A stretch of 64,000 bases of DNA from Octopus sinensis (lineage: Eukaryota). The notes beneath the pieces were generated by a model. The model saw only the letters and a program-made list of their open reading frames with translations, was not told the DNA's origin and did not search any database. Each line of letters begins with the position of its first letter. The stretch's first letter is position 1. The stretch covers positions 62,372,001 to 62,436,000 of the forward strand of contig NC_042997.1 of NCBI RefSeq assembly GCF_006345805.1. The letters are read 5' to 3'. Shown here piece after piece: positions 1 to 64,000 of this stretch. The position numbers and the translations under genes are program-made.

Positions 1-1140
1 CGATGTGACAGTGCACTCATCCCAAACCATGAGGCAAGTTTGTTGGAGAACTGTTGCCACTGCAGATCTTTTTGAGATGTTGTACCTTTGAGATTCTTTC
101 ATTGCAAGGCTTAGAGGGCGCTTGAACATGGGATGAGCAGTTCTTCACCCATTGAGGAGAATAGTTTCAATACCAGAAGATGCAACAATGATTGTATTAT
201 ATCCATACTTTTGCAATTGTTGAAGTTTAGGCTCATCTTCTGTGACAAATTGTGCCAGAGCATCTAAATTATAGGAAGTTAATCGGAGAATTTCATGGCA
301 CAAATTTCGTTGCTGTCTGTTGGTAGATGGTAATCCATACTCATTTAGACGTTTCACTCCCAACTCGCAAATGATGGAGTTTATTCTAAAGTTTATTCTG
401 AAAGTCTCATTGAGAATACAGCCATTTAATTGAAGGTCAAGGTTTGGATTTTCCCTTTGAGCATGATTGAGAACATCCCAACTTAGTTCATGCTTGTCAT
501 TATCCCATAGCTGTTTAGGATTGGATAGGTCACATGTGTGAAGCATTATTGCAAATAAATTCCTCAGCTGAGTGGGAGAATTTGAAACGGCAGCTTCAGT
601 TAACATGTCATCCCAGTGAGAATCATTTCTAACAGTCCTTGTCTGTGGCATGATTCACGATAAGTTTCACATAGTTGACCATTAACCGTTCTCAGATCTT
701 GAAAAGACTTTGGTCCTCTAACCACATGAAGTAACATACGAAGAAAATAGCATTCAAAGTTGTTTGGATGTACAGTATATACCCTTCCAAGTGCATGACC
801 TTTCTTACTTCCAGACCATCCTTCAACACCTCTCCCCTCTTGACCTCCTCTTCCATGTCTTATTAGTTTGAATCCATATATATGGAAATTTGGGACTTGT
901 TGGTAGTGTAATGTTGCAGCAAATGAGTCCTAATTACAGAGTTTGCAGAAAGCAGTAAGTGTTGTTTCTAGAGGAGTTCGCATTTTCTGCATAACATGCT
1001 GGGAATTTACAGGATTAAAGATTACACGCTGCCCATTTTCTAAATGTACGGCAAGATGAACGACTGTTGGATACTTTTCATGAATTGGAAAGTTGAAAAG
1101 TCTCCAATATGCCTCATTGCTGCTAATATCAGGTCATCCT
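1..1140 (-). mobile_element. Helitron Rep/helicase remnant
   Basis: Minus-strand peptides YTVHPNNFECYFLRMLLHVVRG, SFQDLRTVNGQLCETYRESC, EAAVSNSPTQLRNLFAIML, and Pif1-type LMVWDECT; frameshifted. Confidence 0.85.
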
Positions 1141-2400
1141 ATAAGTCCTGTCCGAATATTGAATAAAGAAAACAAATGATCAAATGTTATATTTAATTGA
1201 AATTTAATAATCAATGTATTCCCGGATTATCTATGACTTCCTTCCATCTATTTACATGCTCTTTAATCCCTTCAATGTAAAACGCCTTTGGTTTCAAAGC
1301 GAAGAACTCTGAAATGTCAGTTTCGACCTCCTCGTTTGCGAAAGTTATGTCCCCCAAATGATTCTGTAAATTGCGAAACAAATGGTAGTCTGAATGAGCA
1401 AGGTCGGGAGAATAAGGTGGATGAGGAATTTTTTTCCCAACCATGCTCTTCGATCTTCTGAGATGTGATCGTTGCAGTGTGGGGTCGCGCATTGTCCTGA
1501 TGAAACATCACTCCTTCTCGATTCACTAAAGCGGGGTTTTTTTCTTCAAAGCTTGGTTCAAACACTCTAATTGCTGATAGTAGACTTGAGCATTGATTCT
1601 TGCATTAGGTGGTAACAATTCAAAGTGAATTACTCCTTTGCGATCCCACCAGATAGAGAGAAGAACCTTTTCCCCATGAAGTTCCCTTCTCTGTTGTGGT
1701 TGAGCTTTTTACCTTTTACCAAGTCCCTGTTTACGACGTTTAACATTTCGATAGAAGATCTATTTTTCGTCAACAGTCAGAAGTCTATCCAAAAAGGGTG
1801 AAATGAGTTCGCGAGAATGGAGAGAAGAGCAAATGTCAACTCGGGATTTGCGGCTGCTTTCGGGCAATTCACTAGGCACCCATTTTCCAAGTTTAGGAAC
1901 ATTTCCAAGTTGTTGAAGATGACGATGAACAGTTATATGGTTTGAACTAAGCTTTATTGCCAATTCTTCAATTGATGATACAGGATTTTCTTCAAGTAAT
2001 GCCTCAAGGAGCTTATCATCAAACTCAACTGGACGTTCTGTTCGATCTTCATCCTCAAGACTGAAATCTCCACTTCTGAATTTTGCAAACCATCTTCTGC
2101 AAGTTCTTTCATTCAAGCATTCTTTCCCATAAACTGAGTGTATGTTTCGAGTCGCTTCGGCTGTAGAGTTGTTTTTTTTGTACTTATAAAGCATTATGTG
2201 CCTTAAATGCTCTTTGGATACTTCCATGTTATAAAGGGTTTTAATCAAAGAAATTTAAATTCTATTATTCTGTAAAATAATATTTAATTAGTTTAAATGT
2301 ACACAAATGCATAGAAATTATTTTTTTATTCCATTAGACATTCTAAAATACTATTAAATTTCATTCAATTTTTAAAGAGGTAAAATCGGACAGAGCTTAT
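1141..2400 (-). mobile_element. Near full-length decayed mariner (DD34D)
   Basis: TIR-like ends ATAAGTCCTGTCCGA / TCGGACAGAGCTTAT about 1.26 kb apart; transposase motifs GKWVP, VDEK, HQDNARPH, HPPYSPDLAHSDYHLF split across frames. Confidence 0.9.
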
Positions 2401-2460
2401 GGGTGTGTGTGGTCTTAAACGGCTTACAAATATCTTCCACGCTGCAAATGTTTTTGAAAA

Positions 2461-2795
2461 TTAAGGGTGCGGAATGACCACACCAACACGCTCTAAAATG
2501 GCTCTAAAACCACTTTTATGCTCCATTAGCACGGTTTGTATGGGTATGTATAGATATTTGCATATATATATATATACTTAGAGATATTTGCGTATATATA
2601 CTTTGACGTATTGTACTGAAAACAACAGGGTGTTTTATAACGCTAAGTTTGAAATCGATTTACAATTAATCAAAAGATCTTATTCATTTTTTCATCTGCC
2701 TACTTACAACCCTTGCTAATGGAGTATTGAAGTGGTTTTAGAGCCATTTGACGTCTATTTCTAGCGTGTTGCTGTGGTCAATCCGCACCCTTTAA
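2461..2795. mobile_element. MITE with about 85-bp terminal inverted repeats
   Basis: AAGGGTGCGGAATGACCACACCAACACGCT...CTCCATTAGCACGGTTTGTA is mirrored at 2705-2795. Confidence 0.65.
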
Positions 2796-3204
2796 TATAT
2801 CATCCTGATAAATTAGTAGCTTCTAAGTGGAAGAAAGGGCAACAATGTTCTTTGTCTATATATTTCTCCAGCGGTCGCTAATTTACCCTCGTTCTGGTCT
2901 AACGGCCCATGTTTGTTTTGTTCGATTCCTTGTATATCTCCACTGCCTTCTTTTGTTCCTAACTTTGACCCTACATAAAACCCCAAATTTCATTTTGGTA
3001 GGTATGGGAGCAACTGTATTCGAAGACTCATATTGTCGTTCAATGTTCGAAATGAGTAGCAGACAGCCGACAACTGATGAAGCGTCGATACTTATGTTAC
3101 TTGTCCTGTTTTCCATTTGTTTCTCTTGCTGTTTGCGTATTGAACTCATTTAGTTTCATATTTCATGTTGTTTACTGTTGGTGACGTCCTGTACCCATAT
3201 ATGC

Positions 3205-3240
<36 letters not shown>

Positions 3241-3246
<6 letters not shown>

Positions 3247-3660
3247 TTGAATGAAAAATGTGCCAATCCAGGCCAGAATCGAACCCACAAATCAACGCTT
3301 ACAGGTTCCTTGCGCATCTGATTGTGTCAAACGCTCACCATCAATTTCAGCCAAATTTTATGAACTGTCCAATATTACATTTAATATTTGTAAACAAACC
3401 AGAAGGTTTTGTAAGTTGCGGTGATAGAGCGACTATGGAAGTCTATTAGTACAATAACTATATAATAATAATATATCATGATAATAATAATCAGAGTATA
3501 TAGTGGACAGTTAAAGTATATATTCATGAAATTTGGCTGAAATTGATGGGTGAGCATTTGGCCCAATCGGATGCGCAAGGAGCCGTGTAAGCGTTTATTT
3601 GTGGGCTTAATTCTGGCCTGGGATACTCATCATATTTCAGTCATTTGTTTAATGTCGCTT
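3241..3660. repeat. Inverted-repeat element (about 130-bp arms) with pol III A/B-box-like motifs
   Basis: 3255-3375 is mirrored at about 3505-3625; arms contain TGGCCCAATCGG and GGTTCGATTC. Confidence 0.6.
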
Positions 3661-4424
3661 TAAATCGGAGTATATATATATAATTATTATTACGATATAA
3701 CATTATATATATATATATAAAGGATTAATTATTATTGTAAAATAATAACAATATCAGTGGCTAACATGCTTTAAAACTGTACAGGTAAAAATTAATATAA
3801 GCCTATAATCATATATAAATATATACACCTATAATGAAGGGTATTAGGAAAAGTAACAACATGCTAGAAACCGATGCCAAAATATCTCCACACTATTTAA
3901 ATCGCTCATATGCACAGTTGAAGGCGAGGGAATTAGCATAAAATAGAAAGTAAATGTACCTTTTGTGAATAAAATTCGCAAGTAATAAACAGATGATCTC
4001 ATATCGATCGATTTCAATAAATACTCAGCCATCGACAGTGAGATTTTCCGTTAATTAGTATATATATATTAAGTAATAGGGAGTTTAGTTTCTTAATGAA
4101 CTTTTGACTTTCACATTGATAGCTGTTCCTCCCCATATCCCCCCCTTTTCTTTCTCTCTCTTATTCTAATTTACTTTTAACTCTACCATAAACTTAGTTG
4201 TATTTATATGTTTGCTGTCTGTATGCTTCTGCTTTACACAAAATATTTTCGTAATTTATGTCATAGTTTGCTCTCTCCATTTCTGATGTTTATTTAGCTT
4301 TTTCACGTTAACCTGTTTTGCCTAATTCTCTTCTTGAACTCTTACACGTCACAAGCCTATCCATTCAATCTTTCAACATAATTTCTTGTTTTACCAGTCT
4401 ACATTTTCTCATACTGGTTATGCA

Positions 4425-7400
4425 AACTGTATATGCAAAGAAAGACTGGTGGCAGAGGACTACTTAGTAGAGACTATTGTATAAGGAGTGAAAGGAAAAC
4501 GCTTGCCGAGTGTTTGATAAATAGTGACGAAAATCTGCTGCAATATACTGAGACCCATATTATTATTGATATCTTTAAATGCTATAGGTAGAACAATAGT
4601 GATGATGATAATCACTGTGGTTATGGAAGCGACACAATGCACGCACGTTATTTATATATATATATATGTATGTACATACATGTATATGTGTATATACAAA
4701 TACAGAGAGGAAGAGAGAGATGGGATCTCAATTACAACTCTCGTGGAAACCCCACGAACGACTCATGAAATCATGACGCAGCACAACAACGAAAGAATTA
4801 ACGGTGAGAATGAAGCTATAGCCGACCATGGTGAAGGTTTCCCGCCCGGCACGTCCGAAACTGCTCGCATCAGTGGCAGTGATCTGGCCTCGGACGGCCG
4901 TTATATCACAACAGATCACATACACGGTGTGCGCAAAAACAGACATAAGTGGACGAAAGAAGATTATGATACACTTATTGAATGTCATGAAAGAGTAAAG
5001 CTGGAAAGAAGTCGCGGAGCAGGCCGACGTACCTTGAAATTTTGGATGGAAAAGAACATTTGTCCAATGTCAGAAAATAAACTAATGAACCAAGTGAGAG
5101 TGGTTAGAAGGAAGGGTTACTTAACTGGAGTAGAAATATCTCGGATTAGTGAGAGTCTGAGAGACCCTGCGGATGGGCTACAAAGGATGGTCGGAGTTGA
5201 ATGCAGAGTGAAGGGTGGACAAGAGGAACAGGGAAGTGGTGATGGGGCTGGTAAGGATGAGGAACAGGAACGTTATACAGTGAACCCTGATATTGTGGTG
5301 GGTGGACATGCAGAGGAAATGAACCAACTAGATAATGAATTGCTTGAAATTCAAAGACGACTCACCAACTTGATGAATGCTTCAGAAGAAAATAATCTCC
5401 ATGAATATGAGAAGGGTAGATAGGAGTATGATAAATAAAGTAACACAAAAGATAAATACTGTCATACCATACATCCAGACAGAGGACATAACACAAACAA
5501 GGAGAATCTTCTCCGAGCTATTGCACTACTTGCTGAGGAGAAATTACAACTTAAGAAAACGAAAAATGGTGGAGCAAAAGAACTATGGTGGAAAGGACGC
5601 ATTGAAAGGGGCATAATGTGGGCAAAGCAATATCTAGGGAAAATTGGGCAATGGTTAAGAGGAAACTGGAAAAATGGGAAGAAATATAAAATACGGAAAA
5701 ACAGGTTTGATGCAGTAATAGAGCAGTTAAAATAGGATCTTTGCAAAAAGCCAGAAGATCAGATTTGTGAAAAGAAATAAGCAATTCGAGAACAGATTGT
5801 TCAAAAATAACTCGAAACAATTCTTCTGAAAGTTAGAAGGAGACAATGAGGGAAATGTTGCTCCTGATGCAAATCAAGCCAAGGAGTTCTGGAGCGGATT
5901 ATGGAGGGAAACAATATGATGCATAAAAGGGATGCAATGTGGATAGGAACTATCAAGACAGAATTACAAGTAGGAAAGAAACATTGTCATAAGCACGGAT
6001 GATGTGAAAGAACAAGAGGTTACGTGCCTAACTGGAAAGCCCCCGGACCAAATGGGATTCGTGGCCTTTGGCTGAAGAGATGCCACACGGTGCATGAAAG
6101 TCTAATAGCCCAATTGAATGAGTGTATCCAGAAAGGTACAGTCCCCGCGTGGATGATGACTGGGAGAACAACACTTGTAATGAAAGACAGAAGAAAAGGG
6201 ACTATTGTGAGAAACTATCGTCCCATAGCATGCCTAAACATAATCTGGAAGATAGTCACTGGAATATGTGCGGCAAAGACACATACTTTCCTGGCATAGG
6301 AAGCAAAATTGATGCTGGAAGAGTTCTCAGAGTACCAAGGATCATCTGGTCATCGATAAAACCGTTTTGAAGCATTGTAAAGAACATCATACAAACATGT
6401 CTATGGCTTGGATTGACTTTAAGAAGGTATATGATATGGTGCCTCATTCTTGGATCCTTGAATGCCTACAGATGTTTGGTGTTGCTGACAACATCACAAA
6501 TTTTCTGATATATAGCATGAAAGAGTGGAAAACCAAATTGTACTCAAGTAATGTATTCCTTGGAGAAGTTAATAGTAAAAGGAGAATCTTCCAAGGTGAC
6601 TCGTTTTCTCCGTTACTATTTGTAATTTCACTATTACCCATAACAATGACACTTGGGAAAGTTAAGATTCGTTACCGCTGTGGAAAGAAAGTCTCATCAG
6701 TGAACCATCTTCTCTTTATGGATGACCTGAAATTATTTGGAAAATCTGAGAAATCTGATAGATTCCTTAAACAAAATAGTCCAGAAGTGTGGTATGGAAT
6801 TTCGGATTACCAAATGCTCAGTACTTAATATGAAAAGAAGGAAGAAAGCATTCTGCAGAGGATTACAGTTACCATCAAGAGAGATCATGGGTGAACCCGA
6901 CGGTAGTGGGTAAAGATATTTAGGGATTTTGGAGCTGGATGACATTCTACACAAAGAAATGAAAGCCAACGTCAGCGAGGCGTATCAAAAAGGGTGAAGA
7001 TGGTGTTGAAATCCAACCTGAAAGCCAAAACTTTGATTACCGCAATGATTACCTGGGTAGTTGGGGTGGTCAGATATAGTGAGTCCATCCTCAAATGGAC
7101 TAAGGAAGAAATATCAACACTGGAAAGTTGATGACGATGCATGGGGCGCTACACCCTAAAGCAAACGTAAACAGACGGTATATGAAAAGAAAGAACGGTG
7201 GCAGAGGACTAATTAGTGTTGTATAAGGAGTGAAAAAGAACGCTTGCCCAGTATTTGATAAATATTGATGAAGGCTTACTGCAATATACCGTGAAAGATA
7301 TGGGTGTAAATGCAGATGAAATGGTGGATAAGGAAGAGTTTAATCAAAGAGCTGAGGAGGAGAGAAAAGAAGACCTTCTTGAAATGTAAATGCATGGACA

Positions 7401-8222
7401 GTTTGAAAGGAATACACAGGACGTTGAGGATAATACAACATCGTGGGTATGGCTTGAGCGAGGTGATTTGAAGCGTATCATCGAAAACCTAATCATTGCT
7501 TCAGAAGATCAGGCACCCGCTACCAATTCAGGGAAGTATAACATCTATAAAACTTCTAACACCCAGAAATGCAGACTGTGGAAAGAGTGTGAAAAATGTG
7601 ACCCACTTGGTAAGTGGATGTGAGAGCCTTGCACAAAAAGAATACAAGCGCCGCTACAATAAAATGTGGGTGTATCTTCATTGGCTCTTATATCGTAAAT
7701 ATCAATATGAAGTAACAGAGAACTGGTAGGAGCGTGTACCAAGTAAAGATATGCAGGAGGATTGAAAAGTAATGATACTCTGGGACTATGATTTCCAGGC
7801 GGATCGTATAATGGAACACCATCGGCCGGATATTATTATATTGAGTAAGAGAGACAAACACTGTCAGATCATTGATGTAGCCATACCTGATGACATGAAT
7901 GTTGTGAGTAAGGAGGTTGAAAAAAATCACCAAGTACTCCGAATTGAAAGTGGAAATGGCAAGACTGTATGGAATGCGAGAAGGTAATGTAAAAGTGATA
8001 CCAGTGGTGATCAGTGCGAGCGTTGGGCTTAATCCCTTTGAAACTTCAAGACTTCTTAAGGCAACTGGAAATCCCATGCAAGATTAATGTCTTACAAACG
8101 GCAGCCTTATTGGGTATAGCGCAAATCTTAAGGAAAGTATTATCTGTCTGATTTCCTTGTAACTTGACAGATGACTAAAGATACCGGTGCATTTTTACCT
8201 ACACTGTATTGCGAAGGACTAG

Positions 8223-8303
<81 letters not shown>
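4425..8303 (+). mobile_element. R4/Dong-clade non-LTR retrotransposon, near full length, disrupted
   Basis: N-terminal RHKWTKED...ENKLMNQVRVVRRKGYL; RT motifs KAPGP, YRPIACL, WIDFKKVYDMVPH, FQGDSFSPLLF, FMDDLKLF; restriction-like endonuclease region ILWDYDFQ...RPDIII...IIDVAIP; ends in (TAC)n(TAA)n. Confidence 0.92.
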
Positions 8304-8304
<1 letters not shown>

Positions 8305-8795
8305 CGGCAAAAGAATCTGATATGCTGAGAAAAAATAAAGATTTGATGATTGAAATCGAAAAGATGTTGTATCTCAAGACAGTTATTATACCAGTGATTG
8401 TAAGAGTACTTGGAATGATCAAAAAGGGAACTGAAAATTATTTGATGATGATCTCTGGCTTACCATCCACGCAGGAAGTGCAAAAGTTTGTCTTAACTGG
8501 CCCGTCACACATATTGAGAAGAGTATTATCGCTGTGAATATTTTTCCCTTTATTTTCTGTTTTCTTTTTCATTTTCCTTCTGTCCTTTTCTTTCTGTCTT
8601 TCCTCACCCTTTCTTTTTATCACACGACTTTCTAAATGAAGAATCTTGGTGTGTATATTATAATAGCCTACCAATGTATACATCGAATTTCTTTTCCATA
8701 GGTATCGGGAATACACTCGACAAGAAATGGAAACAAAATTGAAAGAGGATAGAGGATAAAAAAAACAAAAATAATAATAATAATAATAATAATAT
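8304..8795 (+). mobile_element. 5'-truncated R4/Dong 3' end (second family)
   Basis: LKTVIIPVIVRVLGMIKKG...HILRRVLSL* plus 3'UTR homologous to 12070-12435; (TAA)n on both sides. Confidence 0.85.
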
Positions 8796-8799
8796 TTTC

Positions 8800-10795
8800 T
8801 TTATTAGCCACAAGGGTCGAACACAAAGCTAAAGTGGACAATACAAGACAAGGGACAAAGAAGAATTAGTGCAAATATACGTATGCACAATAAAAGCAGT
8901 AACAATAAGCAACAAAATTTATACCATAAAATCCTCCCAAAAGGTAGTTCTATCCTGGCCCAACCAAAGAACGTCACATATCCTGGTCACCCTGACCGTC
9001 AAGGGCACCAAAATAGGCCTCTCTCTCTCCACATCTCTTTAAGCCTACAGGTGTATGCTCAGAGTGGGTACATTCACACGGGGCATCCTCGTCACATTCA
9101 CCCACCTTTCAACAAAAAATACTGGATGGGGAAACTCTTCTCTCTCCATCCCTCTTTTCTTTTCAAGAGGAACATGAAAAGTCTATAAGGGCTTGAATGA
9201 AGAGGAAAGTATTTGTCTTCAGTCCTTTCAACCTTGTCCACTACACTACCTCTTTCGCCATAGACAGAGTAATAATGCCTGCGACGGGGAGATCATGATG
9301 GACTTGGCTGATAACCTGATCCGTCCTACACAAGTTAACAGCTATTAGTCAAAGCTCTACAAGTCAACAATGTCCAGACACTGGACGAGTGCTTGCAGTA
9401 CGGTTTCATCGCCCTTCGCACATCTTGAATAATTTTCAGAAATCCCTGACAGTGCAGTGCTGCCCGAGCGCTCTAGCGGTACGAGACCAGCTCTACAAGC
9501 ACGGAAGTGTTACTAGGGCAGGGATTTCAGCAAATTTCAGCAAAGTCCACCGGAAAAGACAAACTAATTGATTTCTCCCGACGTCCAGAGTTTCCCCGTG
9601 TACATCGTCGCTCTTGCCCATTTCTAATTCCCAAAGTCGAATTTCCCCCGACTGCATTACCCGACTGGCAGAGAACTGTGTGTACTTACTGACACTCCAT
9701 GTGCCAAGAGCCCTTTCTTGGTTTACGTTTGATCTAGGACTGTAGCTCCGACAACGAAACGAGCTGCGAAAAATCCTTTCTGACAAACGGCGACCACACC
9801 TCCTCACCATCAAGGAAGTCCTAGCGCTGTCAGTGTATGTCTGTGCATTATAGCCACAGCATATTCAATCCTCTACTCAGAGGCTGCTGACAGCAGATGG
9901 ACTGTCTGACGAACAGAATATGTTCTTTCTAGATAAAGCAGGAAAAACATGTGCTTCAGCTGATCATCCACAATGCGGGGGGGGGGGCAAGGGAAGACGG
10001 TCAGGCGATAGTGGATGACGGAAGCGATGTCCGCATTCGCCATCTCTATCCGACCTTTCAGAGAGATCTTCCTCTCTATCCATTTCTGGGTGAGATTGGC
10101 CACCCTGCTTGTCACAGCCCGCAGTCCTTGTCTACTTAGAGGTCTGAACCAAATCATACCCCAAGCATTTTAACTGGTCCTTCCGTCCAGTGCTCTATGA
10201 TGCTGTCGGACGACCAGGCTGCACACCCGCCCACTTCTGGTTAATCTTTGCTCCTGTATGTTTCGTACTCCCTCAGGGTAGTGCCGATCACCTCCATTTC
10301 CAAAGTGGCCGATACTATTACAGTGAAGTCGTCCCCATAAGCCGACACAGACCTTCAGCACCCTAGTTCACGCAGTATGCCCCTAGAAACACCCAATCTC
10401 CGTAATAATGGCTCGAGAGCCAGCACTTATAGAAGGGATGAGAGTGGGCATCATTGACGGATGCTAAACTATTTCGATAGGTTGTTATTTACTTTGACCA
10501 CTGAAGAGATATTGCTGTCTATTCAGTGATCCAACCTCTGAAGACGGTTCCGAAACCGACCGCCGCGACGACAATCTCCGAATATTGATGGTTGACCCTG
10601 ACAAAAGCTTTCGATTTATCCAAATTGACCATCCATGTCATGTTCCTTACCTACCTACTCTATGTCGTAATGCGTGAGGTAGAGGTTGTCGTGGATAGAT
10701 CTGTTTGAGATAGCACATGTCTGCACGACACCAACCAATTTATCGACGAGAAACACCAACCACTTGGCTAAAATTACCTATTTGTTATGGGCCTA
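8800..10795 (-). mobile_element. Tx1/L1-type LINE ORF2 (RT to 3' end), 5'-truncated, with internal micro-inversion
   Basis: Minus-strand NLDKSKAFVRVNH, CPLS, AYGDD, KISLKGRIEMAN, DETVLQALVQC; tail runs into (TTA)n. Confidence 0.85.
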
Positions 10796-10820
10796 ACATG
10801 ATCTATTTACAATAATAATA

Positions 10821-11367
10821 AATGCCCTGATGTAGTGCCAGGCAGTGTTTCTTATTGCTTCTGATATTAACTGACTGGATGTGTTATCATGTACATTGTT
10901 TTGTCTTGATATAAAAGATAGGCTCCAGCAAATATTCTGCTCATTACCACAGATTTACTTGTCAGTTCTTTGACCATAACCAGTTGTCCCTTGGTGGTTG
11001 ACGATATGTGCATCTCTGATCACGAGCAGAAGTAGTGGGGAGTTTCATACCCATGTGTTGAGAGGAATTTTGGGAGGTTTCGACAATTCACCTTTGGAAA
11101 CATGAGTGTTTCGTTCAATCTTTAAACAATCCTTATTCAGGGACCTTTTAAGCAGGATGGACTACTCGGTCTGAAGAAAATTCTAACTGGGCCCCACTTA
11201 CAAGGTCATGCGCTGTTTATATTGATATGAGATCACCATGTCATACACATGGTTGTGATGCATCTGCCTGGTATACATTTATTAGAGGGGTAGCCATGAT
11301 GGGTATACTGGACTTCCTATATGTGTACCCAAGTGTCACTTTGATGGCATGCACTGCTCTCTCACTC

Positions 11368-11444
<77 letters not shown>
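10821..11444 (+). repeat. Unclassified non-coding interspersed repeat ending in (TAA)n
   Basis: About 545 bp of non-coding sequence bounded by AAT repeats; resembles a common octopus repeat from memory (unverified). Confidence 0.45.
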
Positions 11445-11445
<1 letters not shown>

Positions 11446-12435
11446 GAAAAAAGCGCACGAGCAATTGGCTGATAGGTGGGAGGAGAAACCTCTGCACGGC
11501 AAATATGTGGCCTGCAGCAAACAAGCTGATGTTGACCAGAAGCAAACCCATCAGTGGCTACGGAGCTCAGGGCTAAAAGCAGAGAGCGAAAGTTTCATCC
11601 TGGCTGCTCAAGATCAAAGCCTATTAACCCGGAACTACCAGGCCAATGTGATGAAAAATGGAGCAGACCCAAAATGCCGATTCTGCAACGACATGATTGA
11701 AACAGTGGACCACCTAATCTCTGGATGTAAAGTCTTAGCACCAGTGGAGTATAAATTAAGACATGACAGAGTTGGCCAATATATACACTGGCTAATAAGT
11801 CGGCATTACAATATCAAAACTGCCGACAAGTGGTATAATCACCACTCTGAAGCTGTAACTGAAGGAGAATGTGTAACGATTCTGTGGGACTTTCCAGTAC
11901 ATACAGACCAATAAACCAGTACATACAGCCAATAAACCAGATATTGTTGTAAAAGACCAAAACAATAAAGTTTGCTTATTGATCGACATGAGCACCCCCC
12001 GTGATCATAATATCTCAGCGAAAGAGTTTGAAAAGCTCAGAAAATATAAAGACCTACTCATTGAAATTGAGAAAATGTGGCATCTCAATGCGGTTACAAT
12101 ACCAGTGATCGTAGGAGCACTAGGAATGATCAAGAAGGGAACCGAAAATTATATGAGAATGATCCCTGGCTTACCATCCCTGCAAGAAGTGCAAAAGATT
12201 GTCTTAACTGGTACATCACACGTATTGAGAAGAGCATTATCGATGTGAGAACTATTACTACCCATGTATTTTAATTCAACTTTAAAAAAAAATGAACGAA
12301 CTATTGAGTTTAGTTTAATGGCCTACCAATGTATACTATGAGTTTCTTTGCCCTAGGAGTCGGGAAGACACTCGGCAAGAAATGGAAGTAAATTTGAAAG
12401 AAGGAAAAAAAAATAATAATAATAACAACAATAAT
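11445..12435 (+). mobile_element. 5'-truncated R4/Dong retrotransposon
   Basis: KPLHGKY...AAQDQSLLTRNY...CRFCNDMIETVDHLISGC...RHDRVG...ILWDFPV...KPDIV...LIDMS...RRALSM*; flanked by (TAA)n. Confidence 0.9.
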
Positions 12436-12830
12436 GGTTTAAAATTTTGGCACAAGGTCAGCAATTTTAGAGGAATGAAAACGATCAATGCCTTCTCTCC
12501 AGCATTGTTGGCATTGTGCCTAAATTTAAAACTTCTAACGACATAAATTTAGAAAATAATTTTCGATTGAGAAACTGCACTGGAAATACTGAAAATTTGT
12601 CGTCAGATGTCTTTACAATAATAGAATAGATGAAAATGTTGAAAGATATAAATTGGAAAGAAATTAAACAAAATGAAGATATATCTTATATCGTTATGAT
12701 TTATTTATCAAATCAGGACAATTATTAAAATGAGAAACAATTATCATTTTATGTTATGAGAACATTTGATTCAAAATTGAAAGGTATATAAAGAGAATTC
12801 TAATTAATGCAAACAAATTTGGTATAAACC

Positions 12831-12836
12831 TTTATT
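12831..12836 (-). terminator. Polyadenylation signal AATAAA of the EF-hand gene
   Basis: AATAAA on the minus strand 22 nt after the TAG stop. Confidence 0.6.
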
Positions 12837-12858
12837 GTACTTCTTTATATAAGTATTT

Positions 12859-13060
12859 CTATCTCCGCATAGCCTTCTCAAATTCATCGTAATCAATTTT
12901 CCCATCCCTACCAGAAACTGCATCAAACATCACTTTAAGGTCCTCATCAGTGTACTTCATACCATTTTGTTTCAATACCTGTTCCACCTCACATTTGGTG
13001 AGGAAGCCAGATTTGTCTTTATCCATCTCCTCAAAAGCTCTTCGCAACGCCTTTGGGTCG
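12859..13060 (-). CDS. Calmodulin-like protein, exon 3 (EF-hands 3 and 4, stop)
   Basis: Acceptor cttttctccatctAG; first base C completes AAC with exon 2; DPKALRRAFEEMDKDKSGFLTKCEVEQVLKQNGMKYTDEDLKVMFDAVSGRDGKIDYDEFEKAMRR*. Total CDS 150+86+202=438 nt = 145 aa + stop. Confidence 0.92.
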
Positions 13061-13920
13061 CTAGATGGAGAAAAGGTTTAGAAAAAGTAAGTAACATTAA
13101 TTACTATATAAAACAATGCATTATAAAAAAAAGCAATAAAAAAATAAAGGTTTCTTTTGTATATGTAGTTTATTTTCTGTCTTTGTATGTTAATGACATA
13201 ATTGCTATTACTGAAGATTTAACTAGGCTACTTGTAGCCGAATTATGTGGGTACTATAAAACTAGTTGATAGGACAGCGGTTTGTATCCTGTCATCTACA
13301 CTATGCTGACATCATGGAGAAGACTTTTAACAGTTGACTCTACAAACCCTTAGCTTGAGAAGTTTTGTATTAATGACAGGTGCATTAACTTTCAGTGTAA
13401 ATTTTATTTCTTCTAACTAGAAAACCCCCTTCTATAGAAGAGATAATCCCGATACTTAATAGATTCCATCTAACCAGAGTGTGGAATTTATGTCTCATTT
13501 CGTGGACAAACGAAAGAAGAGCAGTCAACCCATTTATTGGGAATTACATATATGAATAAAAGAAGTTTGATTCAAATATGTTGGTACTCAAATTCAAAAT
13601 ATGATTTAGAGATTTTTAATAAACATGCACTTTATTATAAGAGAGCCCTGCATGAGGCATTATATAATAATAATATTTAATTCTTTAATATTTGTAAATA
13701 TAATTATAATATAAAGGATTATAATATAAGTGATTTTTATAATAATAAACCTAATTTTCTGAATTATGATAAGTTTTCTTTAGGTAACTATGGTCTTAAT
13801 AATAATAGGTATTATGATAACATAAATCATACATTTAATATGGAATAAAAAATAAGATTAAATTTAATTCAATTAATGATGATAATAAATTTAATAATAT
13901 TACAAAGAAGTGTAATAATG

Positions 13921-14011
<91 letters not shown>

Positions 14012-14029
14012 CAACAACAACAACAACAA

Positions 14030-15919
14030 CAACAAGAAAATATGGTGAATTGTTTCTTTTGGGGCTCAGCTAAAAATAAATGTTATTAACGAGATTTTAA
14101 ATATAATTGAAATGCTCATTAGGGATAATAAAAAATATAACATTTTTTCTAGTAATAATTTTGGAGTTGGTTATTCTACTACTAATAATGTTAATAATAT
14201 TATTACAAAAAGAAATTAAATAATTATTCCAATAATAATAATAAAGACCATGATATAATTTATTGTACATGTAGAGATAAGACTACATTTAAAATTAGTA
14301 ATAAGTGTAATTTGGATAATGTTGTTTATAAATGTATAGTAACTTTAATTGATGATAATAATACGAATGATTATAATTTAAACGCGATCTACATAGGGTC
14401 GACTTCGAATAAAATTAAATTAAGGGTGGCTCAACACATGTATTCTTTTAGAAATCTGTATTCTTTTAGAAATCTAATTCTATAGGCCTCACTAAATATA
14501 TTTGGGAACTTAAATCTAAATGTATTAAATATAATTTAACTTGGGAGATCATTTGTAAGGCAAAATCTTATTGTATAGGTAGTAATTCTTGTTTATTGTG
14601 TATTAATGAATTTAAGGAAATATTATTTAATAATAATTATATATTGGTTAATTCCCGAGATTAGCGTAAAATTAAATGCAAACATAAATTAAATTACTTA
14701 TATAATAAGTTTAGCTAATTTTTCCATATATATAAAACCCCATTTTATGTTACTAATTTACTGTAGATATAATTTAAAGTAGTATTAGTGTATAAATTAG
14801 CATGATATATGTTATATTACATTATTTGAATACGCTTAAACTTGGATGTTTCTTAATAATTAAATGAATATATAAATTAATGAATATCTATTAATTATAG
14901 TAATATAAATTAATTTAACTATATTATGTATATTTTACTTATTTCCAGTAAATAGTAATTTATAGTTTAGTTTTTTGTTCTCTTATTCTCTGATTCTAGA
15001 AGCTTAAATATCTTTCGTCATTTTCATTAATATAATACATACTTCTATACATTTATTCTATTTTTTACGCAACGTCTTCAAATTTCTTATAAACGCTAAG
15101 GTCTACGTTTTTACGTTTAAAATCAGATAAAAAATTTTCATAGATAAGTAATGAATTTTTTTTATAACAATATTATTGAATTTTGAATTGAATTTTGTTT
15201 GATTATTATTGTAAAAATATTGATTTCTATATTGTTTTTCTATATTATTTCTATGATTTCTATATTATTTGATAATTATAAGTTACGATACGTATATTTA
15301 TTTACTTAGTATTTTTATTATTGTTATTATCTTGTGAATTAACGTATTACATATAATTTACACCGGGAAATAGTTTTGTAAGTCAAAATCTTATCGAATA
15401 GGTAAGAATTTTTATTTGTTATGTAATATTATATTTAAGTAAATACTTTTAATAATAATTGAAGCTTTGGTAATTCTATAAATGAGTGTAATATATAAAT
15501 TGTAATATATATAAATTGAATTAATTATATAGCAAGTTTAACTAATTTGTGTGTATATATTTGAACCATGTTTCTATTTTTAATTCTTGTACTCATAGTT
15601 TGTAGTAGTATTGTGTATATAAGTTAGCATGAAGTTTTTTAGTATATATTACTTAATTAGAATAAGACTTAACTTAGATGTTTATTAAATAAATAAATTA
15701 ATAATTTAATGTATATAGATTAAATTATAGTAGTTTAGCCGAATAACTGAAGAGATGGCGGCGTGGATTTCCACCTCGGAGTTTTATCATGGCTACCAAA
15801 TAATTGTCACGTATTACTCTTACAGATAAATTCCTCTATTTATATAATATCGAAGTATCTTTCTTTCTTTTGTCATCTTACCGTTTTTATCACTATATAT
15901 ATGTATGTATGCATGTATG

Positions 15920-15954
<35 letters not shown>

Positions 15955-16400
15955 TTAAATATTTTGTTTTGATTACTTGTATTTTAATTTTCCAATAATG
16001 ATATACTATAGTTTGTTATGTTTTCTTCTATAAGCTGAAATATATTTTCATAGATGAAATAAATATTTATTCTAGTTTTATTTACACCACGTTTTTAACG
16101 AGATAAATTTATTATAAACAATAAGTCCTACGTATTAAGTTTAAAGATTTAGTTAACAGAATATTTTTGATAAGATATTTGGTATTTTTATTTTAAGATA
16201 TATTGTTGAATTTTGTTCGATTTTGTATTGAAAAATTACGTATTTTTATATATATTTATATTTTCTTATTTCCATCTGGGACCTGATGAATGATTATTTA
16301 ACTTGAATTGATTTTACTGTTATCAGTTTTAAAATATAGCCCTGAAACACGTGTAGTCTGTTTACTAATTATATACTATTCATTTATTATTTCGTACTTT
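14030..16400 (+). mobile_element. Decayed AT-rich Penelope-like element in intron 2 (antisense to host), 3' part tandemly duplicated
   Basis: GIY-YIG-type AIYIGSTSNKIKLRVAQHMYSFRN...GLTKYIWELKSKCIKYNLTWEIICKAKSYCIGSNSCLLC; 14550-15330 recurs degenerately at about 15365-16250. Confidence 0.75.
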
Positions 16401-16556
16401 ATTTAGTTCTAGGCAAATGTTTTATCGTATCTTTAATTTTTTTCTATATGGCATGATTTAATTATGTCATTGTTGAATTGCTACATGGTGGATCTTCTCT
16501 AATTTATACACATACATACATACATACATACATACAAATAATCATATACATACATG

Positions 16557-16606
<50 letters not shown>

Positions 16607-16634
16607 ATATTATATATATATATATATATATATC

Positions 16635-16688
<54 letters not shown>

Positions 16689-16788
16689 GAGCATCGTATC
16701 TCCAGTCTTCGCTTTTCTATAACATTTAGAAAGATATTACGAAGTAAGATAGGGATATGAAAAAGTAAACTGAGGTGTATAAACTTAC

Positions 16789-16874
16789 TTAAGACTAGGT
16801 TTGCTCATCGCTTCAACGAACTCACACTTGCTTATTTTGCCATCACTGTCCACATCCATGTCTTGCAATACGCT
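16789..16874 (-). CDS. Calmodulin-like protein, exon 2 (EF-hand 2)
   Basis: Acceptor ttattcttacAG, 86-nt exon SVLQDMDVDSDGKISKCEFVEAMSKPSL+AA, donor GTAAGT at 16788 (phase 2); canonical loop DVDSDGKISKCE. Confidence 0.9.
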
Positions 16875-19620
16875 CTGTAAGAATAAAATGGTATTAGTAG
16901 CAGTTTTAGTAACAGTTATATGAATTTCAATATTAGTTACGATGGAGGCTAATACAAATTACAAAATCACTTGTTTCTCGTGCACTCAATCAATATATCC
17001 TACGTACATCGACCACTATCGATACATCCTGAGTACGTCGACATGATTTTAAGTTGGTGAATTCGGAATGTAGTGAGAAGCTTTCAGGTTATTTGTTTGA
17101 ACCTTCTTTTAATTTATTATACACAAGCTGCTGTAGTGATTTTTAAATGGGATGATGACTTTATGTTTAATAATATTGTTTACGACATGAACTTTTGAAC
17201 ATTGATCTGTATTGCACTTTCTACTTTTCATTTCTATACCTTGTTATCAGTTTCGTCTGCTCCTGTGTGGGTCTGTTATGATTTTTGTTTATGCCTCAAA
17301 CTAATGTAATAAAATGGACTATCAATTTTCTACAACGGCGTTGACTTTTATTTCATCTTATTTTTGTATGTCTGTTGTGTAGATGTACAGTGTTAGAGAG
17401 TTCGGTCTAACGACCCTTGAATTTTAAGGTGGATAAAAGTGTGAACCCTAATGACCATATTCATGTAAAGAGCAGTGTCTTCAGATATTGTCAGGGTTGA
17501 AACGTGTAATGATGGAGCAATGCTAATAAAATCTATAACTGATGAAATATGGTGTGTGTTCGTCATCGGAAATTGACAGTAAAGAAAGAAATAACTTCAT
17601 ATTTTGCTTTGTTTGGAATCATCCAGATGAGTGAGATGGTTTATAGCTAACCCATAGCATTTTGTAACCATTGATGATTTATTTGAGTCCACAAATTTAT
17701 TAGTGGAGTTAAGCTATAAAATGTCTCTGGTAGTAAATAGCTTAGCACTAAGAAATTAATAAATAAAATATACAGGTTTTTGAGGCCAACAAATTAACGG
17801 AAAGAGAAATACATCACTTCTTTCATTCTTCGTTTAGTTACCAAATACTTTTTAAAATCCCACTGATTTTTGGAACACTGTCATATGTTGGAAGATCTAT
17901 TATTAACTCAACCATGACAGGGCACTATAAGGAGCTTAGAAATAATGAAACAACGTGACTTCAATCCCATTTAAAGTTCTTCCATGATTCCAACTACGAA
18001 ATACGTCATCTTGTGTTATCTATCTTCAGTTAAGTAGTGCCTTGGCTCTAGAAACTGCGTAACACTGGTAACAGGAGACAAATCATCACAAATTGGGCTA
18101 CACACTTTCCTCTATTGATTATATTGCTATTTTAATGCAGAATATTGATTCCTTTTTACTTGACAAAAGAAAGTCACACTTTAGTGAAAGAGAATAGTAA
18201 TTTCCTAAAAGAATTATCTATCTCAGTAAAAATCGCTTGAAACTGAAGTGCTACACTACCATTCCTAAAACCTAACGTCTCATTGTCGGTTGCTCTCTAC
18301 AAATAGGAACACATAGTCGTTACTGAACTCTATAGCGAATGTTAATTTTCTAAGAGAGACATTTAACAAGTTCTGTCCTTGATCTTATGCTAACGAAAAC
18401 TAAGATCACCAAACAAATTCAATGTGAATATTCAATTTATAACAGAACCTGACATTTGAAAAGTATTTTGATGTGGGTGGTAGAACTATATTTATCATGA
18501 AGGTATTCCACAGAAATATGTTATTAGCATATCGACATATATGGTACATTTGGAACCGTGATGAGTGTCATAATGTTACTCTTTTTCAACAAAACCACTA
18601 CAAATACTGAAATATATATATAGAAAATGTTGTGACATTAGAAATGTCAGGATGTATCATTGTAAATATGCTTTCATATTTTAGTTCTGCTCAAACTGAA
18701 ACTGAACTAATGATGAAAAATCAAAGCACTCACAAGGATTGTATTTTTTTGATAATTAGTATTCTTTTATACGAAAATGGTAAAGTGAATGAAGAATAAA
18801 ATGCTAGAATAAAATCTTTGTGGTATTTAGTTTAGAAAATAATTCACTTCCCAGTGCAATTAACTTAACCTTTAGTCTCGAATTGGCACTACTGATCAAC
18901 TTTTATCGAGATCTGTCTTACCTGTTGTTTCCTTGTCAAATACTAATAACTCATCCTCTATCTGTTAAATGTCTTCGCTATAGACGCTAAGAAGGGCAGA
19001 AAGTGAGATCCAAATCATAGTCCCAGCAATGACTACAAAGTCTATGAACTAATCATAATTCACCCCTACATGGATGATTCTAAATAAAGTACAAATAATG
19101 AATACATCACACTTTTAAAATATTGATGTCTTTATCGACACAAGGCCAGAAAGACGGATGGATATAATCACTCATATTGACATTAATAATTCATAGGCGC
19201 AATTTCATGCTAAGTACAATTTCATGCTAAGCAGATCGCAAAGTGATTCGCAATTTACACGTAGAGAGGTGTGATTCTCGCTGCCCCAGCGATTATGCTA
19301 AAGATATACAATGAAAGAAAGACTGTTAAAAGGTTCTGCTAAGGGCTGCATGCAGAAGAAGGGACTTAAAAAGTAATATAAAATTTTACTTGAACAGAAA
19401 TATTAAATAAGAATTCACAACTTGATGGTTTAGTCGGTTTCACTATTTGAATTCACAAATATATTATTACACTTATTTTCAAAATAGTAAAAATGAATGT
19501 ATGTATGTATGCATTCCCTGGTTCTTACAAATTCGAAGAAGACATAGCACAATACGTTAAACAGAGTATATACATGCATACACACACACACATATATATA
19601 TATATATGTATAAATCTTAC

Positions 19621-19770
19621 CTTGAAAGTTTGGCGAGATACATTTATACCTTTGTCATATAGACTGTCGCAAAGCTCATCAAGGCTTAAATAGTTACCGC
19701 CTTTTTTATCGATGCTTTCAAAATGTTTCTCCCAAAATTTTGGATTGTTTCTGTCCCTATTAGCTGACAT
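19621..19770 (-). CDS. Calmodulin-like four-EF-hand protein, exon 1 (proximal variant; EF-hand 1)
   Basis: ATG-initiated MSANRDRNNPKFWEKHFESIDKKGGNYLSLDELCDSLYDKGINVSRQTFK (150 nt), then phase-0 donor AAG|GTAAGA at 19620; TATAAAAG about 110 nt upstream. Confidence 0.88.
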
Positions 19771-19877
19771 GTTTCTTGGTTTTGTATCTAAATCTAACTC
19801 TTGTTAGTGCTGTTATGAGATTAGTCTGTGCGTTTACGTAATAAAAGCTTTTAATACTTCAAAACTCGGGTATACTA

Positions 19878-19885
19878 CTTTTATA
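19878..19885 (-). promoter_or_regulatory. TATA box of proximal exon 1
   Basis: TATAAAAG about 108 nt upstream of the ATG at 19770. Confidence 0.6.
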
Positions 19886-19924
<39 letters not shown>

Positions 19925-21332
19925 CATATGTGTGTTATATGTACAATTAACTGTTGGTCTGCTTACTCACCTCTGTTAATTAGCATTTACAATATCATTT
20001 ATGCTATTTTCAGGTTTTCAGAATGTGGATTTGTTTTAAAACTCTCAATCAATTTAAATCTGTCGGTCACGGTCATTTTATATTACAAACGTGGTGTATC
20101 ATTAAAATTATCATTCTTACTTAATTATATTGCTATTTTCTCCCCTTTACGACATTTTTCTCTTCTTTTTTTTTGTCGTTTCGTCTGTTGACATTAGCCC
20201 TGATGACTACTTTGGCTTTCAAACACATGTAATTCTTTTAACACATACGAGTGCGCAAGCAACTATAATGAGTATCTACGTTAATTAACACGTGTAATAG
20301 GGTAGCAAATTGGTCGCTAAACGAAAATAGATGGCGCAGGTTAAGTAGACTAGTTAGTTGTCAATCATTGACTAGAGAGATACATTCCAACAAATTAAGC
20401 AAAGTATTTAAATCAAATCTTTGTAGATGGGAATGAAACTTCTCTATTCCAGAGAAGTTTTATAGCGTTATAGAACAATACAAAAATTTCAATGTATTTC
20501 AGCAAAAATGTCATGAACCTAACTACCCTTGAACAACAGTTGGAACATTCACAATCCGTATGAATGTTACCAATGCAGTCGTTGATTAGCTTTGACGGTA
20601 AACCATGTGTATTTCTTTTTATAAGACAATACTGCATCACAGATAATATATTTCCGTTATGAAAGTGGAACGTGATTTAATTTTATACAGAACCCAAATA
20701 TCTTTTATCGCAGATTGTACATGTACACTCAGGACAATACCCAAAGAAAAGGCTATCCATTTGATAGGTGAGCTTTTTTAAGCAACATACTTGATGATAA
20801 ATGAATTTTGCTTTTCTTACTGTTAATTGTAAGGTCTAAACTCCATTAGATAAATTGAGTGAATAGTACTGCGATAAACTACGCGTAGCTCTCCTCAGTG
20901 CAGTATTTCTTCTCTTCATGGCATTCCTACAGTGTCTAAAGTCATCCCAGATTGCATACTTAACTTTACATTCAGCCTTTACTCTCCGGAACTGAATTCG
21001 TTTTCGTCGTCCCTATTACCTGTTTTAACTCACGTTACTAACTCTTGCAAGTTAGTGGTTGGAAAGAAACTTAGACGACTGATCGTAGTTAACTATATTA
21101 CGTACTATCCGCTAAGTCTCGAAGAGCCCGTAGCTGTTGTTGTTGTTATCGTTGTTAACTCCGGCTAACTCCAATGGAGTAAACCCATGAACAAAGCGTT
21201 TCCAGCTATGGCATTGTCATCTCTGACATAGTATACATAGGACCACATTGTGTCCGGTTTGCATGATTTGAAGATTTGGTTGCTATTCCTTGCTGGACGA
21301 CTCAACATATCGAAGCTGCTGTTGTTGGTTCC

Positions 21333-21380
<48 letters not shown>

Positions 21381-21384
<4 letters not shown>

Positions 21385-21473
21385 GCGTCCTACATGAATT
21401 CAGGTTTCAAAATTATAATAGAAATATTTAAATCTAATATAATTTCTTTCATTTATTAACCAGAGAAAAGCTG

Positions 21474-21570
<97 letters not shown>

Positions 21571-21656
21571 GCGTCCTACATGAATTCAGTTTCAAAATTA
21601 TATAGAAATATTAAATCTAATATAATTTCTTTCATTTATTAACCAGAGAAAAGCTG

Positions 21657-21717
<61 letters not shown>

Positions 21718-21801
21718 TCTCTGGTTAATAAATGAAAGAAATTATATTAGATTAAATATTTCTATTATAATTTTGAAACCTGAATTCATGTAGGACGCAT
21801 T
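21381..21801. repeat. Three copies of a ~95-bp unit (direct, direct, inverted) separated by (TA)n
   Basis: TAATGCGTCCTACATGAATTCAG...AACCAGAGAAAAG at 21381 and 21568, and inverted at 21712-21801. Confidence 0.9.
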
Positions 21802-23091
21802 AACTAAATTCATGTGTCGTCTTCAGTTTACTTCTCTTCAGTTATATATGTAATGTCTTTCTCAAAGCCTACTCTTCATCGATGAACTGAGGCAATTAGA
21901 AATACCTGCATTCTATCTGGACTCTTGTAGCATAAATTAGCAGTGCTATATTCTGTTTACTTGGACAGAACTAAATACTAACAATACTTTACATTAGGGT
22001 TCAGTAAAATATAGTGCCAGTCATCTACAGAGTTCGATTTATATTTCCATAATAATATATCCTAGATGTGAATGAAATATTAATAATCATAAAAGTGAAT
22101 GCTACATAATTTAAGAATTTTTAATTTATTTCAATGTTTGAATCAGAGAAATGAATGTTAGAAACTGAAGAGTACCACACAAACTTTTTAAAGGATTTAG
22201 TTACGTCCCTTTACTGTTTCAGTACTTTCTGTGTCCACCAGTGAAGGTGCATAGCCTAAGAGTTAAGAGTGTTCATATCATGTCATAAAGTCGTGGATTC
22301 AGTTTCTGGACTATGTAGTAGGTTATGACCTTAAACAATGCACATTATTTCATGTTGCCCCAGTCCCTTCAGCCTACATCTTGTGGTCGAGGGAAATCGA
22401 GTGATAGATGGGTGGCTGGGCTGTACTACTAAAATGCATTCTTCCAAAAGGGGTGGAGTACAAAATCAACAGTTATGAAATTTGAATACTGATTATAAAG
22501 CAACGAAACTATGTTTCAAATTTCAAATTAATTATAATGGAAGGTAAACAAATTTTATTGTAAATGTCCTGTTTTTTGTTCAACAATGTGATCAAAGTCT
22601 GCATTAAAAAAACTGGAAAAAGAAAGGAAGATAATCTAATATTATGCAGTGCCAAAAAAATTTAGTTTAGAAATACTTCGTTAATTTAAATATATCTCAC
22701 AGAATATACCTCAAAGTAGATTCTACTGAATTTTCTTCATTTTAATGCCGTTTTGCTAGGCTGTTCCATACAGCACATAAACTGCTGTCCTATTTGATGA
22801 TATTACATAAAATGATTTCAGATTTGCCTTAGTAGCAATGGTGCTACAGGAAGATCGTTGTTTCGATTCTGAGACCGGCAGCGCCTTATGTTCTTGATCA
22901 AAACACATCATTTCGCATTGTGTCAGTCCATTCAGCTGACATGGGCAACCCTGCGACGGACTGGCGTTCCGTTCAGGAGGAGTGTTTGTCTGCTTGCCTG
23001 CCGGCCTGCCAAGACAGCTGGGTGACATCATTCCGAGTAAGCATATTATGACCAGTGACGTGTAACAACATCCGATAGAATGATCGATTTA

Positions 23092-23125
<34 letters not shown>

Positions 23126-23424
23126 AGGGGTGACCACTAAGTAGACATCCATTATGCTAGAAGGCGACCCCCTATTGTCTTACCACTAAGAAAGTAATGT
23201 TCTCAGGAAAATTTAGCAAACGCCAGAACGTAAGCGAGCAAGATACAAAATATACAGATTAATCACAAACCAGTTTCGTTGTTACCATTTACGTAATCAC
23301 TTATATGCATGTAATATAATATTATATAATGTAATGTAATTTTTCTGAATCTTCAGATTTTTCTATACGCTAGACCACTGGTTTTAAGTTGATATTAATC
23401 AAATTAGTATTCAATTTTTCACCC

Positions 23425-23830
23425 TTGTGGTAAGTAGCTTGCAAACCAACCACATGGTTCCGGGTTCAGTCCCACTGCTGCGTGGCATCTTGGGCAAGTG
23501 TCTTCTGCTATAGCCCCGGGCCGACCAATGCCTTGTGAGTGGATTTGGTAGCCGGAAACTGAAAGAAGCCTGTCGTATATATATATATATATTATATATA
23601 TGGTGTGTGTGTGTGTGGTTGTGTTTGGGGGTCTGTGTTTGTCCCCCTAGCATTGCTTGACAACCGATGCTGGTGTGTTTTCGTCCCCGTCACTTAGCGG
23701 TTCGGCAAAATAGACCGATAGAATAAGTACTGGGCTTACAAAGAATAAGTCCCGGGGTCGATTTGCTCGACTAAAGGCGGTGCTCCAGCATGGCCGCAGT
23801 CAAATGACTGAAACAAGTAAAAGAAGTAAA
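23425..23830 (+). mobile_element. tRNA-derived SINE family A (internal microsatellite)
   Basis: GTGGTAAGTAGCTTGC..GGTTCCGGGTTCAGTCCCACTGC..GGAAACTGAAAGAAGCC..CCAGCATGGCCGCAGTC; further copies at about 43525-43700, 46915-47350, 47385-47790 (+) and 28440-28640, 45210-45370, 53745-53990, 54355-54520 (-). Confidence 0.8.
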
Positions 23831-23855
23831 GAGATATATATAATAATATATATAG

Positions 23856-23911
<56 letters not shown>

Positions 23912-23953
23912 GTATGTATGGTATGTATGTATGTATGTATGTATACACATATA

Positions 23954-24479
23954 CAGGATGCGGTGAATGAAAAATTGCCGTCTAAATTACGCAAAAGTGA
24001 AAATAACACTGACATCTCATTTTAACAAATATATTTACCAAAGTTACATAAAAATATCTTGAAATACTAAAGAGTGAGTTTATTCAATAAAATCGACATT
24101 AGCTTCAAACACAAGTTCCAGACGACTTCGAAATCCCCTGCAACTCTTCTACACTGTCTCCTTGCTTCAGTTGGGGAATGCTGCCATAATCCTTGCCTTC
24201 AGTTTGGTGTTTCAAGGAGTTTTGTTGCTCTCTCAACTGCGCCCCACATATAATAATCAAGGAGGTTGCAGTCTGGGGAGCTAGGTGGCCAGATATTAGA
24301 GGTATTGTGACCGCAGAAATTGTCTCACTGCCATGACTAGGTTCTGTTTGTGCGTCATGGTACTGTTTTTCTCACAGACGGTGCCCAACTGAGCCTACGA
24401 TACTGTGTAGGCGACAAAATCAAAGATAAATAATGAAATTAAAATATAAACTAGCGACAATGTAATTCATCGCACCCTG
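23954..24479 (-). mobile_element. Tc1/mariner internal-deletion derivative
   Basis: TIR-like CAGGATGCGGTGAAT / ATTCATCGCACCCTG; transposase C-terminus IWPPSSPDCNLLDYYMWGAVE. Confidence 0.8.
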
Positions 24480-24491
24480 TGTGTATATATA

Positions 24492-24566
<75 letters not shown>

Positions 24567-24879
24567 CATATATATATGATATAACGCAAAAGACTGAAGA
24601 TACCTTATGAGCACTCTAACAAAATCCTGACCATATCGAATCTTAGGTAACATTTAGAATCCTTTAGAATAAGCAATATCGATTGTTATATCCCAATTTC
24701 GCTTGAATAAATTTCATGTTTAATACAGAATATATTATCAAGACATAATAATGAAGAATGGAGAGTTACACATCTTTAAAAGTTATTTAATAAAAATTGT
24801 TTTCCTCGTATTACATTCCAACACATGCTTCTGCTGAATAAGTGTCTTGATATAATGGTTTTGTGTATTTAACCGATTT

Positions 24880-25099
24880 ACAACGAGATGCTGAAAAGTT
24901 CCTGGTTTTGAGTAAAAGAAGATACAGGAGGATCAGTTAATTATGATTTTATTCAACATATTCCCCTCTCAGATTCACACACTTATTGCAGTAGTCCTTC
25001 AGTTTTTCTAAGCCCTGTAAAAGAACTCGGAAGGTTGGGCCTTCAACTAGGCCTTTCGTGATAACATTAAAGCCAGGTACTTTTCAGCATTCCCTTGTA
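24880..25099. mobile_element. Mariner-derived MITE related to the element at 57845
   Basis: TIRs GCTGAAAAGTTCCTGG / CCAGGTACTTTTCAGC; body matches 57850-58010. Confidence 0.8.
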
Positions 25100-26308
25100 C
25101 ACTCGAACACGTGTTTCTGCTTAATAAGTGTCTTAGGGTCCTTCGGGTACCTTATGGAAGGGTCGTTAAACAAATATTCCGATAATGCTTTCGATATTAG
25201 CAAACATTAAAATTCAGTATCGAAATTTAAGAACGAAAGTTTAATTTATTTCTACAGTGGCCTGAAATGAATCAATAAATTATGGTTATAAAACAAAATA
25301 TATGATTCTTTTACTTAGAAATAAGTGTAAGAGATTTAAACAGTAAAACTTTTCACTTTTCTAAATAGTCGGAGGAATAGAGGAGGCTAACAGAAACATA
25401 GGCTTCCTCTATATAGTTTATGAATAATCGACTATAAGAAATGGTGGAGTGAACTGGTTGATATGACGTTTTCTCAGAAACCACAATTCAAACTAAAAAA
25501 AGAATTAACGCCAAGCCATACATAGTACGTACCGAATTTTACGTCATTGCAACGAGTACTTTCATTGCAACAAGTGACACTTATAGCTTATTACCGACTT
25601 TATAAGGACCAAGCAATGACTTGTACACAGGCAGCCATTTTGGGTGGATAAAGTAAATTCAAGTCAGAATCCAGCAGTGTAAGCATCTGTCTGTTCATAC
25701 ACTTACTATTATAACATCACTGAAAGCAACCCATTTTAACCTTTTTTCCTCTCATTTCTTTTAATAACAAGACACCTTTAGACTTATTGAGAAAAAGTGC
25801 TGTATCCCTTTCCATTATACTACAAGCGTAGATAATATTTTCTACAATACACGAGCCTACTTTATGTACGCGCGCGCGCGCGCGTGTGTGTGTGTGTGTA
25901 ATTTATTTCCGGCCATTTTTAAGGTAGCTTCAAACAGATTAATACGCATTTGTTTCCTTTCTTATGTTCTTCTTCAGAAAGTTGAAGATCGAAATGTCGA
26001 AGATACTTCTACTTCCTTTTCTCTCATCGAGCATCAAACTAGTTGTTACCGTATTTGATGGTATAAAAGATGCACACCCAGTTTCAACAACTCATAGTCA
26101 AGAAAAAATACCTCTTGGACAAAATTAGCCGATAGAGACCCAACTGTGCATATAGGATCAAGGGTAGTTTTTTGAGAGATTCCTTTTGAAAAAAAGTGCA
26201 TCAGATGCTGCACATTTTGCTGGCATTTTCTTTTACAGCGGACGTTTTGCATCTACATACCACCATATATATATATATAATATATATATATATATATTAT
26301 ATATATAT

Positions 26309-26357
<49 letters not shown>

Positions 26358-26429
26358 GCATACATATTGAGTTTAATATAAGTTCATCTTGAGAGAGTTC
26401 AAGCCTAAATGGCATATATTTAAAGAACA

Positions 26430-27000
26430 TTAGGCGATAAAATATTTTTCTGAGAAAGTAAACAAAAAAGCACTGTGCATAATATGCAGTGATACCATTG
26501 AGTTACTAAATGAATATATGCAGACATTAGCAAACGAAATATTTATCTCGCAAATTTTGACAAACAGAAAAGCTGCGGCATGGGAAATATGAAATTTAGA
26601 AACTTAATATTTTATCACAACAATGCAAATGAAGCGTATTTGTATTTATTTCATCTTTTTTTTTTTTTTACATTAGAAAACAAAAGCATTTGCTGACGGT
26701 GATGTAATTAAATCTTGTATGATAGCAGAAGTTGAAGATATATGTACAGAAAAATTAAACTTATACTGACTGCTTTAACTAGAAGGAACGAAAAGATACG
26801 AGATACTCTCATGTATCAATTAAATAAGTACAAAGTTTCCGGTGGTTTAATTTTGCTCTTGATGAATCAACAAATGTATGTGAAGGTTTGGTGTTGCTAT
26901 TGTTCATTCAGAGAATTAATGCTAATTATGAAGTAATTAAAAAAAAATACTTCTGTGAGAAGCATGCTTGGAAGAGATTCTGGTCAAAACAGTTTCAAAA
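26430..27000 (+). mobile_element. hAT (Charlie/SPIN, GTF2IRD2-like) transposase remnant
   Basis: KALCIICSDTI, FADGDVIKSCMI, FALDESTNV...LFIQRINANYEV across frameshifts. Confidence 0.7.
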
Positions 27001-27370
27001 CATGGGGAAAACATTGACTAACAGTACGTTTTTCGCGAAACTAAATATATAAATACTTGTATACTCGCGTCGTCAAAAATGTCGACAGCTATTAATTTTA
27101 GAAAACAGCTCATCAAAACCTCGGGATAAATATCAGCAAAAGAGTAAACATATGTCCATACACAGAAATGAAGTATGCGAACACATTCAGTCATAATATC
27201 TCTAGTGAAAATATAAGGGCTTCTTTTATTTTCTGTCTACCAAATATATTCACAAGGCATCGGTTTGGCTCTGGGTCCAATGTGCCAGTACACACGCACA
27301 CGCACACACACACACACACACTCATGCATACATACGTACATGCATACACACACACACTCACACACACACA

Positions 27371-27439
<69 letters not shown>

Positions 27440-27445
<6 letters not shown>

Positions 27446-28380
27446 AAACAAGTCAAAAATAGAAAATGCTAAGATGATTTTATAGTGAATCTTTCAGTAC
27501 CGGTTTCGGTCATTTTGAGACCTTTTCAACTGTAACGATTAAATAATTAAATTTTGAAAAATTTTGAAAAATTAGAAGAAAGGTTTTTTTAAAGGAATAC
27601 TTCCATAGTAGTGTTCAGATATATGTGGCATTCTGCCTTTCTCTGACTCCCTTGTTTGCACTTGTGTATTCGAGGTCGTTGTGAGTTCTTGAGGGGGTGG
27701 GAGTGGGAAAATCTGGGCTGGTCAGTGGCGACCGGCAGTCGCTGCGTAGGCGTTATACTTTAAGACATTAGTGGGGGTAGAAGGTGGAGAAGTAGAAGAA
27801 GAAGAAGAAGATGACGGTGCCGATGATGATGACGATGAAGAAGAAGAAGGAGAAGGAGAAGATGACGATGATGATGGTGGTGATGACGATGACGACGATG
27901 ATGATGATAACGATGATGATGAAGAAGGAGAAGAAGAGGGAGAAGAAGAAAAAAAACAGAGAAGGGAGAATATGAATGGGTGAAGATATAGCTGTTTTGG
28001 GGCGATAAGTAATGGATTCTATGGAATGTAATATTTGTGTGTGTATATATATTTCTTTTATTCTTAAGTTGAGCTATATTAATTGTTTGTCGTAGACCCG
28101 TTAAGAAGTGGCCTGTATTTTATAATAAAGAGATTTTCTTTACTTATTCGTTGTCTCGAGGTTGTATCGTCCCTAAATTGGTAGAGGGGGAAAATTCTGA
28201 AGTTTGGTGTTTTTTTGTTGGCGCAAGTATCTATGTGTTGGCTAAAAGCTATTTTTCTGTTTTGGGGAATTTTTATCTGGGATCTGTGCAGGGCCATTCG
28301 TTTACGCAAACCATTTTTTGTTTGGCCTATGTACTGCTCTTGACACCCGGAGCAGGTTAGTGAGTATATTATATATATAT
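27440..28380 (-). mobile_element. Penelope-like element 3' end (GIY-YIG, 3'UTR, pLTR)
   Basis: IYSLTCSGCQEQYIGQTKNGLRKRMALHRS...KENLFIIKYRPLLN*; pLTR carries a hammerhead motif. Confidence 0.85.
27495..27532 (-). ncRNA. Minimal type I hammerhead ribozyme motif (U3-A8 variant)
   Basis: CAG-UUGAAAA-GGUC ucaaaau GACC-GAAA-CCGG-UA-CUG: 3-bp stem I, 4-bp stem II, palindromic stem III. Confidence 0.65.
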
Positions 28381-28747
28381 ATACTAGCAAATATGCCCAG
28401 CGTTGCTCAGGATTAAAATGGCATAGATCTTTATTGTTTTACTTGCTTCGGTCATGTGACTGCGACCATGCTGGAGTACCACCTTTAGTCGAAGAAATTG
28501 ACAACAGGATATATTCTTTGTAAGCAGATCACTTACTCTATTGGTGTGTTTTGCAAACAGCTAAGTTATGGGGACGTAAACACAGCAACATCCTAGTCAA
28601 GTGATGGTGGGGTTAGAATACAGACACAGGCACACAAACACACACACACACACACATATATATGTGCAGGAATTTACAAAACTTCAACAATACTATCTCA
28701 TGTATATATATATATATATATAATAATATATATATGTATAAATATAG

Positions 28748-28835
<88 letters not shown>

Positions 28836-29086
28836 ATATATATGTATACATATATATATTCATGCATATTATATATATGTATAAATATATATAAATATAT
28901 ATATATATACATGTACATATATACGTATATATATATATACATATATATATATGCATTTATACACACACAACACACACACACACATATAATACAATATATG
29001 TATTGTTGAAGTTTTATAGAATTATTACAATTAACACTTATTCAAAACATACTTAAATTATGTATCTTCTATAGAAGAATATATAT

Positions 29087-29163
<77 letters not shown>

Positions 29164-29989
29164 ATATATATATATATGCAATTAAGGACAACTACTTAAT
29201 AAGGAAAACTTAACAAGAATTGTCAGGTAGATAGCGTAAAAACCTCATAAGAGAAAAAATTTTCAAAATAATTATTTCTTATGAACATATTAATTTATAT
29301 ATATAATTATATATAAATTATATATATATATATAATATAACAAAACTGGGAGGAAGGGAAAGTGGGACGAAACGACGAATCGAATCGACCCTGACGCGAA
29401 CGCGCTGTCAGACAATAATGTAATAAATAAAATATATGCATGCATACAAACATATATGTACGTACCTACATCTACATGTATATATACATGCATATATAAA
29501 TATATATACGTGAGTACAGGATACTGCAACTAGACGTAGAACTCAACGAAAAACGAAAACGGACAAGCCATAGTCCAGATGGAGCTGTGCACATACCGTT
29601 TAAGCACGGCTTTTACATTAGATTATCTGCTAATTAGCTAGCATTAAGTATCTATATGAAGTTTGGCTGTATGTAATATCTCTTTTCTCGAACAGCCGCT
29701 TCTACTGAGTACTGCTGTTGGTTTATTTCTTATACATAAAGGACTATAGCTTCAACTGCGTACTGCTTTTTGATTCACCGTAAGGTTTGTTGTTATTATT
29801 ATTACTGTTTATCTATTGTTATCACATTTGTTGGTTCCTCGTAAGAGAAAGGTTGTTGTGTTGCATTTGTTAAATAATTGTAAACTGTAACCCTACCCCT
29901 TTGGGAGAAGGAGCTTTGGTTATTGTTTAAAAATTGAATTGTGTCCCTGTTTGCGGAAATTGGCAATATTTTCACCGTTTATACGTAAG

Positions 29990-30535
29990 CATTTTTGTTA
30001 GAATGCCTTCGATAGAAGAAAGTCCAAAAATGAATTTCGCTGCAGCCGTCGGCGAGCGCGAACTCATTAAAACTAAAATGGAAGAAATACAAACCTATTT
30101 TGGATTGATCACCGACAAAGACAATGAATCTAGGAAAACGCCACCAAACGAAATAAAAAATTAAATTAAAGAAAAGACTATTGTCTATAAAGTATACAAT
30201 GTAGAGAAAAAAATTGAACACCTGGAGGAGAGTACCATCGAAAAGTGTCTTGGTGCGACTATGAAAGATATCTAACCCGAGGCGGTAAATTCGCCACAAT
30301 AGAAGCAAGGTTCGAGTCAACGGAGCGTGCAAGGGAGTACTCGACTCGAACCTTGCAAAATGGAAATATTTTATTTTTACCTTTATATCTGGGACGTAAG
30401 ACGTCCCGGATAAAAATTTAAAATGTCCCCCCAGAAGTAGAGGTAGGCTGGATTGTAGCCACACTGCTATACAAGAGGGAGGACAAGATACAATTGATCG
30501 AAATTGCAAGAAACGGGCCTACAATTCCAGTCTGT
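29990..30535 (+). mobile_element. Probable Tx1/L1-type LINE ORF1 remnant (with upstream 5'UTR)
   Basis: MPSIEESPKMNFAAAV...RGGKFATIEARFE...FLPLYLGRKTSRIKI*NVPPEV with in-frame stops; family assignment by motif resemblance. Confidence 0.55.
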
Positions 30536-30670
30536 TATATATTTTGAGTATTGTTATCACTAGCGATATCAAGATATAACTTTGTATTCTGTATTTTATG
30601 TGTAGATGTATATATATATATATAGATGTACATGTAATATGTACACATATATATACACATATATATATGC

Positions 30671-30709
30671 ACTAGCACTATGACCCGGCAACGACGGGTC
30701 ATAATGCTA

Positions 30710-30711
<2 letters not shown>
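30671..30711. mobile_element. 41-bp Helitron-terminus-like hairpin
   Basis: ACTAGCACTATGACCCG-GCAACGA-CGGGTCATAATGCTAGT: 17-bp stem with one mismatch, CTAG at both ends; a related ACTAGC...CGTTGCTC end is at 28383. Confidence 0.55.
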
Positions 30712-30766
<55 letters not shown>

Positions 30767-31322
30767 ATAGATACATACTATATATACATATGTGTATATA
30801 CATATATTCGTGTATATACAAATATATATATATATACATGTGCGTATATATATATTTTCTGTGAATGATAGCAGTTATTCATTTCCCAGATGCACTTTCC
30901 GCCTCTCTGCTGCACTGCAGTGAGTCGCCTGCATCACGTAAAGAGCACCGTGCTCTCGTACTCGCGATCGTCGGTAACGTACAAAAGCTCGCGGTTTCGC
31001 GTGCGTCAACGTGAATGCCACAACGGCCGATACCGGCAGCCTGGCGGCTGTCACCGGGGTGTACGCGTGATCTACGTCGTCGATACCGTGACGTGGTCCG
31101 TCCCGTATACGTGTAAAATAGGTTATCCTTTTCTTGGGCAAAGAAATTTGTGTCAGTATCAGGAATAGTAAGTATGGAAAAACAGACTATAACGAAAGAA
31201 AATGAAAATGAATATATACATATACATATATATATATATACATATATATATATATCTATATATATATAATATATATATATTAGATATATATATATATATA
31301 TATATAATATATATATATATAT

Positions 31323-31360
<38 letters not shown>

Positions 31361-31466
31361 GTAAAATATTTATAGGATCGTGGGTTTTTTTTTAGAAATT
31401 TCACTACCAGTCGCCTAGCATGTATAAAAGTCAATAGACAACATATTGAGAATATGTTATATCGAG

Positions 31467-31535
<69 letters not shown>

Positions 31536-31536
31536 G

Positions 31537-31613
<77 letters not shown>

Positions 31614-31789
31614 GTATGTGTATATATATATATATGTATGTATGTATGTATAAAGATATACATAAAGATATATATATATATATATTATATATATATATTA
31701 TATATATATATATATATATAATATATATATATATGTACCGAAGTAAGCACATAAATGTGAAACAAGGTGGCAAAAAGAGTACTCAAATA

Positions 31790-32155
31790 CCAGTAATATG
31801 CTTTATTCAAAAGCAGCAGAAATATAACCAAAGCTATTACTCGGAGTTTCACGTTCCCGTTCGTCGGACAGTTTGGTTAAAATAGAACCGAAATAACAAT
31901 TTGATCAAAATTAGTTAAAGGATACACCTTCACTGTTGTGAAATATTTAAATATATTTTTATTTTAATTTTTATGTATTAATTGTATTAATCGAAAAAGG
32001 ACCAATGAAACAAATTCATTTTAAAGGTGTATGCTTTAGCTAGCTTTGATAAAATTGTTATTTCGGTTCTCTTTTAACAAAACTGTCTGACGAACGGGAA
32101 CATGAAACTGCGAGTAATAGCTTTTGTTATATGTCTGCTGCTTTTAAATAAAGTA
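31790..32155. mobile_element. Inverted pair of PLE-type pLTR fragments, each with a hammerhead motif
   Basis: About 140-bp arms at 31794-31935 and 32024-32155; hammerhead motifs at 31834-31871 (-) and 32083-32120 (+). Confidence 0.7.
32083..32120 (+). ncRNA. Type I hammerhead ribozyme motif (canonical core)
   Basis: CUGU-CUGACGA-AC gggaac AU-GAAA-CUGCGAG-UA-AUAG; the inverted partner has an intact stem II (AC/GU) but a U4C change. Confidence 0.6.
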
Positions 32156-32876
32156 TATATATATATAAAGAGATAATTGAGATTAAGTTGAATTAGGTAA
32201 GTTGAAGCACCAAGTCAGTGCGGTATTATCCGTACAACTCAAAGTAAGGTGAATAAATTTAAAATAAGCAACAGGATATTAAGAGGTGATGCAGTACGAC
32301 CGTTTCAAACGGCTCCATTTAATTGAATAATGCAATCATTACATCAATTCAAATGCAGAGATATCCTCATCTGCATAAATAAATATAATTTTTTAATCAG
32401 TTGGACACATTAATATAATTTTACTCAAATTCTCTAATAGACCAAGAAGAGGGAGAAAGTCCATGTTGCTACTAATGTAACTCAGAATATACTACACTTC
32501 TAAGAACTGATGAAGTTTGTTAGGGTCATAGTATGTAAAGGATTGTGGTTCCTTTTTAACTTATTTGTCTTTTTTATCAACTACCAAATCTTAAGGTCAG
32601 TATCTGCGAATACATCTGATACATTGCACCACATGCAGCGATTGCTACTTCGACAGTAGGAATTGGCATTTATGTATCTAAATGAAAGAACTCGTCATCA
32701 GATGCGCCTCAGTTTTCCGAAAATAGATCGTGATATGTGTCAATGCCAGTAAGTACAAAATCGCCACCATTTCATCTACAAAAATCAACGTTGGGAATCA
32801 ACAGATTCAAAAAACAGCCATTATAGAAATAGATCAGTTGAACATATCACAGTGGCTAATCTAACCAAGCTGCTGC

Positions 32877-32909
<33 letters not shown>

Positions 32910-34917
32910 TACCACTACCACCACCACCACCACTACCACCACTATCATTGCTGCTTTGGCTACTTCTGCTACTTATGTTGTTTTGGCAACCATAGTGGAT
33001 GGAAAATTGAACTAGTATTACCAAGGCCGTTACTGATACTTCTAGTTGACAGCTGAATGGAAATTTGAGCCACTAATTCCTCCATTGCCTTTCTCCACCC
33101 GTGCCCTCACGCATGTTAGTTCCTACACTGAAATGTAACTGAACAGTTATGTAATTCAATTCTCTGGCGCTTCCTTTAGATTTTCCCTTCATTAGGGGAT
33201 GTAAAAAGCTAATAAATATTTCCAAGGCAACATTCAAACTGTTTTCATAATTATAAATTGCTGACATTTATAACGCCATTTGCATTGCATTAGTTTCTTA
33301 AAACGAACTCCTTTTTCTTTAAAATATTTAAAAACAATCTTCCACACTAACCTTAAAATCATATAAAGCTAGGGTATTTTTATTCTCTTTGTCCCAGAAG
33401 AAGTTTCTAAATAGGCACCTCCAGAATAGTTTTTCAATCCTAATTAAAGGATGGTAGCCTGTCATTTTCAATAATCGCAGACAGGCTTACACTTCTGTTT
33501 TAAATACAGAAGCTGATTGTTACGCTGAATAAAACGATTTCATTCTCAGTGATCGTTTCCTATCAGGATTATACACAACAATACGAATGTAGTTGTATTC
33601 AAAGGAGCAAAGGGATGGCTGTTACTCAATGAATTTTTCATAAGAAGCTGTAAGTAGGTTTCTTCTCTCTCCCCATTTTACCAGTACGGAAGCAGTACAT
33701 ACACCATACGAACTTGTGAAATATGTCAAATCAGTCGAATTGTTCTTCACTCTGTTCTGTAAAAAAATCTCTTGCCTTTTAACCTCGTGGCTTTACAACA
33801 ACGGTAAATCTGTATATTTACGAATAAATGAATCAGAAATTGGACCAAATTAGAATATTGCATGCATGTATGTGTGTAATATACGTAAATATATGTATTT
33901 CTATCTATCTATCTATCTGTATATCTATTTATCTAGCTATTTTTCTATCTATCAACATATCTACTACATATGTGGCAAATCGGTGTGTGTTTGTGGCGTT
34001 GTTGGCTAACTCCTCCTACATGGTAGTATTGTTTTTGATGAAACTTGACCCATGAGTACAACTCATATCTAGAAAGCTCGTGACATACTTAGATTGTTGA
34101 AAAAATCTATAATACGGCCCCTGGAAGGGACCTTTATATCTACCTCATATAACACTTTTTCCATGACAGTAGATAATTTTTGTTATTCCACAACGTATTT
34201 GTTGTGGCTTACTGCAGGCATAGCGTGGATTCGACCCTCGATTGCCAAATTTCACTTAACACTTCAACAGTGCTTTTCTCATGGTAAGACAATAGTTTTT
34301 CTGTGAATGATAGCAGTTATTCAATTCACAGATGCCTTCGCTAAGCAGAATAATGTCTTTTCCTCTGGCCAACCTCCGACAACCTCTCTCACCAACACGC
34401 GACTATCTCTCTCTCCTCCAGCTGACAGTTTTTGTACTGCTTCATGACAGAAAATACACCATTTGTGACAGTTATTACGAAATTGCTTTCTTATATCAGA
34501 GTAATAAGACGTTTCAGTGGATGGGGAGAGGAGTTTCGGATCAGGAAGTTTCCCCGTTTTGACGTAGATTTTCTCCATTTTTTTTACCACAGCCTTCGGA
34601 ATAATGGCGCTGATGCGGGGAGGGTACATCTTATGTATGACAAAAAAGTTTATAAATTTTTTGTTACCCCCCCCCCCCAAACACACACTCATCGTCCCAC
34701 TCCAGACCGGTTTTGGCCATATTTTTTCTTTGCACTCTCAAACCATGCAAGCAGCCTATTCGGTAAAAAAAACAAACAATTGTAAATATTTTCAGAGGAA
34801 AAAGTATGTGATTTAAGGTTGTTGTTTCTAGCACATCCCAAGACCATACTCCTCGATTCTTTCTCACTCTCGCATGTATTGGTGTTTTTCAATATTTTTC
34901 TCTCGATAATGCGGCGT

Positions 34918-35116
34918 GCTGGCAGAAACGTTAGCACGCTGGATGAACTGCTTACTAGTGTTTTGTGCCTTTATGCCTGAGTTCAAATGCCGCCGAGGTC
35001 AACTTTTCTTTTCATCCTTTTGGGAACGATAAGTTAAGTACCAGTTGAGTACTGAGGTCTAATCGACTGGCGCCCTCCCCCCAAATTTCGAGTCTTGTGC
35101 CTAGAGTAGAAAAGAA
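34918..35116 (-). mobile_element. SINE family C
   Basis: GGCACAAG..CTGGTACTTA..CCCAAAAGGATGAAAAG..AAAGTTGACCTCGGCGG..; other copies at 40592-40795 (-) and 51650-51870, 52025-52226, 58960-59130, 59145-59355, 60975-61185 (+). Confidence 0.75.
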
Positions 35117-35395
35117 TATTTTTCTCCCCATCAACACATTTATGTTATAAAAAAAATTTGAAAATTTATGAAATTTTTTCAGCCTGATTGTTTCTGCTTA
35201 TAATTTAAAATATTGGAGTCTGATGCATTTATCTTGATGAAATTGCAGCGACTATGATGAATAATTTCATACAGAGCAATGTACAGTTGCTGCAGTAGAA
35301 ACACATGTTAGGCATTGTTAAACGTGATGCTGCAGAAAACTTTTTAATAAAAGAGTTTGGGATGTGAATAAATATCCATTCTCCTCTTTGTTTTC

Positions 35396-35458
<63 letters not shown>

Positions 35459-35811
35459 CGTGCGTGTGTGTGTGTGTGTGTGTGTAAGTATATCCTGGTG
35501 TGTGCGAGTGTGTGTGAATGTGTGCGTTTAACTCACCAGGAAGGCAGTCATTCATAGATCATGTAATAACTAACAATTTTCCATTTAGTAAAACTGTTCT
35601 AATTATAGCTTTCCAAGTGTCTGAATAGGTAAGTTTCTACAGGTGACTATGATAGTGAGTTAAAGAGAGAGAAGGAGAGAGAAAGAAAAAAATAGTTTTA
35701 AACGGAGACGAATTTAAATACATACGAACATGTATTTGATTACTTACAAATACAACAAACTTGTTCGTGTGTTTGTGCATATGTACATACATACATACAC
35801 ACACACACACC

Positions 35812-35849
<38 letters not shown>

Positions 35850-35869
35850 ATATTATATATATATATATA

Positions 35870-35914
35870 TATGTATGTACGTAAATAGTATATATTTATA
35901 TGCACAGGCATATA

Positions 35915-35948
<34 letters not shown>

Positions 35949-35993
35949 TATATGCCTGTGCATATAAATATATACTATTTACGTACATACATA
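35870..35993. repeat. Perfect palindrome centred on (TA)n
   Basis: TATGTATGTACGTAAATAGTATATATTTATATGCACAGGCATATAGAC-(AT)n-exact reverse complement. Confidence 0.9.
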
Positions 35994-36101
35994 CACACAA
36001 AAGCACATATATAGTATGGAGTGCAACTATAAGTTTGTGTCTGTGTGTATAAATACATATATGTAAATGTACGTTTATATATGTTAATATAGGTATATAT
36101 A

Positions 36102-36136
<35 letters not shown>

Positions 36137-36367
36137 TTCTTTCTTTCCCTCTCACTATCTCTGTATATATATATAAATATATATATACAACACATGCATA
36201 CATGTGCATATACATGCATACAAACCATCGCATACAGATTTTTCCACAGCGTGACCTTGTGGAAACTATTGTATATTGATGTGGTTCTGCGTGTATACGT
36301 GTTGTTATTTGTGTATGCTTATTGTATTGTGTATGCTTATTGTCATGTATTAAAATAAACCACTAAC

Positions 36368-36502
36368 CTTTAGTGCCCCTTCGCTGACATGAATGTTTTT
36401 CTTTTTGAGACCAATACTAAGTTCTTCAACCGACAAATTTCCATCCTTCGATGTATCAAGTCCATCGAAGATTGCTGCCCATTCTTGTTTTGATTGATTC
36501 AT
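36368..36502 (-). CDS. EF-hand first exon, variant 2 (no own exons 2/3 found)
   Basis: MNQSKQEWAAIFDGLDTSKDGNLSVEELSIGLKKKNIHVSEGALK, 135 nt, canonical loop DTSKDGNLSVEE, phase-0 donor AAG|GTTAGT; too short for the ORF track. Confidence 0.82.
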
Positions 36503-36640
36503 TTCTTATGTTATATTTTTAGAAAGAAAAACCTTAAGATGAGATAGTACAAGATTCACAAGAATCACAAGTTGCGTAGAAGTTGAGGTTGAACGTTCGT
36601 AACTTCTGCACTATGAACTGTGAACTAATGAAATTGTGTC

Positions 36641-36648
36641 ATTATATA
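36641..36648 (-). promoter_or_regulatory. TATA-like box of variant-2 exon
   Basis: TATATAAT at the position homologous to TATAAAAT in variant 3, about 139 nt upstream of the ATG. Confidence 0.45.
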
Positions 36649-37514
36649 CCGCTACCGGTTTTTTTCTCTCCAATGATTTCCTTGCGTATATGAGTGTTTT
36701 TGTAAGTGTATATATATATCTACGATCTGTCAGTGAGCGCGTGTGTGTATGTGTGTCTGTGTGTGAAATTTCAGTATTGCTTTTGGTATTGTTGTTATTG
36801 TTGTTTTATAAATTAAAACAGCACAATCAAATCTTCAAAAAAGTACATTGATTATATTATCCCGATGTAGGTCGCACCCATCACTACACATGTTCTCTCA
36901 CACACTGTATACACGCACGCTTACCGCACATGCATATATGGGCTTACAATTACACACATAACACATACATACATACATACATACATACATACATACATAC
37001 ATACATACATACATACATACATACATACATACTACATACATACATACATGCAAACATATATTTCGCACACGGCCTTGACTCAAAACATCTCACGTATTTC
37101 AAAAGCAAACTATATTTTAATTACACTTTTTAAAAGAACCCGATGAGTGCAATCTTTTGGTGAAACCCCTGTTAATAGATATTTGATAGAAAAAAAGTTA
37201 TGCAGCTTTAAGTGATGAAAAAAGTGATAATTTGTTGTTTCCAACTTTTACTTACTTGCGGCCAATTTAATGCTTTACCACTAATTAAGTTTTAGCTCAA
37301 TCTTAATTCGGTTTATTGTGCTATAATGGACCATTTATAAGCTACATTTTGACATAAAATACTCGAAATTTGGTTCAGTAGAAAAAAAGTTATGATAAAA
37401 AGTGTAGGGCCAAATATAGGAAAGTGACGCCTAATATTTACTTTGATTCGTAATTTCTCAGTTATTTGAAAGAATATCTATACTTTAATTATGTCTGTTT
37501 AAAAGAACTCAATG

Positions 37515-39100
37515 AGTAGAATCTTTCGGGAAAGACCTCATGGGAGGCCTACCGTGTCCAGTTTGAACTATTGGCTGACCAGAATGGATTGGACGATGGG
37601 CAAAGAGCAGTTCAGCTTGCTACTAGTCTAAAGGGCGCTGCAGTAGAAGTACTGAGCTAGTTGACTGTAGAGGACAGAAGCTGTTCTCCTTCACTAGTGG
37701 CAGTGTTAGAGAGAAGATATGGCACTATGTGCTTAAGTGTACAGGGTACGATTTCGGGCCCGCATAAGGACTAGAAGAGAATCACTACAACAGCTTGCCC
37801 AGGAACTTTTGGCTCTTCTTCTGAAAGCAGTTCATCGACGCTTTGGGCAGTGCAGAGCTTAAAGTTCAAGTGAAGCATGCACAGTCGAATACTATACAAG
37901 AGGCATTGGCGAGAGCTCTGGAATTTGAGTCGTATGTAAGGTCTAGCACAGGAAGATTTCAGGTGGACTACAATTCCGGACTCAACGCAAAGAAGGGCAA
38001 GTACGTGAAGCAGGAAGATTTAATAAAAGTTGGTGGTATTGCGAAAAGGTCGGACATAACAGAGAAAGCTGTTTGAAGAAGAAAGAACAAGAGACGGTTG
38101 GAATATATTGTTGGTACTGTGGGAAGCCAGGACACAAGATGCAAGATTGTTACAAACTGAAGAGAGAGCAAAGGCAGAACAGTAGTAAAAAGTTCACACT
38201 TAGGAGAAAGTGTGAAACATGAGGTGAAAAGAGACTTCAGTTTTAACTGCCCTACACGAAAGAAGGATAGTAAGAAGGTAACGAAAGACAAAGGAGAGTC
38301 GGAAAACTAGGAAGGAGCTGGTGTAAATGGGCAACCGCCAGCCGAATATTCCAAAGAAGCCCCAACTCCGAGAAGATGTAAAAAGGCTAATTGACAGCAT
38401 ATAAGTGGATGGTAGAATTGACAACTAGAAGTGTCACCTTGTGATTGATTCGGCTTCGGAGCAGACTTTTGTGAGACCCGAGATGTCACAGCATCGATAC
38501 CTACCAGAGTTATCACGGCAGTTGTGCGGTGTTACCGGACAGTGTACTGAACTGAGAAGACCGGTTGATGTCCTGATTGAAGTTGTAGGACGAAATGTCG
38601 TGCTTCTAGTCTACGTGGTGGAGATGGAGTGTCTCTGTCTCTTGGTTTGGACTACTTGGCGACTATGGGGTGTCAATTGGACTTCTGCTCCATGAAGCTT
38701 CGGGTGAAAGAAAGATTAGTCCCTGTCAAGATGGTAAAGCAGACTATTGCTGGTGGTGAAGTGAAAGCGTTACGGACGATAGTGATCCCACCGAAATCGG
38801 AATTTCTACTCCAGTGTAGTGTGAAGCACCGTATTAACACAGGAGATCGTCGCCCAATCGAGAAACCGGCTTGAGAGATGGCACCAGTGCAGTGTAAAGA
38901 AATGGAACGTTCTGAAAGAGAAGTCAATGTGGAAAGATGTCTGCGAGATGAAAGAAATGTCGAGTCAGAATTGCAAAATGTTCGCCAAAACTTTGTAGGG
39001 GAGGCCAAATCTTTCCACGAAGTCAAAGAAAAACATACGCAGTGGTTGCAGAAATGTGATAGGAAAAACATGAACCAAAAAATAGATATTTTAATGAAAT
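37515..39100 (+). mobile_element. Ty3/Gypsy gag-protease remnant
   Basis: SGKTSWEAYRVQFELLADQNG, zinc knuckle CWYCGKPGHKMQDC, protease VIDSASEQTFV and GLDYL; many stops. Confidence 0.85.
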
Positions 39101-39446
39101 AAGATGGGAAACCAAGTGTTCTCAGAGAACACAGACAACAGCCGACTGTCAGAAAATAAATTTCAGCTGATCCGAGAAATTAACGAACTGAATGCGAATA
39201 TGTTGCAAACAGAAAAAATAAAAAGGAGCTGAGAAATTAACGAACTAAAGGTGAATATGTTACAAAAAGAAATCAGACCCTGAAAATTAACAAACTAAGG
39301 ACGAATATCTTACAAAAAAAAAAAAAAATACGGGAAGAGATACAGTGCAACATGCATGAAAGGATTGCTGTATAAAAGACGCAAATTGAACATCGCTCTC
39401 TCGTTTTGCAAGCGAAGACGAAAAAGATAATTATTTGTGGACGCAA

Positions 39447-39484
<38 letters not shown>

Positions 39485-39542
39485 TGTGTGCGCACGTGTG
39501 TGTGTGTGTGCGCGCGCGCACGTGTGTGTGTGTGTGTGTGTG

Positions 39543-39590
<48 letters not shown>

Positions 39591-41199
39591 TGTAATGTGT
39601 AGGTGCAATGGTTCAGTGGTTAGAGCAGCAAACTCGCGATCATAAGATCGCGGTTTCGATACCGAGACCGGGCGTTGTGAGTGTTTATTGATCGAAGACA
39701 CCTAAAGCCCCACGTGGCTCCGGCACGGGTAGGTAGCGAACCCTGCTGTACTTTTTCACCGGCCATGGTTACGCGTGTCTGTGGTTTGCTCACCCATTTG
39801 CACGTTAATTTCACGAGCAGGCAGTACCGTTGATTAGATCAACTGGTACCCTCGTCGTCGTAACCGACGGAGTGCCGTAAAAATATAGGCATACCTACGG
39901 ATGTGTATCCCACCTGATTTTGTTGCTTCATAAGGTCCAGAAAAATGGATACTTTTTAACTAAATTTTCAACAAATACTGCTTAGATGTTCTAAATTTAG
40001 AGTATCCTGGGATTTGTTGCAAATAATGTTTGGAGAGAGAAGTGTTGGAAAATTCAAACGATCCGAATTTTTTCCCTTTTAACTTTCAGGAAAATGAGTA
40101 TCTTTTAATGAAAGTTTATACAACTATCTTTCAAACGGCATAGATTACGATTATAAAGAAATTTTGGGTGGAAATTTTATCTGAGTGGATGGGGAGAGGA
40201 ATTTCGGATCAGGAAGTTTCCCCGTTTTGACGTGGATTTTCTCCATTTTTTATTTTTACCACAGCCTTCGGAATAATGGCGCTGATGCGGGGAGGGTACA
40301 TCTTTTGTATGACAAAAAAGGTTATAAATGTTTTTATTACCCCCCCCCCCACACACACACACTCATCATCCCACTCCAGACCGGTTTTGCCATATTTTTT
40401 CTTTGCACTCTGAAACCATGCAAGCAGCCTATTCGGTAAAAAAAAACAAACAATTGTAAATATTTTTCAGAGGAAAAAGTGTGTGATTTAAGGTTGTTGT
40501 TTCTAGCACATCCCAAGACCATACTCCTCGATTCTTTCTCACTCTCGCATGTATTGGTGTTTTTCAATATTTTTCTCTCCATAAGGCGGCGAGCTGGCAG
40601 AAACGTTAGCACGCCGGGTGAACTGCTTACCAGTAATTTGTGTCTTTATGCCTGAGTTCAAATGCCGCCGAGGACGACTTTTCCTTTCATTCTTTCGGGG
40701 ACGTTAAATTAAATACCAGTTGAGTACTGAGGTCTAATCGACTGGCGCCCTCCACCAAAATTTCGGGCCTTGTGCCTAGAGTAGAAAAGAATATTTTTCT
40801 CCCCATCAACACATTTATGTTATAAAAAAAATTTGAAAATTTATGAAATTTTTACAATTTAAAATATTGGAGAGTCTGATGCTTTTGTCCAGCAATTAAA
40901 AAAAAAGTTATGTAAGAGATAATTCATTTTAATAACACTTTTCTGTAAGAATATGCTTTTTCTTACACACACAGACACACACAACACATACACACACACA
41001 CACACACACCACACACACACACACACACACACGGTCTCGATTGAGTGAGGTGGAGGTAACAATTTTAATTGCTATTTTTTTTGCCACTTATACCCCACCA
41101 ATGGACCACATGTGCGTTACTTCAGCATCATCATGTCATAAAATGTGTTTAATGAAGAAAAATAGTGTAAAACATGTGAAAAAAACATGTGAGAGTGAA

Positions 41200-41480
41200 A
41201 ACGGAGTGCTAGAAACAACAGCCAAATCTCCTTTGAATCGCACACCTTTTCCTCCGAAAATATTTACAATTTTTTTTTTACCGAAAAGACACCTCCCGTG
41301 GTTTTAAAGTGCAAAAAAATTGGTCAAAATCGGTTCGAAGTGGGATGGTGATAAGGGGAAAGTAATAAAAAATTTTCAAAACTTTGTTATAAAAAGATGC
41401 CCACCAATCCCATCATTTTGAAGGATGTGGTGAAAAAAATCTCCGTCAAAACGGTGAAATTACAACTTATGAAAATTTTC
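41200..41480 (-). repeat. Inverted, diverged copy of the unclassified repeat at 34510-34915 and 40185-40590
   Basis: GTGCTAGAAACAACA..GAAAATATTTACAATT..TTACCGAA..GTGGGATG..TCTCCGTCAAAACGG matches the reverse complement of those copies. Confidence 0.7.
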
Positions 41481-41710
41481 TGGAAGTTATGAGGCAACAA
41501 AGTCGGTGGTGGAGTACACATCTATAGAGATGCTTATATGTATATATACATATATGTATATATATGCACACATGCATACATATGCACATACATGCATACA
41601 GACCTACGAACACAGATTTTTTCACAGCCTAAGCTTGTGGAAGCTATTGTATATGGATGTGTTTGTGTGTTATGTATGCTTATTGTGTTAATCCAACTTA
41701 AATCACTAAC

Positions 41711-41845
41711 CTTTAGTGCCATTTTGCTGACATTAATGTTTCTAGCTTTGAGACCAACATCAAGTTCTTCAACCGACAAACATCCATCCTTGTTTTTATC
41801 AATTTCATCGAACTTTGCTTCCCATTCTTGTTTTGTTAGATTCAT
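41711..41845 (-). CDS. EF-hand first exon, variant 3 (no own exons 2/3 found)
   Basis: MNLTKQEWEAKFDEIDKNKDGCLSVEELDVGLKARNINVSKMALK, canonical loop DKNKDGCLSVEE, donor AAG|GTTAGT at 41710. Confidence 0.84.
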
Positions 41846-41971
41846 CTCTTATGTGTTATATTTTCAGAAAGAAAATTCTTAAGACGAGATAGTACAAGAT
41901 TCACAAGTTGTGTAGAAGTTGAAGTCGAACGTTCTTCTGCACTACAAACTGTAAACTAAAGAATTCGTGAC

Positions 41972-41979
41972 ATTTTATA
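41972..41979 (-). promoter_or_regulatory. TATA box of variant-3 exon
   Basis: TATAAAAT about 127 nt upstream of the ATG at 41845. Confidence 0.5.
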
Positions 41980-42594
41980 TGCAGCTACTGTTTTTTTTTT
42001 TTTGCTTCCATCCAATAATTTCCTTGCATATATAAGTGTATGTACATGTGTGTGCGTTTGTGTGTGTTTGTGTCTGTAAGTGTATGTATCTGCGACCTGT
42101 CAGTGTGAGTGCGTATGTGTGTGTTTTCGTGCGTGGGAAACTTCGGTGTATATGCTTCTGTAATTATTATCGTTATTTTATAAAGTAGAACTACACAATC
42201 GAAACTTCCGTTGAGGCATATCATGAAAGGAAAACAGAAAGTGTCTGAGACTTCAAATAAAGAGCAATTGTTTTTCCCATGTAGGTCTCACACGCACAGA
42301 CACACCGACAAACACTCACTACACTCATTCTCTCGTATACATGCACGCTTACACAAATGCATATTAACACGTACACTTACACATACATGCATACATACAT
42401 ACATGCATACATTCATACATACATACATACATACATACATACATACATACATACATACACACACAAATACAAATGCATACGCAGACATGTATGTATATTT
42501 ATGATAGTGAGTGTATGTATAGCATGTATGGTGAATGTAGAGGGCAGCTGCCGATCGTCAGCATCACTGAGCTCTAGATAAAACATGGTGAGAT

Positions 42595-43400
42595 ATTATT
42601 AAATTGTCCAAAAAGTTCTGAGCGTCTTTTAATATGCAAAAAAGGATCCAAATACTTGACCTTTCAATAAATTTTATTCAATGAAATAATATTATTATTA
42701 ATTTATTAATGACATACGCCCATCTATCAGGTAATTTAAATATTCTATCAGCATAAAATTTGACTGGTTTTCAAGAAAAAAGTTATCTAGATGCATTTTG
42801 ACTCCATCTAAATCGTTAAATGTTTTCCCTTGCAATGAGTTCTGTAGAGACAAAAACAAGTGGTAGTTGGATGGCTCAATATCAGGAGAATATGGTGGCT
42901 GGGGTAAAAGATCCCTGCGAAGTTCATGTAACATTGTTCGGATAGCCAAAGACACATGTCGTCGGGCATTGTCTTATTGGAACACTACCCCTTTTCTTTT
43001 GGCAATCTGCGGCCTCAGTTCTTTGATTATTTTTTTATTCAAATTAGCCAGCTGACGACAAAACACATCAGAATTAATGGTCTGGTTTTGTGGGAGAAGC
43101 TCACAGTAAATAATGCCTTTATGATCCTACCAGAGACAAAACATAGTTCTTTGGCATAGAAGTTGGTCTTGGGTTGCTGTTTTGGGGGATCCTTACACAA
43201 ACTTCAGGATCTTTTTCGTACTATGTTTTCGTACACAATCCATTTTTCATCATGTGCAAATGTCGCCCAGGTTAACTTTTATTCTTTTCGTGCTGATAAG
43301 TAAAGTACTACCACAAAACTGGTGCAGTCTTCTTACGCTCCATCGTCACATCCTAACTTTTCCGCTGAATTGCTTGCAGGAGAGTCGATAGAGTGTCTAT
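42595..43400 (-). mobile_element. Decayed mariner transposase
   Basis: QDNARRHVSL...QPPYSPDIEPSNYHLFLSLQNSLQGKTFND. Confidence 0.85.
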
Positions 43401-44569
43401 GTTTGCTTGCGTCTACATGGGCACATGAAACGTTTGCGAAAGAATGGTGCATATTGATACTAAGTTACCAATAGCGAGTGACTGTTGTACATTTTTTAAA
43501 ATTAAATTTTGTTTCGTATACAGAACTTGTAGCGTGGCTCTGTGGTAAGAAGCTTGTTTCCCAAATACGTGATTCCGGGTTCAGTCCCGCTTTATGGTAC
43601 CTTTGGGCAAGTGTCTTCTACTGTAGCTTCGGGCTGACGAAATCCTTGTGAATGGATTTGGTAGACGGAAACTGAAAGAGGCACGTTGTATATAATATAT
43701 GCATATGTAAAAACCAACACTTCCTTTTTCCGATTCGAAACCGAATCTAAGGATTCTCACTCGTCTGATCCACCACTGACCAAACAGGCGCGAAAGAATT
43801 TTCTTTGTCTTCTCAAAAAATGATGGATTATTTCCCTTCAACCTTCGACCTCAGCCGTGTCATTTAAGGTTCAAGTGGCCAGAATGTGACCTACTTAATT
43901 AGGAATTTCTCCTCTGGTATGTCTATCCTTCTAGCTGTCACGACTGTTATAAAATACGGTACTCCATCAAGGGACAAAGTCAGATTCAAAATCAAACGGT
44001 CAGTGAGAGCAATCACAGTCAGAGACAGAGGGAAAGCGCCAGTGAAACTGACAACAGAGAAGCAGATATTCAACATGAACGACCGCCGATATTGCAGACA
44101 CTAAACAGACACCATTGATTGACCAACGCACACACAGACACAAAACATGTCCGGTTCGTGCCTATCATATCCACAGTATATACCCTGTTAATTTCTTCGC
44201 CAGCTCAAAGCGGTTGGTATTGATGTGATGTAGTGAAATATTTGTGTATACAACAGGTAAATGCAAGTGTCGTTTCAATAAATTATTTAAACAACAAACC
44301 AATGTTTTTATGTCATCCACATGCCTATTTTATCTGCTACCACAACATCTTGTGCTACATCTTTTTCCAGTACACATATATACATACATATACGTACATA
44401 CATATACATACATACACGTACATACATATACATACATACATACATACATACATACACATATATATATATATATATATATATAATAATATATATATATATA
44501 TATAGAATATATATACATATATATATATATATTATACATATATATCTATATATATTATATATATATATA

Positions 44570-44603
<34 letters not shown>

Positions 44604-44616
44604 ATCAACACAAATG

Positions 44617-45010
44617 AGACTGAACAAGGAAACATTCTTCATTGAAAAGTACAAACCCAGACTCAACCATCCGAACATACTGACACAGAGAAATTAACAA
44701 GGAAATGGGAAAAAAAATTTTTTAAGCGATTATCTCCCCTACACCGGAAAAAATCACTCACTACCTCCCCTTATTTAGAAATCTCCTGGAAATAAAAACA
44801 ACGATAATTCCATGCATATAAACATAACGTCACAAGAAATTTGAAAAAGCTACACGCGAAACCGGTAATTCTTTAAAAAATTTAAAATATGTCATTTTAA
44901 GGAAAGGAAAAAAATTTTTCCAATATTCTCCAGACATTTTGACACAAATATATATATTTTTTAACATCTAAGCCTTCTGTCGTTTTTTCACACTTTACTA
45001 TTTTCTTATA
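44617..45010 (+). mobile_element. Penelope-like 3' end with degenerate hammerhead (44838-44870)
   Basis: RLNKETFFIEKYKPRLN; UUGAAAAA-GC uacac GC-GAAA-CCGG-UA. Confidence 0.65.
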
Positions 45011-45013
45011 TAT

Positions 45014-45059
<46 letters not shown>

Positions 45060-45165
45060 ATGGATATATCAATGGCGGTGCCCCAGCATGGCCATAGCTC
45101 GTGAGCTGAAACTAGATAAATAAAATAAGAAATAAAATATATATATAATATATATACATTCATAC

Positions 45166-45213
<48 letters not shown>

Positions 45214-45374
45214 GACAGGATTCTTCAGTTTTCCGTCTACCAAATTTTTTAAGCCTAGTACTTATGCTATCGGTCTCCCTTGCCGAAACGCTTAGTTACG
45301 TAGACGTAAACACAACAATACTGGTTGTCAAAACGGGTGCTGAGGGAACAAACACTGACATAATGACACACACG

Positions 45375-45399
<25 letters not shown>

Positions 45400-45405
<6 letters not shown>

Positions 45406-46700
45406 AAAAGGAAATGAAGAAAATGCTGACAAATAATTGAAGTAATTTAAGTAATTTAATTAGGTGAAAGTTCTTTTTACCGGTTGCGCATTTGTTATGC
45501 TTATAAAATATAAAAGAGAGATTAGAGTGTCTCTTAATGTGAAAAAAGAGGCTCCAGAGTTGTTTTGGATTTGCTTGGTTCGCGCCTAAAATTTGATTGG
45601 TCATTATGAAGGGGTCACGTGAATGTTTGAATGGAAGTTGGTGTTGGGGTAAGAAAAAAGGCTGCAGAGAAGTTAAAATTTGGCTAGTGTCCCGCCTAAA
45701 ATTTCTTATTGGCCATAATAAAGAGGGTCACGTGAATGTTTAGAATTTTCGAAAATAGTGTTGTTGAAAATTCTTATTGTTCAGGCTGGTCAGTAGACGT
45801 CATGTGGATATATTTTAAATAGCTTTTTAGCGCGTAGTTAGTAGGAGGGGTGTTTTCCGCTTGACTGGATAAGTAAGTTCGTTGAACAGAAGGGGAGAGC
45901 TGTTGTATGTATGTATGTGTGCGCGCGCGCGTGTGTGTGTTTATATGTATGTTGGGGCGCGCGCGCGTGTATATATGTGTATGTGTGTGGGTACAATTTT
46001 CAATATTATATAGTTCTGCTGGCCTTGTGCTGTATCGGGAAGCAACGTATTTGTGTGAAGTCAATATTTACAGCCATTTCCAAAAATAAGTGTTGGATGT
46101 TTTGCACCCGTATTCAATTATGTGTGTATGTGTGGAACATATATTTGTGTGGTCATGGTGTTAATATCTGGGTAAAGTGTGTGTGTAGGGGTGTGTGCAG
46201 GTGTAAGTGTGTTTGTTGTGGGTTCGTGTTAGGGGCATGTGTTTAGAAGTGGACTGTATTTATTAAATAAGGTGGGATTCCGGTTATTCGCTGGGTATGA
46301 GTGGCATTGTCTTTAAATTTGTAGAGGGGAAAGATTCTAAAATTGGGATGGAGTTGTGCGGCACAGGTATCAATTGAAATTTTAGGCGGGACACTAGCCA
46401 AATTTTAACTTCTCTGGAGCCTTTTTTCTTACCCCAACACCAAATTCCATTCAAACATTCACGTGACCCCTTCATAATGACCAATCAAAATTTTAGGCGC
46501 GAAACCAAGCAATCCAAAACAACTCTGGAGCCTCTTTTTTTTCACATATAAGAGACAGACTCTAATCTCTCTTTTATATTTTGATAAGCATAACAAATGC
46601 GCAACCGGTAAAAAGAACTTTCACCTAATTAAATTACTTAAATTACTTCAATTATTTGTCAGCATTTTCTTCATTTCCTTTTTTTATATCACCACTCGTG
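45400..46700 (-). mobile_element. 5'-truncated Penelope-like element with an inverted pLTR copy
   Basis: Minus strand 46375-46240 reads IDTCAAQLHPNFRIFPLYKFKD...KYSPLLN, homologous to the 28-kb PLE; 45400-45700 is mirrored at 46378-46680; hammerhead-like motif at 46579-46612. Confidence 0.85.
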
Positions 46701-46719
46701 TTCGACATCTCCCTTTTTT

Positions 46720-46764
<45 letters not shown>

Positions 46765-46770
46765 GTATAT

Positions 46771-46835
<65 letters not shown>

Positions 46836-47096
46836 TATGTATTGATGATGATTGATTCTAGTTTCAGCTCATGAGGAGCTGTGGCCATGCTGGGGCACCG
46901 CCATATATATATGCGCAGGAGTGGCTGTGTGGTAAGTAGCTTGCTAACCAACCACATGGTTCCGGGTTCAGTCCCACTGCGTGGCATCTTGGGCAGGTGT
47001 CTTCTGCTATAGCCCCGGGCCGACCAATGCCTTGTGAGTGGATTTGTAGACGGAAACTGAAAGAAGCCTGTCGTATATATATATAATATATATATA

Positions 47097-47133
<37 letters not shown>

Positions 47134-47515
47134 ATGTGTGTGTATGTTTGTGTGTCTGTGTTTGTCCCCTAGCATTGCTTGACAACCGATGCTGGTGTGT
47201 TTACGTCCCCGTCACTTAGCGGTTCGGCAAAAGAGACCGATAGAATAAGTACTGGGCTTACAAAGAATAAGTCCTGGGGTCGATTTGCTCGACTAAAGGC
47301 GATGCTCCAGCATGGCCGCAGTCAAATGACTGAAACAAGTAAAAGAGTAAAGAGAGTAAAGAGTATGTGTGTGTGAGAGAGAGTGGATTTGGTAGATGGA
47401 AACTGAAAGAGGCCCAAATACACTCATATGTATATACCTTACAACGGACCTCTTTCAGTTTCCGTCTTCTAAATCCACTCATACACACACATATGTATGT
47501 GTGTGTGTGTGTGTG

Positions 47516-47567
<52 letters not shown>

Positions 47568-47939
47568 TGTGTCTGTGTGTGTGTCGGTGTTTGTTCTCCT
47601 ATCACCGTTTCACAACCGGTGTTGTTGTGTTTTCGTCCACGTAACGTATCGTTTCGGCTAGGAATACCGATAGAATAAGTACTAGGCTTTAAAAACAAGT
47701 CTCGGGGTCGATATGTTCGACTAAAACCCCTTCAAGGCGGTGTTCCAGCATAGCTGCAGTCAAATTACTGGAACAGGTAAATGAATAGAAGAATAAAAAG
47801 ATCTTCGATGCCTTTTTGTGTCTACATAGGCATATGAAACATTAGTGAAAGCATGATTCATATTAGGTACTAAGTTATCGATCGCGAGTGACAGCTGTAC
47901 TTTTATTAAAATTTAGTTTATATATAGAACTTGTCCTGG

Positions 47940-48270
47940 TGTGCTCAGGGATGAAACAAAACGATTTTTGTTGAACTCGCATCCACCATAATCATGTACA
48001 ACCACGCACATATTTGGCAAAAAATCAAACAATTAGTAAACTGGGCTGGTTAGTAGTCGCCTTCTGCCTACATTGTACATTGAGGCCTCCGACCTCCACC
48101 TATTTTAGGTTCTATGAAAGATAGTCTTCGGGAACAACTATTTGATGGTGCAGACGAGGCAAAAGTAACTGCAAAGAAGAGCGTACAACAAAGCGTACAC
48201 TTGTCTTGGGTCCAACGATGGTGCAAATGTATCGGTTGTGGTGGAGATTTGGCTGACTAATAACTGTGTA
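47940..48270 (+). mobile_element. Highly decayed mariner C-terminal remnant
   Basis: Frameshifted resemblance to SDxHLFGSMKDSLRG; VQRWCKCIGCGG. Confidence 0.45.
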
Positions 48271-51200
48271 TAGAGGAAGAATTACTCTAATAACATGTGC
48301 AATATGAACGACCTATGTCTATAAATGAAAGAAGTTAGCGCTCTTTCGCATTACACTTAGTACTCATGGCTGGCCGCCGTTACATTTTTCTGCAAAATAT
48401 TTTTTAGTTTATCCTGTTCATCATGCTATATTATTAGCATTATCTTACGTTTGAGAAAAAATTATTTCCTTATCTTTCAGTACATAATATTTTGATAGAT
48501 GCTACATTTGGTTTTTTAACTGTAGGAGACTTTAGTTTCACCCTATGTCCTCAACTGGAGGTTTACCAGTTTTGTAAACCAGCTTTTAAGAAATTTTCTT
48601 TTGATTGAATAGTTTTAACTGGATATTCTCATGTCTTCCAATGGCAAAATGTAAATTTGGAGTTGGTTAAGGAGTGTTAAAGGCTTTACATAATAATTCA
48701 CAACAACAATAGTTTTATGGCTTTTATTTGAGGTGCACGATATATCATTCTTAAATAAAAATCACCCGCTTATTCTATTTATAAGTATATGTCAGTTGAA
48801 GCTAAATGAATTTAGAACAGAAGGGGAGAAAACTTCCAGAAAACTGTCTTTTTCTAACGCTACATCCTCCGTATCGTTAATTCTTTATATATGTCAATAC
48901 ACAATAACATTGCATGGGAGGAAAAAATTGCCATGTTACAGAAGTGATATTCTTTGGTTGCACCACAACTGATATGATCGAACATTACAGTCAAAATATC
49001 TTATATCTTTATATCTTATATAATATATGAAGTTGGATCTTACATTCAAATCATGCACAATTTGAAAATTTGTGTATATACACATGATATATTTAACACA
49101 TCGTTATCAATTTTTCCTTGACATCTGAGTTTACGGGAAAATTATAAACAAATATGAATGGAATTGATCGTATTTCCATCTTGCACCGAATTCAATGAGT
49201 TTACTTTTTCCATTTTGTTTTCTTCAGGAACATCCTAGGTAATACTCTACAGACGGGTATTTTCTGGAAAACTCACACCCTCAGTTCATCAAGTCTTCAT
49301 TTTAAATATTCTTACAATATGATTGGAAGGACATTGTATAAGTTCAATAAATGCTTTCATTGTAAATAGATTGCTAACTTTCTTGACTTAAGTTATTTTT
49401 TATTTTTATTTTTAAGGTTTTGAGATTTCATTAAATTAAACAGACTAGATTTGAAATTTGCAATATCACTATAATATATTTCATTGATAGTTCCATAGAC
49501 TATCCGAGATGTTGGTCTCACAATCATTACTAGTGGCAACATTTGCTATATTATCTTGTTAGAGGTAAATTCTGTCTACCATGTTTTCCGAGCTTGGTTT
49601 TGGTTATTCTATCTTTATTAACCAAATCTATGTATGACGTATTGCCATAAATAGGTTGTCAAGTATTTATCATCATCGATTTGAACATTGTCTACGAAAT
49701 AGCATCATGCTATCTAGAAGGGACCGCGAACATATGTTAAATATGTTTTGTTATTTTTTTGTCTACAATAGGAAACAAAGCTTTACATACTTTAATGCTA
49801 TTACATTTTCAACACATTATTCAGCTAGTGAAGGACTGCGTGACCCTGATATATTTTAGATACAAAGCATCCAAGTAAAATTGTCACATTTTCACAGATA
49901 GAAAACCTTGAAATTTCTTCTGTTATCTAAAATAATCCTTGCCATTTTTTGTACGGCAAAATTCTCCGCATAGCAAGAAATGGGGAGCTTAGATTTAACA
50001 GAAGTTATTATCAGAAATGTGAAGGCGCATGGCCTGGTGGTCAGGGTGTTGCACTCATGATTGCGAAATCGTGATTTCAGTTCTTGGAAAGAGTTGTGTT
50101 TAAAACAAAACACTTCATCTCAAGCTACTCTGCGATCACTTCGACACCTAACGTGTTGTACATCGTGAACCTGCTCAGGCAACGTCGATTTGATGGGCGG
50201 GGTGTTAGTTAATGTACGGCACATGCATTTGATCACTAGAAACAAATTATTTGTGCTAGTTGATCTGAAAAGAATTGCAGAACCGTTTTTCTTGGACTAC
50301 GAGAGACTACCATATATTACCAGGAATGTAGAATAAGCTATTCTAACGATCTGCTCACCAAAAATATAAGTGAAGTCAATTTCTTGTCGCTATTTTACTC
50401 TCTGATGGAAGTTTCACAAGGTTACTTTCACATTTCTTTCTCCATGTAAAAAGTAGTTGTAAAAGCATTAAGAGATTACTTTGATAGTTATATGAACGTG
50501 AAATGCAAAATTTCCGACCATGGGGTTTTAGTTGTTTGATCATATGAACTATATCTGCTCACTGAAATAGCTATAAGTGGCTACCAACTTCTACAGAAAT
50601 TTAATAGTTCCACATAGTGTATGACAAAGCAGGTCTTTCGGATTACAACCAATCCGACGGAGTCCAACGTTGTTTACATGCACACACTTCCACCCGCAAA
50701 TCTGTGGGACTGCATGGGAAAATTGTTAACCACTCGGCCACATTAGATTTACGAAAAGGTGATTGAAATGAAAAATTTAAGGCTGGATATCAGGAACTGA
50801 GTTGTGGAAACAGTCAACTAAGTTGTTGCCTTCAACTCTACTTTCATTGCATACCGAGATAATATTTCTACGAGAAATATACATGAGTAAACTGCAGTCC
50901 ACGGGACTTTCTGAATGGCACGTCTAACGAAAGCTTACTTCAAAATTTTTTAATAACCCAGCCCGCCTGATGGTGAGTCATGCTGCTTCTTGAAAAAGTT
51001 GGTTATACCTGGTTTAAAGAGTATCCTGCACACAACATCCCCACCCCACATACACACACGCGCGCGCACACGAAACAAGTTATGAATAAAGAAGCTAGCA
51101 ATTAAGTTTCTTTTCAATGAAATCAACTATTAGCAAACAATATTTGTCTGAAGATATTTATTAATATATTTATTCATTATTTGAAAGCAAATGTGCTCTT

Positions 51201-52224
51201 TTATTTAACAAGCTAATTTCCAGCACTTCGATGATTTCTGATAACAGCCCATAAACGAGCTATAATACGCATCAGTGAATATTTTAATTGATCTAAATTT
51301 GTTTTTTTTTTTTAGATAAAGCTTGATATTCAGGATGAGAAGAGTGGGGGTGCTAGATTCCCTTGTTAGAAAATATAAGGACACAGATCGTGTCGTATAG
51401 CCAGCTGGAGACGATGTCTCCAGGGGCTAAATTACAGCAATTTTCGTCCTAAACCAGGACTGCCATGTTATGTTGGCAAACAATCTTTACTCCAAAGTAC
51501 TGTTGCTGAATATATCTCGTTGTGAGATTTACAAATAGTAAATTTTTAAGAGTTATTTTGCTTGAAATGTTTCAAGCAATTATCTGCTAATTACCTGATC
51601 ATTGTTAAATGGTTGGAATAAATTAGCATCAGAAGTGTTGTGGAGTGAGTGATTTAAATTTTGGCACAAGGCCTGCAATTTAGGGGTAGTGGGTAAGTTT
51701 ATCATATCGATTCCAGAGTGCTCCACTGGTACTTATTTTAACGGCCCCGAAAGAGTGAAAAACAAAGTCAACCTCGGCGGAATTTGAACGCAGAATGTAA
51801 AGACGGACGAAATGCCGCTAAGCACTTTCACCGGCATGCTAACGTTTCTGCCAGTTCGCCGCCTTATGTGAAGTCATTAATATGACCATTAGCAAAAGAC
51901 GTTGAATAAATAAAAGCTGTCATTTATTCATTGCATGTTTACTTTCATATTTCCGTCTATATTAATGTTATATACATAGACACTGTAGTCTTCTTTCTTA
52001 ATGATAATAATCATCCTTTCTACTATATGCACAAGGCTCGAAATTTTGGGGAAGGAGTTAAGTCCATTACATCAATTCCAGCACTCAACTAGTACTTAAT
52101 CTATCGACCCCGAAAGGATGAAAGGCAAAGTCGGGATCGGTGGAATTTGAACTCAGAATGTAAGGACAGGCGAAATGTCATTCAGCATTTGGCCCGGCGT
52201 GCTGACGATTGCCAGCTCACCACC

Positions 52225-52272
<48 letters not shown>

Positions 52273-52286
52273 TAATAATAATAATG

Positions 52287-52342
<56 letters not shown>

Positions 52343-52359
52343 GTATACAGGATATAAAT

Positions 52360-53445
52360 TAGAAGAAGGGAATTATACATAGTATGCGCCACTAGAAGGA
52401 GAGGAAAAAAGTGATATTGATGGTGACACCCTGATAGAGGAAGACCTCTTGGGATAATCAAGGAACCCCATCATCCAAGATCACACTGAACACCAAGGAC
52501 GAGAGTCCTCTCCAACTCCTTTCTTTCGCCTCATAGGTCTGCAATGAGAGTGATACCATCCACTCTTGCCATTTTCGCAACTTTCACCCATCTTTTGATA
52601 AATTCCCTCGAGGACAGCACCCCACTCTCCACCCTCACTTTCCTTTTCAAGAGGACTTTACCAAAGAGGAAAGTTTCTGTCCTCATTCCTTTCATCCTCG
52701 TTCACCAGATAACCTCTTTTTCCACAGCCACCAGACAAAGGAAAACTGCCTTGCCAGCCCGATTAAAGGAAGGCGATGGGATAATCATCATTATGAACTA
52801 GGATGACAGATTGACTTGATTTACACGCGACATCAGCTGTTCGACATAACTCTACAAGTCAGCAATGCCCGAACACTAAACGAGTGTATGCAGACCGGTT
52901 TCGTCGCTCTGAACGCACCTCGGACAAGCTCAGCTGACTGCACATCCGTGCCTATTGAGTTAATCTCGAACTGGTAGTGCCCCGCCCAGTAACACTGCCA
53001 GTCCAAAGACAACTGGAAATTATCCATAACAGTCCTCAACCGGAAAGTCCTCCGGAATAGACTTGCCAGTTCGTCTTCGTTGACTCCTAGGGTCTCCCTG
53101 AGGACGTCGTCACTCTTCCCCGCTACTAATCTTCTGTACATATCTAAAGTGGAACATCTAGCGATCCTGTTGCTGGACTTGTATAGGACAGTGAGCGCCT
53201 GACGATATTGTAAGTGCCAGGCGTCCAGTCTCGACCTAACCTTCACCCAAGACTGCAGCTCCGTCAAGGAGACGAGCTGCGGAAAGGTGTGTCTTGCAAA
53301 CGGAGCCCACACACGTTCATCTTCTAGAAATCGCTGCAGATGACGCAACCTGAGTGTGTGTCTGCGCATTAAAATCCATGGCATGCCTAAGCTGCCACGC
53401 AAAGGAAATTGACGGCACACTGACCGCTTTATCATTGGAACGCGT
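52360..53445 (-). mobile_element. Tx1/L1-type LINE 3' end
   Basis: ORF 52833-53435 (LGMPWILMRRHTLRL...NFQLSLDWQCY) aligns with the 9-10 kb element; tail runs into (TTA)n. Confidence 0.8.
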
Positions 53446-53627
53446 CCTTTAACAAGGAAATCAACAGGGTATGTTCCAATCTAATCAAGCTATAACTGGG
53501 GCAAGGCGCAACGGTCAGGCGATAACTAATAACACTGTGATGTAGGCATTCGCCACCTCTGCCCGAACTTTCAGGAACAACAACAACAACAACAACAACG
53601 ACGACGACGACAACAACAACAACAACA

Positions 53628-53694
<67 letters not shown>

Positions 53695-55321
53695 CTAATA
53701 ATAATAATAATATTAATAAGCTATTCAATTGATTATTGAGCATATATCTTTCGCTTGTTTTAGTCATTAGACTGCGGCCAAGCTGGACACCGCTTTAAAG
53801 GATTTTAGTCGAACGAATTGACCCCAGTAGCTTTCTTTAAAGCCTGGCACTTTTTCTATCGGTTTCTTTTGCGGAACATCTAAGTTATGAGGACATAAAC
53901 AAACCAATACCGATCATACACACAGACGGGCACACATGCGCACGTGCACGCAAACAAACTGTATACTGTTTCATGGTCAACAGAAAAGTACACCATCTGG
54001 TGAGAGATAAATATTGTTTAATAAACACTGTGTATATTTTTATGAGCTACAAATAGTTTCATGCAACGAAAACAACTCAGACAGCATTTTACAACATGCC
54101 AGGTGCCTTCATGCAATCTTCAGGCTATACCCACATGCCATATACAAGCTAAACCAAGGCGCTAGAATAAGGGAAAATACGACAAAGGACGAGAAAAAGG
54201 CAAATGTAAAAGGTGGAAGGTAGGAAACACCAAAAAACGAAAGGAAAAGAAGAAAGAAAAAAGAGAACAATTAGAGTTATGTCCCCTTCCACCGTAAAGT
54301 CATAATAAGCCTGAATGGATAGGGGCTTAAAGTCTATGGTACATCTGCTCAGTAGTTGACGGGTTTCTTTCAGCTTCCATATACCAAATCTATTCACAAG
54401 GCTTTGATCGGTCCAGAGCTATAGTAGAAGACACTTTCCCAAGGTGCCATGCACTGGGAGTGAACCCGAAATCATGCGGTTGGGAAGCAATCTTCTTACC
54501 ACACAGCCACTCCTGCGCAAAAAGTATTTTCTGTCTCTTGAATAGTTTTCCACACCAATTCCATGCCAAGTCCATCTTAACTATTATATTCACTCGTCTG
54601 TCCTAATCTCAACGTGTCCTCTGTGTCTCTCAGAGAATCCTCAAGCAAAACATTTTGTCAAAATGTTTATCTCCACTCTAGATCTATATTCCCCTCCAGT
54701 TTTATGCAGTTATCAACTTTCAAAAATTTAATATGAACATCAACCGTATCGTGATAAGCAGTGTCAGAGGTCCGGCATAATCTTTGTAGAGGTGCATGGC
54801 TTAGTCGTTAGGATGTTGAACTAATGATCGTAAGATTGTGGTTTCGATTCTTCGATCGGATGACGCATTGTGTTTTTGATCAAAACACTTCATTTCATGT
54901 TGCCCCAGTTCATTCAGCTAGCAAAACTGAGTAATCCTGCAACGGACCGGCGTACAGTCCAAGAAATATATGGGCCACGGAAACCAGGAAACCGGGCCTA
55001 TGCTCTATATGACTCGAGAAGAAATTTTATCCTTTATCTGTTATTCGTTGTCTTTGCTATTCAAATTTAAATGTAAAGAAAGTGCATAACCTGGAGAAAG
55101 TAAATAGTACGTGGGTTTATTAAGCGATGCACTATTTCATCGAACCAAATACTTGAACATATCTGACCATATTACAGTAAGAATACACGTCATCATTTTG
55201 CTGTTAATATCAAAATATCTCGTTAGATAATTTCAAGGGCTAGTAAAAAAGGAAAAGGAACAACAACAAAAAAAGGAAGAAAAGAAGGCAAGGTTAACTT
55301 TTAATCTAGTCGGAGGCGCAG

Positions 55322-55400
55322 CATCCTTGATATTTCGAAGCAGCCATGATATTTCGAGGTGTTCATGATATTTTAAGGCGTCCATGATACTTTGAGGTGT
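55322..55400. repeat. Degenerate 19-bp minisatellite, about 4 units
   Basis: (c/t)atgatatttcgaggtgtt-like units. Confidence 0.6.
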
Positions 55401-55729
55401 GCTAAACTGAAGTATGTTGATGCAGCTGATATTTAGTTGCTAATTCTCTGGGCCAATACAGTTGATGCCATTGCAACTACTGGATGTTGATATTTGTAGG
55501 TAAATCATGGACAGATGGTAATTCTGAGAGCTGCAATTCTGGGTATCAAAGATTAATCAAAGTGTTTAATGCAGAGTTTGTGGAACTATGAGGTTTACTT
55601 TAGATAATGAATGAAGGAGAAAACTGTATCAGGTTGCTTCTAGGAGGAACGTGCAAAGGATTGCTTCTATAGGAAAGGCAAAAACCGTTATAGAAATAAT
55701 AGATGAGACGTAAAAGACAAGAAAAACTG

Positions 55730-56782
55730 TGAACTAATGGTTGTGATATGTTGGCGAGTGAATGTTATGCTCGTCAGTTAGCTTTGTAGGAGATATTGTG
55801 TATACTGTTTGTATGTTTGTAGCAACAACATTATTCCAAACATCGGAGCAATTCGCAAATTTCAGCTTGAAGAGGATGAGAAAGAACAAACATATTTCAT
55901 GCTCTAATTCAGGGTTTCACAAACCGGAGAACATTACTCCAAGTAGGGTAAAAATGAAATTCTTGGTGGTAATGAGGATTCATTAGACATAAGTAAAAGC
56001 TTTTATATTGGAGACAGAAAGCAAAACAAAACAAGATAGCTGCCTTTTCAAAGTTAGCCTTACTTTTGCAGGATTGGGAAAATAATACTTTTGGCGACAT
56101 CAAGGATACAGTTATAAAGCATCTTACCAAACTGGAAGGGTGCTTCTCTGATTACTTTCCAGATCTTGATTCACATACTGTCAGTTGGGTTGTAGATGCC
56201 TATAAATGTGAAATTGCTGATGTTCCAGAAGAGCCTCAAGGGTTGGTAGAGACATCTCTTGAACATCGATCCAATGAAGCATATTGAATTTGAAAACAAT
56301 GCAGATCTGTCGCACTTTTGGATGTCAACTGCAGCAAAAGCTTTCAAAACTATATATGGGGAGACAGTCAAAAAGTTGCTGCCTTTAGCATCAACTTACC
56401 TTTGCAAGCAAGGACTTTCCACTCTAATAAACATAAAAACAAAGCAGAGAAATTGATTGGACCCCGAAGGCTATCTAAATTGCTCTGGCATCAAAACGCC
56501 CCAATTTTGATGTAATTGTAAGAAAAATGAAACATCATTTCTCCAAAACCTGTAGTGATCAAAAAGTTCCTAGAAAAATCCTTTTGTTTCATAATGAGAA
56601 TATTAATTCATTTTATCGCATTCGTTTTATGCTTTTCATATTTATAATAGATTCAATGTACTTTTTATATTTATAATAGATTCGATAAACCTATTATATT
56701 CTTCCTTTCAAATCAAGGGTGTAACGTCGGCGTAAATAAATATATTTTGGGGTAACTGGTTAAAAAAGTTCTGCGACACTTG
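55730..56782 (+). mobile_element. hAT (Buster/Charlie, ZBED5/SCAND3-like) 3' remnant
   Basis: KHLTKLEGCFSDYFP, FWMS...LLPLASTYLCKQGLSTLINIKTKQRN (dimerisation domain). Confidence 0.8.
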
Positions 56783-57844
56783 ATCTAATTAGGAAACTTA
56801 ATCTCTGAGAAAAAAGCAGTTTTGCAATTGATTAAATGATCTGTTGTTACATAATATACCTCTGAAGTTCTACAGAAAGAAAACAAGATGGAAATTAGAT
56901 TATCCACATAATATTTATAGTTTATCTGTCAAGGGTCAAAATTTGAAGCCGTCATTCCCTTCGTTTCCTATGCAGGGCTTGTGTTGCCTAAATAATATGT
57001 CAAATTATAAATTTATGGGAGATTTAAGTACTGTTCTTACTCTTTTAATAATTTTTCTGCCATCCTAGTATTCTAAATTTATTTATTGATATATTTTTTA
57101 TTTATTTATATAATTTGAACAAGTATGGCTAAGCATATGATATTGTCGAGGTCACCTTTAGGGGTAAGCACTGGGGCTAAAGCAAGCCGAGAAGAGGAGA
57201 GACGACTGAATATCGTATTTAAGTGGGGCTAGATCCGATAGGAGCTAACTATTCCAGGGACAGAGAATATATAAGCTTGACAATTAAGTGGGCAAGATTT
57301 TTTCCTGTATCCAAACAGTTGTATTTGTAGTATAAATATCGACGGAGGTGTGAAAGTATATATTCTATAAATGAACATTATTACAATCTCATAATGAAGA
57401 CGAATATTTTTCATTTGTTCAACGTCTTTAGTTAATGGCTGAAATTACTTGTGCTACCTTATTCTAACCATTTTGCAATGAACGAACGGGTAATTCGCAG
57501 CTGCGAAATATTTTAGGGGAAGTAACTCTGCTTAGCCTAAATGAAATTTGGTGACGTGTTAAAACGCTTAAAGTATTTCGCTTGTTATAACGTTCTGGGT
57601 TCATATTCCATTGACCTTGACTATCATCCTTCCGAAGTCGATAAAATAAGTACTATTCGATCACTGAATTGATATAACCATCTAGCCGCTTCCCCAAAAA
57701 AATTTCATGCTTGTGCCTTTAGTACATTAATTACCAAATTACCACTAATGAATGTTACGCTAATTAGTAGAACAGCTGTTTACCAAAAATCGATAGAACC
57801 GAGAGTGAACTTAAACGACGGATATGCTTTTAATGCTTTTAAAT

Positions 57845-58950
57845 ACGAGGGAGTACTGAAAAGTTCCTGGCTTTGGGTAAAAGAAAATAGAGGAGGATCA
57901 GTTAATTATAACTTTATTCAACATATTCCCCTCTGAAATTACACGCTTACTGCAGTGGTCCTTCAGTTTTTCTAAGCCCTGTAAAAAGAATTCGGAAGGT
58001 TGGGTCTGCAATTAGGCCTCTGTAGCAGCGATCACTTCCGAACTGGAGCGAAATTTTGTTCCCTTGAGATATTTTTTTCAATTGTGGAAGGAGGTGATAG
58101 CTGGAAGGGACCAAGTCAGGAGAGTAAGGTGGATGATCTACCAATTCGAAGCCAAAATCGCGCATTTTCAGTAGAATTTCATGTGTTGTGCGTGCTGATG
58201 CATTGTACTGCAAAAAAAAAAAAAGACACTATGACTCAGCTTTCCACATCGTTTCTGTTTCAAAGTTAAGTTACCCGCAGTTCATTCAATAAAGACACGT
58301 AGTATCCCCTGTTAATAGTGCGACCCTTTGGCAGGTATTTTATGAGGAGTACTCCGTCTTTGTCCCAGAACACTTAAGCCACAATCTCTCCAGCTGATTT
58401 CTTGGTCCAAAGTTTCTTGGGACACGTGAACCGCTGTGGTGCTACTCAGTTGATTATTGCTTGGTTTGCAGATTATAATGATGAATCTAAGTTTCATTTA
58501 TGGTGACTAAACGAGTCATGAAATCAGCCTCTCCCGCTGCAAACCGGTCCAAAATCGCCTTTGATATTATCATTTTGATGCGCTTCTGATCTGCGTTCAG
58601 GCATTTTGGAACATATTTTGCGGAAAGCTTTCTCATGTCCAGAATCTTGGGGGTGATATGGCTAACTCTCTCGCGAGAAATTCCTAGAGTCTCGTCTATA
58701 ACTTAACCTGAAATCCGGTGGTCCTCGAGAATCAGGACGTGCACAGCGCTGGCTTTGTTCTCTGGAGTCACGGAAGGGGGCTGTTCTGGCCGGAATTCAT
58801 TTGTAACCTCGAAATGGCCAATCAGAAACATTTTCACTGTGGAGTAAGATGGGCAGCCTTCCTTCATCTCGTCATGGATTTCCACCGCTTCTTTGCCTTG
58901 GAAAAATAGATACTTCATGACCGCCCATGCTTCAATTTTACCAAAATCCG
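57845..58950 (-). mobile_element. Decayed mariner
   Basis: HAVMKYLFFQGK..., HNASART...ELVDHPPYSPDLVPSSYHLLPQLKK; end GAGGGAGTACTGAAAAGTTCCTGG. Confidence 0.85.
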
Positions 58951-60250
58951 CGGTAGGGATATGCTGATTAAACTAACACCAGTCTTCAGCTGGTACTTAT
59001 TTTATCGATTCCAGAAGGATAAAATGCAAAGTCAACCTAGGCGAAATTTGAACTCAGAAAAAGACGGATCAAATGCTGCTAAACATGTTGCTGGGCGTGC
59101 TAATGATTCTGCCAGCTTGCTACCTTAAATACCACATATATAGAGTTTTCAAATTTTGGCACAAGACCAGCAAGTTCTGTGGCTGGGATAAATCGATTAC
59201 ATTAACCCCAGTGCTCAATTTTATCAACCTTCAAAAGGGTGGTGGGCAAAGTCAGTGTCAGCTTCGGATGAATTTGAACTCAGAACGTAAAGATAGATGA
59301 AATGCCGCTAAGCAGTTTGCTCGGTGTACTAACGATTCTGCCAGCTTAGTTCCTTAAATGTCACGCATATGTTGAAGACAAACATGGAAACGTCTATATA
59401 GGGGCTTCACTTGATTAAATTGCAATCCAAATCTCTCCTAAAATCGCGTCTAATTTAAGAAAAGGAAACGTTGAATATTGTACTTGCACATATCCACTTT
59501 AAAAAACAATATCGTAACAATTGGTTAGCTAGCTATGCTGCTAAACAACAGCAACAATTCATCCACTTGTTTCTGAAGTTAATTTTTTAAATATATATGC
59601 GATATCAGAAATTTTGTAATTATAAATATATTACTATATAAACAATGTACATATCAGAATTTCAGTATTTAGATAATTATGTGATAGGTTTTACTTCCAA
59701 TCCGTGTTGAAAACACTTTTATACAAAGACGGAGTCAATTAACTGCAACTCCGCTACTAAAGGATTAAACCTTAAACGCCAGAAAAGGGTTGCATGATTG
59801 TGTATTCCAGACGGACAAAGGAAAAAAACGTAAAATTCTCCATCCTCCAGGCTTCCCTCGTTTTGTTTCTTTTTAATGAGTAGGTATTTTCCGTGCCACA
59901 ACTAGCTACAGTTATTTAAGATATTTCGGGATAAATCATACTTTTTCTTCTTTTAGAATATGGAGTTATTACAAACGTGATTTGTCAACCATCTCAGTTG
60001 ACAGAAAGAGGATCCGAATGAAAAAAATATAATTCAAACAAATATATCGCTTACTGATATAATGAATTATGCCCCTTGAAGGTTAAAACAAAGTAATTAG
60101 GAATTCTCTTCCTTCACAAGGGAGCTTATTGTGGTGTTCATATTCTGTCAATTAAAATCACGGTCTGGGAATGATGATCGGCACCATTTAACCTAGACTA
60201 CAGCTGTGAGATATAGAGAAGTAAACAACGCTGGTTATCTGTGTATGTGA

Positions 60251-60292
<42 letters not shown>

Positions 60293-60362
60293 ATATATTC
60301 TCTTATGCGCTTCAGCCAAAAAGGTTGTGGCCATACTGAGACACTGCCATTAAAAAATAACA

Positions 60363-60428
60363 CACAACAGACAGGGTTCGAACCTATGCGGATACAACCC
60401 ATTGGATTTCGAACCTAACACCTTAACT
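60363..60428 (-). pseudogene. 5'-truncated tRNA-Ser(CGA)-like pseudogene
   Basis: GTTAAGGTGTTAGGTTCGAAATCCAATGGG...CGCATAGGTTCGAACCCTG resembles eukaryotic tRNA-Ser (long variable arm); no CCA; followed by a T6 tract; 5' acceptor/D region absent. Confidence 0.7.
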
Positions 60429-61589
60429 GGTATGTGTGTATGTATGTATGTATGTATGTATGCATGTATGTATGTATGTATGTACGTATGTATGTATGTA
60501 TGTATGTATGTATGTATGTATGTACGTATGTATGTATGTATGTATGTATGTATGTATGTATGTATGTATGTATGTATGTATGTATATGCGTGTGTGTATA
60601 TATATGTATTATGTATGTGTCTTCTATTTTTTAATTATAATAAATCTTCCACAGAGGAGGGAGCCAGTTTCCAACATAGATATAAGGCTCCGTCTTTGGG
60701 ATGTAGTTAACACAGACAAATTCACATTTGGAACTTGAGAAAAGTATTGCTTATTTTCACTGTTCCACACACATATTGGACTTGTAATGTACGAATCAGC
60801 CAGTCAGTTTCTCTTTCTGAAAATAGCTTTCTCTTTGTTAAATAGCTTGACAAACTGTTGTGTTGTCTTAGATTATTTAAGAACTATCACCACTAAAAAT
60901 TACCTGTGTCATTGTATATGTGGATATATTTTTATTTTGTCTTTATTCTAAAGGCATCTAAATATATTGATTTCAAATTCTGGCACAATGCCAGCAATTT
61001 CGTGCGTGGCGATATGTTGTTTATATCGATTCTAGTGATCTACTGATACTTATTTTATCGATCCCGAAATGGATGAAAAGCAAAATTGACCTCGGTGAAG
61101 TGTGAACTCAGAACGTAGAAACTGACGAAGTGCCGCTAAACATTTTACTTGGTGATCTAACGCTTCTGTCGGCTCACCATCTTATACATCTAAATATATA
61201 TGATTTAGCTAAACAGCATCACGATCAAATATCTATATCATTTAAAGAAAAAAAAACTGTTTTTATTCGGAGTAAGAAAAATATTTGATAACTAATCATT
61301 ATATGATTTTTTTAAATATAAAAGTATAACAAACATTAGTGCACCGTTTCCGTGTTAGAAACAATGTTGTTGCAACAAATATAACTTATACACATCGAAA
61401 AATAAATTATCCAGATGACTGACAAATATTCACCCACTAATACATTATACCCACTAGTCCACAACATGGCTGCTTCTTCCCTGTTTCTTCTATCGCAATT
61501 AAATTGTACTTTTGTTCTAAACTAACGAAGTCGCATTTCAAGTGAAATTCAGAGAAAAACTCTTCTGAAAAGAAGATGCAGTATTATCA

Positions 61590-61622
<33 letters not shown>

Positions 61623-63289
61623 GAGCGAGAGAGAGAGAGAGAGAGAGTGGGGGGAGAACATGATGAAAATTTGAAATGAGGAGCGAGTAATGTTTCCCCT
61701 AATGTTCTTATTCTGCTGCACGTTTTTTGCCGTTGTTAACTGTAGCACCCTCTTGTGAGAGAAACTTCAGTGTTCTAAAGCGAAAAGAAAGGTCGTGCTT
61801 TCGGTCTACATAGGTGCAAGAACGTTTGAATGAATTAACAGTTTTTTTCCCAAGAAATGCAAAGAAAGTATCTCAGAATATGAATAAATAATGAACCTTC
61901 CTAAATAGAAATAGTGAATACAGAAAAGGAACCACTTTTGTATTTAGTGCTTCTTATTATAGTCCTGTTATCTATTGTTTTATATAGAGATTTTGAATAA
62001 AATTGCGATTACTGCTTTTATGAATAGCTTTAATATTTTTATTCTGTTACAATAAAAAAGTAATACCTAGCATCAGTGTTGTTTTTTAGGTAGATCCAAA
62101 ACTCATCACCAGCTTGCCAGGCTTGTCGCAACTTTACCATATTACTTATTTTTACTAGATGAGTCGGCTAAAGCAACGGGAAATGAAGCGCTGTGGTCAA
62201 TAACGCTGTGCTCAGGAATCGAAACCACAATTTTACTAGCATAAGTGCAACACCCTAACCACTAAGCCACGCACCTCCACTTATTCTATTGTATCCGTTG
62301 TAAATGCCTCATGTCCACAACATGTATATAACCATAACCCACGCATAAATCATCTCTATTTGCCACTGATTTGTAAAATTCTTAGAGAACAGTTTCATTG
62401 AGACCCAGTATTTCACAACTCACTTTTGTACGGGCTTATTAAATAGCAATAACCTACAACTTTGTATGATTCATGTGTAGACCATAGCCATCTGCTATTC
62501 TGAAATGTCAGCAAAATACTACTCTCGTCAGAGGCCAATAAATATTATTATACTTTTTCATGGACAATGGTTTCACAAAATCGTCAGGCATCGGAAAAAC
62601 ACCTTGCGGTATTTACTTAAAACTCTTTACTTTCTGAGTTCAAACCTGTCGTGTTCAATTCTGCCTTTTATCTTTAGGCGGTCGATAAAATCGTTTAAAG
62701 GATAATGTAGGCAATGGTATACTTATCTCCTCAAATCTGTGTCCCTGTGCTAAAATTAAAAGGATCTATAATGAGCCGCTCCACTACATGGAAAATGGGT
62801 GGCCCATCAGAGATATACGAGGTTCAAATGTACGTGGCTTCCGTTTGACAGATCATAGTCACGTAATAACGTGACTGATCAGGCTATCACATGGTGTTAC
62901 ACATCGCTGGTCACAATGCACTGATGCCACTCCGCTGCCTAAGCGAACAGGCCAACACCAAATCCCCACTACCACAACCACCTGATCAAAGGGGGACTGG
63001 AGCAATGTGAAATGAAGTGTTTTGGTCATGAACACAACGCACCACCCATTTAGGTAATCGAAACCACGATCTAACGATCGTGAGTGCAACAGCCCAGCCA
63101 CGAAGCCACGCGCCTTCGCAATAGATCATAGCACGGACAATAAATGTGTGCTGTGAGGTGATAATTTTAATGAAAAGTTTTTTATCGGTTCGTATCAAAA
63201 TTTCTTACCATTTCTATTTTCTTTGACTGTATTTATTAATTTTAGTGGCAATCCTCTAATTAGCAACACTTCCTTTCCACCGGATCAGT

Positions 63290-63600
63290 TTCATCATCTT
63301 CAATTGCTGGAGGAATCTTGAACGTTTCTAGACGCCGTATTTTACTCGGCTGGGCCCTGGAGCAGAAGCTGACCTTGCTACCTAAGCAACTTCCTCAATT
63401 TCCCTCTTGCTTGGCTCGTTCATGTCAAACTACTTCGTTGTTGGCGCTGGACTTATAAGGATGTTTTTTGACGAAGTTCATGCTCCCCTTCGAGGTTATT
63501 TAAGGTATGGCAAAGGAAGGTGTTCACTCCTTAAGCCAGACAGTTCACAATATTGAAGCCAGGACGTTTCAACAAACTAGTAATTTTAACATAAGCAGTA
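63290..63600 (-). mobile_element. HERO/NeSL-like LINE fragment upstream of RT
   Basis: FDMNEPSKREIEEVA*VARSASAPGPSR resembles the EP..EV.EVV.KAR.ASAPGP motif. Confidence 0.5.
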
Positions 63601-63838
63601 GAGAGGTAAGGTTACTCTATTTTTCTTGTGTAATTAATTCATTTGCCTAAAGAAAAACTTGGAAAGCATGTGTGAATGTGAAAAGTATTGAACATTTCTG
63701 AGCTGAAATTCTGAATACATCAAAAGTCTCAGATTTTGTGCTTCTTATTGCAGTACTGTTCTTTATTGTTTCATATACAGATTCTGAGTAAAATTGATTT
63801 CGATTCTCCGTTTTCAGGAATTAATATAATTCTTATGT

Positions 63839-64000
63839 GAAGGCACATGACTCAGTGGCTAGAGCGTCGGGCTCACAATCATAAGGTAGTGAGTTCGAAT
63901 CCGGATCCAGGTTGTGTGTTGTGTTCTTGAGCAAGACACTTTATTTCACGTTGCTCCAGTTCGCTCAGTTGTAGAAATGAGTTGCGAAGTCACTGGTGCC
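63839..64000 (+). mobile_element. tRNA-derived SINE family B
   Basis: GAAGGCACATGACTCAGTGGCTAGAGCGTC..GAGTTCGAATCC..GAGCAAGACACTTTATTTCACGTTGCTCCAG; related copies at about 22245-22400, 22845-23080, 39598-39880, 50022-50300, 54788-55020 (+) and 62130-62285, 62865-63125 (-). Confidence 0.75.

What the first reader, a model, noticed from the sequence alone, without database searches (positions are those of the whole stretch)
12859..41980. Candidate variable-first-exon calcium sensor: three promoter-bearing EF1 exons, one set of constant exons
Seen: three minus-strand exons (19770-19621, 36502-36368, 41845-41711), each with a TATA(-like) box, ATG, one EF-hand and a phase-0 AAG|GT donor. There is only one exon 2 (phase-0 acceptor, 16874) and one exon 3. 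By-eye scanning found no exon 2/3 paralogue in 19.9-36.3 kb or 37.1-41.7 kb; the latter interval is almost all Gypsy/SINE/repeat. Inference: alternative promoters splice different EF1 modules onto shared EF2-4, as clustered protocadherins and UGT1A do (established for those loci). I do not know this architecture for a calmodulin-like gene. The proximal EF1 loop (DKKGGNYLSLDE) lacks acidic ligands at positions 3 and 5, while the distal loops (DTSKDGNLSVEE, DKNKDGCLSVEE) are canonical, so isoforms could differ in calcium binding.
Basis: partly seen in the sequence, partly recalled or inferred. Interest (0 to 1): 0.92.

Follow-up and report, generated by a model that had tools for sequence, protein, structure and literature searches.

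The report
Octopus calmodulin-like gene, three alternative first exons
This is a real Octopus gene for a small calmodulin-like calcium-binding protein that can start from any of three alternative first exons, each encoding a different first calcium-binding site; public annotations already list the isoforms, and the more unusual point is that most of its coding sequence has diverged far faster between octopus species than the surrounding non-coding DNA.

Summary
Observation confirmed. On the minus strand there are three ATG-initiated, phase-0, EF-hand first exons: 1a 19770-19621, 1b 36502-36368 and 1c 41845-41711. There is exactly one exon 2 (16874-16789) and one exon 3 (13060-12859). All three joins give intact 145/140/140-aa four-EF-hand proteins. 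The window is Octopus sinensis chromosome CM016859.1. The three predicted proteins match, residue for residue, RefSeq isoforms X1-X3 of one gene. O. vulgaris (independent assembly, transcript-informed annotation) carries the 1b and 1c forms. O. bimaculoides RefSeq carries 1b-like and 1c-like isoforms. Sensitive tblastn and nhmmer find no second exon 2 or 3 in any of the three loci. Exons 1b and 1c each have a TATA box 29 nt upstream of an Inr-like ACAGTT, invariant in both paralogues and both species. The TATA-to-ATG segment is the best-conserved part of the duplicated unit. So the alternative-promoter, variable-first-exon reading is supported, but no reads were examined here. It is a small new member of a common kind (KChIP-type alternative first exons; the ACTN1 EF1 swap), not a new architecture. 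Unexpected extra: between O. sinensis and O. bimaculoides the coding parts of exons 1b, 2 and 3 are 73%, 86% and 66% identical, while their flanks are 90-98% identical. That is accelerated evolution confined to the coding sequence.

The parts
41711..41845 (-). Exon 1c coding part (45 aa, MNLTKQEWEAKFDEIDKNKDGCLSVEELDVGLKARNINVSKMALK). It has a canonical EF1 loop DKNKDGCLSVEE and the donor AAG|GTTAGT in phase 0.
   Evidence: It is the exact N-terminus of XP_029645601.1 and CAI9715179.1. Pfam EF-hand_1 24.5 bits, EF-hand_6 25.4 bits. It is 94% identical to the O. bimaculoides orthologue.
41846..41979 (-). Putative 1c core promoter and 5'UTR. TATAAAAT is at 41979-41972. The Inr-like ACAGTT is at 41952-41947, with the predicted +1 A at 41950, 29 nt after the first T of the TATA box. 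The predicted 5'UTR is 105 nt and has no upstream ATG.
   Evidence: TATA and ACAGTT are invariant in O. sinensis and O. bimaculoides 1b and 1c (alignment A1). Transcription start use is inferred, not measured.
36368..36502 (-). Exon 1b coding part (45 aa, MNQSKQEWAAIFDGLDTSKDGNLSVEELSIGLKKKNIHVSEGALK). EF1 loop DTSKDGNLSVEE; donor AAG|GTTAGT in phase 0.
   Evidence: It is the exact N-terminus of XP_029645593.1. Pfam EF-hand_1 18.8 bits, EF-hand_6 21.5 bits. It is 73% identical to the O. bimaculoides orthologue, against 90-92% for its flanks.
36503..36648 (-). Putative 1b core promoter and 5'UTR. TATATAAT is at 36648-36641. ACAGTT is at 36621-36616, with the predicted +1 A at 36619 (spacing 29 nt). 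The predicted 5'UTR is 117 nt and has no upstream ATG.
   Evidence: Paralogue identity from TATA to ATG is 0.88, against 0.65 far upstream.
19621..19770 (-). Exon 1a coding part (50 aa, MSANRDRNNPKFWEKHFESIDKKGGNYLSLDELCDSLYDKGINVSRQTFK). It has a degenerate EF1 loop DKKGGNYLSLDE and the donor AAG|GTAAGA in phase 0.
   Evidence: It is the exact N-terminus of XP_036357478.1. Only EF-hand_6 matches, at 16.4 bits. AlphaFold2 still models helix-loop-helix: H10-20, E27-29, H30-39.
19771..19885 (-). Region upstream of 1a. TATAAAAG is at 19885-19878, 115 nt before the ATG and next to a (TA)n run. No CAGT-type Inr lies at the expected distance.
   Evidence: The promoter is inferred only. The O. bimaculoides counterpart lies in an assembly gap.
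16789..16874 (-). Constant exon 2 (86 nt), encoding EF2 with loop DVDSDGKISKCE. Phase-0 acceptor; donor AA|GTAAGT in phase 2.
   Evidence: It is the only copy in the window.
12859..13060 (-). Coding part of constant exon 3. It encodes EF3 (DKDKSGFLTKCE) and a shortened, non-canonical EF4 (VSGR-DGKIDYDE). The stop TAG is at 12861-12859. A candidate AATAAA lies about 25 nt downstream.
   Evidence: It is the only copy in the window. It is 66% identical to O. bimaculoides, against 91-98% for its flanks.
41539..42473 (-). The 1c copy of the old tandem duplication unit (promoter, exon 1 and the start of the intron). It is paralogous to 36162-37054.
   Evidence: Self-blastn gives 69% identity over 998 nt; alignment A1.
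36162..37054 (-). The 1b copy of the tandem duplication unit.

Best explanation
This is one Octopus gene for a roughly 140-aa calmodulin-like protein with four EF-hands, transcribed from three alternative promoters.

How it works (inferred): each promoter sits directly upstream of its own first exon. That exon carries a 5'UTR, an ATG and a complete first EF-hand, and ends in a phase-0 donor. The transcript's own first exon is spliced to the single phase-0 acceptor of exon 2. First exons further downstream are removed as intron, because they offer a donor but no in-frame acceptor.

The result is three proteins with identical EF2-EF4 and different EF1: canonical in 1c, slightly weaker in 1b, and ligand-poor in 1a, which probably does not bind calcium. 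The N-lobe would therefore differ among isoforms in calcium sensitivity and probably in its binding surface.

1b and 1c arose by an old tandem duplication of promoter plus exon 1, before the O. sinensis/O. bimaculoides split. 1a is a much older or more diverged paralogue.

Shown here: the exons, frames and splice signals; the single constant exons in three assemblies; exact identity of the three predicted proteins to annotated isoforms in three species; and the conserved TATA and Inr.

Inferred: promoter use, junction use, tissue specificity and differences in calcium binding.
For: The exons and in-frame joins are established.

All three isoform proteins match RefSeq isoforms X1-X3 exactly. 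The NCBI gene that carries the 1a product spans from the 1c ATG to the stop.

O. vulgaris comes from an independent assembly and pipeline, in which alternative forms are added only by PASA from Iso-Seq and RNA-seq (PMC10700109). It has the 1b and 1c forms.

O. bimaculoides RefSeq has the 1b-like and 1c-like isoforms.

There is one exon 2 and one exon 3 per locus in three assemblies. The O. sinensis and O. vulgaris loci are collinear at about 99% identity.

TATA-N-ACAGTT with 29-nt spacing is invariant in the four 1b and 1c sequences. Only 12 such combinations occur on this strand in 64 kb. The TATA-to-ATG segment is the most conserved part of the 1b/1c unit: 0.88-0.89, against 0.65-0.78 far upstream. 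The predicted 5'UTRs have no upstream ATG.

The coding part of 1b evolves about three times faster than its flanks, as do the constant exons. This pattern is expected only for translated sequence.

EF-hand profile scores fall in the order 1c, 1b, 1a. The whole protein aligns to calmodulin.
Against: No RNA-seq, Iso-Seq or CAGE reads were inspected. No transcript contigs for these proteins were found in the collections searched.

Gnomon and EVM models can be driven by protein alignments or ab initio prediction, so the three annotations are not fully independent evidence of expression.

The conserved '...tttagttCACAG|TT' could also be read as a 3' splice site.

1a has a TATA box but no recognisable Inr. 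Its conservation cannot be judged: O. vulgaris is about 99% identical overall, and the O. bimaculoides region is an assembly gap.

Exon 1c evolves at about the neutral rate (94% identical, flanks 96%), so constraint on it is not demonstrated by the species comparison.
Confidence: 0.8

Rival explanations
1. One shared upstream promoter and a non-coding leader exon, with 1c, 1b and 1a used as mutually exclusive internal exons. On this reading the choice is made by splicing, not by promoter.
For: The sequence just before the predicted start sites (ttctttagttCACAG|TT in 1b and 1c...cgcacag|ac and ...ataacag|ca in 1a) resembles a polypyrimidine tract followed by AG. The gene ranges returned by the tools cover only the coding region, so UTR exons are unknown.
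Against: A TATA box lies exactly 29 nt upstream of the A of CAGT in both 1b and 1c and is invariant in four sequences. That is the classic TATA-Inr geometry, and a 3' splice site does not require it. Conservation peaks from the TATA box onwards, not only from the AG. No candidate leader exon was identified.
Confidence: 0.1
2. 1b and 1c are non-functional relics of partial duplications of the promoter and first exon. The annotated distal isoforms would then be artefacts of the prediction pipelines, and only the 1a form would be made.
For: No reads were seen here. Neutral divergence between the species is low (5-10%), so an intact 135-nt ORF could persist by chance. 1c evolves at about the flank rate, with omega 0.69 on 8 differences.
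Against: The 1b/1c duplication is much older than the species split: the non-coding parts of the unit are only 65-69% identical. Yet both copies keep ATG, ORF, donor, TATA and Inr in both lineages. The coding part of 1b is significantly more diverged than its flanks (Fisher p 1e-5), which neutral decay does not produce. O. vulgaris alternative forms were added from transcript assemblies, and that annotation lists the distal forms rather than the 1a form.
Confidence: 0.07
3. Assembly artefact: there are really three complete tandem genes, and their exon 2-3 copies have been collapsed or lost from the assembly.
For: None was found.
Against: The same five-exon layout, with one exon 2 and one exon 3, is seen in the O. 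sinensis and O. vulgaris assemblies. Neither locus contains any N, and the two are collinear. The gapped O. bimaculoides assembly shows the same layout. The intervals between first exons align as ordinary intron sequence between species.
Confidence: 0.02

Closest known systems
KChIP genes (KCNIP1-4): alternative promoters and first exons on a constant four-EF-hand core
   Same: A constant set of 3' exons encodes an EF-hand calcium-binding core. It is preceded by several transcription starts and alternative 5' exons, which give variable N-termini with isoform-specific expression (PMC3973911).
   Different: In KChIPs the variable exons encode N-terminal targeting segments that lie before the EF-hand core, and all four EF-hands are constant. 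Here the variable exon is itself EF-hand 1. The two protein families are not closely related.
ACTN1 (alpha-actinin-1) exons 19a/19b
   Same: [quoted passage not shown] This is the same functional logic as the canonical 1c and 1b loops against the ligand-poor 1a loop.
   Different: Those are internal exons chosen by splicing, not first exons chosen by promoter, and they sit in a large actin cross-linking protein. The calcium-binding difference was measured there. Here it is only predicted.
Clustered protocadherins and UGT1A (variable first exons, each with its own promoter, spliced to constant exons)
   Same: There is a tandem array of paralogous first exons. Each encodes a complete N-terminal functional module, has its own upstream promoter-like element and a donor, and joins one constant set of exons. 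This rests on established knowledge.
   Different: There are only three variable exons (possibly four in O. bimaculoides), against about 9-58. The variable exon is tiny (45-50 aa). There is no evidence of stochastic or enhancer-mediated choice. The proteins are unrelated.
Calmodulin and calmodulin-like proteins
   Same: The full length aligns to calmodulin structures at E 1e-16 to 1e-22. It has two EF-hand pairs. The AlphaFold2 model has four helix-loop-helix units.
   Different: It is only about 30-40% identical to any non-Octopus protein. It has a shorter, proline-containing inter-lobe linker and an 11-residue EF4 loop. It also evolves extremely fast, unlike calmodulin itself.

Membership tests
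EF-hand / calmodulin-like four-EF-hand proteins | Two pairs of helix-loop-helix EF-hand motifs in a protein of about 150 aa | tested here: met
   Pfam EF-hand_7 matches twice, E 1e-25 to 1e-28. The protein aligns to calmodulin over residues 7-138. The AlphaFold2 model has four helix-loop-helix units.
EF-hand / calmodulin-like four-EF-hand proteins | Canonical 12-residue loops with oxygen ligands at positions 1, 3, 5 and 12 | tested here: inconclusive
   EF2, EF3, EF1c and EF1b are canonical by inspection. EF1a has K3 and G5. EF4 has an 11-residue loop lacking the ligands at positions 1 and 3. Calcium binding was not measured.
Calmodulin proper | Near-invariant sequence (over 90% identity across animals) | tested here: not met
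   It matches calmodulin chains only at 60-84 bits, and its best non-Octopus relatives are 30-40% identical. The two Octopus orthologues are only 66% identical.
Calcium-dependent protein kinase (the RefSeq product name of isoforms X1 and X2) | Ser/Thr kinase domain fused to a calmodulin-like domain | tested here: not met
   The proteins are 140-145 aa and have EF-hand Pfam hits only. The name was presumably transferred from plant best hits.
Variable-first-exon / constant-exon genes (Pcdh and UGT1A type; alternative-promoter genes in general) | Several paralogous first exons in tandem, each with ATG and a 5' splice donor, upstream of one set of constant exons | tested here: met
Variable-first-exon / constant-exon genes (Pcdh and UGT1A type; alternative-promoter genes in general) | Each variable exon has its own promoter | tested here: inconclusive
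   1b and 1c have a conserved TATA plus Inr at 29 nt. 1a has a TATA box only. No transcription start data were available.
Variable-first-exon / constant-exon genes (Pcdh and UGT1A type; alternative-promoter genes in general) | Each variable exon is spliced directly to the first constant exon in mature mRNA | not testable with these tools
   The support is indirect: exact matches to annotated isoforms in three species and the annotation method for O. vulgaris. No transcript contigs were found.
Variable-first-exon / constant-exon genes (Pcdh and UGT1A type; alternative-promoter genes in general) | Cell- or tissue-specific choice of variable exon | not testable with these tools
   No expression data were accessible.

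The most novel reading that the evidence does not exclude
The locus may be a small variable-exon array undergoing birth and death of first exons, in a calcium sensor under extreme diversifying selection.

The protein-coding parts of exons 1b, 2 and 3, but not their UTRs or introns, have changed 3-10 times faster than neutral DNA since O. sinensis and O. bimaculoides split. O. bimaculoides carries a further EF1-type first exon ('1d') that is absent from O. sinensis and O. vulgaris.

That would make this an evolutionary-conflict or rapidly re-targeted signalling protein, for example reproductive or immune. Its N-lobe would be diversified both by promoter choice within an animal and by positive selection between species.
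Probability: 0.2. Interest if true: 0.65.

Novelty: new member of a known kind. Interest (0 to 1): 0.4.

Why it matters
As a gene structure it is a clear, compact example of promoter choice swapping an entire calcium-binding site in a calmodulin-like protein. I found no paper describing this locus. It is directly testable: measure calcium binding of three small recombinant isoforms, and count junction reads per tissue.

It does not change how alternative first exons are understood, and the isoforms are already in RefSeq.

The more interesting lead is evolutionary. Calmodulin-type proteins are normally among the most conserved proteins known. Here the coding sequence is 66-86% identical between two congeneric octopuses, while the adjacent introns and UTRs are 90-98% identical. 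If that reflects positive selection, this is one of the faster-evolving intracellular signalling proteins known, and it points to an unknown, rapidly changing binding partner in octopus.

Tried and rejected
- **Hidden exon 2/3 copies.** tblastn (word size 2, E up to 100) and nhmmer --max on the window, the O. vulgaris locus and the O. bimaculoides locus found none.
- **Direct transcript evidence.** Exact-protein look-ups returned only the chromosome records, with no transcriptome or Logan contigs. The clusters hold only NCBI and UniRef entries. A scan of JGI metagenome contigs for the 1b/1c-to-exon-2 junction found nothing, which is uninformative.
- **Literature by accession or LOC number.** No paper was found.
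- **Orthologues outside Octopus.** phmmer against 1.84 billion representatives gave nothing above about 40% identity except O. bimaculoides. The top of the list was dominated by long multi-EF-hand proteins. The age of the architecture beyond Octopus therefore could not be tested.
- **Gene conversion from a paralogue as the cause of the exon hyperdivergence.** No paralogue was found with either species' constant region as query. The divergent block ends at the coding-sequence limits, not at the exon limits. Judged unlikely, but not excluded for an unannotated donor.
- **Fixation of A-to-I RNA editing as the cause.** Rejected: 70 of the 118 differences are transversions.
- **Differential loss of duplicated exons.** Rejected: the flanks are 94-98% identical right up to the splice site.
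- **Pfam on ORFs in the 37-41.7 kb interval**, to verify 'Gypsy'. No hits.
- **The bacterial promoter scan** is irrelevant to a eukaryote.
- **tRNA and Rfam scans** of the window found nothing.
- **The 1d peptide of O. bimaculoides** matches no annotated protein.


Full report
**What is in the sequence**

On the minus strand of the window there are three first-exon-like segments: 1a at 19770-19621, 1b at 36502-36368 and 1c at 41845-41711. Each begins with ATG, is open throughout, encodes one helix-loop-helix EF-hand and ends with AAG|GT in phase 0.

Downstream lies one exon 2 (16874-16789), with acceptor ttttattcttacag|AGC in phase 0. Its donor is AA|GTAAGT, in phase 2. Then comes one terminal coding exon (13060-12859, stop TAG).

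Joining any first exon to exons 2 and 3 gives an intact ORF of 145 aa (1a) or 140 aa (1b, 1c) with four EF-hands. The only addition is that the exon 2/3 junction splits an AAC codon.

**More than chance, and no hidden copies**

1b and 1c match each other at E 6e-14, and 1a matches 1c at E 1e-4, in a tblastn of the window.

That very permissive search (word size 2, E up to 100) found no other sequence resembling exon 2 or exon 3. Neither did an nhmmer --max search with two-species profiles of exons 2 and 3. The best spurious hits had E above 1.

**Identity of the locus**

The window is Octopus sinensis chromosome CM016859.1, assembly GCA_006345805.1. Locus L002 is identical to window 44845-9859.

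An exact-sequence look-up found all three predicted proteins already in RefSeq:
- XP_036357478.1, 'isoform X1', is the 1a form.
- XP_029645593.1, 'isoform X2', is the 1b form.
- XP_029645601.1, 'isoform X3', is the 1c form.

The gene record that carries the 1a product spans 28,987 bp, exactly from the 1c ATG to the stop codon. NCBI therefore treats all three first exons as one gene.

The product names 'calcium-dependent protein kinase 12/26' are misnomers. The proteins contain only EF-hand domains, and their best structural relatives are calmodulins, aligned over the full length at E 1e-16 to 1e-22.

**Independent assemblies and annotations**

The O. vulgaris chromosome assembly (GCA_951406725.2, locus L001) has the same order, 1c-1b-1a-2-3, with one copy of each exon. 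It is collinear with O. sinensis at about 99% identity, and neither locus contains an N.

Its annotation contains the 1c form (identical protein, CAI9715179.1) and the 1b form (CAI9715180.1). According to the genome paper, alternative forms in that annotation were added by PASA from Iso-Seq and RNA-seq assemblies (PMC10700109). This is indirect transcript support for the distal exons.

O. bimaculoides (locus L003) has a 1c orthologue, a 1b orthologue, one exon 2 and one exon 3. RefSeq lists both joins there. XP_052825944.1 (isoform X2) is the 1c form. XP_052825938.1 ('neo-calmodulin isoform X1') is exactly the 1b-like join that I built by hand.

The orthologue of exon 1a cannot be assessed. 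The aligned blocks stop at window 19949 and resume at 19575, on either side of a 407-N gap in L003.

Collapse of exons 2 and 3, or hidden copies, is therefore very unlikely.

**Promoters**

The 1b and 1c units are an old tandem duplication. Homology runs from at least 650 nt upstream of the ATG to about 170-330 nt downstream of the exon, at 69% identity over 998 nt.

In a four-way alignment (O. sinensis and O. bimaculoides, 1b and 1c), a TATA box and an ACAGTT motif are conserved. The TATA box is TATAAAAT in 1c and TATATAAT in 1b. In both units the A of CAGT lies 29 nt after the first T of the TATA box: 41979 to 41950 for 1c, and 36648 to 36619 for 1b. This is the classic TATA-Inr geometry.

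TATAWAW-N20-26-CAGT occurs only 12 times on this strand in 64 kb, and two of those are these sites.

Between the paralogues, the TATA-to-ATG segment is the best-conserved part of the unit. It is 0.88-0.89 identical, against 0.81-0.82 for the coding sequence and 0.65-0.78 far upstream.

The predicted 5'UTRs (105, 117 and 88 nt) contain no upstream ATG.

1a has TATAAAAG 115 nt upstream of its ATG, but no recognisable Inr.

I take this as good sequence-level support for separate promoters at 1b and 1c, and weaker support at 1a. Because '...tttagttCACAG' also resembles a 3' splice site, a shared upstream leader exon cannot be excluded without 5'-end data.

**Likely mechanism (inferred)**

Transcription starts at one of three promoters. 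The cap-proximal first exon is spliced to the only phase-0 acceptor, at exon 2. First exons further downstream are removed as part of the intron.

The products share EF2 (DVDSDGKISKCE), EF3 (DKDKSGFLTKCE) and a non-canonical EF4, and differ in EF1. EF4 has an 11-residue loop, VSGR-DGKIDYDE, which aligns with a one-residue deletion against canonical relatives.

EF-hand profile scores fall from 1c (24.5 and 25.4 bits) through 1b (18.8 and 21.5 bits) to 1a, which matches only EF-hand_6, at 16.4 bits. This agrees with K at loop position 3 and G at position 5 in 1a.

An AlphaFold2 model of the 1a isoform (mean pLDDT 71.8, a shallow six-sequence alignment) still folds exon 1a as helix-loop-helix paired with EF2.

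The N-lobe would therefore carry two predicted calcium sites in the 1c and 1b forms, and one in the 1a form. This was not measured.

**Comparison with what is known**

Alternative promoters with alternative first coding exons are common.
- Among EF-hand proteins, the KChIP genes have several transcription starts and 5' exons on a constant EF-hand core (PMC3973911). There, however, the variable part precedes the EF-hands.
- Replacement of part of EF-hand 1 by alternative exons, giving calcium-sensitive and calcium-insensitive isoforms, is documented for ACTN1 exons 19a/19b (PMC4435478). Those are internal exons.
- From my own knowledge, the fast skeletal myosin light chain gene (MLC1f/MLC3f) is another two-promoter EF-hand gene.

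The protocadherin/UGT1A comparison holds for the logic: paralogous first exons, each with its own promoter and donor, and one constant set. It does not hold for scale, and nothing is known about how the choice is made here.

I found no paper on this locus. I therefore file it as a new member of a known kind that is already present in public annotation.

**Unexpected finding: hyperdivergence confined to the coding sequence**

I compared O. sinensis with O. bimaculoides in 100-nt bins.

| Exon | Coding identity | Flank identity |
|---|---|---|
| Exon 3 | 66% | 91-98%, including the 3'UTR directly after the stop |
| Exon 1b | 73% | 90-92%, including its 5'UTR |
| Exon 2 | 86% | 95-97% |
| Exon 1c | 94% | 96% |

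Fisher tests of exon against flank give p 9e-25 for exon 3, 1e-5 for 1b, 6e-3 for exon 2, and no significance for 1c.

In exon 3, 33 of 67 codons differ at the amino-acid level, and 23 of those differ by more than one nucleotide. In exon 2, all 12 nucleotide differences count as non-synonymous.

Nei-Gojobori omega is 1.24 for exons 2+3 and 1.18 for 1b. dN is 0.35-0.48, against a flank divergence of about 0.05-0.10.

The calcium loops and the C-terminal IDY-EFEKA segment are kept. The changes cluster in the helices.

Alternative causes:
- A-to-I editing-related change is not supported, because 70 of the 118 differences are transversions.
- Differential loss of duplicated exons is excluded by the near-identical flanks.
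- No paralogue that could act as a conversion donor was found with either species' constant region.

The most likely cause is strong diversifying selection on the protein.

The caveats are that this rests on a single species pair, and that dS is also elevated in the exons. That elevation is partly a path-counting effect of the multi-nucleotide codon changes.

The pattern also argues that 1b is translated, because it shares the selective regime of the constant exons.

**Other observations**

O. bimaculoides has a fourth EF1-type first-exon module, which I call 1d. It lies at L003 30541-30413 and reads MCDINWGQVFEDIDKNKSGVLELEELFGHLNQIFPTLSIHTVE|GTTTGT, with a canonical loop, a phase-0 donor and a TATAAAA about 130 nt upstream.

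It sits on the opposite strand, in a 957-nt piece bounded by N runs, within about 20 kb that has no counterpart in O. sinensis or O. vulgaris. It is in no annotated protein. If that piece is mis-oriented in the scaffold, the array has lineage-specific members.

**Verdict**

It still needs junction and 5'-end reads.

Novelty of the architecture is modest. The evolutionary behaviour of the coding sequence is the more interesting lead.

Noticed in passing
window 12859-13060, 16789-16874 and 36368-36502, compared with L003 53474-53672, 49537-49622 and 16217-16351: Between O. sinensis and O. bimaculoides, the coding sequence of exons 3, 2 and 1b is 66%, 86% and 73% identical. The adjacent introns and UTRs are 90-98% identical (Fisher p 9e-25, 6e-3 and 1e-5). 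Omega is about 1.2, and many codons differ by more than one nucleotide. Exon 1c does not show this pattern (94% against 96%).
   Followed up: yes
L003 30413-30541 (minus strand), within L003 about 23000-43450: O. bimaculoides has a fourth EF1-type first-exon module ('1d'), with ATG, a canonical loop DKNKSGVLELEE, a phase-0 GAG|GT donor and an upstream TATAAAA. It is on the opposite strand, in a piece bounded by N runs. It has no counterpart in O. sinensis or O. vulgaris and is in no annotated protein.
   Followed up: partly
L003 46598-47004 (corresponds to window 19948-19576): The O. bimaculoides orthologue of exon 1a and its TATA box falls exactly in a 407-N assembly gap. Conservation of the proximal first exon therefore cannot be judged.
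   Followed up: yes
window 12859-12940 (EF4): The fourth EF-hand loop is one residue short (VSGR-DGKIDYDE; SKD-DNTIDYME in O. bimaculoides). It lacks acidic ligands at positions 1 and 3, so the 'constant EF2-4' probably holds only two canonical sites.
   Followed up: partly
window 34516-35181 and 40184-40856: A roughly 0.67-kb segment downstream of 1b and of 1c is 94% identical between the two units, while the exon-bearing parts of the units are only 69% identical. This could be gene conversion between the units or a younger repeat inserted in both.
   Followed up: no
window 1760-2248 (-), 6367-6828 (+), 11465-11914 (+): There are transposon remnants downstream of the gene: a Mos1/mariner transposase HTH domain (E 2e-22), a reverse transcriptase fragment (E 1e-12) and a weak zf-RVT match.
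   Followed up: partly
window 37843-39102 (+): Short plus-strand ORFs carry motifs that resemble, by eye, a retroelement gag/protease (IDSAS..., LLGLDYL).
   Followed up: partly
window about 40608-40743, 34933-35068, 52058-52210, 51717-51840, 58979-59101, 61013-61145: A roughly 150-nt interspersed repeat family (SINE-like) recurs in the window and in the O. bimaculoides locus. No tRNA-like or Rfam match was found.
   Followed up: partly
window 13920-14045 and 16560-16690: Intron 2 contains long microsatellites: (TTA)n/(TTG)n of about 120 nt, and (TA)n of about 130 nt.
   Followed up: no
protein P0137 (WP_395241646.1, 'Salmonella sp. s51933'), on a 508-nt contig: A 140-aa four-EF-hand protein, 40% identical to the octopus protein, is filed under Salmonella. 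It is probably eukaryotic contamination in a bacterial record.
   Followed up: no
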